Part shown: one piece after another, positions 1 to 41,899 of the stretch
Numbering within the stretch: the first letter of the stretch is position 1
How the letters are laid out: each line of letters begins with the position of its first letter
DNA from: an uncultured Phycisphaeraceae bacterium
GTDB lineage: Bacteria; Planctomycetota; Phycisphaerae; UBA1845
Length of the DNA stretch: 41,899 nucleotides
Direction: 5' to 3'
NCBI GenBank assembly: GCA_964552515.1
Contig: CAZKIN010000005.1
Span: forward strand, 1 to 41,899
The notes under the pieces: model-generated
The model's database searches: none
The model's input: only the letters and a program-made list of their open reading frames with translations
What the model was told of the DNA's origin: nothing
Position numbers and translations under genes: made by a program

Positions 1-2
1 GC

Positions 3-692
3 GAATCCGTCAACTTCTCCGGCGTAACTGATTGCTACCAACCGCTCGAAGCGTCCTACGGCATCACGCGGGAATGCCTGGAAATATGCTTGGAATTCCG
101 CAATCCCGCCTCCATTGTGACCAAAGGTTGTCTCGTTGCGCGCGATGCCGATCTGCTCGCGAAGCTAAACACCGTCGCACGCGCGCGCGTCTGGATCAGC
201 ATCCCCTTTGCCGATGCCGAATCGTGCGCGCTGATTGAACCGCAGGCCCCCCATCCGCTGCGCCGCATCGAAACCATTCGCCGACTGACCGCAGCCGGAG
301 TGCCCACCGGCGTCATGGTCGCGCCGATCATCCCGGGCTTAAACGATCGCGACATCCCGTGGATCCTTCAGCACGCAGCGGAGGCCGGCGCTACGTCCGC
401 CTGCTTCACCGCGCTGCGCCTGCCCGGCAACGTACGCGAAGTCTTCGTCAAGCGACTCGCCGAAGTCATGCCGCTCCGCGCCAACAAAATTCTTAATCGT
501 CAGCGCGACACCCACGGCGGGCAGCTTAACCGCAGCGCCTTCGGTCAACGCATGCGCGGCGACGGTCCCTACTGGGAAGCCATTAAGTCCCTGTTCGAAG
601 TTTCGCGCCTGCGTTACGGCCTCTCCGGCCCGCGTGAGGCATCAGCCATGACTGACTCACCACTGTCTAAAACACACCTAGGTTTTGTCTAA
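3..692 (+). CDS. Radical SAM protein, PA0069/SplB-like family (5' end outside window; final 9 codons and the stop lie inside the prophage left end)
   Basis: Frame 3 is open from the window edge (ESVNFSGVTDCYQPLE...) into ORF 90..692. PIIPGLNDRDIP and LRLPGNVREVF motifs resemble this family from memory. Prophage junction falls at 665/666. Confidence 0.75.
   Translation, partial: ESVNFSGVTDCYQPLEASYGITRECLEICLEFRNPASIVTKGCLVARDADLLAKLNTVARARVWISIPFADAESCALIEPQAPHPLRRIETIRRLTAAGVPTGVMVAPIIPGLNDRDIPWILQHAAEAGATSACFTALRLPGNVREVFVKRLAEVMPLRANKILNRQRDTHGGQLNRSAFGQRMRGDGPYWEAIKSLFEVSRLRYGLSGPREASAMTDSPLSKTHLGFV
661..665. repeat. Left copy of 5-bp target-site duplication CACTG
   Basis: CACTG directly abuts the outer edge of the left terminal inverted repeat. 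An identical pentamer abuts the right end at 41795-41799. Confidence 0.7.
666..690. repeat. Left terminal inverted repeat (L1, putative transposase binding site)
   Basis: TCTAAAACACACCTAGGTTTTGTCT matches the reverse complement of 41770-41794 (TCTAAGGCGCACCACGGTTCTGGCT) at 18 of 25 positions. Confidence 0.7.
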
Positions 693-694
693 AC

Positions 695-705
695 TTCGTT
701 TGCTC
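695..705. repeat. Inverted copy of the 11-bp motif GAGCAAACGAA
   Basis: TTCGTTTGCTC is the exact reverse complement of the tandem copies at 873-883 and 884-894. Confidence 0.6.
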
Positions 706-753
706 GTAAGTGCTTGTAAATTCACGAGTTATGAGCGAAATGGCGGTTTTCTG

Positions 754-772
754 GTTCTGGACAATCCAGAAC
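754..772. repeat. Palindrome GTTCTGGA-CAA-TCCAGAAC containing the end-motif core
   Basis: 8-bp arms with a 3-nt centre. Both arms carry the GTTCTGG core shared with the end repeats. Confidence 0.6.
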
Positions 773-786
773 GAAATCGGGGGGTT

Positions 787-809
787 GCGCACCGAGGTTC
801 TGGCTTTTC
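787..809. repeat. Internal left-end copy of the right-end site (GCGCACC-NN-GGTTCTGGCTTTTC)
   Basis: GCGCACCGAGGTTCTGGCTTTTC versus the reverse complement of the right end, GCGCACCACGGTTCTGGCTTTTC: 21/23 identical. Confidence 0.7.
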
Positions 810-858
810 GGTGAGGGCGGGATTTGCGGAAAGTGCTGCAAAAATAGGCCTTTGAGGA

Positions 859-871
859 AAAAGCCAGAACC
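859..871. repeat. Inverted copy of the end motif (AAAAGCCAGAACC)
   Basis: Exact reverse complement of 796-808. Same orientation as the right-end sites. Confidence 0.6.
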
Positions 872-872
872 C

Positions 873-894
873 GAGCAAACGAAGAGCAAACGAA
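873..894. repeat. Perfect tandem duplication of GAGCAAACGAA (third degenerate copy GGCAAACGAA at 904-913)
   Basis: Read directly; verified against the codons of shadow ORF 729..1100. Confidence 0.65.
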
Positions 895-977
895 ATGACG
901 AAGGGCAAACGAAACGAAATGCGGCCCGCCACGTCGTGCAGCGTGACTGAACCGGCCTGATTGCCTGCCTGTGAAAT

Positions 978-986
978 GTTCTGGCT
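978..986. repeat. Additional left-arm copy of the end-motif core (GTTCTGGCT)
   Basis: Same orientation as 753-760 and 796-804. Lies just before the stop of CDS 989..2251. Confidence 0.4.
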
Positions 987-988
987 GG

Positions 989-2251
989 TCATTGGGGCAC
1001 CGTCGCCTTCCGGGCGATCGAGTCGGTCACATGCCCGAGGGGAGCCGCGCCGTATTTCCAATCCATGCGAATCGCCGAAACGAGCAGGTTCGCTTTCCAC
1101 CTGGCGAGCTGCGGAGGCGTGGCGCTGGGGTGATCCTTATGCCAGGCGGCGAGCTTGAATTCGATGTTGTTGCGAGCGGCCTGTGGAACCGACTCGAACC
1201 AGAGGGGGAGAGTCGCCGACACCTGGTCCATTGACCCACCGCCGGCACCGGTCTTGACTGCCGAGAGGATCATCCGGCACTTCGCGTCGTCGAGGGTCTT
1301 GAGCCATTCGGAGAGGGTGGTCGGCACGCCGACCATTTTCCCGGTGTCGGGAACATGGTTGACTGCCGCGCGGCGGCGCTGGGACCAGCGGGCCTCGCGG
1401 GAGCGGGTGCGCGGGTCGGGAGCAGTGGGCGGGATGACCGTCTCGGTGGTCTGGAGGCTGACCACTTTGGAACCCGCGGGAGCGACGGGCAGGGAGCCGG
1501 GCGGGGTGTCGTTCGTGTACTGCTTCCCAGCGTCGGCGTCCTTGCGGGCGGCGCAGAGGAGCCACCTTTCGAAGTCATGTTGAACCCACCGCGAAAAGGG
1601 TTTGAACGGGTATCGAGAGCGGTCACACGGCCAGGCGAAATAACAGTCAATGGCGGCGATCACGTCCAGGAGAATCAGGTTGCTGGCCGCGCGGTGGGCG
1701 CGGATCAGACCAGGCACCGTGCGGGTCAACATGCCCGCCGCCTGGTTGATTAAGGCTCCGTCGATTGTGTCCATTCCGCCGATGCGAAACGCCCACCAGG
1801 CACAGATGATGACCGCGTCGCGGGCGACGGCGGGATCGAGGTGGACGGTCGATCGAGGCCGGGCCGTGTAGCGATCCGCCAGGCCGTCCGCGCCGTCGAG
1901 CTCGTAACTCTTGACCCACCCGCGCACGCTGTTCAGCGAGCAGTCGAGCAGCTCGGCAACTTGGATATGCAGCTTGCGATCGGAGGCGTCGGGGTGCTCC
2001 TTGCGCAGCCTGGCGAAATGTTCGACGGCTTCCGCGCGGCGGCGGACGGCGGGATCAGTTGAAGAGGCAACAGGCAACGGGCAACAGGCAACAGCAGGGG
2101 AACGGTGGTACTTGATGGCAATCTCGGTGCGTCCGCCGGCACCAGCGTACGGGAAGCGCGCGGAACCCATGACCGCGTCGCCGTCACGCGATGCGGTGAA
2201 TTGGATGCGTTCGAACTCGAACGACGTGGGATCAGTCGTCTTCGTCGTCAT
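989..2251 (-). CDS. Hypothetical DNA-binding protein with transposase-type HTH; terminal gene of the leftward operon
   Basis: ORF 989..2299. The ATG at 2251 (MTTKTT) overlaps the stop of the upstream gene. LHIQVAELLDCSLNSVRGWVKSYELDGADGLADRY resembles IS630/homeodomain-like HTH. Contains a heptamer array at 2066-2093. Confidence 0.6.
   Translation of the reverse strand: MTTKTTDPTSFEFERIQFTASRDGDAVMGSARFPYAGAGGRTEIAIKYHRSPAVACCPLPVASSTDPAVRRRAEAVEHFARLRKEHPDASDRKLHIQVAELLDCSLNSVRGWVKSYELDGADGLADRYTARPRSTVHLDPAVARDAVIICAWWAFRIGGMDTIDGALINQAAGMLTRTVPGLIRAHRAASNLILLDVIAAIDCYFAWPCDRSRYPFKPFSRWVQHDFERWLLCAARKDADAGKQYTNDTPPGSLPVAPAGSKVVSLQTTETVIPPTAPDPRTRSREARWSQRRRAAVNHVPDTGKMVGVPTTLSEWLKTLDDAKCRMILSAVKTGAGGGSMDQVSATLPLWFESVPQAARNNIEFKLAAWHKDHPSATPPQLARWKANLLVSAIRMDWKYGAAPLGHVTDSIARKATVPQ
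2066..2093. repeat. Heptamer tandem array GGCAACA x4 (one GGCAACG) on the + strand
   Basis: Inside minus-strand CDS 989..2251, antisense to the gene; translated there as CCPLPVA. Confidence 0.8.
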
Positions 2252-2483
2252 CCGGTTCCTCAGTCTCGAAGTCCTTGCCGCAATGTTTACAGGTAACATC
2301 CAGCGGTGCCGACACCCAGTCGCCAGTCATGGGATCAGGAATGCCGTGATCCTCCTTCATGTGCTGCTTGTCTTCGTCGCTTAATTCGCAAGTGACCGCG
2401 CGTTCGAAATTCTCGCGGCCGCACTCCGGGCAGTCCCATGACCACGCCTGGTGGAGCTCTACTTTTTCAGGTTCTCTGGGCAT
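2232..2483 (-). CDS. Small zinc-ribbon protein with acidic C-terminal tail
   Basis: CPECG...CKHCG pairs and tail EEPDDDEDD. Tightly packed in the operon. Confidence 0.6.
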   Translation of the reverse strand: MPREPEKVELHQAWSWDCPECGRENFERAVTCELSDEDKQHMKEDHGIPDPMTGDWVSAPLDVTCKHCGKDFETEEPDDDEDD

Positions 2484-2497
2484 CGTCCGTCGATCCT

Positions 2498-2695
2498 TCA
2501 GGCATTCACTTGCTCCAGCAGCAGGTCAATTTGTCCCCGCAAGACCTTGAGGTCCTCCGTGACTTCGGAGGCCTCAGCGTGCACGCGATCGGCCACGGAT
2601 TCAACCGCCACTGCGGCACGGCGAAGCATGTATTCGCGCGGCTTGTCCCAGGAGAGTTCTTCGGGAGCGGTCTTGCGTCTGATTGTCGTGGTCAT
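2498..2695 (-). CDS. Hypothetical protein (65 aa, helical/coiled-coil-like C terminus)
   Basis: ATGA start/stop overlap with the upstream gene at 2692-2695. Confidence 0.5.
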   Translation of the reverse strand: MTTTIRRKTAPEELSWDKPREYMLRRAAVAVESVADRVHAEASEVTEDLKVLRGQIDLLLEQVNA

Positions 2696-2850
2696 GCCCG
2701 GCCCTTCCAGATTTCGTCCAGGTAGCGCAAGTCGGCCTCATGCGGAATCCCCAGGCCAAGGCCATACAAGTAACAGCGGTGGGCGTGCTCCCACACCTGG
2801 TGTGAAAGAAAAGCCCAGCGCAGATGCCTGATGCCCCACCACTTCTTCAT
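2692..2850 (-). CDS. Hypothetical small Trp/His-rich protein (52 aa)
   Basis: The internal ATG at 2850 forms an ATGA overlap with the stop of 2847..3113. The longer ORF 2692..2937 has an Arg-rich, shadow-like N terminus. Confidence 0.45.
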   Translation of the reverse strand: MKKWWGIRHLRWAFLSHQVWEHAHRCYLYGLGLGIPHEADLRYLDEIWKGRA

Positions 2851-3113
2851 GACGGCACCGGCTCCCACGCGTGGGCGAAGGTTCGGGCGTCGACGGCGGT
2901 GGCACGGCCGGGCGTGCCCCATTCCTCCACGATCCAATCGCCACTGCGGACCGCGATGATCTGGCCGCGGGCGTTCGCCACGAACGCGGAATCAGGATCG
3001 GCCGAGTCGGGCACGCGCACCAGCGGGTTGGGTACGTGCCGTGCGTCGCCCGGCGGGAACCACTGCACGGCTTCCAATGCGTCTGTTTTCCTGCGGTATT
3101 TAGCCACGTTCAT
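2847..3113 (-). CDS. Hypothetical phage protein (88 aa)
   Basis: The ATG at 3113 is preceded by AAGGAGG. The longer ORF to 3167 would overlap the RecQ 3' end. Confidence 0.55.
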   Translation of the reverse strand: MNVAKYRRKTDALEAVQWFPPGDARHVPNPLVRVPDSADPDSAFVANARGQIIAVRSGDWIVEEWGTPGRATAVDARTFAHAWEPVPS

Positions 3114-3148
3114 CCTCCTTGAATAAATCCGGCGGGTCGAGACCCACC

Positions 3149-4531
3149 CTACAAAACTGCCATGCAAACGTCACAATTTCCGCAACGGCCGCGATGCTCC
3201 TGGCCAAAATATTCCAGCAGGTATTCGCGGCGGCATCCTTCGGTGGTGACCAGTGAGTCGTCCTTCGGCTCTGAGGCCAGCCAGCAGAATTGGTCCATGG
3301 ACCAGAGCCGTTCGGAACGCGGATCGTCGTTCTCGAGACCGGAGCCGTTCGTGAGTATGTCGTCCCAGGTGCAGGCGTCTTCCGCGCCGTAAAACAGCAC
3401 GCACTCGGCGGGCTTTCCGTCGCGGCCGGCGCGGCCCACCTCCTGGTGGTAGACCTCCAGCGATGAAGGCATGCCTGCGTGCAGCACGAAACGCACGTCC
3501 GGCTTGTCGATGCCCATGCCGAAGGCGATCGTCGCCACGATCACGTCGAGCAGCCCCGCCATGAAGCAGTCCTGCACCGAGTCGCGTTCGTCGGCGGTCA
3601 TCCCCGCGTGATACGGGGCCGCGCGCAGGCCGTGTTCGCCCTTGCGGTCCTGCAACATGTGCGCGATGCGTTCGGTTTCGGCCCGAGTTATCGCGTAGAT
3701 GATCCCGCAATGTGGGCGAGACGGTGACCTGTACGCAGTACGGACGAAGTCAATTAATTGCTGGTCGATGTCTTCGCGGTCGTTGACGCGATAGCTCAGG
3801 TTCGGTCGGTCGAAATCGCCTACAAATACGGCGGCATTACGCAGGCCCAGCGAGGCCGCAATCTCTTCACGCGCGGCGGGCGTCGCCGTCGCCGTGAAGG
3901 CGCTCACCACAATGCCAGGCTTGGTCTTGCGCAGCGCCGCGATGTGCACGCCGAGTTCTTTGTAGGCCTTGCGAAACGGCGGCGCACCTTCGCTGCCGTG
4001 GCTCTCGCCCCACTCGGTTACGCAGTGTGCTTCGTCCACCACGATGGTGGCGAGCTTCACCCTGCCCGACAGCCAGGTGAAGAAACGCGGACTGACAAAA
4101 CGCTCCGGAGAAATGTAGAGCAGCGGCAACTGCCCCTGCTCCGCCAGCGTCATGAAGATCTGCTCGTCGGTGGGATGCGTCTCGCAATTGATGCACGCGG
4201 CGAGCTTCGCGTCCAGGGGAAACAGCGGCGCACGCGGGCGCTGCGCGTTGATCCGATCGACCTGATCCTTCATCAAGGAAATCAGCGGAGTGATGACCAG
4301 TGTCAAAGCCCTGGCACGCAAGGCGGGAGCCTGAAAACAAAGCGTCTTTCCGCAGCCCGTCCCCATGACGCAGAGCTGATCCCGGCCCGCAATCCGGGCC
4401 TCGATCGACTCTCGCTGCAGCGGACGCAGTGACGCAAAATTCCAATCGGCAAGGATGGAGGAAAGCGCGTCGGCGTCCTCGTCCAGGCGGCGCGGTGATT
4501 GGGGCTGTGATCCTTTGGTCGTGGTGCTCAT
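3149..4531 (-). CDS. RecQ-family DNA helicase, core plus zinc-binding subdomain only (no WH/HRDC)
   Basis: GTGCGKT, VVDEAHCVTEWG, FTATAT, VATIAFGMGIDKPDVRFVLH, YHQEVGRAGRDG and CRREYLLEYFGQ...CGNCDVC. The protein ends 4 aa after CDVC. Confidence 0.85.
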   Translation of the reverse strand: MSTTTKGSQPQSPRRLDEDADALSSILADWNFASLRPLQRESIEARIAGRDQLCVMGTGCGKTLCFQAPALRARALTLVITPLISLMKDQVDRINAQRPRAPLFPLDAKLAACINCETHPTDEQIFMTLAEQGQLPLLYISPERFVSPRFFTWLSGRVKLATIVVDEAHCVTEWGESHGSEGAPPFRKAYKELGVHIAALRKTKPGIVVSAFTATATPAAREEIAASLGLRNAAVFVGDFDRPNLSYRVNDREDIDQQLIDFVRTAYRSPSRPHCGIIYAITRAETERIAHMLQDRKGEHGLRAAPYHAGMTADERDSVQDCFMAGLLDVIVATIAFGMGIDKPDVRFVLHAGMPSSLEVYHQEVGRAGRDGKPAECVLFYGAEDACTWDDILTNGSGLENDDPRSERLWSMDQFCWLASEPKDDSLVTTEGCRREYLLEYFGQEHRGRCGNCDVCMAVL

Positions 4532-5385
4532 GCTGCCTGCCTCAAAACAGTGGTCAGATCATCTGTCGTCTGGTCGGTATACACCCACACTTCGCGGCCC
4601 GCGGAACTGGCGAGCTGCGAATCGTTGATGCTGTAGGTCTGGTATTCAAAAGAGCCGCCGGCGGGCGTGACCACCCGCGCATCCGACGACACGAAAAACG
4701 CTTCCATCTTCACGCGGTCCAGCGCGAACGACCTGGGAATGTTGCCCTTGCCTGCGGCGTCCACCACAGTGAGCGGCGGCATCGGCTGCCACGCGGTGGT
4801 GCCCTGCGGACGCCGCCACTGGTAACGGAAAAACCAGCCGATCAGCACCGTCGCCAGCGGGTCCATCGCATAGGAAAGTTTGCCCGGGTTGGTGCTTAAA
4901 TGCGGCATGCCGAAATGGGCCACGATGCCGGTTTGTGCCACCGCCTGGGCATAGAACTGGCTGCGGAGCATGTCGATCACTTCGGGCGCCCAGCCGACGT
5001 TTTCGCACTTCTTCCAGGCGGTGCCGTCATAGCTCTCCGCGTCGATGCACCAGCGCAAGCCGGCGAAGTTCGCGGCGAGCCACTTGGCGATCGCCTCCAG
5101 CCGCCCGGCCAGTGCGCCCAGCGACAGGTGGGCCATGGGGAACAAATTGCTGGGCGGATAGAGCCGCACGGTGATGATGACTTCGACGCCTGCCTGGCGC
5201 ATGTTCTCAATGAACGAATGCACCGACATGGGGATCAAGTCGGGCAAGTCCAAAAAGCGAATGAACACGCGGCCCTTGCCGTCGGCGTCCGTGCACCAGT
5301 CCACGATGGCGTCGGAGTATTCCCACAAATCGCGGGTCTGATGCTTGGCGGCGATCACCTCTTCGCCGCTGAATACGCTTCTCAT
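4528..5385 (-). CDS. Hypothetical 285-aa protein translationally coupled to RecQ (alternating beta/alpha pattern; fold unknown)
   Basis: ATGA overlaps at both ends (5382-5385 and 4528-4531). No motif recognised. Confidence 0.6.
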   Translation of the reverse strand: MRSVFSGEEVIAAKHQTRDLWEYSDAIVDWCTDADGKGRVFIRFLDLPDLIPMSVHSFIENMRQAGVEVIITVRLYPPSNLFPMAHLSLGALAGRLEAIAKWLAANFAGLRWCIDAESYDGTAWKKCENVGWAPEVIDMLRSQFYAQAVAQTGIVAHFGMPHLSTNPGKLSYAMDPLATVLIGWFFRYQWRRPQGTTAWQPMPPLTVVDAAGKGNIPRSFALDRVKMEAFFVSSDARVVTPAGGSFEYQTYSINDSQLASSAGREVWVYTDQTTDDLTTVLRQAA

Positions 5386-5837
5386 GAGTGGGCCTCCGAA
5401 CTGCGAGTGCTTGAGCGGTCAAGCATGCGCTTGAGGACGTTGATCACTTCACCCGCACGGCGGGCGCTGGCGAGCTGCCGCGCGTCGCGGCACTTGAAGT
5501 TCTTCTCCAGCCAACTGCGGAACTTGTCGTCGTCGCCGAAAAACTGCATGCCCAGCCGTTCGATCTGTTCAATGAGCGGGGCGTCGATCATGGTGAGAAT
5601 GCCCGGCGTGGCGCGACGACGTTTGTTCGGCGCCTTGCCCGGCGGGTTGGGCAGGTCCTCGCGGGAGAGCCGGCGAATGTGCATCGACGCGTCGGCAGCC
5701 GAGAGCGTGCGGATCGAATCGGTTCCGCAGGACTCGCGCAAGGCCTCCAGATCGAGACCGCACCGCCGTGCCGCGACGTTCAGTTTGCGGATCTGCTCCT
5801 TGGTGATCGATCCGGGTTTTTGATTCAGGGTCGGCAT
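5382..5837 (-). CDS. Mu gp16/GemA-like regulatory protein (DUF1018-like)
   Basis: ITKEQIRKLNVAARRCGLDLEALRE...LSAADASMHIRRL resembles the GemA family layout. The ATG at 5837 is preferred over the TTG at 5849. Confidence 0.55.
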   Translation of the reverse strand: MPTLNQKPGSITKEQIRKLNVAARRCGLDLEALRESCGTDSIRTLSAADASMHIRRLSREDLPNPPGKAPNKRRRATPGILTMIDAPLIEQIERLGMQFFGDDDKFRSWLEKNFKCRDARQLASARRAGEVINVLKRMLDRSSTRSSEAHS

Positions 5838-5860
5838 ATAAGAATCCAAGCCACGAATGG

Positions 5861-6121
5861 CTAGTTTTGTGCATACTTAAAACGGTTCCGCCAGAATCGT
5901 TCATAGAGCGCCCGGGGCATCTGGCAGCCTTCGCGGAGCAGCACCGTGCGTTCGCTAAACACATACGCCATCTTCGCCACCACGCCCGGCGGGAACGGTG
6001 CCCGAAGCCCGTTCTTACGCGGGTCGTTTTCGGATGGATCAACTTCGCCCACGTCCTGCGTGCAGGCCGCGAGTTCCATCATCTCGTGGAAAAAAGCTTC
6101 GGCTGTGGTGGTGCCATCCAT
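5861..6121 (-). CDS. Hypothetical protein (86 aa)
   Basis: ATG with AAGGA upstream. Sits between the MuB-like and GemA-like genes. Confidence 0.5.
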   Translation of the reverse strand: MDGTTTAEAFFHEMMELAACTQDVGEVDPSENDPRKNGLRAPFPPGVVAKMAYVFSERTVLLREGCQMPRALYERFWRNRFKYAQN

Positions 6122-6133
6122 GGCGGAGAATCC

Positions 6134-7303
6134 TTAAGCGATTTTGATATCCGGCTCGTCCACGCTGACCCCGCGCATCCGCATTTCGTCGCGGGACAGT
6201 TCATCTTCTCGCGACTGCAATTCCGCCACGCGCAGCGATTCGGCGCGGATGGTGACCGTCGCCTCGGGAGAAAGCTTGCGCGCCGTGCGCTCCACCAAGA
6301 TGGCCCACTCGTGCAGATTGTCGCAGAGGCCCAGCGAGCCACGCCCCAGATGGTTGGCGCAGTCCTGCAGGTACTTCGCCGCGTCGTCCGCCAGGCGGAC
6401 CTTGTCGGATTCGTACAGGCCGCGAATGTCCGCAATGGTGAAGAGCGGCTTGCGCCCACCGGGCACCTTGTCGCGGCCGTGCGTCAGATCGCAGAACCAG
6501 CCAACGCGGCGGTACAACTGGCCGTGGTTCTCGTCGATCGAATCCTTGATGCGCTGCGCGAGGTCAATGGTGGAGACCATCAGAACGGGCACCTTGCACT
6601 CGTCGAAAACATCGCGCACGAATTCCAGGGTGAGGTCGGGAAGGTTGTGCGCCTCGTCGATGATGATCAGGCGGTTGGAATCCTTAAGCTCCTCCACCAG
6701 CAGCGTGCCGATGGCGACATAGCCGCGTCCCGCCTTCTTTGACTTGCGGCGAGTGACCCGCGCTTCCTTCGCCAGGGCGGTGCGGAAGTCGCGCCAGCCG
6801 CGGTTCTCGCGGGTGACGCGGATGTACACGCTGCCGGGATACTTTTCGGAAACGACCAGCGACACCATGCTCTTGCCGATGCCGGTCGGTCCGTAGGCCA
6901 CGGCGATCATCCGCCGTTTGACCGCTTCATCGGCGCAATTCTTCAGCCGCCGGGCCACGATGGTTTCCACGTACTTGCGCTGTGGACGCATACGCCGCCG
7001 CCGCGCGTCAATCTCCAGCCAGTCATTGAGCGTGCGGATGTGCTCGTCGATTTTGGTGGGATGATCGTAGCTGCCGGCGAGAATGGCGCTGACGTTTCCG
7101 TCGCCGCCGATCTCCGGACATTGCTTCGCCAGGCTTTTCTGCTTGATGTCGTATTTGGCGATGTGCTCATTGACCGCCCGCACAACATCGGCGCGCTGGT
7201 CAGCCGTCAGTGGTCCATCGATTGGAAGCATCCTTGCCGCCAGAAGTCTGCGCGACTCCTGCTCCATTTTCTGGTGTAAATCGCGATCAACCCAGAAGGT
7301 CAT
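6134..7303 (-). CDS. MuB-like AAA+ DNA transposition ATPase
   Basis: Walker A GPTGIGKS and Walker B LIIIDEAHNL. Immediately downstream of, and overlapping, the transposase gene. Confidence 0.8.
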   Translation of the reverse strand: MTFWVDRDLHQKMEQESRRLLAARMLPIDGPLTADQRADVVRAVNEHIAKYDIKQKSLAKQCPEIGGDGNVSAILAGSYDHPTKIDEHIRTLNDWLEIDARRRRMRPQRKYVETIVARRLKNCADEAVKRRMIAVAYGPTGIGKSMVSLVVSEKYPGSVYIRVTRENRGWRDFRTALAKEARVTRRKSKKAGRGYVAIGTLLVEELKDSNRLIIIDEAHNLPDLTLEFVRDVFDECKVPVLMVSTIDLAQRIKDSIDENHGQLYRRVGWFCDLTHGRDKVPGGRKPLFTIADIRGLYESDKVRLADDAAKYLQDCANHLGRGSLGLCDNLHEWAILVERTARKLSPEATVTIRAESLRVAELQSREDELSRDEMRMRGVSVDEPDIKIA

Positions 7304-9566
7304 CTTCGTCCTCCCGGTTGCCCAGTGCGCTTAACTCAATGCCCGCGTAAATGTCTCCGTCGTTGTCATCCGATTCAGATTCCAGGTCGGTGAGCTGAAT
7401 GCCCGCATAGGCATCCGGCTCCGCGTCGATCGCGTCGTGTGCTGCGAACGAAAGCTCCGCCGGCTCGTCGTCACCGCCCGCCAGATCGACCAGCGAAATG
7501 CCCGCATAGACGTCGTCTTCCGGAGGAAGTTCGAAGGTCTTTTGCGGGGCGGTCGAAATGCCTTCGAAGCCGGTGCGAACGGGCACGATGGTCGGCTGGA
7601 AATCAGCCTTACCCTCGGTGCCAGTGGCACGCAGCGTGCGCCGCTTGGCATGCACATGAGCATTGACCGCCGCGACGGCGGTACGCGTCCGCTTGGCCGC
7701 ACTCCGCGCCGCCGCATGGGCCACCTTGCGGTCGCGCATGCGCTGGCCCACCGCTTCGCGGACTTCCTCGCCGGATGTGCCGGGCACGATCTTTTCATTG
7801 CAAGTCAGCCGGGCAATCTGGCTGCGCGTCTTGACGTCGTACACCCAGCACTGCGACACGTCCGCCGTGTCCAGGCGAACCAGCACACTGCGCCCGCGCA
7901 GACGCGCGAGGGCCGGGTGCGAAGCGCCATAGGTGAATCGGGCCGGACCCACAGTGAGAGACACACCGTTGGCACCCACCTTGTATTCACCGCGAATGTC
8001 CAGCAGCAAGGCCAGGGCGTCGACATCGGCACGGCGCAGCCGATCGGCGCTTTGCCACACGGAGAGCGGCGCAGCCTGCAGCGTCCCATGGCGCTGGGCG
8101 TGGTACTGCTTGATGTAATCGCCGATGCGTTCGTGCGCTTCCTCAAAAGTCGGAACCCCGCAGCCTTCCCGAATATCCGCCAGGGCCTCGGGGCGCGTGG
8201 TCGGGGAGTTGCCGCAATAGCTGGCGAAGGTCTTTCCGCACTGGCCGTGGAACGTGCCGAACCAGCGCTCCACCAGACCCTTCGACCAGGGCGCATAGGG
8301 AATCGCGTAGATGATCTTGATGCCGAGTTCGGGAATGATGCCGCGCCAACGGGTGTCGTCGCAGGCCACCATCGTTTCCGCCGCCTGGTCAACCTGGTCG
8401 AAGTCGTCGCCGTGCAAACGCTTCAGCGCGGCACGCTCCATCTTGGTGACGCCGGTGAGCAGCTTGCTCGTGAAGTCCTTTCCGTTGTCCACGCGGAGAT
8501 AGTCGGGGATGCACCAGTCACGCAGGGCCATGCGCAGCGCAGCCAGGATCGCGTCCTGGTGCGGCGTGGGGCCGAGGTTCCATCCGACAATGCAGCGGCT
8601 GCGGCAATCCAACATGACGGTGAGCCACGGCCGAATCTGCTTACCCTCGAACTCCACCCAGAAATCGCACTGCGTGTGGTCGGTGACAAACCACTGGCCC
8701 ACGCCCACGGCGTCCCAGTCCATCTCGACGTAGGACATGAACTTGCGGCACCAGGCTTTTTTGCCCTCGCGCATCAGGAAGGTGAGCGACAGATCGTCAT
8801 GCTCATCCAGCCATCGGCGCGTGGCGGACAAACTCGCCGGCCATGACCAGCCCGCACGCTGCGCTTCGGCAAGGGTCATCTCGTGGCAGGTGGAAACCGC
8901 CAGGCGGCTTTCGGTGTGAAAGAGCGCATAGAAAAAGTTGATCGCACCCGCACTGCGCGTGGTGGCCGAGCCGTCGCCGGTTCCGGAGCCATCGCCGCCT
9001 TTATATTTGGGGACCAGTGCGCGGATGTGGCCATGGCCCTCGCGAAACTTTCGCTTCCACTCCTTGAGCGTGCTGACCGAGACCTTGAGGCCGGGGTCGC
9101 TTTTCGCAAACTCGGCGATGACCGCTTTGGCCAGGTCGGCGGCGGTGGGCGTTTTCCGCATCAGACGCAGGTGATCGGGCAAGGCCTGACGACCACTGCA
9201 GAGCTGCAGCCAGCGATCCAGTGCAGCATAGGACCGATACGCGCGGTGCGCGTGATTCAATCCGAACTCCGACTCCAGCGAAGCCTGCATGCCCGCGACA
9301 GTGGGCGAACCGATCAACAGTGCCTGATCGGCGTCACCGCGAACAAACCACCGCGACTTCCCGCCGCCGGCACACTTACGCTTTTCCGCGCGGCCGTAGC
9401 GTGCCCAGCCAGGGCAACGCATCTGGATGCTGCGGACGTCCCGGCCCATGCGGCGCGCCGCCTCTTCGGCGGTGATCCACTCGAGGCCACCATGTGGCAC
9501 TGGACCGCCTTGCGGCGCAGCAGCAACCTCGGATTGTCGCAGGGCTTGCGGCATCTTAGGCGGCAA
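7287..9566 (-). CDS. MuA-like DDE transposase
   Basis: N-terminal HTH (ITAEEAARRMGRDVRSIQ). DDE candidates in FVTDHTQCDFWV, LRVDNGKDFTS and APWSKGLVERWFGTF. 759 aa with an acidic C-terminal tail. Confidence 0.9.
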   Translation of the reverse strand: MPPKMPQALRQSEVAAAPQGGPVPHGGLEWITAEEAARRMGRDVRSIQMRCPGWARYGRAEKRKCAGGGKSRWFVRGDADQALLIGSPTVAGMQASLESEFGLNHAHRAYRSYAALDRWLQLCSGRQALPDHLRLMRKTPTAADLAKAVIAEFAKSDPGLKVSVSTLKEWKRKFREGHGHIRALVPKYKGGDGSGTGDGSATTRSAGAINFFYALFHTESRLAVSTCHEMTLAEAQRAGWSWPASLSATRRWLDEHDDLSLTFLMREGKKAWCRKFMSYVEMDWDAVGVGQWFVTDHTQCDFWVEFEGKQIRPWLTVMLDCRSRCIVGWNLGPTPHQDAILAALRMALRDWCIPDYLRVDNGKDFTSKLLTGVTKMERAALKRLHGDDFDQVDQAAETMVACDDTRWRGIIPELGIKIIYAIPYAPWSKGLVERWFGTFHGQCGKTFASYCGNSPTTRPEALADIREGCGVPTFEEAHERIGDYIKQYHAQRHGTLQAAPLSVWQSADRLRRADVDALALLLDIRGEYKVGANGVSLTVGPARFTYGASHPALARLRGRSVLVRLDTADVSQCWVYDVKTRSQIARLTCNEKIVPGTSGEEVREAVGQRMRDRKVAHAAARSAAKRTRTAVAAVNAHVHAKRRTLRATGTEGKADFQPTIVPVRTGFEGISTAPQKTFELPPEDDVYAGISLVDLAGGDDEPAELSFAAHDAIDAEPDAYAGIQLTDLESESDDNDGDIYAGIELSALGNREDEDDLLG
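7290..7517 (-). repeat. Triple peptide repeat D-x-YAGI-x-L-x-x-L in the acidic C-terminal tail of the transposase
   Basis: DVYAGISLVDL, DAYAGIQLTDL and DIYAGIELSAL. At the DNA level, AATGCCCGC(A/G)TA occurs three times on the + strand. Confidence 0.8.
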
Positions 9567-9825
9567 CCTCCTGGGGAAGTGTGTCGGCGCTCATCGCCTG
9601 GTGCATGCTGCGGAGCTCGCGGCGGTACATCGCCGCGTTGTCCTTCAGCGACAGGTCGGAGGTGGTGGCTATGAACCAGTCGTGCCCGTCGCGCGTCTCC
9701 AGCGTCACACGCAGCCGGTGACAGAAATCGCAATGGATGTAGACGATGCGTTCGTCGCTATTAAGCGTCTGGGTGAAGACGTTCTCGCGCGGGAGCGTCG
9801 AATTGCAATGCTGACAATCGTGCAT
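9556..9825 (-). CDS. Small CxxC/CxxC zinc-finger-like protein (89 aa)
   Basis: CQHC...CDFC. Overlaps the transposase start by 11 nt. Confidence 0.55.
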   Translation of the reverse strand: MHDCQHCNSTLPRENVFTQTLNSDERIVYIHCDFCHRLRVTLETRDGHDWFIATTSDLSLKDNAAMYRRELRSMHQAMSADTLPQEVAA

Positions 9826-9861
9826 ATGGAAAACTCCAGAGAGCAGCAGAACACCGGGAAA

Positions 9862-10107
9862 CTAAGCCACTTCCGAAAGACGATTGGTCGGCGTTTGGTT
9901 GCGCACGTTGACCTGGCAGATCGGGCAGATCGCGGTGAGCTGAGCGCTGAGCAGCTCAAGCTCGACGCCGCGCACCAGGCACGCGCCGTGCGCCTTGTGC
10001 GTGCCGCACTTACAGGACGGCGTACCGCGCGAGGTGCCGTCCATCAGAACGCTGAGGCCCAAGCCCAGGAGAAGAATGGTGACGATAAACAGGATGATCT
10101 CAATCAC
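9862..10107 (-). CDS. Small membrane-anchored Cys-rich protein (81 aa)
   Basis: N-terminal hydrophobic helix IILFIVTILLLGLGLSVL, then CKCG...CPIC. Confidence 0.5.
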   Translation of the reverse strand: MIEIILFIVTILLLGLGLSVLMDGTSRGTPSCKCGTHKAHGACLVRGVELELLSAQLTAICPICQVNVRNQTPTNRLSEVA

Positions 10108-10616
10108 GTCTTGCTCGCTTTCTCGGCGCGTCGCCGCTGAAGTTCGTGCATGATGGTCTTGAGGCGCACGCTGACCGCCTCGACCTTCTGGGTGAATTCC
10201 GCGATCCGGGCGTCGTCGCCCTCGTCCACTTTCCCGTCCGACTCGATCACCGCCAGCGCCTCAATCGCACCGCCCAAGTCCTTGAGCAGTTCGCCGGTCT
10301 GGGCGCACAACTTCTCGAAGGGCATGGCCGGGGCCGCGGGCTGAATCCACATGCCGACGAAGTGCGTGCCGTCCGTGAACAGCTGGAAAATCTCGCGGGC
10401 GGTGTCGAAGGCAGTCAGATCGCCGGCACGGAGCCGCGCATCCAGGCTGCGCAGAATCTCATTGAAGATGGCGGTGTAATCGACGTGTTCGCGGCGGAGA
10501 ATGTCGCATATGAAGTCCGCGTGCTTGTGCAGCCGGAAGGCGAGGCCCTTGGCGTGCACCTGCTGATCCCTCACCAGTTCGTGCAGCAATCGTTGGGCGC
10601 GGTTCATGAAATCCAT
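10104..10616 (-). CDS. Hypothetical early protein (170 aa)
   Basis: GGAGG lies 8 nt upstream of the ATG. The stop overlaps the next start. Confidence 0.6.
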   Translation of the reverse strand: MDFMNRAQRLLHELVRDQQVHAKGLAFRLHKHADFICDILRREHVDYTAIFNEILRSLDARLRAGDLTAFDTAREIFQLFTDGTHFVGMWIQPAAPAMPFEKLCAQTGELLKDLGGAIEALAVIESDGKVDEGDDARIAEFTQKVEAVSVRLKTIMHELQRRRAEKASKT

Positions 10617-10692
10617 CTGCCTGGCCTCCGTGCCAGCCTATAGTCAGCGGCGCTGGTAGCAGCCGCGAAAAACAAAACTAACTTACGAACCC

Positions 10693-10830
10693 ATGACCAA
10701 ACGGGAGAAAGCCCTCATGTGGCTCTGCCTGTTCCTGTTCGCCTTGCTGGTCGGGGCGTTTTCAACCGCCTGGTGCGCCATGCAGACCACGCAGGCGGAG
10801 GACGAATTACGAAACCTGCTGCTGCCCTGA
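10693..10830 (+). CDS. Candidate 45-codon single-TM peptide, antisense to the early operon (below the ORF-track cutoff)
   Basis: MTKREKALMWLCLFLFALLVGAFSTAWCAMQTTQAEDELRNLLLP. An internal ATG at 10717 has GGGAG upstream. Shares wobble phase with shadow ORF 10683..10922, so GC3 is uninformative. Confidence 0.3.
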   Translation: MTKREKALMWLCLFLFALLVGAFSTAWCAMQTTQAEDELRNLLLP

Positions 10831-11171
10831 AAAGTTGCCCGGCGGGCGAGGAAACAAGGCTGGATCAGGGCGACGCGGACATCATGATCTTCGGGAGTGC
10901 AATTACGCTCCCGGTGGGGCACACGCCCCGTCCACGCCGCACAATCCCTGTCTCCTCGCCCGCGCTTGGGCTACTTCACGAAATGCCGCCGAGAACTTCC
11001 CAGCGGCGACCTTTGGTGCGGGCACGTGCGGCGATCCGTGCATCAATGCTGTTCGCCGACCTCGGGGCCGACGGGTCGCTCCGCTTTCGCGGGCGCTCTC
11101 TCAAGGTACCCTGTGCGTTTCGACGGTTGGTTAATCCGCCGTCGATGCACGCACACATGCCCGCAGTTTCG

Positions 11172-11363
11172 TCAGCGCCGCTTGTGGCGCTTGTCATTGA
11201 TGTCCGTGGCCGTCCACCGGCCACGGGCGAAATCGTTAAGTTCGCGCACCACCCGTTCGGGGTCCTGATGCTTCACGGTGAAGCTGACGGACTTCCCATG
11301 GTCGGGGTGGCGCTGGTCCTGAATGGCGACGGCGACGGATATAGCCTTGGCGTACATGGTCAC
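11172..11363 (-). CDS. Hypothetical early protein (63 aa)
   Basis: GTGA overlap with the upstream gene. Second gene of the leftward operon. Confidence 0.5.
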   Translation of the reverse strand: MTMYAKAISVAVAIQDQRHPDHGKSVSFTVKHQDPERVVRELNDFARGRWTATDINDKRHKRR

Positions 11364-11530
11364 CCTGCCTTTCGTATTCGCGGTTGCGCATCGCTGAACA
11401 GTGCCTTGATTCGCCGGGCCGCTTCAGCGGGCGTAACGTCGTAAATGGTGATGCAACGCGACTTGGATCGTTTTGTTCCGTCCACGATTTGGACATAGAC
11501 GCGTTTTGGCCTGTTGAGGGTGCCACACAT
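11360..11530 (-). CDS. First early-operon protein (56 aa), possibly leaderless
   Basis: The tracked ORF start at 11566 is the TTG of a TTGACA -35 box. The ATG at 11530 lies 7 nt downstream of the putative -10. Confidence 0.4.
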   Translation of the reverse strand: MCGTLNRPKRVYVQIVDGTKRSKSRCITIYDVTPAEAARRIKALFSDAQPRIRKAG

Positions 11531-11536
11531 GCAATG

Positions 11537-11566
11537 ACTGTACAACATGCAATGCATGTGTGTCAA
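11537..11566 (-). promoter_or_regulatory. Putative early promoter (TTGACA, 18-nt spacer, TACAGT)
   Basis: On the minus strand, TTGACA at 11566-11561 and TACAGT at 11542-11537, within the AT-richer divergent region. Confidence 0.45.
11545..11559. promoter_or_regulatory. 15-bp palindrome ACATGCA-A-TGCATGT in the promoter spacer (operator candidate)
   Basis: Perfect 7-bp arms. A second half-site copy, ACATGCAATG, lies at 11527-11536 over the predicted transcription start. Confidence 0.5.
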
Positions 11567-11642
11567 GTGGATTTATGAAATAATTTCTGATAGGCGTATT
11601 AATGGCTACGGTAGCGGGCTTTGGACTTAAAAGAGGTATCGA

Positions 11643-12209
11643 ATGGAAAGCGACAAGAAGACGCCAAAAAGATCAAAGGCACAGGTTTCGTTCCAGTTCA
11701 GGCCTGAAGTGGAGAAATGGGTCGAAGACGAAGAATATCGCACCGGAATGAGCCGAACTAGATTAGGAATTGCTGCCATAATAGCCTATGAAATGCAGGG
11801 GTTGCACCAAAAGAGTATCGTCACTTGGCTTTCGACTGCTGTTGATCAGGGCCGCATTACTTTGGATGAAGCTATTGCTTTTTTTCAGGTTGTCGAACCT
11901 GCAATTCATTCCCCCAGTTGGATCGATGTGCCCCATAGCCCCCACAAGGAACATTTTGCGATGCAATTAATGGAGCTTTTGAATGACAGCTTCATTGGTT
12001 TTGCCGGGTCGAAAGCTAAGTACCCCGATGCGATCGCGGAGCTGCGAAAGAATGAACTTCGCTATGCCGAGTATCGAAGGGCCGAAGCGATTAAGAGGGT
12101 CAAGGCGAAGTTCGAGGCGGAGGCGGAGGCTGCAAAAAAGGCTGTTGCTGCTGGTGCCTCTGTGAAGCCCAAGCGCGTGCGGCAGCGGCGAGAAGGCGAA
12201 GGTGCTTAA
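11643..12209 (+). CDS. Candidate prophage repressor: N-terminal ribbon-helix-helix-like domain plus Lys/Ala/Glu-rich tail
   Basis: KAQVSFQFRPEVEKWVEDEEYRTGMSRTRLGIAAIIAY fits a beta-alpha-alpha RHH pattern. Divergent from the early operon, with AAGAGG upstream. Confidence 0.55.
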   Translation: MESDKKTPKRSKAQVSFQFRPEVEKWVEDEEYRTGMSRTRLGIAAIIAYEMQGLHQKSIVTWLSTAVDQGRITLDEAIAFFQVVEPAIHSPSWIDVPHSPHKEHFAMQLMELLNDSFIGFAGSKAKYPDAIAELRKNELRYAEYRRAEAIKRVKAKFEAEAEAAKKAVAAGASVKPKRVRQRREGEGA

Positions 12210-12291
12210 TAGAGACCGTTTCGACGCTGTTCGCGATGGATTGCTTAAGTTTGTCCCGCTCGGATGCTATTGTGAACAATAATTTTGACAT

Positions 12292-12302
12292 GTTCTGGCC
12301 TC
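12292..12302. repeat. Internal 11-bp copy of the second right-end site (GTTCTGGCCTC)
   Basis: Identical to the reverse complement of 41748-41758. Confidence 0.45.
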
Positions 12303-12385
12303 CATGTTCTTGTGTAAAATTGAAAAGCCGGGCGGCGTCCTCCTGACGCACGATTCCTTGGCCACGCCCAGCAATTCAGAGTTGG

Positions 12386-12409
12386 CAATCTCACCCACCC
12401 GTGAGATTG
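12386..12409 (+). promoter_or_regulatory. Perfect 9-bp inverted repeat CAATCTCAC-N6-GTGAGATTG upstream of the zinc-ribbon gene
   Basis: Read directly. No T-tract on either side, so not a terminator. Confidence 0.4.
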
Positions 12410-12487
12410 GGAAAAACTGTACGGGATACGTTAGGTCAATGTCAAGGGTTCGCCGGCGACTATTTTTCAGGTCCGTTTGGGCCGATA

Positions 12488-12970
12488 ATGTCAATTGGGA
12501 ATCGGTTAAAATGTGACGACGTGGAGTCGCGAACGGTGAACGTGTACTGCCCTCATTGCGAAAATGCCTGCTCGGACATGGCACCGGCTTGTCCAAAGTG
12601 CGGCCATCCGATGCAAGGCGGGCCACAGGCAAGCGTGGCCGTGCCGTCCACGATTCCCTGTCCGGCCTGTAACCGCCAAATCATACCGCAGTGGACTTAC
12701 CATGGGCGGGACTTCATGGCGAGCATTCAGGGGTTGGGCGTAGAGTCCCACAAAACCTCGCGACTCTGTCCGCTTTGCGGCATCGACATTGATCGCTATA
12801 TGAAAGAACGGCAGGATGAGCGGTGGCGAGAAGCCGAACGAATACGTGACGCAAGCATGTCGCCCGACGAGAAATTCAAGGCGGTGGCGATGGACAAGGC
12901 TGTGCTGTTGGTCATTGCTGGAGCCTGCGTAGCTGTGATACTGTTGTTCATGGGAATCCTGGGAAAATAA
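12488..12970 (+). CDS. Tail-anchored membrane protein with two zinc ribbons
   Basis: CPHC..CPKC and CPAC..CPLC pairs. C-terminal TM AVLLVIAGACVAVILLFMGIL. The ATG at 12488 is preferred over the GTG at 12401. Confidence 0.6.
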   Translation: MSIGNRLKCDDVESRTVNVYCPHCENACSDMAPACPKCGHPMQGGPQASVAVPSTIPCPACNRQIIPQWTYHGRDFMASIQGLGVESHKTSRLCPLCGIDIDRYMKERQDERWREAERIRDASMSPDEKFKAVAMDKAVLLVIAGACVAVILLFMGILGK

Positions 12971-12978
12971 TTTTTCTC

Positions 12979-13007
12979 TTGACAAGTGACAGTCGCTGTG
13001 GCGTAAT
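12979..13007 (+). promoter_or_regulatory. Sigma-70-like promoter candidate (TTGACA, 17-nt spacer, CGTAAT)
   Basis: Perfect -35 box 9 nt after the stop of 12488..12970, with an A/T-rich upstream tract. The -10 is imperfect. Confidence 0.35.
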
Positions 13008-13013
13008 GCCACG

Positions 13014-13186
13014 CTGACATAGGCCTGACCAGCCGTCTAAGTTGTCTTAACTTCACGAAACGATCGAGAATCGAACCATGTAAATCAACGCCGAAGAGCC
13101 GACAAAACTCTATTGGCCTGACGAATTGGAACGGTTCCGCGATTGCCCGAGCTTGGGTGAACGCGGAACCGTTCTGTTTATTTGTT
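13014..13186 (+). ncRNA. Candidate ~170-nt noncoding transcript, or long 3' UTR of the immunity operon
   Basis: Bounded by the promoter candidate and a strong intrinsic terminator. The + strand has no ORF beyond ATG-TAA. Confidence 0.3.
13129..13186 (+). terminator. Rho-independent terminator
   Basis: Perfect 13-bp stem, GAACGGTTCCGCG (13129-13141) with CGCGGAACCGTTC (13162-13174), followed by TGTTTATTTGTT. Confidence 0.7.
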
Positions 13187-13274
13187 GAGGCCACGGACGG
13201 CTTATGGCGATGGATCGCCCGAACAATTCAGGCAACACCCAAGCTACTTTCCCCCTCCAGGGAAGACGCCCGAA

Positions 13275-13307
13275 CGCGCGGGAGAGCGTAATTCACTCTC
13301 CCGCGCG
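13275..13307 (+). promoter_or_regulatory. Perfect 12-bp GC-rich stem-loop
   Basis: CGCGCGGGAGAG-N9-CTCTCCCGCGCG with no T-tract. Upstream of the Lar-like gene. Confidence 0.5.
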
Positions 13308-13322
13308 CGGACGGATCAGCCC

Positions 13323-13348
13323 AGGCACCAAGGCACAGAGCCACGGAG
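13323..13348 (+). repeat. GGCA/GCCA-core short tandem array (AGGCACCA AGGCACAG AGCCACGGAG)
   Basis: Ends 6 nt before the ATG at 13355. Confidence 0.7.
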
Positions 13349-13354
13349 AAACAC

Positions 13355-13573
13355 ATGACAGCGCCCGATCCATGCCTGTGCGGCTCCACGGACCTGCAAC
13401 ACTGGAACGAGGGGCATCGGCATCGGATCAACTGTGCCGGATGCGAGGCCCACGGAAGAATCAAGCCGAATCACGAAGCCGCAGTTGCGGAATGGAATGC
13501 ACAGATGGCCAGCGCCCGGAAGCGATACGCCGAGAACGAGAAGGCGCGGAGGAAGGGTCACGGACCCGAGTAG
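13355..13573 (+). CDS. Lar-family-like restriction alleviation protein (72 aa)
   Basis: CLCG...CAGC zinc knuckles followed by AAVAEWNAQ match the Lar family pattern (CxxC...CxxC...A-x-x-WN) from memory. Confidence 0.55.
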   Translation: MTAPDPCLCGSTDLQHWNEGHRHRINCAGCEAHGRIKPNHEAAVAEWNAQMASARKRYAENEKARRKGHGPE

Positions 13574-13599
13574 TGGCACGCGGACATCTTGCCAACGAG

Positions 13600-13672
13600 T
13601 GCGGAGTGGCGCAGCGGCAAGCGCGACTGGCTCATAACCAGAAGGTCGCAGGTTCGAGTCCTGCCTCCGCTA
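13600..13672 (+). tRNA. tRNA with anticodon CAU (Met, fMet-like or Ile2); no encoded CCA
   Basis: Cloverleaf folded by hand: acceptor pairs 2-71 to 7-66, D stem GCGC/GCGC, anticodon loop CTCATAA (CAT at 13633-13635), T arm GCAGG-TTCGAGT-CCTGC. U1/U72 and A27/A43 are mismatched. Confidence 0.85.
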
Positions 13673-13703
13673 TTGAAACCCTAACGACGCCGACAGGTGC
13701 ACC

Positions 13704-13736
13704 AGTGCGGGCGGCCAAGGATGGCTCGCCCGCACT
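13704..13736 (+). promoter_or_regulatory. Perfect 10-bp stem-loop downstream of the tRNA
   Basis: AGTGCGGGCG-N13-CGCCCGCACT. No T-tract. Confidence 0.45.
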
Positions 13737-13827
13737 CCGGAATTCAATCGTGTCACTGTGTGGCACGCAGTCATACGATGGAGCGGAAATTGGAATGCGG
13801 AGCGTAAGTGACAAAGGAGTGTCAGTT

Positions 13828-14229
13828 ATGAAAAACGGCTGGAAAACAAGGATGTTTCGTGTGTGCCACGCAGTGGCACTGTTCTTGGTGTCGGGATGCC
13901 TGGCGGGTTGCAGTGACCGCAATCAGACACAAGACGTGCTGTCGGCACTCGAACGCGGGCAGGCCGCCGGCGAGCTGGTGCTGACCAGCAACGGACGGGT
14001 CGGAGTCGGGCAGGCGACGAGCTTCTGGCTCGGCGCGGAACAAGCCTCGGTGAGCTTCTCGGGGCGGGTGAATTACTCCGGGGAAGGCACGGAGGCACAG
14101 AGGCACGGAGGCACGGAGGGTGCGGTTCCGCCAGCGGCCCCGGCGACGGGCGTGCGTCTGCCAGGCGAAGCGGTGAAACCCACTCCGACGCAGGTGCCCA
14201 GCGGGATTTCCACGACGGTGGTTCCGTAG
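13828..14229 (+). CDS. Lipoprotein (133 aa)
   Basis: AAAGGAG precedes the ATG at 13828. Signal peptide with lipobox LAGC (MFRVCHAVALFLVSGCLAGCSD). Pro/Thr-rich C terminus. Confidence 0.7.
   Translation: MKNGWKTRMFRVCHAVALFLVSGCLAGCSDRNQTQDVLSALERGQAAGELVLTSNGRVGVGQATSFWLGAEQASVSFSGRVNYSGEGTEAQRHGGTEGAVPPAAPATGVRLPGEAVKPTPTQVPSGISTTVVP
14083..14119 (+). repeat. Octamer tandem array GGCACGGA/GGCACAGA x4 inside the lipoprotein CDS
   Basis: Translated as EGTEAQRHGGTEG. The unit length of 8 is not a multiple of 3. Confidence 0.8.
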
Positions 14230-14240
14230 CCCGGATTCAC

Positions 14241-14265
14241 CACAGAGTCGCAGAGAACGCGGGAG
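14241..14265 (+). repeat. Related purine-rich short repeat (CACAGAG TCGCAGAG AACGCGGGAG)
   Basis: Intergenic; ends 7 nt before the ATG at 14273. Confidence 0.4.
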
Positions 14266-14272
14266 AAAAACG

Positions 14273-14551
14273 ATGTCGGCGGTGTTCAAGAATCTCCGTG
14301 TGAAACGCTTCGACGGGCCATTCGACTGGCAGCGATTCTGGGCGGCGGTCGGAGTGATCGAAACGATCGGGATCGTCGTCCTGTGCGTGTGGGTTCTGGC
14401 GGGCTGCATTCGGCCTACGTTCGCACTGGTGAATATCGAGGCTTCGAAGCCGCAACGAACGGCGGTCGAAGTGCCAGAAAACAGCCAGCAAGCCGCGCCT
14501 GACGGCGATGCTTTGGAGAATGACCCGCGATGGAACCAGTTGAAAAAATAG
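14273..14551 (+). CDS. Single-pass membrane protein (92 aa), lysis-cassette candidate
   Basis: TM segment AAVGVIETIGIVVLCVWVLAG with a hydrophilic C terminus. Confidence 0.5.
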   Translation: MSAVFKNLRVKRFDGPFDWQRFWAAVGVIETIGIVVLCVWVLAGCIRPTFALVNIEASKPQRTAVEVPENSQQAAPDGDALENDPRWNQLKK

Positions 14552-14760
14552 GGTTCTGGCTGCGGTGCCTGCGGGTGCTGAAAAGCACCGCGGTGCGCAA
14601 CGCGCTTGGCACCGTTTTGGCCGCGTTCGGCGTCGAGTTCGGCATCGGAATCGATGACACGACCGCGACGCTGTTGATCAGTGTCACCGTCTCCGCCCTG
14701 CTCAATAAGTTCATCGACAAGAAAATTCAGCCGGCGGCGGACCTGACGAAGGCCACGTAA
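14530..14760 (+). CDS. Holin-like small membrane protein (76 aa)
   Basis: Two hydrophobic segments (GTVLAAFGVEFGIGI and ATLLISVTVSALL) and a charged C terminus. Layout resembles r1t-type holins from memory. Confidence 0.4.
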   Translation: MEPVEKIGFWLRCLRVLKSTAVRNALGTVLAAFGVEFGIGIDDTTATLLISVTVSALLNKFIDKKIQPAADLTKAT

Positions 14761-14765
14761 GCACC

Positions 14766-14781
14766 GCCCGCACAAGCGGGC
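14766..14781 (+). repeat. Member of the CCCGC-loop-GCGGG stem-loop family (GCCCGC-ACAA-GCGGGC)
   Basis: Intergenic between 14760 and 14798. Confidence 0.6.
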
Positions 14782-14797
14782 TTGATGGAGGACACGG

Positions 14798-15226
14798 ATG
14801 TCCAAGAAAACAAAAACGAAAGCGAAGCCAGAGAGCGCGGAGTGCTCGGAAAAAGTCCTGGCGATTCGGGCCAAGGCACTTATCGCCACGCTGCAACTGG
14901 CCGAGTCGGAAGCAGCCCTGGGCGAACGCCCGGCAAAGCCGGTCACCGCCCGCGAACTCGCCGAACCCATCGGCGCGCACGGCAAGGACGCGGAAGTGCT
15001 CCGCCGCCGCGTGCGCGAGGCGGCGGCCTATGCCCGCGAAGTCCTGGGCGAAATGGTCTGTGCGAACGGTGATGGCTACTGGCTCGCCCGCGAGGCGGCG
15101 GAATACACGATGTACGAAGAGCACCGCCGGGCGAACACGCGGTTCGCTTTTGTCGCCGCGAAGAAACGCCGCCGCGCGGTAAGCGAAAAGAACACCGGCC
15201 AGAAACTGTTCGGAGCCAAACGGTAA
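14798..15226 (+). CDS. Hypothetical protein (142 aa), basic termini; possible DNA-binding regulator
   Basis: Lys-rich N terminus and KKRRR near the C terminus. No motif recognised. Confidence 0.5.
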   Translation: MSKKTKTKAKPESAECSEKVLAIRAKALIATLQLAESEAALGERPAKPVTARELAEPIGAHGKDAEVLRRRVREAAAYAREVLGEMVCANGDGYWLAREAAEYTMYEEHRRANTRFAFVAAKKRRRAVSEKNTGQKLFGAKR

Positions 15227-15228
15227 AC

Positions 15229-15558
15229 ATGGCCAACTCCGCCACGAAATCGTCGGGCACCCCACAAAGCATCGCAGCGGTCAACCGCCTGCAAGATGCA
15301 CGCAGCGCCATCGGCAAGATGCTCGCGGCCGCGGAGTCACGCGTGTCGCCCGAACAGCGTGTGACCGGAAGCGTGGCGGGCGACAGCGAAGGACTCGTCC
15401 GCGAGATCGCCACGGCAGTCACGCGGCACTGTCCGGGACTCACCGTGCAGATCGGTGACACGCACCTGGGTAACAACGAACGCAAGGCCGTGACGGCCTG
15501 GTGGTGTGACCCGCACAGCGGGTGTGTTGGGCAACAGGCACCGGAGAAAACAGCGTGA
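15229..15558 (+). CDS. Hypothetical protein (109 aa)
   Basis: Starts 3 nt after the previous stop. Its 3' end runs through a family stem-loop and a short repeat. Confidence 0.45.
   Translation: MANSATKSSGTPQSIAAVNRLQDARSAIGKMLAAAESRVSPEQRVTGSVAGDSEGLVREIATAVTRHCPGLTVQIGDTHLGNNERKAVTAWWCDPHSGCVGQQAPEKTA
15510..15522 (+). repeat. CCCGCACAGCGGG stem-loop followed by GGCAACAGGCACCGGAG (15530-15546)
   Basis: Same module as at intergenic sites, here within the last 16 codons of 15229..15558 and just before the GTG at 15555. Confidence 0.6.
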
Positions 15559-15911
15559 CGTTTGAAGCAGTGTCACAACTGGTGACCGGCGTGGGTGTGC
15601 CACTGGCCCTGTTCATGCTCAACGGCCTCCGCACCCAGGCGAGCAAGAGAAACACGGAGATCGACGGGCGATTTGAGAAACTCGAAACACGCATCGGTGA
15701 AATGGAAAAATCCATCGAGAGCCGCGTGCGCGACGTGGAGGACCGGAAGGCGGACAAGCAGGCATGGATGCGCGAGACCATCAACGCGGGCGCGAAAATC
15801 GACCATGTCAGCCAGCAGATTTCCGAACTCAAAGGGCGGTTTGACAGCGAGTTCGGCGTGGCGGCAGCGGTGAATCGTCTCGCGGATTCGCTCCAGGAGA
15901 GAGCACGGTGA
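15555..15911 (+). CDS. Membrane-anchored coiled-coil protein (Mu gp25/DUF2730-like or i-spanin-like)
   Basis: GTGA overlap start. TM LVTGVGVPLALFML is followed by a long heptad-like helix. Confidence 0.45.
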   Translation: MTFEAVSQLVTGVGVPLALFMLNGLRTQASKRNTEIDGRFEKLETRIGEMEKSIESRVRDVEDRKADKQAWMRETINAGAKIDHVSQQISELKGRFDSEFGVAAAVNRLADSLQERAR

Positions 15912-16219
15912 ATCAGTACAACGAAGTCAAAGCGGCGATCATCAAGAACGCGCGACGCAAGATCATGCACGCGTTCAACATCGCGCACATTCAGGGCGAA
16001 AACTCCACCGCACTATCCGGCCAAATGCTCTGCGGACTCTTCCCGGAAATGGACGGGGACTATCTGCGCAGCGACGTGTTCTACTTCGTCAAAAAGGGCT
16101 TCCTGGTACGGGTCAACATCCGCCCGAACCAGTCGTTCTTTCACATGGAATTTGAGCTGACCGGGCTGGGCAAAGAGCAGGCCGACGAAATAAACCGCGA
16201 TCCGGCATTGGACCCGTAA
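15908..16219 (+). CDS. Hypothetical protein (103 aa)
   Basis: GTGA overlap start. Directly upstream of the small terminase candidate. Confidence 0.5.
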   Translation: MNQYNEVKAAIIKNARRKIMHAFNIAHIQGENSTALSGQMLCGLFPEMDGDYLRSDVFYFVKKGFLVRVNIRPNQSFFHMEFELTGLGKEQADEINRDPALDP

Positions 16220-16714
16220 ATGAGCGAAGCAGCGGACAAACTGCAGATCGAACAGACACCGGACCCGGTGCCGCGCTGGGCGCGGGACCTGGAAGCGGAA
16301 GTCTTCCTGCGCTGCAGGGACCTCATCCTGGAAGGCTGGAAGGTGCCCGACGTGATGACCCATCTGGGCATCCCGAATGAGAAACGGGCCAGCGTTTACA
16401 ACATGGCCCAGGGCTTGCAGCGGCAGCGGCGCTTCAAGCTGTACGGAGAAGTGAAGGATGGCGTGCTGAAAGGCGCGTCGGAACTGACGCCGAAGCTGAT
16501 CGAGCTGCTCAAAAAACTCGCGGACATGGCGCTGTCCGACCAGGTCAGCGAAGGGACGCAGGAACGCAGCAGCAAGCTCATGCTCGAATTCGTGCGGATG
16601 ATGATGGACACGCACAAGGGTGAAACGGACGGCGGCGGCGAAGAAAAACCGCGCATCTCCACGGAAGAAGTGGTGGAACGAATCAGCGAGATTCTGAAAG
16701 TGAAGTTGGCCTAA
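16220..16714 (+). CDS. Terminase small subunit candidate (Mu gp27-like position)
   Basis: Position immediately upstream of the large terminase. N-terminal HTH-like WKVPDVMTHLGIPNEKRASVYN. Confidence 0.5.
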   Translation: MSEAADKLQIEQTPDPVPRWARDLEAEVFLRCRDLILEGWKVPDVMTHLGIPNEKRASVYNMAQGLQRQRRFKLYGEVKDGVLKGASELTPKLIELLKKLADMALSDQVSEGTQERSSKLMLEFVRMMMDTHKGETDGGGEEKPRISTEEVVERISEILKVKLA

Positions 16715-16769
16715 AAGAAGGCACGCAGGCACAGAGGCACGAAGGCACGAAGAAGAAGGCGTAAGGCGT
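16715..16769 (+). repeat. GGCA-core tandem array filling the whole 55-nt small/large terminase spacer
   Basis: AAGAAGGCACGCAGGCACAGAGGCACGAAGGCACGAAGAAGAAGGCGTAAGGCGT, then the ATG at 16770. The strand has only 3 T residues. Confidence 0.85.
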
Positions 16770-18164
16770 ATGGCGAAAGGCAAGAACAGTCCGGTGATCG
16801 AAGTGCGGGAGCCGCAGTTTCCCACGCTCGACAATGCGCCGAATCTCGGCGGGCTGCTCTACACCCATCAGCGCCGGGCGATTGAAAGCCCACACCGATT
16901 CGGCGTGTTCAACTGGTCACGCCAGAGCGGCAAGAGTAAGGGGCTCACCCTGCGGCGCATCCTGCGCGGTATGAAACGGCGGACCAACCAGATCCTGCTG
17001 TCCAAAGGCGCACGGCAGAGCCGGGAACTGATGGACAAGGTTCGCGAGTGGCTGTCGGTGATGGATGTGCTGGCGGAGTTCGGCCAATTCGAGGACGTGT
17101 TCGAAGAGCGCAAGGAACTGGTCATGTACGTCAAACTGCCCCGGCTGGGCATGACCATCTACGCGCTGCCCGCGAATCCGGACACCGCACGCGGGTACAC
17201 CGGCGATCTGCTGCTCGACGAATTCGCGATGCACAAGGAAGGCAAGAAAATCTGGTCGGCGGCGATGCCGAGCATTGCGGCCTGCGACGGCGAGATCGAC
17301 GTGTGCAGCACGCCCAAGGGCCAGCAGAACATGTTCTACCGGCTGTGGACCAACCCCGATTACTACACCGACAAGGTCACGATCTATGACGCAGTGGCGG
17401 GCGGGTTCAAGGGTGATCCGGAAGTGCTGCGCAAAGGCGCGGTGGATGAAGACACCTGGCGGCAGGAATTCCTCTGCGAGTTCGTGGACGAAGCGACGGC
17501 GTTCCTCACCTGGGAAGAAATCCTCGCGTGCGAGGATGACGCGCTGCCGTACGAGCTTGACGTCGCGCGACTGGCCGAGTGCAAGGGCGATGTCTACATC
17601 GGGATCGACGTCGGGCGCACCACGGACCCCAGCGTGATCTGGGCATTCGAGCGTGACAGTTCGATGCTGATCAGCAAAGGCATCATTTCTCTGACCAACA
17701 TCCCATTCAAACAGCAGAACGCGATTCTCGAATCGGTGATGAATTGCCGCTGCGTGCGCCGCGCGGCGATCGACGCTTCCCCGCTTGGGAAGAAGTGGTG
17801 CGAGGACCTGCAGGAACGATATGGAGCGCACAAGGTTGAGGCGTGCACCTTCAGTGCGAGCAACAAAGAACAACTGGCCGGTGCATTTCGCGTGAAGGTG
17901 CTGGACAAAAACGTACGCATTCCGGCTCACGAGCGACTGCGCTGCGACCTGCACAGCGTCGAAAAGAGCGTCACGGCGGTAGGCAATGTGCGGCTGTCGG
18001 CCAGTCGCGATTACGGGATGCACGCGGATCAATTCTGGGCCGGTGCCCTGGCGGTGCACGCGGCGGGTGATCCAGTCGGACCGATCGAAGCGCGGTTCGC
18101 CATGCCGTTTGCGGAGCGGAAGACTTCGCAATTGGGCGGCTACGGGAGTCGGAAGGGATGGTAA
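16770..18164 (+). CDS. Terminase large subunit
   Basis: Walker A-like SRQSGKSKG and Walker B LLLDEFAMH. C-terminal nuclease-like region. 464 aa. Confidence 0.85.
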   Translation: MAKGKNSPVIEVREPQFPTLDNAPNLGGLLYTHQRRAIESPHRFGVFNWSRQSGKSKGLTLRRILRGMKRRTNQILLSKGARQSRELMDKVREWLSVMDVLAEFGQFEDVFEERKELVMYVKLPRLGMTIYALPANPDTARGYTGDLLLDEFAMHKEGKKIWSAAMPSIAACDGEIDVCSTPKGQQNMFYRLWTNPDYYTDKVTIYDAVAGGFKGDPEVLRKGAVDEDTWRQEFLCEFVDEATAFLTWEEILACEDDALPYELDVARLAECKGDVYIGIDVGRTTDPSVIWAFERDSSMLISKGIISLTNIPFKQQNAILESVMNCRCVRRAAIDASPLGKKWCEDLQERYGAHKVEACTFSASNKEQLAGAFRVKVLDKNVRIPAHERLRCDLHSVEKSVTAVGNVRLSASRDYGMHADQFWAGALAVHAAGDPVGPIEARFAMPFAERKTSQLGGYGSRKGW

Positions 18165-19237
18165 CTATGAAAGCCACCAAGGGAATGCTGGCGTGCGCGG
18201 TACCGGGCATCGCGGCCATGATGGCCATGGGGCCGGCTGCCTTCGCGAAGGCACAGGCGCAAGCAGTCGAAGAGCAAAGGGTCACGGACCCAAAGCTTCG
18301 CGCACCGTTCACCTACTTCGGCGGCAAGAGCCGCGTCGCGGATGAAATCTGGCGGCGCTTTGATGCCAGCGAAGTGCGGCTGTTCATCGAGCCGTTCTTC
18401 GGCAGTGGTGCCACTACTCTGGCAAGACCTGGTGGGGCGCACGGAACCGAAATCGCCAATGACATGGACGGCTACGTGCTGAACTTCTGGCGGTCGGTGC
18501 AGCAATATCCGGAAGTCGTCGCGCGGTACTGCAACGGGCTGGTGCACGAACTCGAACTGGAAGCGCGGCACAAATGGCTGGTCGAGCATCGCCGCAAGGC
18601 CCGGCTCGCCACCAAGCTGCGCAGCGATACGGCATGGTGCCATCCGAAACTCGCGGGCTGGTGGCTATGGGGACACAACGCCTGGATCGGCGGCGGCTTC
18701 TGTGCGGGTGAATATTTCGGCGCCGGCGATCCACGCAACAAGGGCTCGGGCGTTGAACCCAAGAACCCCGAGCACGGCGGCAAACGACCCACTGCGAAAC
18801 CCTATGGCATCATGTGCCGGCCTCCAGCTGAACGGCTCGCCTGGGTCAAAGCCTTGGCCACGCGGCTCGATCGCGTGCGGTTCCTATGTGGCGACTGGAC
18901 ACGCCCGATCACCACGGCAGTCAAGTCCAAGTGCGTCACGGCGATCCTTTTCGATCCGCCCTACTCGGCGGAAGCGGGACGCGCGAAGGAAATCTACAAC
19001 TGCGAAGACCTGGCGGTAGCGCACCGCGTGCGCAAGTGGTGCATCGAACACGATCGATTGAAACATCTCCGCATGGCGCTGTGCGGCTATGACGGCGAGC
19101 ACAACGAACTCGAACAACGTGGTTGGAAGAAATTTGCCTGGCGAGCCTCGGGCGGGTTCGGGGTCATCGCCAAAGGTCCAGGGTACACGAACCGCGAAAA
19201 AGAACGCATCTGGTTTAGTCCCTATTGCAAGGCTTAA
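18158..19237 (+). CDS. Dam-like (D12-class) N6-adenine DNA methyltransferase with ~45-aa N-terminal extension
   Basis: PFTYFGGKSR, EPFFGSGA (motif I) and LFDPPY (motif IV). Alternative starts at 18167 or further downstream. Overlaps the terminase stop. Confidence 0.85.
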   Translation: MVTMKATKGMLACAVPGIAAMMAMGPAAFAKAQAQAVEEQRVTDPKLRAPFTYFGGKSRVADEIWRRFDASEVRLFIEPFFGSGATTLARPGGAHGTEIANDMDGYVLNFWRSVQQYPEVVARYCNGLVHELELEARHKWLVEHRRKARLATKLRSDTAWCHPKLAGWWLWGHNAWIGGGFCAGEYFGAGDPRNKGSGVEPKNPEHGGKRPTAKPYGIMCRPPAERLAWVKALATRLDRVRFLCGDWTRPITTAVKSKCVTAILFDPPYSAEAGRAKEIYNCEDLAVAHRVRKWCIEHDRLKHLRMALCGYDGEHNELEQRGWKKFAWRASGGFGVIAKGPGYTNREKERIWFSPYCKA

Positions 19238-19239
19238 TC

Positions 19240-20637
19240 ATGGCGGAAAAAGGATTCATCGCATGGGGGGTTTCGGCACTGAAGTCAGTGTTCGCACCCG
19301 CGCCTGCGCCAGCGCCCGCGCCGCAGGGACAACTGGTCATCCCCAGCGCGCGGCTGGATGGATTCCGCCAGACCGTCGCCGATGCCCTGGACCTGCGGAG
19401 GCTGTCGGCCCTGCTGCGCAGCGCTGACTCGGGGCGACTCTCCGACGGCCTGCTGCTGTTCGAAGAAATGGAGCAGAAGGACGCCAACCTGCGCAGCGTG
19501 GCGGACACGCGCCGCCTGGCACTCACCGGACTGGACTGGGAAGTGGTCAGCGCGGCGGATGAACAGGCGGAAGGTATCGACCGCACCCTGGCGGATGAAG
19601 CGGCCGTGCGCGTGCGCGAAGTGCTGGGCAATCTCGCCAGCTTCGACGAGGCGCTGGAGCACCTCTCCACCGGAATCGGCCCCAATCTGGCCGTGCTGGA
19701 ACTGGTCTGGGATGCCATGAATCTGGCCCGCCTGGTTCCGGTACCATCGTGGCGACTGGTGAGTGACGGCTCTCAACCCGGCGTGGTGCGCGTGATTACC
19801 GATCAGAACCTGGACGGCATCCCAGCCACCAGCCCGAAGTTCGTGGTGCATCATCCGCACGGCGGCGGGGGTCACGGACCCAGCGGGTTCTTCCCGTTCA
19901 CCAAGGCGCTGACGAGGCCGCAGGCATTCCTGCACCTGGTCAAGCAATTCGCGACGATCGACTGGGGAACGTTCTGCACGATCTTCGGCATGCCCATCCG
20001 CGTGGCGACGTATGACGCCAGCGCGACACCGGAAGAAAAAGACACCGTCCTGGACATGCTGCAAAACCTCGGCACCAACGCGTGCGCCATGTTCAGCAAG
20101 GCGGTCACGCTGGAGATGAAGGAATCATCCCAGCGCGGCACCGCACCCTATGAAACCATCATCGCCTACTGCGGGCGCGAACAGGCGAAGCTGTTCCTGG
20201 GCGGCAACCTGACCAGCGACACCACCGGCGGGACGGGAACACTCGCGGCGGGCGCGGTGCAGAACGAAGTCCGCCAGGACCTCCGCGACGATGACATCCG
20301 CCGCGAATCGCGGACCGTGGAACGGCAGATCATCGCACCGCTCTGCAAGACACTCTTCCCTGGACAAACCGTGCCCTGTCCGAAGTTCCGCCGCGTGAAA
20401 CCGGAGACCATCGACCGCGTGCGCGAAGCCGAGCTGCTGCTCAAGGCGCAGCAACTGGGCGCGAAAATACCGCTTAAGCATGCACTCGCCCAACTGGGCA
20501 TCCCGGAACTGCAGGATGGGGAAATCGCACTGGAACCGGGACTGGATGCGTTCGGGGCGGGATTGGGAAACGAGATGATGCCCAACCGCGAAGCCACACC
20601 GGGTGATTCTCTCATTCACGCAGGAGAGGAAAAATAA
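19240..20637 (+). CDS. Portal protein, Mu gp29-like (DUF935-like)
   Basis: LRSADSGRLSDGLLLFEEMEQKDANLRSVADTRRLALTGLDWEVV resembles the gp29 family. The ATG at 19240 is 3 nt after the MTase stop. Confidence 0.8.
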   Translation: MAEKGFIAWGVSALKSVFAPAPAPAPAPQGQLVIPSARLDGFRQTVADALDLRRLSALLRSADSGRLSDGLLLFEEMEQKDANLRSVADTRRLALTGLDWEVVSAADEQAEGIDRTLADEAAVRVREVLGNLASFDEALEHLSTGIGPNLAVLELVWDAMNLARLVPVPSWRLVSDGSQPGVVRVITDQNLDGIPATSPKFVVHHPHGGGGHGPSGFFPFTKALTRPQAFLHLVKQFATIDWGTFCTIFGMPIRVATYDASATPEEKDTVLDMLQNLGTNACAMFSKAVTLEMKESSQRGTAPYETIIAYCGREQAKLFLGGNLTSDTTGGTGTLAAGAVQNEVRQDLRDDDIRRESRTVERQIIAPLCKTLFPGQTVPCPKFRRVKPETIDRVREAELLLKAQQLGAKIPLKHALAQLGIPELQDGEIALEPGLDAFGAGLGNEMMPNREATPGDSLIHAGEEK

Positions 20638-20942
20638 TGCCCCTGCGGAATCTGGATCAGGTGCAAGCTGGCGTTCACATGCTCGCGGGACGGACATTGA
20701 AACGCACCGCCAAGGATTATGGCGAGCGGACGATCGGACCACTGGTGGAAGTGCTCAAGCGGGCCAATGGATTCGAGGACTTGCAATCGCAAATGTCGCA
20801 GTCGCTTTTTACACGCATGGATCACCAGGTGGTGGCGGGCGCGATTGCCCGGACTGGTGTGCAGGCAGCACTGATTGGACGAACGGCGGCGATACCGGTG
20901 AAGAAGGCAACAGGCAACAGGCAGCAGGCAACAGGAAAATGA
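20637..20942 (+). CDS. Hypothetical head-module protein (101 aa); same frame as the Mu F-like gene, separated by one TGA
   Basis: TAATG overlap with the portal stop. The C terminus (ATGNRQQATGK) is encoded by a heptamer array. Confidence 0.5.
   Translation: MPLRNLDQVQAGVHMLAGRTLKRTAKDYGERTIGPLVEVLKRANGFEDLQSQMSQSLFTRMDHQVVAGAIARTGVQAALIGRTAAIPVKKATGNRQQATGK
20906..20935 (+). repeat. Heptamer tandem array GGCAACA x4 (one GGCAGCA)
   Basis: Same unit as at 2066-2093. Ends 4 nt before the TGA at 20940. Confidence 0.85.
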
Positions 20943-20945
20943 ACC

Positions 20946-21719
20946 GTGCCGATCAACGTCATCACCGAACGCGACTTCACGCCGCGAACCTTCGAGGAAG
21001 CGAAGGCGCACTTCGGCAAGAAGGTTCCCATGACTCACGAGGAGTTCGATCGGCTGACGCTCGAACAGCGTGCGAAGGCCTTTCGAATTGCCACCGTACA
21101 CAACGCACGGATGGTGCAGGATGCCCGCAACGTGATTGCGAAAGCGATAGACGCGGGGCAGACCTTTGCGGACTGTCGGGAAGTCTTGCTGAAGCGATTC
21201 GCGGCGGCGGACATTCCACCCCCGGCCACCTATCGCCTGCGGCAAGCTTTTCTGCAGAGCGCGCAGAAATCGTACAGCGACGCACGCTGGGCGGTGCTGA
21301 CCGATCCGGAGATACGCGAGGCGTTTCCTTACTTGCAATACAAGACATCGGGGAATGGCGTACCGGGCATCAACGGTGTGCGACCCACGCACGCAGCACT
21401 GCACGACAAGGTGTTTATGTGGGACGATCCATTTTGGGGAAAGTTCCGGCCGCCGTGGGAGCACAACTGTCATTGCAAGGTGCGATCGATGACGCCCGGA
21501 CAAATGATTGCGGGCGGGCACACGCTGTGGACTTACGTGGGCGGCATGGTTGTTCCGGCGCGGCGACAGCCGAGCGCGAAAGCCGCCCAGGCGAAAGAAG
21601 AACCGTTTGCCCTGAAACCCAACCCGAACTACTCGATCGAGTCGGGTGACCTGGATTTGTCAGCGCTGGACCCGGACCTCCGGGCCGCTGTCGAGGACCG
21701 GCTGAAAGCCGGATTGTGA
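20946..21719 (+). CDS. Mu F-like (gp30/SPP1 gp7 family) head morphogenesis protein
   Basis: VRPTHAALHDKVFMWDDPFWGKFRPPWEHNCHCKV is the characteristic F-family motif. Confidence 0.8.
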   Translation: MPINVITERDFTPRTFEEAKAHFGKKVPMTHEEFDRLTLEQRAKAFRIATVHNARMVQDARNVIAKAIDAGQTFADCREVLLKRFAAADIPPPATYRLRQAFLQSAQKSYSDARWAVLTDPEIREAFPYLQYKTSGNGVPGINGVRPTHAALHDKVFMWDDPFWGKFRPPWEHNCHCKVRSMTPGQMIAGGHTLWTYVGGMVVPARRQPSAKAAQAKEEPFALKPNPNYSIESGDLDLSALDPDLRAAVEDRLKAGL

Positions 21720-22852
21720 GGACTGCAATGATCAATGTGCCGGGAATCCTAACCGCCCTGTCCGCAACCGACGAAGCGCCGCGCGTGGAAATCAAGCTGG
21801 TGCCGATCGGGGTCACGAAGTGCAACGATGGCCGCGAGATTGAGCTGGACGCCAAGGGCGTCGCCTCTGCCAAGGCCATGTTCAAGGCACACGGAACGCC
21901 ACTGCCCATCGACTACGAACATGAGACCCTCGGCGGTCACAAGGCGCTGGCGGCGGGATTCATCCACGAGCTGGTGGAACGCGGCGACGGTCTGTACGGA
22001 CAAGTGGAATGGAACGCGGAAGCACGCCAGGAGATCAAGAGCGGGCAATACCGCTACCTCTCGCCGGTGTTGCTGCATGCCGCGAAAGGCGATCGCCGGG
22101 TGATTGGTATTCACTCGGCGGGACTGACCAACAAGCCCGCGCTGCCGCACATGTCGCGGCTCGCGGCCAAAGAAGAAGATCCAACCCCAATCAAAAAGGA
22201 GAAGAGTGCGATGGACGAACTGTTGAAACAACTGGCCGCGCAAATGGGCATGGCCGAAGGCGCTTCCGGCGAGGACGTGATCAAGGCGGTGATCGCCAAG
22301 ATGGGCGCGATGAAGCAGACCGAGGCGGTGGCGAGCAGCATGAAGAGTTCGCTGGGGCTGCGCATCGACGCGAGCGACAGCGAAGTGACGGCGCGGCTGC
22401 TGGCCATGAAGGAGGATGTCGGCAAGCTGGCCGCCCTGCGCAGCGAAATCGACACGCTCAAGGCGGAGAAGAGCGGTGCCACGGCCACGGCACTGGTCGA
22501 ACGCTTCGTCAAGGAAAACAAGATCAACCCGCACAACGAAAAACTGGTGACCGCGTGCCGCGAGTGGGCGGGACGCGACGCCAAGGGCTTCGAGGCGCAT
22601 TACAGCATGGCCGACGCCATCGTGCCCAGCGGTGAAACCAAGCTGCCGGCGAAAGAGTCGGTGCCGGCAGCCGGCGACGAAGACGCGATGCTCGCCACGG
22701 CGCTCAAGGAGAACAACAACAACCACAAGACGGCGCTGGTGTCCCTGCAGTCCAAACTGATGGGCGAAATCACCGCGAAGGGATTCACCACCAAGGCGGC
22801 GCGGGAGACCTGCGAAAAGAAGTATCCGAAGATCTTCGGTACCGCGGAATAA
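21716..22852 (+). CDS. Mu gp I-like head protease/scaffold protein
   Basis: N-terminal PIDYEHE...QYRYLSPVL...LTNKPAL pattern. The C-terminal half is Ala/Lys/Glu-rich and helical, as expected for a scaffold. Confidence 0.7.
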   Translation: MRTAMINVPGILTALSATDEAPRVEIKLVPIGVTKCNDGREIELDAKGVASAKAMFKAHGTPLPIDYEHETLGGHKALAAGFIHELVERGDGLYGQVEWNAEARQEIKSGQYRYLSPVLLHAAKGDRRVIGIHSAGLTNKPALPHMSRLAAKEEDPTPIKKEKSAMDELLKQLAAQMGMAEGASGEDVIKAVIAKMGAMKQTEAVASSMKSSLGLRIDASDSEVTARLLAMKEDVGKLAALRSEIDTLKAEKSGATATALVERFVKENKINPHNEKLVTACREWAGRDAKGFEAHYSMADAIVPSGETKLPAKESVPAAGDEDAMLATALKENNNNHKTALVSLQSKLMGEITAKGFTTKAARETCEKKYPKIFGTAE

Positions 22853-22865
22853 CGCGAACCCCGGA

Positions 22866-22878
22866 CCCGCAGAGCGGG
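22866..22878 (+). repeat. CCCGCAGAGCGGG stem-loop; shorter CCGCACAGCGG copy at 22885-22895
   Basis: Located in the 85-nt spacer between the scaffold and decoration genes. Confidence 0.6.
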
Positions 22879-22937
22879 AAGTAACCGCACAGCGGAACTG
22901 ATGGAAAACTTTTGTTTAAGGCAAGGAGGCCACAACA

Positions 22938-23312
22938 GTGAACGAGATTCTGAGCAAAACATTCACCGCCGGCGCGGCGATCGGGGCGAGCAAGTTCGTC
23001 AAGATGGGCGCGTCCGACGGACTGGTGATCGAGGCGGTGGACGGCGCGGCACCGATCATCGGAGTGTCGCCGCGCGAAGCCACCGCGTCCGGTGACCGCA
23101 TCGACATCCAGATGATGGGCATCGCCAAGGTGAAGAGCGGCGGCACCATCTCACGCGGAGCACTGGCCACCGCCAGCACCGCCGGTGTCGCGGTCGCGGC
23201 CGCTCCGGCCACGGGCGTGAATGCCTACGTGGCGGGCAATGTCCTGGCGGCGTCGGCCAGCGGTGACCTCACGGACATCCTGCTGGCACCCGGCATCATG
23301 CAGGGCGGTTAA
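22938..23312 (+). CDS. DUF2190-like head decoration/cement protein (124 aa)
   Basis: Gly/Ala/Val-rich beta-type sequence directly upstream of the major capsid gene. GTG start preceded by AAGGAGG. Confidence 0.55.
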   Translation: MNEILSKTFTAGAAIGASKFVKMGASDGLVIEAVDGAAPIIGVSPREATASGDRIDIQMMGIAKVKSGGTISRGALATASTAGVAVAAAPATGVNAYVAGNVLAASASGDLTDILLAPGIMQGG

Positions 23313-23319
23313 CCCGCAT

Positions 23320-23348
23320 AGCGGGATGGTCCCGCTGCGCGTTTTTTT
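23320..23348 (+). terminator. Intrinsic terminator/attenuator between the decoration and capsid genes
   Basis: 7-bp stem AGCGGGA/TCCCGCT with a 3-nt loop, then GCGCG and TTTTTTT (23342-23348). Overlaps the family stem-loop CCCGCATAGCGGG (23313-23325). Confidence 0.55.
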
Positions 23349-23423
23349 CCGCACAGTGAACGGTTTTGGAAATCATGGGCGGCAACGGATGCAGGCCCGA
23401 ATAAGGCTTAAGGAGAAGCGAGA

Positions 23424-24389
23424 ATGCCTCAAGCGATCAATCTGCAGTTTGACGGGCGGCTGACCAATATCGCCGTCCAGTATCAGAACCCGGAGTACAT
23501 CGGCGATCTGGTGATCCCGCCGACTTCGGTACCGAAGATCACCGGCAAATACAAAGTCTATGACAAGGACGAGCGCTTCACGGTGCCCGACACCAAGGTG
23601 GGCCGCAAGGGCCTGCCCGGCGAAGTGGAGTGGAAGGTAACCGAGGGTACCTTCACCTGCCTCGATCACGCCCTGGAAGAATTCGTGGGCACGGATGAGA
23701 TCGACAACGCGGAAGCGCCGATCCAGCCGCTGTCCGACGCGACGGAGTTCGTCACCAACCTGCTGATGATGGCGCGGGAGAAACGCATCGCGGACGCGGT
23801 GTTTCTCGCGGCGAATTACGCCACCGCCAACAAGAACGACGAAGCGGGCAACTGGGCGACGCTCTCCTATGACGTGATGACGCGACTGGAGGCGGGCATC
23901 GACGCCTGCTTCATGCCGCCCAACGTCATGGCGATGGGCATCGAAACGTGGCGCAAGGTGTCACGCAACGCCACGGTGCTCGCGGCGGTCAAGGGCACGC
24001 TCGCACCGCAGCAGATCAAGAACGGAACCGCCACGGCTCCGGCGGTCAACCAGAAGGAACTGGCCGACTACCTCGGACTCGACGCGGTGCTGGTGGGCCG
24101 CGCGCGGATCAACACGGCGGTGGAAGGTCAGACCGCTTCGTATGCCCGGGTGTGGGACGGCACCAACGCCACCAAGGGCGGCGCGGCATTGCTCCGCGTG
24201 AAGAAGGGCGGAGGCCTGAAGGATGTGCTGTCGATGGCGAACTTCGAATGGAAGGGCCGCGAGACCTTCACCTATGACAGCAGCAAGGGCGCACGCGGCG
24301 GCAAGATCGTCCGCGTCGCGGAGACGCATGTCATCAAGAGCATCGCCACGGATGTGGGCTACCTGTTCCAGGATTGCCTGGTGACCTGA
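23424..24389 (+). CDS. Major capsid protein
   Basis: 321 aa, preceded by AAGGAG. Position follows scaffold and decoration genes, and sequence style is typical of the E-like/HK97-fold capsid family. Confidence 0.7.
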   Translation: MPQAINLQFDGRLTNIAVQYQNPEYIGDLVIPPTSVPKITGKYKVYDKDERFTVPDTKVGRKGLPGEVEWKVTEGTFTCLDHALEEFVGTDEIDNAEAPIQPLSDATEFVTNLLMMAREKRIADAVFLAANYATANKNDEAGNWATLSYDVMTRLEAGIDACFMPPNVMAMGIETWRKVSRNATVLAAVKGTLAPQQIKNGTATAPAVNQKELADYLGLDAVLVGRARINTAVEGQTASYARVWDGTNATKGGAALLRVKKGGGLKDVLSMANFEWKGRETFTYDSSKGARGGKIVRVAETHVIKSIATDVGYLFQDCLVT

Positions 24390-24432
24390 TCCTGGTGCAT
24401 GTGGGTGCCGTGAGGCAACGGAGTTAACGAAG

Positions 24433-24867
24433 ATGGCGTACATCACGACGCAAAACCTGATCGATCGCGTGGGCAGCACGAAAGCAGCACAGCTGACCAC
24501 CGACAGCGGTTCGACGCCGGATAGTGCGCTGCTTGCGGAAGTGACGGCTGAAGCGGAGGGCGAGGTCAATGGATACCTCGCCCGCCGCTACGCCGTGCCC
24601 GTCGACCTGACGGCGCATCCGGAACTGGCGGCAACGCTGCGCGGCAAGACGCTGGACATCGCGGTCTACCGATTGCACGTGCGCCGGCCACCGGTCCCGG
24701 ACGCACACAAGGACATTTACGACAGCGCCATCAAGTGGCTGACCGCGGTGAGCAAGGGCGAGATCGTCCTGCCCGCCGCGACGACGCCGCCCAGCGGGAC
24801 GGCGGACAGCCCGGTGGCGGAATGGTTCTCCAGCGAGAACGACGTGACGCGGGAAAACATGCTTTAG
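24433..24867 (+). CDS. Mu gp36-like protein (DUF1320-like head-tail connector)
   Basis: MAYITTQNLIDRVG...EVNGYLARRYAVP...DIAVYRL pattern typical of gp36 homologues. Confidence 0.65.
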   Translation: MAYITTQNLIDRVGSTKAAQLTTDSGSTPDSALLAEVTAEAEGEVNGYLARRYAVPVDLTAHPELAATLRGKTLDIAVYRLHVRRPPVPDAHKDIYDSAIKWLTAVSKGEIVLPAATTPPSGTADSPVAEWFSSENDVTRENML

Positions 24868-24905
24868 AAGAAGGCACGCAGGCACGAAGGGACGAAGGCA
24901 CGGAG
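24868..24905 (+). repeat. GGCA-core tandem array (AAGAAGGCACGCAGGCACGAAGGGACGAAGGCACGGAG)
   Basis: Starts right after the TAG at 24865. Followed by stem-loop CCCGCACAGCGGG (24906-24918) and the ATG at 24931. Confidence 0.85.
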
Positions 24906-24930
24906 CCCGCACAGCGGGTTTGAGAAGATC

Positions 24931-25608
24931 ATGAGTACGGCGGTCAAGATTAGCGTGAAGGGAACCGGCGACAGCCTGGCAAAGGCCACGGCGGCGCTGC
25001 GCGATCCCAAGGTGCTGATCCGCCGCGTGGGCGTGCTGGGCATGAATCAGGGTGTCGATCGACTGTCGCGCGTGCTCAAACAAGAGAAAGGCAACGTCGT
25101 CACTGGAAGGCTGTCGGCATCCATCACAGTCAGCGACAGCGGAACCGGCGGCACGCAGAATACGATTTTCACGGTGGAGGATGCACGCGGCGAGTTTGGA
25201 AGCAACCTGAAGTATGCGGCGCAGGTGCACTTCGGCGGACGCATCGATCCGGTCAACGCGAAGGCCCTGGCCATCCCGCTGACCGCACAACTGAAACGCG
25301 CCCAGGTCTCGCCGCGCGAACTGCCGCTGGTCACCCAGGCGAATTTGAAATTCATTCCCCGGCGATCGAAGGGCAAGCCGGGGATCATCGGCTACCTGCT
25401 GCTGGAAGCGGGCGTAGAAGGCAAGCTCGATAACAGCGCGACGGGCACCAAGATCAAAGGCAACACCAAGAAAAAAGGCGTGCTGCTCTATGCCCTGGCA
25501 CGCTGGGTGTGGCAGCGGGCGAATCCGTTTTTGTATTTCAGCGCGGAGGATCGACGCGTGATCAACGAAGAGATTTTTCCGCAGTGGCTGAAGGGTGGAG
25601 GCAAGTAG
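24931..25608 (+). CDS. Virion morphogenesis protein (Mu G / tail-completion-like)
   Basis: SNLKYAAQVHFGG motif typical of the phage virion morphogenesis family. Confidence 0.5.
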   Translation: MSTAVKISVKGTGDSLAKATAALRDPKVLIRRVGVLGMNQGVDRLSRVLKQEKGNVVTGRLSASITVSDSGTGGTQNTIFTVEDARGEFGSNLKYAAQVHFGGRIDPVNAKALAIPLTAQLKRAQVSPRELPLVTQANLKFIPRRSKGKPGIIGYLLLEAGVEGKLDNSATGTKIKGNTKKKGVLLYALARWVWQRANPFLYFSAEDRRVINEEIFPQWLKGGGK

Positions 25609-25611
25609 CAC

Positions 25612-26088
25612 GTGGCCAACGACGGATCAATCCCGAGTCTGGTGGAAGCGTGGATCGTCGCGCAACTGGACGCGATTCCGCAGCTCACCGGCAAGGTCTT
25701 CGCCTTCGAGGGCACCTTTGCGGACCGGGGCAATGAGTTCGTCGACGAAATGTACGCGCAGCGGGACACGCACGTGGTGGTGCTGTTCGAGGGCGACGAA
25801 GCGCTCGAACTGCAGGAAGGCGACGTGGCCTATCTGCCCACTTATTCCGTGTACGCGATCGTGAAAAACGAACGCGGCGCGGCCCGCAACGGCGACGGCA
25901 CGACACCGGGCACCAACAAGCTCCGCGACCTGATCCGCGTGGCCCTGCACAACAAGTACCCGGCGATCAGTGACAGCGACTATGGCACCGACGACACGCA
26001 GTTCAAGGGCAGCGAGATCATCCACCAACGAAAGGATGGGTTCATCCAGAAGAGCACGCTGGTGGTGCGGGAGTCACCAAAGACATAG
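25612..26088 (+). CDS. Mu gp37-like protein (DUF1834-like)
   Basis: Position after the gp36/G-like genes. N-terminal LVEAWIVAQLDAIPQL pattern. GTG start. Confidence 0.45.
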   Translation: MANDGSIPSLVEAWIVAQLDAIPQLTGKVFAFEGTFADRGNEFVDEMYAQRDTHVVVLFEGDEALELQEGDVAYLPTYSVYAIVKNERGAARNGDGTTPGTNKLRDLIRVALHNKYPAISDSDYGTDDTQFKGSEIIHQRKDGFIQKSTLVVRESPKT

Positions 26089-26098
26089 GGAATGAATT

Positions 26099-26995
26099 AT
26101 GGCGAACAGTAGAGTTTATAACGCACAGGCACTGAAGGTGGTGACCCCGAACATCACCATCGGCGGCATGGCCAGCGCGGGCATCAGCCCCAGCTATCGC
26201 GATGTCATCCAGAGCCGGGGCGACGGCGCGGCGGGCGTGGAAGACGTGGACCGCGCAGGCCTGCGCATCGGAACCAGCTTTGAAGCGAGCGACGTGACCA
26301 AGGTCAATGCGATCCTGGACGCGGCGGAAAGCGACGTGTCATTCTCGGGCAAGGAAAGCGCATCCACCAACTGGCACCATGCCCTGATCAAGCGCAACAC
26401 CTTCACGGGCATGAACCTGAACTTCCCGTTCAACGCGGACGCGAGCATGTCGCTTACCGGCGTGCTCCGGGCGGCGCTGGTCACCGACGGCATGGCGCAG
26501 CATGTGGTCATCACCACCAACACGACAGCGCCCACGGTGGTCTATCCGACGCGGCTCTATCGACCTTACGGCGTGGCCTTCGGTTTGAGCTCCCCATTGG
26601 CCCCGGTGCACATGCAGAGCGTGCAACTGGCGCTGACGGCGGAAGTGCTCGAAGACTACGGCGACCGCGACCTGGCGATCATGGCGGTGGACCGGCTCTT
26701 CTGGAATCCGCTGCAGGTGACGCTGGCCTTCCGCGATTTCTCCAAGAGCAGCGGCGTGGACATGGCGTCGCGGATGCTGGATCGCGGACGCGAGCAGCTC
26801 ACGCTGGGACTGTCGGGCCGGGCGGGCGCGGCGGACAAAACGCTGACCATTGAGAACCTGCTGTTCACCGGAGAGCCCAACATCACCAAGGGCCGCGACT
26901 ATTGGGAGTTCAGCCTCACCGGCCTGGCAGCGTGGAAGAGCGGCGCGACGGTGTACACGATGAACGCGAGCAACAAGCTCTTCTCGTTTGCCTGA
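26099..26995 (+). CDS. Putative major tail (tube) protein
   Basis: First large gene after the head-tail joining genes, 298 aa. No motif recognised. Confidence 0.35.
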   Translation: MANSRVYNAQALKVVTPNITIGGMASAGISPSYRDVIQSRGDGAAGVEDVDRAGLRIGTSFEASDVTKVNAILDAAESDVSFSGKESASTNWHHALIKRNTFTGMNLNFPFNADASMSLTGVLRAALVTDGMAQHVVITTNTTAPTVVYPTRLYRPYGVAFGLSSPLAPVHMQSVQLALTAEVLEDYGDRDLAIMAVDRLFWNPLQVTLAFRDFSKSSGVDMASRMLDRGREQLTLGLSGRAGAADKTLTIENLLFTGEPNITKGRDYWEFSLTGLAAWKSGATVYTMNASNKLFSFA

Positions 26996-27017
26996 TGACT
27001 AACCCCAAGGAACGTCC

Positions 27018-28286
27018 GTGGCAGAGAATCAAAAACTAGCTCTGGAAGTCACCCAAACCGGCGCGGCCGCAACGGCGGAAGCGATCGGCAAGGTGGAGAC
27101 TGCGAATAAAAAGGTGGCCGGCACCGCCGTCGAATCGGCGGCGGCGACGGACGTCGCCACGGAAGCGACGAAGAAAGCGGCGGCGAGCAATGAAGACCTG
27201 TTCAACATCCTGAACAAGATTCACCCCGGACTCGGCGAGATCGCGCAGACCATGTCGCGCGGCTCGAAAGTGGCCGGGGATTTCGCCACGAAGAATATCG
27301 ATCTCAAGGGCGCGTTCGACGGAATCGGCAAGTCGATCGTTGCGAATGCGGGTGCCTTCAAGCTGCTGCTGGCGGGCGGTGCGGTGGCGGCGGGGATCGC
27401 TTTGATTGGTGCAGCCGTGGCGAAAATGAGAGCCGAATTTGAAGCGGCCACCAAAGCCATCGCTGACAATGCCAAGGCACTGGACGAACTGCGCAGCAAA
27501 CAGATCGAAGAAAAAGCATCCATCGAACAGATCGCGGACGCAAGGAAGAAGGTCGGTGCACCAAGTGCCGAGGAGGCCAGCCGCGCGGCTTCCGACGCAG
27601 AAGCAATCAGTGGGCGATTACCCGAACTAGGCAGCGGCAGCGTGCGTCGCGCGGCGGGCGTCACTGCCGGATTGGGACTGGAACGCGACAAGATCGAGCA
27701 GCTGGCCATCCTGCTGGACCGTCGTCCGAACTTCAAGCTCGACGGCGACCAGGATGCAAAGGGAATCAACCGGCAGATCGATAAAGGCATTCGGGAAAAT
27801 GCGGACTTCATCGCCAGTTTTCGGAGGCGAGAAACCGCGCAAGTTCCGGAAGCGGTAGACCGCGCGAGGCGACAAGCGGTGGCGGCGGGCGGCGAAACTA
27901 ACGAGTTAAGAGGATTCGCATCGACGCGGGTGAATCCGGGAACCGACCTCGATCGACTGGCAGGACTTGCACAGAAGTTTGGAAGTATCGAGGCACTGGA
28001 GGACGCAATAAGAAATTCTGCCACCGGCGGGCGAGACGGACCCTTCCTTGGGGGAACTGAACTGAAGACGTTGGACAAGGGAGCGTTGGGGGGCACTGAA
28101 ACTGTTTTCGTAAATGCGAAAGACATCGCCGATTTGAGGGAAGTTCTCGGCGACCTGACCCGAGAACTCAGGAAAGGTGGAGGCGGCACCACGCACATCG
28201 CGCACCAGACGAACTACGCAGCGGACGCGGCGGCACAGAAGCGGCGGGAACGAAACGGAGCCAGCGTCATTGGCGCGGCACGCTAG
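27018..28286 (+). CDS. Tape-measure-like protein (short, 422 aa) with central TM segment
   Basis: Ala/Lys/Glu-rich helical sequence with hydrophobic AFKLLLAGGAVAAGIALIGAAVA. GTG start. Confidence 0.35.
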   Translation: MAENQKLALEVTQTGAAATAEAIGKVETANKKVAGTAVESAAATDVATEATKKAAASNEDLFNILNKIHPGLGEIAQTMSRGSKVAGDFATKNIDLKGAFDGIGKSIVANAGAFKLLLAGGAVAAGIALIGAAVAKMRAEFEAATKAIADNAKALDELRSKQIEEKASIEQIADARKKVGAPSAEEASRAASDAEAISGRLPELGSGSVRRAAGVTAGLGLERDKIEQLAILLDRRPNFKLDGDQDAKGINRQIDKGIRENADFIASFRRRETAQVPEAVDRARRQAVAAGGETNELRGFASTRVNPGTDLDRLAGLAQKFGSIEALEDAIRNSATGGRDGPFLGGTELKTLDKGALGGTETVFVNAKDIADLREVLGDLTRELRKGGGGTTHIAHQTNYAADAAAQKRRERNGASVIGAAR

Positions 28287-28298
28287 GACTGAAAATGA

Positions 28299-28784
28299 AT
28301 GGCCAACGGCAATCCAAAATACGGCGGAACGAACAGCGTGCCACTGCTCGACGTGGGGCAGATCGGCGGCGCACGCAACGCGGCGGGCGATGCGACGTTC
28401 ACCGTGCGCGGAGCAGTTGCGCCCGAACGAGCGGTGGTGGTCGAGCATCGCGCAGCGCAGCAGGGCGGACTTATCCAGGACAACCTCGGCTATGCCGGCG
28501 GGGCGATGCGCTGGAGCGGCACGCTCAAGGTGGCGGACCTGGACACGCTATGGGAAATCGCCGCCGAACTGAATCAGAAGGTCCACGGCCAACTGCGCAG
28601 CAGCAGCGGCACGCTGGGACCGGTCGATGCCACGCAGCTCCGCGAAACGCAGCTGACGGATTACGACGGACGCGTGCTGGCGGACCGGGCACGAATCATC
28701 GGCTGGCAATTCACCGGTGACCGGCACACGACACCGGAAGGAAAGATCGTGGTGGGTTTGGATATTGAGTTCAGGATTCTTTGA
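28299..28784 (+). CDS. Tail structural protein (161 aa)
   Basis: Position between the tape-measure-like and hub-like genes. Confidence 0.4.
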   Translation: MANGNPKYGGTNSVPLLDVGQIGGARNAAGDATFTVRGAVAPERAVVVEHRAAQQGGLIQDNLGYAGGAMRWSGTLKVADLDTLWEIAAELNQKVHGQLRSSSGTLGPVDATQLRETQLTDYDGRVLADRARIIGWQFTGDRHTTPEGKIVVGLDIEFRIL

Positions 28785-28823
28785 AGAAGGCACGTAGGCA
28801 CGAAGCCACGTAGGGAAGGAAAG
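28785..28823 (+). repeat. GGCA/GCCA-core array filling the whole 39-nt spacer
   Basis: AGAAGGCACGTAGGCACGAAGCCACGTAGGGAAGGAAAG, then the ATG at 28824. Confidence 0.8.
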
Positions 28824-31295
28824 ATGCCGCCGCCGACGAGAGAAACGCCAGGAAGGGAGCCAACGCCGCAGCCGCGAAGCGTGCTGACCGGTCCGCCCAC
28901 GAGTTACGCGGGGCGGCGGGCGGACGTGCGCGTGCAGGTGGAGGCCACGCCGAACAGCGGCAACTTCGTGACGCCACCGGACGTGGTGGACTGGTCGATC
29001 GTCACCGAGGGCTTGAACGACAACGAACACACCGCCACGCTGACCATCGCGGGATTGGATGCCAACCGGCTGTCACGGAGCAACCCCAGCGGCAATGACC
29101 TATTGGGCGATCAACACTTCACGCATCTGATGTCGATGCTGTCGCCCAATAAACGCATCCGCATCGGCGCGGGCTTTACGGACAGCGACCCGCTGATTCT
29201 GTTCCAGGGCTGGCCGCTGACGCGCAGCGTGCGCTGGAATGAAGGCACGCAGGCGATGACGGTGACCTGCATCAGCGAAGGCGACGAAGCGCTGGCCACC
29301 TGGCCGTTAAGTCAGATCCTCGGACAAGTGCGGCGCGGCAAACCGCACCTGCCATGGAACCCGATGGAGCCGCAGCTCCACACGGTGGACGCAAGCCCGG
29401 CGATTTTCAATCCGGGCGGACGGCCGAACCGCAGCCCGAATCCAGTGAAGGTGTCAGTCGAAGGACACGACCACCTGGTCTACCTGTTCTGCGATACGGA
29501 AGCGCCGCAAAAGGAAAGCGCCGACACGGTCGATCCGCCGGGCTTCGTCGGACCGCCGACTCCGCCGGGCGCACTGGTGACCAAGAACCCCGTGCACTGG
29601 ACGGTGGTCAATGCGCTGCGCTACCTGTGCGCCACGAACAGCAATTCGATTGTCTCGGTCAGCGACTTCATGCAGGACACGGACGCACTGATTGACCAGG
29701 CGGCACAAGCCGTCGGCGAGCCGTTCGTCACCGCCCTGACCGCGCGGCTCAATGATGCGAACTGCAATGCGATGAGCCTCCGCGAAGCGCTGCTCGTGGT
29801 GTGCCAGAGCGTGGGCCTCAACTTCCAGACACAGATTCGACGCGGCAAGGCGACGACGGGGACACCCATCGCGGGTTCGTCACGCTTCGCACTGCGCGTG
29901 TTCATGGCGCTGCAAGACGGACAGGACGAACAAGCGACGCCGGGCAACCGGCGGATGATCATGCCGAAGGTGCGCGACCTGCCCCGCCAGGCACCGTTCA
30001 GCGACAACACCGGCATGGAAGCGAAGGACTTCGCCATCGCCAACAAGGCGGGCTTTGAGTGCGATGTCACGCTGGACGCGCGGGCGATCAATCGACCGAC
30101 GGTGGTGGGCGGCATCCGCACCTATGAGGTAAGCCTGTGGCTGCGGCCAGGATGGGCCATACTTGACCAGCTCGACAATCTGGCGACGGGGACCAGCCAG
30201 GCGGACAAGAACGCACGCAAGACCGCGATGCAGTGGTGGCAGGGGCAACTGCAAACCAACGAGTTCGACCGGGGAACTACGCTGCCGACCAGCCTGCTGC
30301 ATGGGCAATTCGCCGACCACTTCGCGAACAGCGACGCGGCACGCCAGTGGATCTTCCCGGACACCATGGAATACAGCGAAGGCTTTGACCGCGAGGGCTG
30401 GCACCTCAACCTCTATCAGCCGTTCATGCCGCCGACCGTACCCGGTGAAGTCAGCGACGGGCAGAGCGTTTACCAGCATTCGATTCTCGGTGGATCGATC
30501 CTCGACGCATCCACCTGGATGCCGCGCCGGAGGCCGTTTCGAGACACCATCGGACGGCATTCGAAGGACGGTCGAAGGTCGCCCGTGGTCCGCATCTGCT
30601 TTGACTTTGCCTGGGTGAATCCGGCGATGCCGGAACTGGGCGCGACGGGCACCTGGCGCGACTTCACCGGCGATGTCACGATCGATACGGAGCGCGCGGC
30701 TTTGCGCTTCAACGCGGCCAACCCGTGGACCGATCCGACGCTACGACTCTTTCCCGATCTGGAACTGGTGGACATCGACAGCAGCGACCCGGAAGCGGCG
30801 GGCGCGAACATCAACATGATCGAAGCGATCATCATGGGCCGCTTCGCGGTGGAAGTGACCTGCTGCATCGAAGGCGACAGCCGCATTACGGCGATCGGTT
30901 TTCCCGGAAGCGGAGAACGGGCCCGCGCGGCGATCGTCGAGGCGGCGGACCGCTTTCAGCACCTGCGGCGGCGCGGACAAAACAGCCTGCTGAATAACCA
31001 GCCCACCGACGAACTGACCTTCGAAGATCGCGAGGATGATCTCGCCCTGGCGGACTATGCCGCGAAGCTGCGCCGCAGGTCGGGCAAAGAAACGGCGGCG
31101 GCCAGCGTCACGGTTCCCTGGTGCGACGCCGACGGCGGATGGGAAGTGGGCGACGCGATCACCGGATGCAGCGGCATCGACATCCCGTTCAGCGGGTACA
31201 GCGAGATCGTGAGCAAGAGCTATCAGAACAACGGCGGCAGCGTGCAGACGACGTACAACATTGGCGATCTCCGGCATTCTCCGGAGCTCGCCTAG
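28824..31295 (+). CDS. Large tail tip/hub-like protein (823 aa)
   Basis: IRIGAGFTDSDPLILFQGWPL resembles the N-terminal motif of gpD/gp27-type hub proteins (weak, from memory). Confidence 0.45.
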   Translation: MPPPTRETPGREPTPQPRSVLTGPPTSYAGRRADVRVQVEATPNSGNFVTPPDVVDWSIVTEGLNDNEHTATLTIAGLDANRLSRSNPSGNDLLGDQHFTHLMSMLSPNKRIRIGAGFTDSDPLILFQGWPLTRSVRWNEGTQAMTVTCISEGDEALATWPLSQILGQVRRGKPHLPWNPMEPQLHTVDASPAIFNPGGRPNRSPNPVKVSVEGHDHLVYLFCDTEAPQKESADTVDPPGFVGPPTPPGALVTKNPVHWTVVNALRYLCATNSNSIVSVSDFMQDTDALIDQAAQAVGEPFVTALTARLNDANCNAMSLREALLVVCQSVGLNFQTQIRRGKATTGTPIAGSSRFALRVFMALQDGQDEQATPGNRRMIMPKVRDLPRQAPFSDNTGMEAKDFAIANKAGFECDVTLDARAINRPTVVGGIRTYEVSLWLRPGWAILDQLDNLATGTSQADKNARKTAMQWWQGQLQTNEFDRGTTLPTSLLHGQFADHFANSDAARQWIFPDTMEYSEGFDREGWHLNLYQPFMPPTVPGEVSDGQSVYQHSILGGSILDASTWMPRRRPFRDTIGRHSKDGRRSPVVRICFDFAWVNPAMPELGATGTWRDFTGDVTIDTERAALRFNAANPWTDPTLRLFPDLELVDIDSSDPEAAGANINMIEAIIMGRFAVEVTCCIEGDSRITAIGFPGSGERARAAIVEAADRFQHLRRRGQNSLLNNQPTDELTFEDREDDLALADYAAKLRRRSGKETAAASVTVPWCDADGGWEVGDAITGCSGIDIPFSGYSEIVSKSYQNNGGSVQTTYNIGDLRHSPELA

Positions 31296-31320
31296 CCACG
31301 AAGCCACGAAGCCACGAAGG
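31295..31320 (+). repeat. Perfect octamer array GCCACGAA x3
   Basis: Begins at the last base of the TAG stop. The ATG at 31336 follows. Confidence 0.85.
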
Positions 31321-31335
31321 GGCGGATGAAGACGG

Positions 31336-31821
31336 ATGGCGAAGACAACAGTAAGCCTCGACGTCGAGTGCGACCCAGACTGGGTCGCAGAGACGCGCCT
31401 GAACGCGTACAGCGACTTTGGTTGCGGAGTGGTCGATTACACGCGTCCGCTGCTGGGACGCGGCCTGCGGGCCTTCCCGGAGGCCTCCGCAGTGGCCGGG
31501 CTGGGCGATGGTCTGCTCGGCGAAGTGATCCTCGGCGGCACGCGGCCGCGAGCCGCTCGGGAAGCAGGACTCGGCGCCGGGCTGCTCGGTGAACTGGTCC
31601 TGGGCACCGGGCCGGAACTGGTGAGCATCAGCGTCGAAGTGCCGCCGGCGTTTGCGATGCACAAGTTTGCGGTCATCGCGTACGACGACGCGGGCGTGGA
31701 GCAAGGCGCACCACTGGTCAGTGACGTGTTCGTGTCGTCGACTGATCCGGAAACGCCCAGGGCGTTTGCCCTGGAGAGTTATGACGCGACGCTCGATCGA
31801 TTGACGTTTCTGGTTGCCTAG
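31336..31821 (+). CDS. Tail-associated hypothetical protein (161 aa)
   Basis: ATG 31336. The alternative ORF 31326..31592 is Arg-rich and shadow-like. Confidence 0.45.
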   Translation: MAKTTVSLDVECDPDWVAETRLNAYSDFGCGVVDYTRPLLGRGLRAFPEASAVAGLGDGLLGEVILGGTRPRAAREAGLGAGLLGELVLGTGPELVSISVEVPPAFAMHKFAVIAYDDAGVEQGAPLVSDVFVSSTDPETPRAFALESYDATLDRLTFLVA

Positions 31822-31823
31822 GG

Positions 31824-32048
31824 ATGGCACCACAGAGGAATGCGATGAACCGGCCACAGCACGGAAAATGGAAGTCGCGTCGGGTCAGGCACGAGTGGAA
31901 TCGGGCAAATGCGTTTTGGCGCAGGGCCAATTATGAGGGCGCTTCACCGGAAGAAATCAAAGCCTACCGCGAGGCAATCGCGCGATACTTTCTGGCCAAG
32001 CGGATCATCGTGAGCCTTCGTGCTCTTCGTGATCTTCGTGGTGAGTAG
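31824..32048 (+). CDS. Small basic protein (74 aa); 3' end encoded by an inverted repeat array
   Basis: The tail SLRALRDLRGE is encoded by CTTCGTG units. Coding status is uncertain. Confidence 0.3.
   Translation: MAPQRNAMNRPQHGKWKSRRVRHEWNRANAFWRRANYEGASPEEIKAYREAIARYFLAKRIIVSLRALRDLRGE
32015..32041. repeat. Inverted-orientation array (CCTTCGTG CTCTTCGTG ATCTTCGTGG, complement of CACGAAG units)
   Basis: Anchored to the TAG at 32046-32048. Opposite strand polarity to the other late-region arrays. Confidence 0.75.
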
Positions 32049-32065
32049 CAAGGAGACTTAAAGTT

Positions 32066-33643
32066 ATGTCGAATCCAGCAGTCGTATCATTCAGCAACGC
32101 GGTGGCCGCGACGAAGAGCGGCGTGCGCCATGCCATCGGCCTCTTGCAGGCGGTGGTCGGCGACAGCAATACCGCCGATCCGAACTGGCTGAGTAAATAC
32201 ATCACGGTGATGGAACGCACGTGGGACCTGCTCGCCATGCTCAGCGGCGGAGCGGTGGTGCAGTTCGCATCGACCGGACTGACCGTCGATGTGTACGCGG
32301 CCAATTATCAGATCGGGGCCACGCGCTACACCTATGCCGGAGGAACCCTGCTGCTCACGGGCAGCGCCACCAACTACGTCTACCTGGACGCCGATCAAAC
32401 GCCCAAGACGCACACGACGGCATTCCCCGCGGATGTGTTCCGCCTGGCGATTGTGACCACCGATGGCAGCAGCGTCACCGCGAACAAGGACGCGCGGAGC
32501 GAAAACTTCCGCATCGGCAGTGACAGCTGGTGGAACCTGCCGGCCGAGGATGACGTGGACCTCGACGGCTACCACGCGATCAACGTCGGCGGCATCGCCT
32601 TCGACGCGCCGACCACCCTGGCCATTGCCAGCGGCGTGATCACGCCGACGCAGGAAGTGCACACCATCGATACCGAGGCGCTGTCCGCGAGCGATGATCT
32701 GGTGACCATCACGCCCTTCGCGGAATGGCCGCGCCGCCTGATCCTGCGCAGCGCGAACGGCAGCCGGTCGATCACCATCCTCGGATCGGGAAACATCGTG
32801 CTGGCGCAGGACGGACAGAGCGTGCTGCTCTCCAACCCGGCCTATCACATTGAGCTTTTGCAATACAGCGCCACGCATTTCGTGACCATCGCGAAGCCGA
32901 TCGTGGGAATCACGCAACTGGTCACCGATGTGAACGCGGCAAACAAGGGCTTCACAGCGATGAAGGGCATCGCGTACACCGTGAACTCAGAGTCGATCGC
33001 CAGCGGCGTCGTCGACGGCGTCGGCTACCAGCACATCATGGTGGACACGGAGGGCGGCGCGAGCAGCGACGATCTGACCACTATGCAGGACGTGGGTGTC
33101 GGAGAGTTGCGGATCATCACCATTGCCGATGCGGGGCGGGTGGTGACGGTCAAGCATGGCACCGGCTCGGAACAGTTCCGCATGGCCCACGGCCGCGACT
33201 TCGTGATGAACAGCCTGGCCCACACGCTGGTGGTGCGCATGGCGGACGACGGCGTATTGTGCGAAGTGGCGCGCAGCCACTGGACCAACGCGTACCACGA
33301 GGACATTCCCATCTACATCGCAGGCACGCCGTCGGCGGCGGCGTACGGACTCAAGATCACACTGGGCAGTGACGCGGTGATCCGTTACGCGTCCGGACAA
33401 GTGGGCACAGCTCCGAGCGGCACAGCATTCATCTGCGACGTGCGGGTCAATGGGTCGAGCATCTTCGCCAGCCAGGCGGAGATGATCAACATCGCGGCCG
33501 GCGCAACCAGTGACACCAGTGCGGTGAAGAACCATGTGTGCGTGGCCGGCGACGTGATCGACATCGAACCGGAAGTCATCAGCGGCGCGGCGAACTTCAC
33601 GGCGACGCTGCACCTGGCGAGAAGTCCGCAAGCAACGCCGTAG
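32066..33643 (+). CDS. Tail fibre-like protein (525 aa)
   Basis: AAGGAG lies upstream. Ser/Thr/Gly/Ala-rich, beta-type composition, located in the tail module. Confidence 0.45.
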   Translation: MSNPAVVSFSNAVAATKSGVRHAIGLLQAVVGDSNTADPNWLSKYITVMERTWDLLAMLSGGAVVQFASTGLTVDVYAANYQIGATRYTYAGGTLLLTGSATNYVYLDADQTPKTHTTAFPADVFRLAIVTTDGSSVTANKDARSENFRIGSDSWWNLPAEDDVDLDGYHAINVGGIAFDAPTTLAIASGVITPTQEVHTIDTEALSASDDLVTITPFAEWPRRLILRSANGSRSITILGSGNIVLAQDGQSVLLSNPAYHIELLQYSATHFVTIAKPIVGITQLVTDVNAANKGFTAMKGIAYTVNSESIASGVVDGVGYQHIMVDTEGGASSDDLTTMQDVGVGELRIITIADAGRVVTVKHGTGSEQFRMAHGRDFVMNSLAHTLVVRMADDGVLCEVARSHWTNAYHEDIPIYIAGTPSAAAYGLKITLGSDAVIRYASGQVGTAPSGTAFICDVRVNGSSIFASQAEMINIAAGATSDTSAVKNHVCVAGDVIDIEPEVISGAANFTATLHLARSPQATP

Positions 33644-33733
33644 AGGAAGGCGAAAGGGCACAAGGCGTAAGGCGTAAGGGGAAAGGCACGGAAGGCACGA
33701 AGGCACGAAGAAGAAGGCAAGGAGGCCACTGAA
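33644..33733 (+). repeat. Longest composite array (90 nt): GGCGTAA x2, GGCACGRA x3, AAG runs
   Basis: Fills the entire spacer between the TAG at 33641 and the GTG at 33734. Confidence 0.85.
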
Positions 33734-36271
33734 GTGATAGACGTCAGAAAACTATTCGCGGTGCTGATGGGGATGCTGCTCTGCTCGCCCGCGCTGGGTC
33801 AGTCGGCCAATCCGATCCTGGTAGACCTGCGCACCGCGACGGCCAGTGGCACGGTCAACATGCCGTTCGCTCCGGTGCTCGATGCATCGTACACCAAGGC
33901 CGACGTCGCTTACCACCAGAGCGAATACTTTTCCACGGTGACCGGTGACGCCAATACGGCACTGTGTTCGGCAAGCTTCGCCTGGACGGTCAGCGGAGCG
34001 GGCACCGCCGAGTACTATGTGCGCACCGCTGCGCTGGGCGATCCGTCGCTGGCGAGCACGCTGACTCTATTCATGGAAGGGCAGCGGGCATTTGCCGGCG
34101 GCACACTGGGAAGCCTCAAGCCGGGACAATGCACCCACGGCGATAACGACACGCTGGGCTACAGCACCTGGTACTGCCGCACGTGGGAGCAGATCGATCC
34201 GGACGCATACGGAGACGACGCCGACATCACGGCGGTCACCGGCCAGGGCGCTTACACCTGGTATCACGGCACGACGTGCACCTATGACAACACCACGGGT
34301 GTCATTGATTGCCCCACCGGGGCGTTCGTGCACTACCCGTGGCTCTCCGGCGATCGCATTCTCATCAAGCACGCGAACATCAACAGCGGCACGAAGACTT
34401 GGACGCAGGTCAGCAGCATCACCGACGTGGATACGATCACCGTGGCGGCGGGCCTTTCGGCGGCGGGCAACCTGACCAGCGTGGAAGTGTTCTCGCACCA
34501 GCAGCCCGGCGATGACATGCGGTTCTATTGGGTGTTCACCGGTACGCAAGCGCCGGAACAAACCGACGATCGACCGCAGGCAGCCAGCACCACGATAGCC
34601 CACCTGACCTTCACTGCTCCGATGGCGGCTCCGATCTTCGTGAGCAGCGGCGGATACACGCTGACCGTCTATGACGACGTCAACGGGATCAATTCCTCCG
34701 CCTACACCACCACCGGCTCCTACACCAGCGGCGGCTGGAGCGGCGCACGGGAAATCTACATCGACGCAGCGGGCACGGACGTGGGCAGCTGTACCGGCGG
34801 TGTGGTGGCGGGATGTACTGTCGGTTCGCCTTGCCAGACGCTGCCCTGCGGGATGGCCCAGCTGCGCCTGACCGTTGGTCCGGCCATTTTGTATCTGAAG
34901 CGCGGCGACACCTATGTGCTGGCCGCCAACATGGCCACGGGCGGAAGCGACGTCGACGACAAGCTGATGACCACGCACGGGAGCGGCGCGGACCCGGTGA
35001 TTACCGCGACGGGCTTCACCCTGATCGGCGGCACCTGGGGCAACCTGCGCATGGAGGATATCACGGTTACAGGTGGCGGCGGCGTCAAGTCGTTTAATGG
35101 GCCGACCTGCAATAACTGTCTGTTCCAGCGCCTTTCGGTGACCGGAGGCGGTCAGCAGGTGGTGGACATGGACGGCATCGACTGGGTGTGGGCCGACTCC
35201 TACGTGCAGGGGAACTCCAGCAACCAATACGCTTTTTATTCGATGGGCGGCGACGCGGTGTCGGGACACAGTGTGCGGCGGCGGGCGATCATCAACAATG
35301 AATTCAACGGCAACAATAACTCGGACGCCATCGTACGCGTGCGGACCCATTCCCTGTTGTTCGCGGGCAACCGCAGCGTGGTGACGGCGGACAGCGGGTC
35401 CAACGTCTTTGCGTGCCTGCGCCTGGCCAATGATAACCACCCCAACAATTACGCGCACATCTTTAATAACTACCTGCATCGCGAGGCTGGAACTTCGACC
35501 ACGCCGGTCATCGATAGCATTTCGCAATCTGGTGGGTCGTTCGATCACTTCCGCGTCGAAGGCAACTGGCTGGGCACCTTCAGCGCGGCGAACGTGCGCA
35601 GTGCATGGGAACACAATTCAGCTTCCCCGATCATCGACAATGTGCGGCTGCGCAACAACGAGGTCTGGACCACGGTGCGCGGCTGGAAGGCGCATCGCGG
35701 CAAGACGTTCGTCTCCTGGAATAACACCGCGTACCTGCCGCGCACCGGAACCGTGGAATGGATCAACATCGACGCCAGCAACGGATACGAGCGGCTCTGG
35801 GCGGTCAATGACGTCGTCTCCGCTCCCAACATGACGGGCGGAAACGCGGTGATGAATCGCGGAGCGGATTCCAGCGGGGCACGGTGCATCGTGCACAAGT
35901 CCCATTTCAACCTGGCGGCGGTCAGCGCGGGGCAGTTCTTCCGGTGGCAGGGAGACGACGAAACGCCGGCTGAATACGAAACCGATCACGCCGGGTTGGA
36001 TATCCTCGGTGGGTCGGGCGGCAGTGCCATCGATCCGCTGCTCGCCAACATAGCGTTGAAGGACCTCCGCCCCTGCACGGGCAGCGGGGTTCCGGACGCG
36101 AGCTGCTCGGGTGCATCGCCACTGCTTGAAGCGGGTTCGGCAAGTTATCCCGGTCTGGATTACCGGCTGGTCACGCGCACGTCGAGTGACATCGGTGCGA
36201 TCAGCAATGACGCGGCGTCGGGTATTCACCCCGCCTTGCTGCATTACTACTTTTTGAATCAGAGGAGATAG
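33734..36271 (+). CDS. Right-handed beta-helix (PbH1-like) protein with Sec-type signal peptide; tailspike/depolymerase candidate
   Basis: N terminus KLFAVLMGMLLCSPALGQS. Repeated NNxxxxN/GG turns (NNCLFQRLSVTGGG, INNEFNGNNNSD, IFNNYLHRE, VEGNWLG, LRNNEVW). Confidence 0.6.
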   Translation: MIDVRKLFAVLMGMLLCSPALGQSANPILVDLRTATASGTVNMPFAPVLDASYTKADVAYHQSEYFSTVTGDANTALCSASFAWTVSGAGTAEYYVRTAALGDPSLASTLTLFMEGQRAFAGGTLGSLKPGQCTHGDNDTLGYSTWYCRTWEQIDPDAYGDDADITAVTGQGAYTWYHGTTCTYDNTTGVIDCPTGAFVHYPWLSGDRILIKHANINSGTKTWTQVSSITDVDTITVAAGLSAAGNLTSVEVFSHQQPGDDMRFYWVFTGTQAPEQTDDRPQAASTTIAHLTFTAPMAAPIFVSSGGYTLTVYDDVNGINSSAYTTTGSYTSGGWSGAREIYIDAAGTDVGSCTGGVVAGCTVGSPCQTLPCGMAQLRLTVGPAILYLKRGDTYVLAANMATGGSDVDDKLMTTHGSGADPVITATGFTLIGGTWGNLRMEDITVTGGGGVKSFNGPTCNNCLFQRLSVTGGGQQVVDMDGIDWVWADSYVQGNSSNQYAFYSMGGDAVSGHSVRRRAIINNEFNGNNNSDAIVRVRTHSLLFAGNRSVVTADSGSNVFACLRLANDNHPNNYAHIFNNYLHREAGTSTTPVIDSISQSGGSFDHFRVEGNWLGTFSAANVRSAWEHNSASPIIDNVRLRNNEVWTTVRGWKAHRGKTFVSWNNTAYLPRTGTVEWINIDASNGYERLWAVNDVVSAPNMTGGNAVMNRGADSSGARCIVHKSHFNLAAVSAGQFFRWQGDDETPAEYETDHAGLDILGGSGGSAIDPLLANIALKDLRPCTGSGVPDASCSGASPLLEAGSASYPGLDYRLVTRTSSDIGAISNDAASGIHPALLHYYFLNQRR

Positions 36272-36274
36272 GTC

Positions 36275-37231
36275 ATGATCGAATTGCGGCAATCCACCGC
36301 CGTCAGTGTGCCCGTGGGGCCGCTGGTCAACTCCACCACCGGAGCGCCGGAGACGGCACTGACCATCAGCCAGTCGGACGTGCGCCTCAAGAAAAATGGC
36401 GGCAACTGGGCGCAGAAAAACGAGAGCAGCAACTCCGCCCATGAAGAGGACGGCATGTATGAGTGCGCCCTCGACACCACCGACACCGACACGCTCGGGC
36501 AGCTGGAACTGAAGGTCGACGAATCGGGAACGCTGGTGCACACGCGGAGCTATGGCGTCATCAGCCAGGCACACTGGGACGCGAAGTACGCCAGCACGCC
36601 GCTGCCGGTGAACGCTACCCAGATCAGCGGCGACAGCACGGCGGCGGACAATGCGGAAGCCATGTTTGATGGCACCGGTTACGCCGGAGGCACCATCAAG
36701 CTGCTCACCGAAAGCGCTACCACCGACACGGTCAAGCTCGCCCTGATCATCCGCGAGAACACGGCCCAGGCGGGCGTGGCGGGATCGATCACGCTCGATG
36801 CCTCGGCGAGCAGCGTCACGGACTTCTATAAGAACCAACTGATCGTCATCACCAGCGGAACCGGCGTCGGCCAGGCACGCTTCGTTTCGGCGTACAACGG
36901 CACCACGAAGGTGGCCACCGTCGCTGAGAACTGGGCCACGACACCGGACGGAACCAGCGTGTTCAAAGTGTTAAGCATCCGCGCGGCGGACTCGACACTC
37001 TCGACCTCGGGCATCGCGGACGCGGTGTGGGATGAAGCGGTCAGCGGCCACAACAGTGCGGGCACCTTCGGCAAATCCCTGTCCGACATTCGGCAGCGCC
37101 ACGCGGGCAAGGTGCGGATGAATTCGCAGACGGGCGTACTGACCATCTATGAGACGGACGGCACCACGACGCGGTTCACACTGACCAAGGCAGCGGTGGA
37201 TGGCGTAACGTCGGACCTGACCCCGAGCTGA
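36275..37231 (+). CDS. Tail/fibre structural protein (318 aa)
   Basis: Starts 4 nt after the previous stop. Ser/Thr/Ala-rich. Confidence 0.45.
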   Translation: MIELRQSTAVSVPVGPLVNSTTGAPETALTISQSDVRLKKNGGNWAQKNESSNSAHEEDGMYECALDTTDTDTLGQLELKVDESGTLVHTRSYGVISQAHWDAKYASTPLPVNATQISGDSTAADNAEAMFDGTGYAGGTIKLLTESATTDTVKLALIIRENTAQAGVAGSITLDASASSVTDFYKNQLIVITSGTGVGQARFVSAYNGTTKVATVAENWATTPDGTSVFKVLSIRAADSTLSTSGIADAVWDEAVSGHNSAGTFGKSLSDIRQRHAGKVRMNSQTGVLTIYETDGTTTRFTLTKAAVDGVTSDLTPS

Positions 37232-37247
37232 TTTGCGGGACGCGTAA

Positions 37248-37721
37248 ATGCGGGATGTGACGGAACAATTGGTGCTGACCGGCGATCCGCTGGGCATGGG
37301 CATGGGCAGCCTGGATCATTTTGATCTGGACTACATGCTCACGCTCGGCCATTCGTTTCCGCATCACGATGGTGGGTACCTGCTGCAGCGCAGGGCACTC
37401 TATCCGACGCCTGGGGAATGGCGGTTCTGCGGTTTCACCAGGCGGGAAGAGACGCTGCTGCTGCCCGATCCGCCGGGCATTGGGATGTACTTTCCGTTTC
37501 CCGATCCGCGTCCGCTGATCAACAACGACATGAACCCGCACACCATCAGCCCGGACCTATGGCTGGTGGGCGATGCGCCGGACATTGGTTTTTGGTTTCC
37601 GTTTCCGGAGCCGGGACGCAGTGACGCCGCGTGGCAGTACCGCGCGTGCCAGGTGCTGGGCAATGGCTTCATCAGTGAGAACTTTACCGAGCCGGTCCGG
37701 GTGGACTTCGGCTGGGTGTGA
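37248..37721 (+). CDS. Hypothetical protein (157 aa) with internal PxIGxxFPFPxP duplication
   Basis: PPGIGMYFPFPDP and APDIGFWFPFPEP. Confidence 0.45.
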   Translation: MRDVTEQLVLTGDPLGMGMGSLDHFDLDYMLTLGHSFPHHDGGYLLQRRALYPTPGEWRFCGFTRREETLLLPDPPGIGMYFPFPDPRPLINNDMNPHTISPDLWLVGDAPDIGFWFPFPEPGRSDAAWQYRACQVLGNGFISENFTEPVRVDFGWV

Positions 37722-37739
37722 TGACAAGGAGCAAGTGCG

Positions 37740-38219
37740 ATGGCTGATTTTGTGTTCAATATTGCCAAGGGCCGCGTGGCCGAACTGTATAACCGCGTCG
37801 ACACCGACGATCCGGCCAACTCGGCGCTGGTCATCGTGCTGCTGGCCACATCGGGCCTGGAAGCGGACGCGACGCTCAAGGACCTCGACACGCTGTCGGC
37901 GCTGGTGGCGGGTGCGACGAACGAAGCGACCAACACCGGCTATGCGCGGAAGGTGCTGACCCAGGCGGACCTGGCGGCCTTCGCGGCGGATGACACCAAC
38001 GACCGCGTGGATCTGGACATTCCCGATCAGACGTGGACCGGGGTGGCCAACGACGGAACCGGGGCGATCAGCAAGCTGGTGGTGTGCTATGACAATGACA
38101 CCACGGGCGGCACGGATGCGAACATCATCCCGCTGGTGTGCCTGGACTTCGCGGTGACTCCGGACGGCAGCGACATCACGGCGCAGATTAACGCTGCGGG
38201 TTTTTTCCGGGCGAGCTAA
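37740..38219 (+). CDS. Hypothetical structural protein (159 aa)
   Basis: ATG start. Acidic, beta-rich style. Located in the tail module. Confidence 0.45.
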   Translation: MADFVFNIAKGRVAELYNRVDTDDPANSALVIVLLATSGLEADATLKDLDTLSALVAGATNEATNTGYARKVLTQADLAAFAADDTNDRVDLDIPDQTWTGVANDGTGAISKLVVCYDNDTTGGTDANIIPLVCLDFAVTPDGSDITAQINAAGFFRAS

Positions 38220-38231
38220 GGGAAGCCTTCC

Positions 38232-39908
38232 GTGGCCATTGCGTTTGATGCATCTTCGAACGGGACGCCCGGCACGGGGAACATGAGTTGGACTCATACC
38301 CCGGTCGGGACTCCGCGCGGCATCGCCGTGATGATTTGTCAGGACAGCGGAACCGGTGACGAGATCACGTCGGTCACCTATGGCGGCGTGGCGTGCACCC
38401 AGGCGACGGGTTCCCCGCTCGGCGGCGGTGCGGGCCTGGAAGACGGGCTTGTGGCCATCTGGATTCTGGGCAGCAGTGTGCCCACCGGCGCGCAGACCGT
38501 CGCGGTGAATGTCGATGGTACCGCCAGTGCCAAGGCGGCGGTGTGCATCAGCATGACCGCCAACTTTGACGTCCTCCAGGCGGACACGTGCAGTTATATG
38601 GACTCGGGGAATACCTCGTTCCCGACGTGTGGATCGCAGACCGTGCACATCCAACGCGGGGAATGCCTGGTGCTCGGCGTTCTGCACTCCGGCGAGGACG
38701 CGATCACCAGCGTGGCTGCCGACTCCGGCTACAGCGAAGTGGCGGAATACGACTTCGGCACACGCGTCGGATCGTGGATTCGCAAGACCACCAATTACCC
38801 GGCGGGAGGCGGATCAACGGGCAATCTCGCGGCGTGGACGCAGTCCAGCGACGACGCACTGGCCATCTGCATCATGCTGACCGAGTCGGCTTTCCTGCCG
38901 GTGCTGGGACAGGCCACCGAAACCGATGCCACCTTCGCGGCGGCGGTGAAGAAGGCCAAGGCGGTCGGGCAAGCCACGGAGAGCGACAGCGGTCTGGCAG
39001 CGGGCAAAGCAAAGGTCAAGGCGGTTGGGCAGACGGCAGAGAGTGATTCGGGGCTGGCAGCCACGGCGGTGAAGTCGGTGACGCTGGGCATCGCGACGGA
39101 GAGCGACAGCGGGCTGGCCGTAAGCAAGGCGAAGGCGCTGGCGGTTGGTCTGGCGACAGAAACTGATGCCGCACTGGCAACCGGAAAGGCGAAGGTCAAG
39201 GCGGTCGGGCTGGCCACGGAAAGTGACAGCGGACTGTCGGCGGGCAAGGCGAAGGTCAAAGCAGTTGGGCAGGCCAGCGAAACCGATGCTGGTCAGGCAC
39301 TCGGTAAAGCAAAGAGCAAGGCGGTCGGGCAAGCCACGGAGAGCGACAGTGGACTGCCCGCGACGCCGGTGCAAAGCGGCGGCGGGCAGGTCATTGCGCT
39401 GGGCATCGCGGTGGAGAGCGACAGCGGCCTGGCGGTCGGCAAAGCGAAAGTGAAGGCAGTCGGGCAGGCGGTGGAAACTGACCTGGCGATGGCACTCTAT
39501 TCGGGCGGGATTGTCCTCGGCCGGATGCTGACGCCGCCGCTGCCCATGTGGCCGGTGGGCATTGGCGCGGTGCCGCTGCCGGCAGGGAAGTTTCGCGTCA
39601 CGTGGGGCTACGACCCGCACGGCCAGGGCGCATGGCCCACGGACTTCCAGGTGTTTGAATCGCCGGTGTGGGATGTGCCTTTGGTGGACAGTGAAACCGG
39701 TTTGAACGTCGTGGCGTTCGACGTGCGGCGCAAGCAGTTCTCGTTCACGACGGCGGCTTATGCGGGCGGAAGTTCGCATGCCTTCGGAGTGCGGGCCCGC
39801 AACTCCGCGGGCGTGGCCGAGCGGAACCGCAATTACACCGCGACGGTGACGGCGAAGACGGTCGCGCCCAGCAGCGCGAAGATTCTCCAGACGCAGGCGG
39901 CAAGATAA
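38232..39908 (+). CDS. Fibre-like protein with ten 20-aa repeats and FN3-like C-terminal domain
   Basis: Repeat unit GKAKVKAVGQATESDSGLAA. C terminus FRVTWGYDP...AFGVRARNSAGV. Confidence 0.6.
   Translation: MAIAFDASSNGTPGTGNMSWTHTPVGTPRGIAVMICQDSGTGDEITSVTYGGVACTQATGSPLGGGAGLEDGLVAIWILGSSVPTGAQTVAVNVDGTASAKAAVCISMTANFDVLQADTCSYMDSGNTSFPTCGSQTVHIQRGECLVLGVLHSGEDAITSVAADSGYSEVAEYDFGTRVGSWIRKTTNYPAGGGSTGNLAAWTQSSDDALAICIMLTESAFLPVLGQATETDATFAAAVKKAKAVGQATESDSGLAAGKAKVKAVGQTAESDSGLAATAVKSVTLGIATESDSGLAVSKAKALAVGLATETDAALATGKAKVKAVGLATESDSGLSAGKAKVKAVGQASETDAGQALGKAKSKAVGQATESDSGLPATPVQSGGGQVIALGIAVESDSGLAVGKAKVKAVGQAVETDLAMALYSGGIVLGRMLTPPLPMWPVGIGAVPLPAGKFRVTWGYDPHGQGAWPTDFQVFESPVWDVPLVDSETGLNVVAFDVRRKQFSFTTAAYAGGSSHAFGVRARNSAGVAERNRNYTATVTAKTVAPSSAKILQTQAAR
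38901..39491 (+). repeat. About ten tandem 60-bp (20-codon) repeats, diverged at synonymous sites
   Basis: Exact 20-aa period from residue ~224 to ~420, with one 24-aa variant. Confidence 0.85.
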
Positions 39909-40435
39909 TGGGACTGGTCACACGCAATCTTGGGCAGCTTAAGGAGGACACGCGGCGCGTGGCTTCGGAGAGTCGTGCGATCACGCAACCGGTGCGGACG
40001 GACACGAGAGGCGGCGGGGCTGCCGGCGGCAACATCGCGGTGCGCATTGTCCAGGTGCTGCGCAACCACGTGGTGTGCAGCAGCAACCTGACCGCTCCGG
40101 TAGCCCCGGAGGTGGAAGACCCGGAAGCACAGGTGCTGGTGGCGAAAGCGCGGGCCGTGCGCCCGCCGAGTGGTGACACCGAAACGCGGCTTTCGCTGCC
40201 GTTCGTCTACACGCAATACACGGGTGATTGGCAAGCGCGGCGCAGCACGCAGGGTACGCCGTCGGCTCCGAGCAACATCACGGAGCTGCAGCGGGTGCTT
40301 TCACCGTATGTGGTGGGCAGGGAGCTGAAGGCCAAGAAAGAAAACGGCGGGACGGGAGTGACCGAGGCTCCGGACTGGATCGACGATGACGATGATGCGG
40401 ACCGCGTGTGGATGGAGGACATTTCAGCGTCATGA
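39908..40435 (+). CDS. Hypothetical protein (175 aa) with acidic tail
   Basis: TAATG overlap with the previous gene. DWIDDDDDAD near the C terminus. Confidence 0.45.
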   Translation: MGLVTRNLGQLKEDTRRVASESRAITQPVRTDTRGGGAAGGNIAVRIVQVLRNHVVCSSNLTAPVAPEVEDPEAQVLVAKARAVRPPSGDTETRLSLPFVYTQYTGDWQARRSTQGTPSAPSNITELQRVLSPYVVGRELKAKKENGGTGVTEAPDWIDDDDDADRVWMEDISAS

Positions 40436-41616
40436 CCGTCATGGGTTCCAGTTCGTGCAATGCCTTCCGCCCCAGCAAGTGCAAAGTGCGCGCGGCGAGT
40501 CGCCCCATTGTTTTTCCGCCGGATCCGGACGGCAGCGGGTTCTATTTGGTGTGCAACCGCCGCAAGGAAATCTGGCGGATGGAGAGGAATCACTCGGGCG
40601 TGGGTCCGGTCTACGGCGTTTCGGCAACGCGTGGCCCGCTGTGGTCATATCCGCCGAGCAACAACAACGCAGCGATGGGAGACATCGACGGAGACTCCAC
40701 TGGTGCCTGGTACTTTGAATCGCCGGGTGCGGGGGCCATTTTGTCCAGTGGACCGTCGCCGGTGGCGTTCCCGGAATTGGGCTTTCAGTTCGGTGCGTTG
40801 ATCCCGCGACTCCATCGCCTGGACGCAGACCTGAACCTCGTGGCTTCGTACATCATTGCCTGGAAGATCAACGGCATCGACGTTGACCTGGGCACGGTGC
40901 AATCGGGCTTTTTCATTCCGGCGTCTTCCAGCATCACAGCCGGTGGTTCGGCCGCGAACCTGCTTGCCCCCATGGCCAGGGTGAGATACTCGACCCACCA
41001 GCCGCAGACGAACCCGCCCGTCATCTCGAAGGTGCTTGATCTGCCCGGTGGCCTCTGTGCCGTGAATTTCAATACGATCATCGCTGCGTGCACGAAGCTC
41101 CGCACCGCTGGAAAAACGGTGGGCGGTCTCATCCAGGTCGGCCTCGGCGAGCCTGGTGATCTGAGCGACTATGCGAGTGTGCAGATTGACCATACCGACA
41201 AAGCGATCGAAGTGATTCCGGAACCCGGATATCAGTCCATGCTCAACGAGGGATTCCCGGGCGGACAAGGCGAAGGAAGTGCGCCACCGATCGGCAGCTG
41301 TGGCGGTGCGCCGGGCGTGATCTATGCGTGCAAACTCGGCGGGAATGATTACATCGCGAAGTGGGTGAATGGTGCCCTGGCGGCTTATAAGACGCCGGCC
41401 AATGCGAACGCCCTTGATCAGTACAAAGCCCAATGCATCGGCGGGTCATCAAGCGTGGTCTACACCACGGAGAACAACAACGAGGTGGTGATCCGCGATG
41501 GGTCCTTGAATTTGGTCCGGCGATTCCCACGGTCGGAGCTCGACACGATGCTCGGTCCGACCAGTGCCGTGAACGGCTTCAGTAATTACACGTTCACCGG
41601 GATCGGCGGCAGGTGA
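40432..41616 (+). CDS. Hypothetical protein (394 aa), last gene before the right end
   Basis: The ATG at 40432 forms an ATGA overlap with the previous stop. Confidence 0.5.
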   Translation: MTVMGSSSCNAFRPSKCKVRAASRPIVFPPDPDGSGFYLVCNRRKEIWRMERNHSGVGPVYGVSATRGPLWSYPPSNNNAAMGDIDGDSTGAWYFESPGAGAILSSGPSPVAFPELGFQFGALIPRLHRLDADLNLVASYIIAWKINGIDVDLGTVQSGFFIPASSSITAGGSAANLLAPMARVRYSTHQPQTNPPVISKVLDLPGGLCAVNFNTIIAACTKLRTAGKTVGGLIQVGLGEPGDLSDYASVQIDHTDKAIEVIPEPGYQSMLNEGFPGGQGEGSAPPIGSCGGAPGVIYACKLGGNDYIAKWVNGALAAYKTPANANALDQYKAQCIGGSSSVVYTTENNNEVVIRDGSLNLVRRFPRSELDTMLGPTSAVNGFSNYTFTGIGGR

Positions 41617-41624
41617 GTATCAAG

Positions 41625-41658
41625 GCGTCTTCGGACGCGGATCGAAGGTCGTTCGATC
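41625..41658 (+). promoter_or_regulatory. Two adjacent stem-loops after the last gene (GCGTC-TTCG-GACGC; GATCGAA-GGTCG-TTCGATC)
   Basis: Read directly. The first has a UUCG tetraloop. No T-tract. Confidence 0.4.
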
Positions 41659-41747
41659 GGCCTTCGAGGTAGGTTAAATCACAGAGATTCCGGAGTCCTT
41701 GAAAGAAGCATGTTCAGGGACGCCGGAAAATGTACGCGCCCATTTCC

Positions 41748-41760
41748 GAGGCCAGAACCG
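41748..41760. repeat. Second right-end site (GAGGCCAGAACCG)
   Basis: GCCAGAACCG is repeated 20 bp apart at 41751-41760 and 41771-41780. Confidence 0.6.
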
Positions 41761-41769
41761 GTGTGGAAA

Positions 41770-41794
41770 AGCCAGAACCGTGGTGCGCCTTAGA
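41770..41794. repeat. Right terminal inverted repeat (R1)
   Basis: Its reverse complement, TCTAAGGCGCACCACGGTTCTGGCT, pairs with 666-690 (18/25) and with 787-809 (21/23 over the inner part). Confidence 0.7.
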
Positions 41795-41799
41795 CACTG
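41795..41799. repeat. Right copy of 5-bp target-site duplication CACTG
   Basis: Directly abuts the outer edge of R1. Confidence 0.7.
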
Positions 41800-41856
41800 A
41801 CACCGAATCCTCCCCCCACCCAACCCGATGACCCGCAACTCCTCCTTGGTTTCTAA
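41795..41856 (+). other. Displaced original 3' end of the radical-SAM gene (19 codons plus TAA)
   Basis: Joining 665 to 41800 gives ...TCA CCA CTG ACA CCG AAT CCT CCC ... GGT TTC TAA in frame (SPLTPNPPPTQPDDPQLLLGF*). Confidence 0.5.
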
Positions 41857-41899
41857 TTTGATCCGGTAATTTTCTGTAAGTCGCAGATTTTTGATTTGA

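Follow-up and report, generated by a model that had tools for sequence, protein, structure and literature searches.

The window, by which we mean the whole 41,899-nt stretch of DNA analysed, is a Mu-like transposable phage of the Planctomycetota/Phycisphaerae type, and it carries about 12 tandem arrays of purine-rich, 7- to 8-nt units. On balance we lean toward reading these arrays as long simple-sequence repeats (LSSRs) typical of the lineage, and not as a phage-specific device: they gather at gene boundaries, share a strand polarity, turn over between relatives, and recur in host-type chromosomes.

Arrays of the window

The arrays are confirmed as real and well above chance expectation. Our own scan found 17 arrays of period 6-9 where Markov-2 simulations give 1.1, and phase-locked runs of at least two units (27 octamer and 14 heptamer runs in the window, L009, and L213 together) compare with about 0.2 expected. 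All 12 loci proposed in the earlier note are borne out by direct reading, and TRF calls arrays at 2065-2094, 14085-14119, 16717-16781, 20905-20935, 24870-24902, 28788-28814, 31294-31319, 32003-32040, and 33647-33726. The purine-rich strand is, as that note observed, nearly T-free (2.1% T in the arrays versus 15.5% in the late region), and most arrays are predicted to fold less stably than 80-100% of length-matched window segments; its suggestion of an unstructured purine-rich leader thus agrees with the low predicted folding stability, although weak folding does not imply function. In the late region, 10 of 11 arrays have a gene boundary no more than 40 nt away (permutation p<5e-5), and non-coding sequence makes up half or more of 8/11, against 5.4% of the region as a whole; 0 of 20,000 permutations matched the observed boundary or non-coding value. 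Gene coordinates here and below are the calls of a crude GC3/ORF caller.

Three arrays, all with the purine strand on +, fill their spacers exactly from stop to start, as had been claimed. The array at 16715-16769 constitutes the entire 55 nt between a small-terminase-like gene and the large terminase ATG, and is a composite of GGCACGCA, GGCACAGA, 2 x GGCACGAA, GAAGAA, and 2 x GGCGTAA-type units, its first part being four 8-nt GGCAC-type units. At 28785-28823, GGCACGTA, GGCACGAA, and GCCACGTA units plus GGGAAGGAAAG occupy the 39 nt upstream of the gene for an 823-aa protein, and at 33644-33733 a composite of GGCGAAA/GGCGTAA, GGCACGAA, GAAGAA, and GGCAAGGAGG occupies the 90 nt upstream of the gene for an 845-aa protein, with a strong AAGGAGG Shine-Dalgarno (SD) sequence 9 nt upstream of its GTG.

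Further plus-oriented arrays run up to start codons. Three degenerate 8-nt units, AGGCACCA AGGCACAG AGCCACGG AG (13323-13348), finish in a GGAG SD 6 nt upstream of the ATG of a small zinc-finger gene (13355-13573), and three perfect copies of GCCACGAA (31295-31320), which overlap the upstream stop codon by one base, finish in GAAGG ahead of the 31336 start. About four GGCACGMA units (24868-24905) directly follow the stop of a gp36-like gene and are succeeded by a hairpin, CCCGCACAGCGGG plus TTT (24906-24921), and then by the next start codon. Two other loci assigned to the family are present but weak: two units, GGCAACA GGCACCGGAG (15530-15546), lie directly 3' of a hairpin at 15510-15522 and end as a GGAG SD ahead of a GTG start, and the spacer upstream of the ATG at 14273 holds a degenerate purine-rich 8-nt periodicity, CACAGAGT CGCAGAGA ACGCGGGAG (14241-14265), which comes from direct reading, has no TRF call, and is possibly a decayed array. 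The argument that the arrays exceed an SD in length and regularity stands, with a separate GGAG, AAGGAG, or AAGGA in or after the last unit.

Other arrays are translated. The (GGCAACA)x4.3 array at 20906-20935 (+) forms the 3' end of a small ORF (20637-20942), directly upstream of a Mu F-like gene, and is read as ATGNRQQATGK. About 4.4 units of GGCACGGA/GGCACAGA at 14083-14119 (+; TRF and reading) encode EGTEAQRHGGTEG in the low-complexity C-terminal part of a lipoprotein (gene 13828-14229, lipobox LVSGC/LAGC); this array had been placed at the 3' end of its ORF, but really lies about 110 nt upstream of the lipoprotein stop, and the crossing of a tRNA gene marks the long ORF 13204-14229 as spurious. 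At 2066-2093, (GGCAACA)x4 has its purine strand on + inside a minus-strand HTH gene (989-2299), where it is translated antisense as AVACCPLPVA, in the linker directly before the HTH domain. The only listed array of reversed polarity, at 32015-32041, consists of three units with a CACGAAG core on the minus strand, and reads in frame on the + strand as about LRxLRxLR at the 3' end of ORF 31824-32048; its period is not 7-8 nt, as first described, but 9 nt, an in-frame amino-acid repeat.

Distribution and turnover

The pattern GGCACRRAGGCACRRAGGCAC matched at least 120 genomic stretches versus about 4 expected by chance. Among the matches listed, most are in Phycisphaerae/Planctomycetota, Opitutales, and Gemmatimonadales, and a homolog of any window protein is present at 1/120 loci. 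Chromosomal arrays adjoin housekeeping genes such as ThiC, DapF, Rpe, and GDH, and the same units stand at such genes in Phycisphaerae and other chromosomes, contrary to the earlier view that tied the arrays to the prophage. The GGCA-type units of the window also occur in unrelated viral contigs, and they are found again in a relative with a portal just 49% identical; the real octamer unit is present in 32 viral stretches versus 23 for a permuted octamer. Related Mu-like phages, several of which are non-independent of one another, have equal array density with unlike units (GGATGAA, GCGAATA, GGGACGAA, GAATTAC, and CGATTGT). Among the four options that the earlier note offered, a host-lineage simple-sequence element colonising junctions fits best, with its units in both chromosomes and unrelated viral contigs.

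Between close relatives, arrays shift in copy number, swap unit families, are replaced by hairpins, or are absent. In phages about 90% identical, one junction holds GAATTAC at a copy number of 3, 4, or 4.6, a different unit family, hairpins, or nothing at all, and at the 20906-20935 site the roughly four GGCAACA units of the window correspond to a single GAAGCCACGAGG (GCCACGA) unit in the 88%-identical L003 and to (GGCAACG)x4 in L009. In-gene arrays are insertions, some of them into protein linkers: compared with the array-bearing proteins, homologs lack 7 aa in terminase and 5 aa in MuA. Variability in related elements had been named as a finding that would speak against the family; the arrays are indeed highly variable, but their gene-boundary bias is still present. 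In the region syntenic with L009, 4/4 window arrays lie at junctions that also bear arrays in L009 (hypergeometric p about 0.04), including those orthologous to 24868-24905, with an array plus hairpin too, and to 28785-28823, with GGCAAYA arrays. Some junctions hold filler of one kind or another in all relatives compared, and this persistence, together with the shared junctions, could mean that a spacer is needed there, a point against the LSSR reading.

Differences in copy number among relatives would also be expected of contingency (phase-variation) loci, in which genes are switched, by frameshift or spacing, when a 7- or 8-nt unit is added or lost, and one unit more or fewer would indeed throw the lipoprotein gene (14083) and the HTH gene (2066) out of frame. 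We think this very improbable, however, as most arrays occupy stop-to-start spacers, in which adding or removing units alters neither frame nor promoter spacing, and the 16715-16769 array is unchanged between two independent assemblies of one phage (L001 and L002). The chromosomal neighbours are likewise housekeeping and not surface or antigen genes, and Rehm et al. concluded likewise for their repeats (PMC4692102).

Strand polarity and unit number

The purine-rich strand tracks the G-rich strand of the genome, also within opposite-strand genes. Near + strand genes it is on + in 88 arrays and on - in 10, with 75 of the 88 plus-oriented arrays located at junctions; near - strand genes it is on + in 13 arrays versus on - in 2, representing only about 9 independent arrays, and 11 of these 13 lie deep within genes. 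With arrays masked, the GC skew of the + strand is +0.080 inside - strand genes versus +0.103, so that this strand is G-rich even there. In chromosomes, array strand follows local GC skew (31:21 versus 19:42, p=0.003), and intergenic arrays have their purine strand sense to the downstream gene in 20 cases versus 6. In-gene array density is about 5 times higher in minus-strand than in plus-strand genes.

The junction placement of 75/88 plus-oriented arrays in plus-strand gene regions, the 20 versus 6 sense orientation in chromosomes, the SD within or directly after window arrays, and the low predicted structure would all suit functional RNA elements, that is, structure-free purine tracts of about 30 nt that boost or coordinate downstream translation, whether by holding a waiting ribosome (standby or landing pads) or by offering phased sites to RNA-binding proteins (S1, cold-shock protein, or CsrA-like). 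In the standby model of de Smit and van Duin, poorly structured single-stranded RNA by the SD lets the 30S subunit wait, and the 30S footprint is close to the preferred array size of 28-32 nt. The window arrays are similarly U-poor, predicted to be weakly folded, and beside an SD, although standby sites are defined by function and not by repeats, whereas our arrays are known from sequence and predicted folding. The arrays at orthologous junctions of the window and L009, despite unlike units, point the same way, and MacGregor proposed an equivalent role for TAACTGA repeats (PMC4679880). We nonetheless regard this explanation as rather unlikely. Many junctions in the phage are array-free (overlapping, or with a short SD-only spacer), the equivalent junction of close relatives may lack the array or have hairpins instead, and arrays are also found in 3' UTRs upstream of terminator hairpins (24868; L039), inside genes, and antisense in minus-strand genes. 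Units are wholly unlike between related phages, and one sequence-specific binder is therefore unlikely; moreover, the AAAGTTC/GAACTTT families are inverted pairs, i.e., structured RNA.

Array size is limited near four units, and the period is nearly always 7 or 8 nt (95 and 56 arrays, respectively, versus 2 arrays with a 6-nt and 6 with a 9-nt period). Across genomes there are 49 four-unit runs versus 7 five-unit runs. Of 14 heptamer runs, 11 have exactly 4 units. G-poor units behave similarly: GAATTAC occurs as one three-unit, eight four-unit, and one five-unit run, and AAAGTTC as two two-unit, seven three-unit, and twelve four-unit runs.

A period of 7-8 bp and a four-unit quantum are as expected of an oligomeric binder, and ribbon-helix-helix proteins such as omega and ParG bind 7-8-bp tandem units; Chi and KOPS, for their part, are G-rich, strand-biased octamers. 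Polar DNA-level signals, either phased DNA-binding-protein sites or Chi/KOPS-like motifs for a translocating enzyme (a RecBCD/AddAB-type nuclease, an FtsK-like pump, or terminase), would also agree with a polarity set by the genome and not the gene, and with the G-rich strand match in both phages and chromosomes. This seems to us distinctly improbable: there are several unrelated units per genome and different units among related phages, which is incompatible with a single recognition sequence, chromosomes often have convergent inverted pairs, the 7-8 bp period does not match the helical repeat of DNA, close relatives lose or replace arrays, and no candidate binding protein was found in this analysis.

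The earlier note also raised two-tetrad G-quadruplexes (G4). Four GG tracts would form these, and they would act on transcription or translation. GG doublets are phased each 7-8 nt, and the four-unit preference recalls that of GGGNATC repeats, which form G4 in vitro (PMC4692102), but we find this option scarcely credible. The tracts are GG only, with loops of 5-6 nt; a G4 is predicted, weakly, in 1/12 arrays (ViennaRNA with G4 energies); the GCCACGAA units have no GG inside the unit; and the four-unit preference is equally strong in the G-poor GAATTAC and AAAGTTC.

Related repeats and a possible origin

Arrays of this kind belong to a known but little-studied class common to certain bacteria and their phages, without a specific established function. 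The statement that no function had been described is accurate in that none is established, but the class itself has been described, as LSSRs with TAACTGA and GGGNATC families (PMC4679880, PMC4692102). Prokaryotic LSSRs have units of 5-11 nt (Mrazek et al. 2007, as cited in PMC4679880 and PMC4692102), and the published class shows non-coding bias and variable copy number, with slippage as proposed origin and no function found (PMC4679880, PMC4692102). As far as those two papers describe LSSRs, our arrays resemble them as short tandem direct repeats with units not a multiple of 3 and heptamers dominant, with lengths well beyond chance, sporadic phylogenetic spread, non-coding enrichment, variable copy number, and polymerase slippage as proposed origin. 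They differ in that 8-nt units are nearly as frequent as 7-nt units, and in that the carriers, Planctomycetota-type bacteria and Mu-like phages, are outside the LSSR-rich genomes named in PMC4679880 and PMC4692102. We found no mention in these two papers of a strand polarity independent of gene direction, and the four-unit ceiling appears there for GGGNATC only, framed as a G4-related preference (PMC4692102).

TAACTGA direct repeats of marine Beggiatoaceae, cyanobacteria, and Bacteroidetes (MacGregor 2015, PMC4679880) are likewise heptamers, arrayed in 2-6 copies at numerous loci, mostly forward and a few nt upstream of start codons, with some inside ORFs, patternless downstream gene functions, and one unit across distant phyla. 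Unlike them, our arrays have unrelated unit sequences, nearly all end in or precede a clear SD, comprise several unit families per genome, and occur in a phage context, which was not reported for TAACTGA (PMC4679880). The GGGAATC/GGGGAYT repeats of Xanthomonas and Nostoc (Rehm et al. 2015, PMC4692102) are G-rich heptamers found genome-wide with non-coding bias, mostly between co-oriented ORFs; close relatives differ in copy number and sequence at one junction, inverted pairs are present, and no function was found. Their units contain GGG/GGGG tracts and fold into G4 in vitro (PMC4692102), whereas ours contain no tract longer than GG and are not predicted to do so. Here, G-poor units also share the four-unit preference. 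Cyanobacterial STRR (short tandemly repeated repetitive) heptamers were reportedly described by Mazel et al. in 1990. STRRs form few heptamer families per genome, tandemly amplified and dispersed between genes, with function unknown, and our arrays resemble them in these features of family number, amplification, and intergenic dispersal; the units and the phylum (heterocystous cyanobacteria) differ, and we know of no STRR octamers or phage carriers.

Returning to the lineage-typical LSSRs that we favor, the arrays are probably made strand-polarly in replication and kept where tolerated. Slipped-strand or template-switch events in DNA replication would create and resize them, and since a single end-to-end fork would copy the Mu-like genome, the process would be strand-polar, with the purine strand on the G-rich strand. 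Simple slippage alone does not account for the period preference, the ceiling of about four units, or the within-genome recurrence of few unit families, and the density excess within minus-strand genes lies outside the model's predictions. Selection may then filter the sites, such that arrays survive in same-strand intercistronic spacers; array RNA is stop-free, nearly U-free, and predicted to be poorly structured, and the following SD would therefore stay unmasked. Protein linkers may also retain arrays, which are read through, whereas at opposite-strand junctions, where arrays are almost absent, the RNA would be pyrimidine-rich and SD-complementary. The effect on expression is thus probably generic and not that of a specific signal, with the arrays serving as spacers that uncouple neighbouring cistrons and keep the ribosome-binding region open.

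Gene map of the phage and its junction arrays

The window, which is the entire 41.9-kb contig in NCBI, has early genes running leftward from ~10.6 kb and late genes running rightward from ~13.2 kb. By Pfam matches, the minus strand encodes a MuB-like ATPase (6134-7303) and a transposase of Mu type (7287-9566); the plus strand encodes a large terminase (16770-18164), a D12-class N6-adenine DNA methyltransferase (18158-19237), a Mu portal (19240-20637), and proteins like Mu F and Mu protease I. The methyltransferase gene is an insertion between the terminase and portal genes, and L009, a syntenic Mu-like relative from a Phycisphaerae MAG, has no gene at that position. Exact look-up of the portal (TTG start) and of protein P0004 gave no match, nor did a BLASTN search of 7.9 kb of the window against GenBank phages, and searching genome and viral contigs with the single portal sequence found no close relatives; an alignment-based portal-profile search then supplied ~55 more Mu-like phages. 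Named portal homologs carry Planctomycetota or Phycisphaerae labels, from which we infer the phage host.

TRF and direct reading agree that the short tandem arrays listed in the earlier note exist, with units such as GGCACGAA, GCCACGAA, GGCAACA, and GGCGTAA, and a T content of 2.1% compared with 15.5% across the late region. A scan for periods of 6-9 nt finds 17 arrays in the window, where Markov-2 simulations give 1.1. The window, L009 and the related phage L213 together contain 27 octamer and 14 heptamer phase-locked runs of at least two units where ~0.2 are expected, an excess of about 100-fold. All 12 reported loci are present, although those at 14241 and 15530 are only weak, and the period is 7 or 8 nt at every one except 32015, where the repeat is real but has a 9-nt in-frame period and lies on the opposite strand.

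The proposed placement at gene boundaries is borne out: of the 11 arrays in the late region, 10 lie no more than 40 nt from a boundary, and 8 are non-coding over at least 50% of their length, although just 5.4% of the region is non-coding; neither value was reached in any of 20,000 permutations. The three stop-to-start spacers, 55, 39, and 90 nt long, are occupied end to end by arrays, as had been claimed. The arrays are 26-90 nt long, and some lie inside genes, after stop codons before hairpins, or antisense; the one at 2066 falls within an HTH gene of the minus strand, in which it is translated antisense. This length and placement rule out nothing more than a Shine-Dalgarno (SD) site, a single anti-SD-complementary motif of 4-8 nt lying 5-10 nt before the start codon. 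Because most of the arrays sit between stop and start codons, a switch of expression through repeat number is also unlikely for them. CRISPR arrays, in which repeats of 25-40 nt alternate with unique spacers of about their own size, are ruled out by the 7-8-nt units lying head to tail without spacers, and iterons by period and layout. Rfam covariance models run over the window gave no hit to the arrays, the only feature to reach a gathering score being the tRNA at 13600-13672. A promoter/terminator scan was uninformative, with no promoter-like site and with terminator-like sites no more frequent than background.

Because the arrays lack stop codons, they lead to over-long ORF calls and so inflate annotation. 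An example is the 341-aa ORF at 13204-14229, which is spurious: it crosses the tRNA gene and masked an uncalled lipoprotein gene (13828-14229, plus strand), which has AAGGAG as its SD and encodes the signal peptide MKNGWKTRMFRVCHAVALFLVSGCLAGC. The array reported at 14083 is therefore present, but lies inside this hidden gene. The phage-borne tRNA-Met (CAT) gene (13600-13672, plus strand) lies between the lipoprotein gene and a small zinc-finger gene; by eye, the end of its acceptor stem is paired and just two G-C pairs stand beside the anticodon loop, which suggests an elongator or Ile2-type tRNA and not an initiator. The zinc-finger gene (13355-13573, plus strand), directly 3′ of the 13323 array, codes for a protein of 72 aa that contains two CxxC pairs, has only a weak Pfam zinc-finger match, and presumably resembles Lar-type restriction-alleviation proteins. 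A tandem repeat of 60/120 nt at 38951-39361 on the plus strand, inside ORF 38232-39908, has 6.8 or 2.2 copies with 62-73% matches and is unrelated to the 7-8-nt arrays; it is probably a protein-level repeat of this 558-aa late protein, in a tail-fibre-like gene.

Turnover at junctions and distribution in other genomes

Copy number and sequence of the arrays differ between close relatives. At the junction between the small portal-adjacent ORF and the F gene, four copies of GGCAACA in the window correspond to one GCCACGA in an 88%-identical relative, with conserved flanks. Orthologous junctions were compared in phages ~90% identical (L215, L217, L219, L220, and L222): one junction has GAATTAC in three, four, or 4.6 copies or two kinds of GC-rich hairpins, a second has GGGACGAA, mixed GGCACGAA/GGGACGAA, or GAATTAC, and at one more junction two phages have an array where another has nothing; several of the related phages share ancestry, and counts among them are not independent. 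Where arrays lie inside the L009 terminase and MuA, the window proteins show alignment gaps, at linkers, of 7 residues for the terminase and 5 for MuA; these arrays are thus insertions. One array is identical in two independent assemblies of the same phage, so turnover is not fast enough to blur a single population.

A second dispersed element of junctions is a small GC-rich hairpin, CCCGC-N3-5-GCGGG, in many cases with T's after it. It occurs five times at plus-strand gene junctions (14767-14780, 15510-15522, 22866-22878, 23313-23325, and 24906-24918), twice adjoining an array, and there is a further copy at 5452-5464. L009 has an analogous family, CCCGGCAAGCCGGG, and in L219 and L220 hairpins take the place of arrays at orthologous junctions; these elements are probably terminators or REP-like RNA-stability elements. 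Convergent inverted pairs, in which a purine-rich array is followed 30-300 nt on by its reverse complement, are found intergenically in chromosomes and phages. Examples come from loci outside the window (L037 1060-1190, L039 2570-2910, L044 2200-2380, L058 1840-2000, and L063 3030-3240) and from the related phage L217 (17432-17499 and 19060-19123). Such pairs could fold into long hairpins, and in L039 a hairpin resembling a terminator has the last array units as its 5′ arm.

L009, whose portal is only 49% identical to that of the window, carries ~18 arrays in 21 kb, with GGCACGAA, GCCACGAA, and GGCAAYA units in common with the window. We also note in L009 a small gene (7808-8038) 5′ of the terminase genes, whose product has a precomputed Pfam match to the Acb2/Tad1 hairpin domain (PF24729) and may be a putative anti-CBASS/Thoeris sponge. 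Many of the ~55 related Mu-like phages have an equal density of arrays, up to ~1 per kb in this group, built from other units, including GGATGAA (L210), GCGAATA/GGCGAAT (L244), and GGGACGAA, GAATTAC, and CGATTGT (L217-L222); arrays are absent from some of the related phages, including all the low-GC ones.

Beyond these phages, a pattern of 2.6 octamer units matched at least 120 stretches in one-genome-per-species contigs, where ~4 are expected by chance; the matches listed are mostly from Phycisphaerae/Planctomycetota, Opitutales and other PVC lineages, and Gemmatimonadales. These chromosomal loci were selected by the octamer pattern itself, and the genes adjoining their arrays are ordinary metabolic genes. 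Among the matches listed, just one of the 120 loci encodes a homolog of any window protein, which excludes the arrays as a signature of this phage family; they are also present in unrelated viral contigs. As for the GGCA/GCCA core that had been singled out as the common feature, a permuted octamer without hidden periodicity has a similar frequency in viral contigs, matching 23 stretches compared with 32 for the GGCAC type, which, together with the other units in relatives, rules out anything special in this core. Another control pattern, CGGACRRA (at least 120 matches), was disregarded because CGGACGGA is (CGGA)n.

Unit number and strand polarity

Across 558 kb of related phages the period is 7 nt in 95 arrays and 8 nt in 56, with only two arrays of 6, six of 9, and two of 10. 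In the window, L009, and L213, heptamers form 1, 2, and 11 runs of two, three, and four units and none longer, and octamers form 11, 5, 10, and 1 runs of two to five units; in genomic loci there are 49 four-unit runs and seven five-unit runs. The G-poor units GAATTAC and AAAGTTC also peak at four. This bears on the suggestion that the arrays form two-tetrad G-quadruplexes (G4), which are predicted for just one of the 12 arrays; with the four-unit preference shared by G-poor units, the suggestion is not supported, and G-quadruplexes are the least likely of the options. G4-forming heptamers of the GGGNATC type, with at least four tracts of at least three G's, are ruled out, as the arrays have GG doublets only.

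Orienting each locus by its portal, we found the purine-rich strand near plus-strand genes to be the plus strand in 88 arrays versus 10, with 75 of the 88 at junctions. Near minus-strand genes it is still the plus strand, in 13 arrays versus two (~9 independent arrays, in six phages), and 11 of the 13 are deep inside genes. The Mu-like genomes, the window and its relatives, are G-rich on the portal-sense strand, with a skew of ~+0.08 to +0.10 even in oppositely transcribed genes; with arrays masked, GC skew of the plus strand is +0.080 inside minus-strand genes versus +0.103. We note that this pattern suggests strand asymmetry, strong and linked to replication, among these phages.

At chromosomal loci, array strand likewise tracks local GC skew (p=0.003). 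Among intergenic GGCAC-type runs with at least three units and a gene no more than 300 nt away, those in sense orientation for the downstream gene outnumber the others 20 to six, and in a looser analysis of all 7-8-nt arrays at these loci, orientation relative to genes looked random. Calls of arrays as in-gene at these loci are unreliable, the arrays being without stops and the GC3/ORF caller used for loci outside the window being crude; it reproduced the window map well and over-extends ORFs through arrays.

Relation to known repeats and possible origin

The arrays agree almost point by point with published descriptions of long simple sequence repeats (LSSRs), and we therefore file them as further members of that class, whose units are 5-11 nt: they are direct tandem repeats in this size range, exceed the expectation from composition, are biased to non-coding DNA, and are polymorphic between relatives. 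Like the TAACTGA (PMC4679880) and GGGNATC (PMC4692102) repeats, they are biased to non-coding DNA, lie between co-oriented ORFs or just 5′ of starts with occasional in-ORF copies, vary in copy number and sequence among relatives, form inverted pairs, favour four units, and have housekeeping genes as neighbours, with no function found in either case. TAACTGA itself, a repeat of Beggiatoaceae, is not among the window units; it lies in forward orientation just 5′ of starts in place of a canonical RBS, whereas the arrays here, alike in orientation and position, have a canonical SD after or within the last unit. STRR1-3 are heptamer families of heterocystous cyanobacteria. Their unit sequences differ from those of the arrays, and the carriers here are labelled Planctomycetota/Phycisphaerae, Opitutales, Gemmatimonadales, and others. 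A literature search for the repeat strings found no paper, and 7-8-nt units in these taxa are outside the coverage of a survey of prokaryotic satellites (PMC6749651).

We propose that replication would generate the arrays in a strand-polar manner, with copying of the Mu-like genome by a single fork giving rise to both the genome-wide skew and the polarity. A filter would then retain arrays where they are harmless, in protein linkers and at same-strand junctions, where RNA that is stop-free, U-poor, and weakly folded would let them be tolerated. The strict period, the ceiling at four units, and the few recurring unit families per genome are not accounted for by simple slippage, nor is the filler kept at some junctions in every relative. 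These points leave room for a function, with the arrays serving as a standby pad or binding protein. A stronger form, which we think rather improbable, is that the arrays are no passive by-product of slippage and that a dedicated strand-polar mechanism makes or maintains them, writing 7-8-nt units in blocks of about four (~30 nt) as modular, interchangeable intercistronic elements in these bacteria and their phages, perhaps serving as ribosome standby pads or as arrays for an oligomeric nucleic-acid binder, with the unit co-evolving with each host or phage lineage. Were this so, the four-unit quantum in G-poor units would also overturn the G4 explanation offered for the repeats of Xanthomonas and Nostoc, which show that quantum too.

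For decades, dispersed heptamer repeats have been on record from a few bacterial groups. The same phenomenon, together with octamers, is found here in Planctomycetota-type bacteria and is very dense in their Mu-like phages. Any mechanism is constrained by the 7-8-nt period, by a ceiling of about four units whatever their G content, and by a polarity that goes with the G-rich strand of the genome and not with gene direction. As these phages are small, fast-evolving, and tractable in experiments, they offer a possible model for how such repeats originate and what effect they have.
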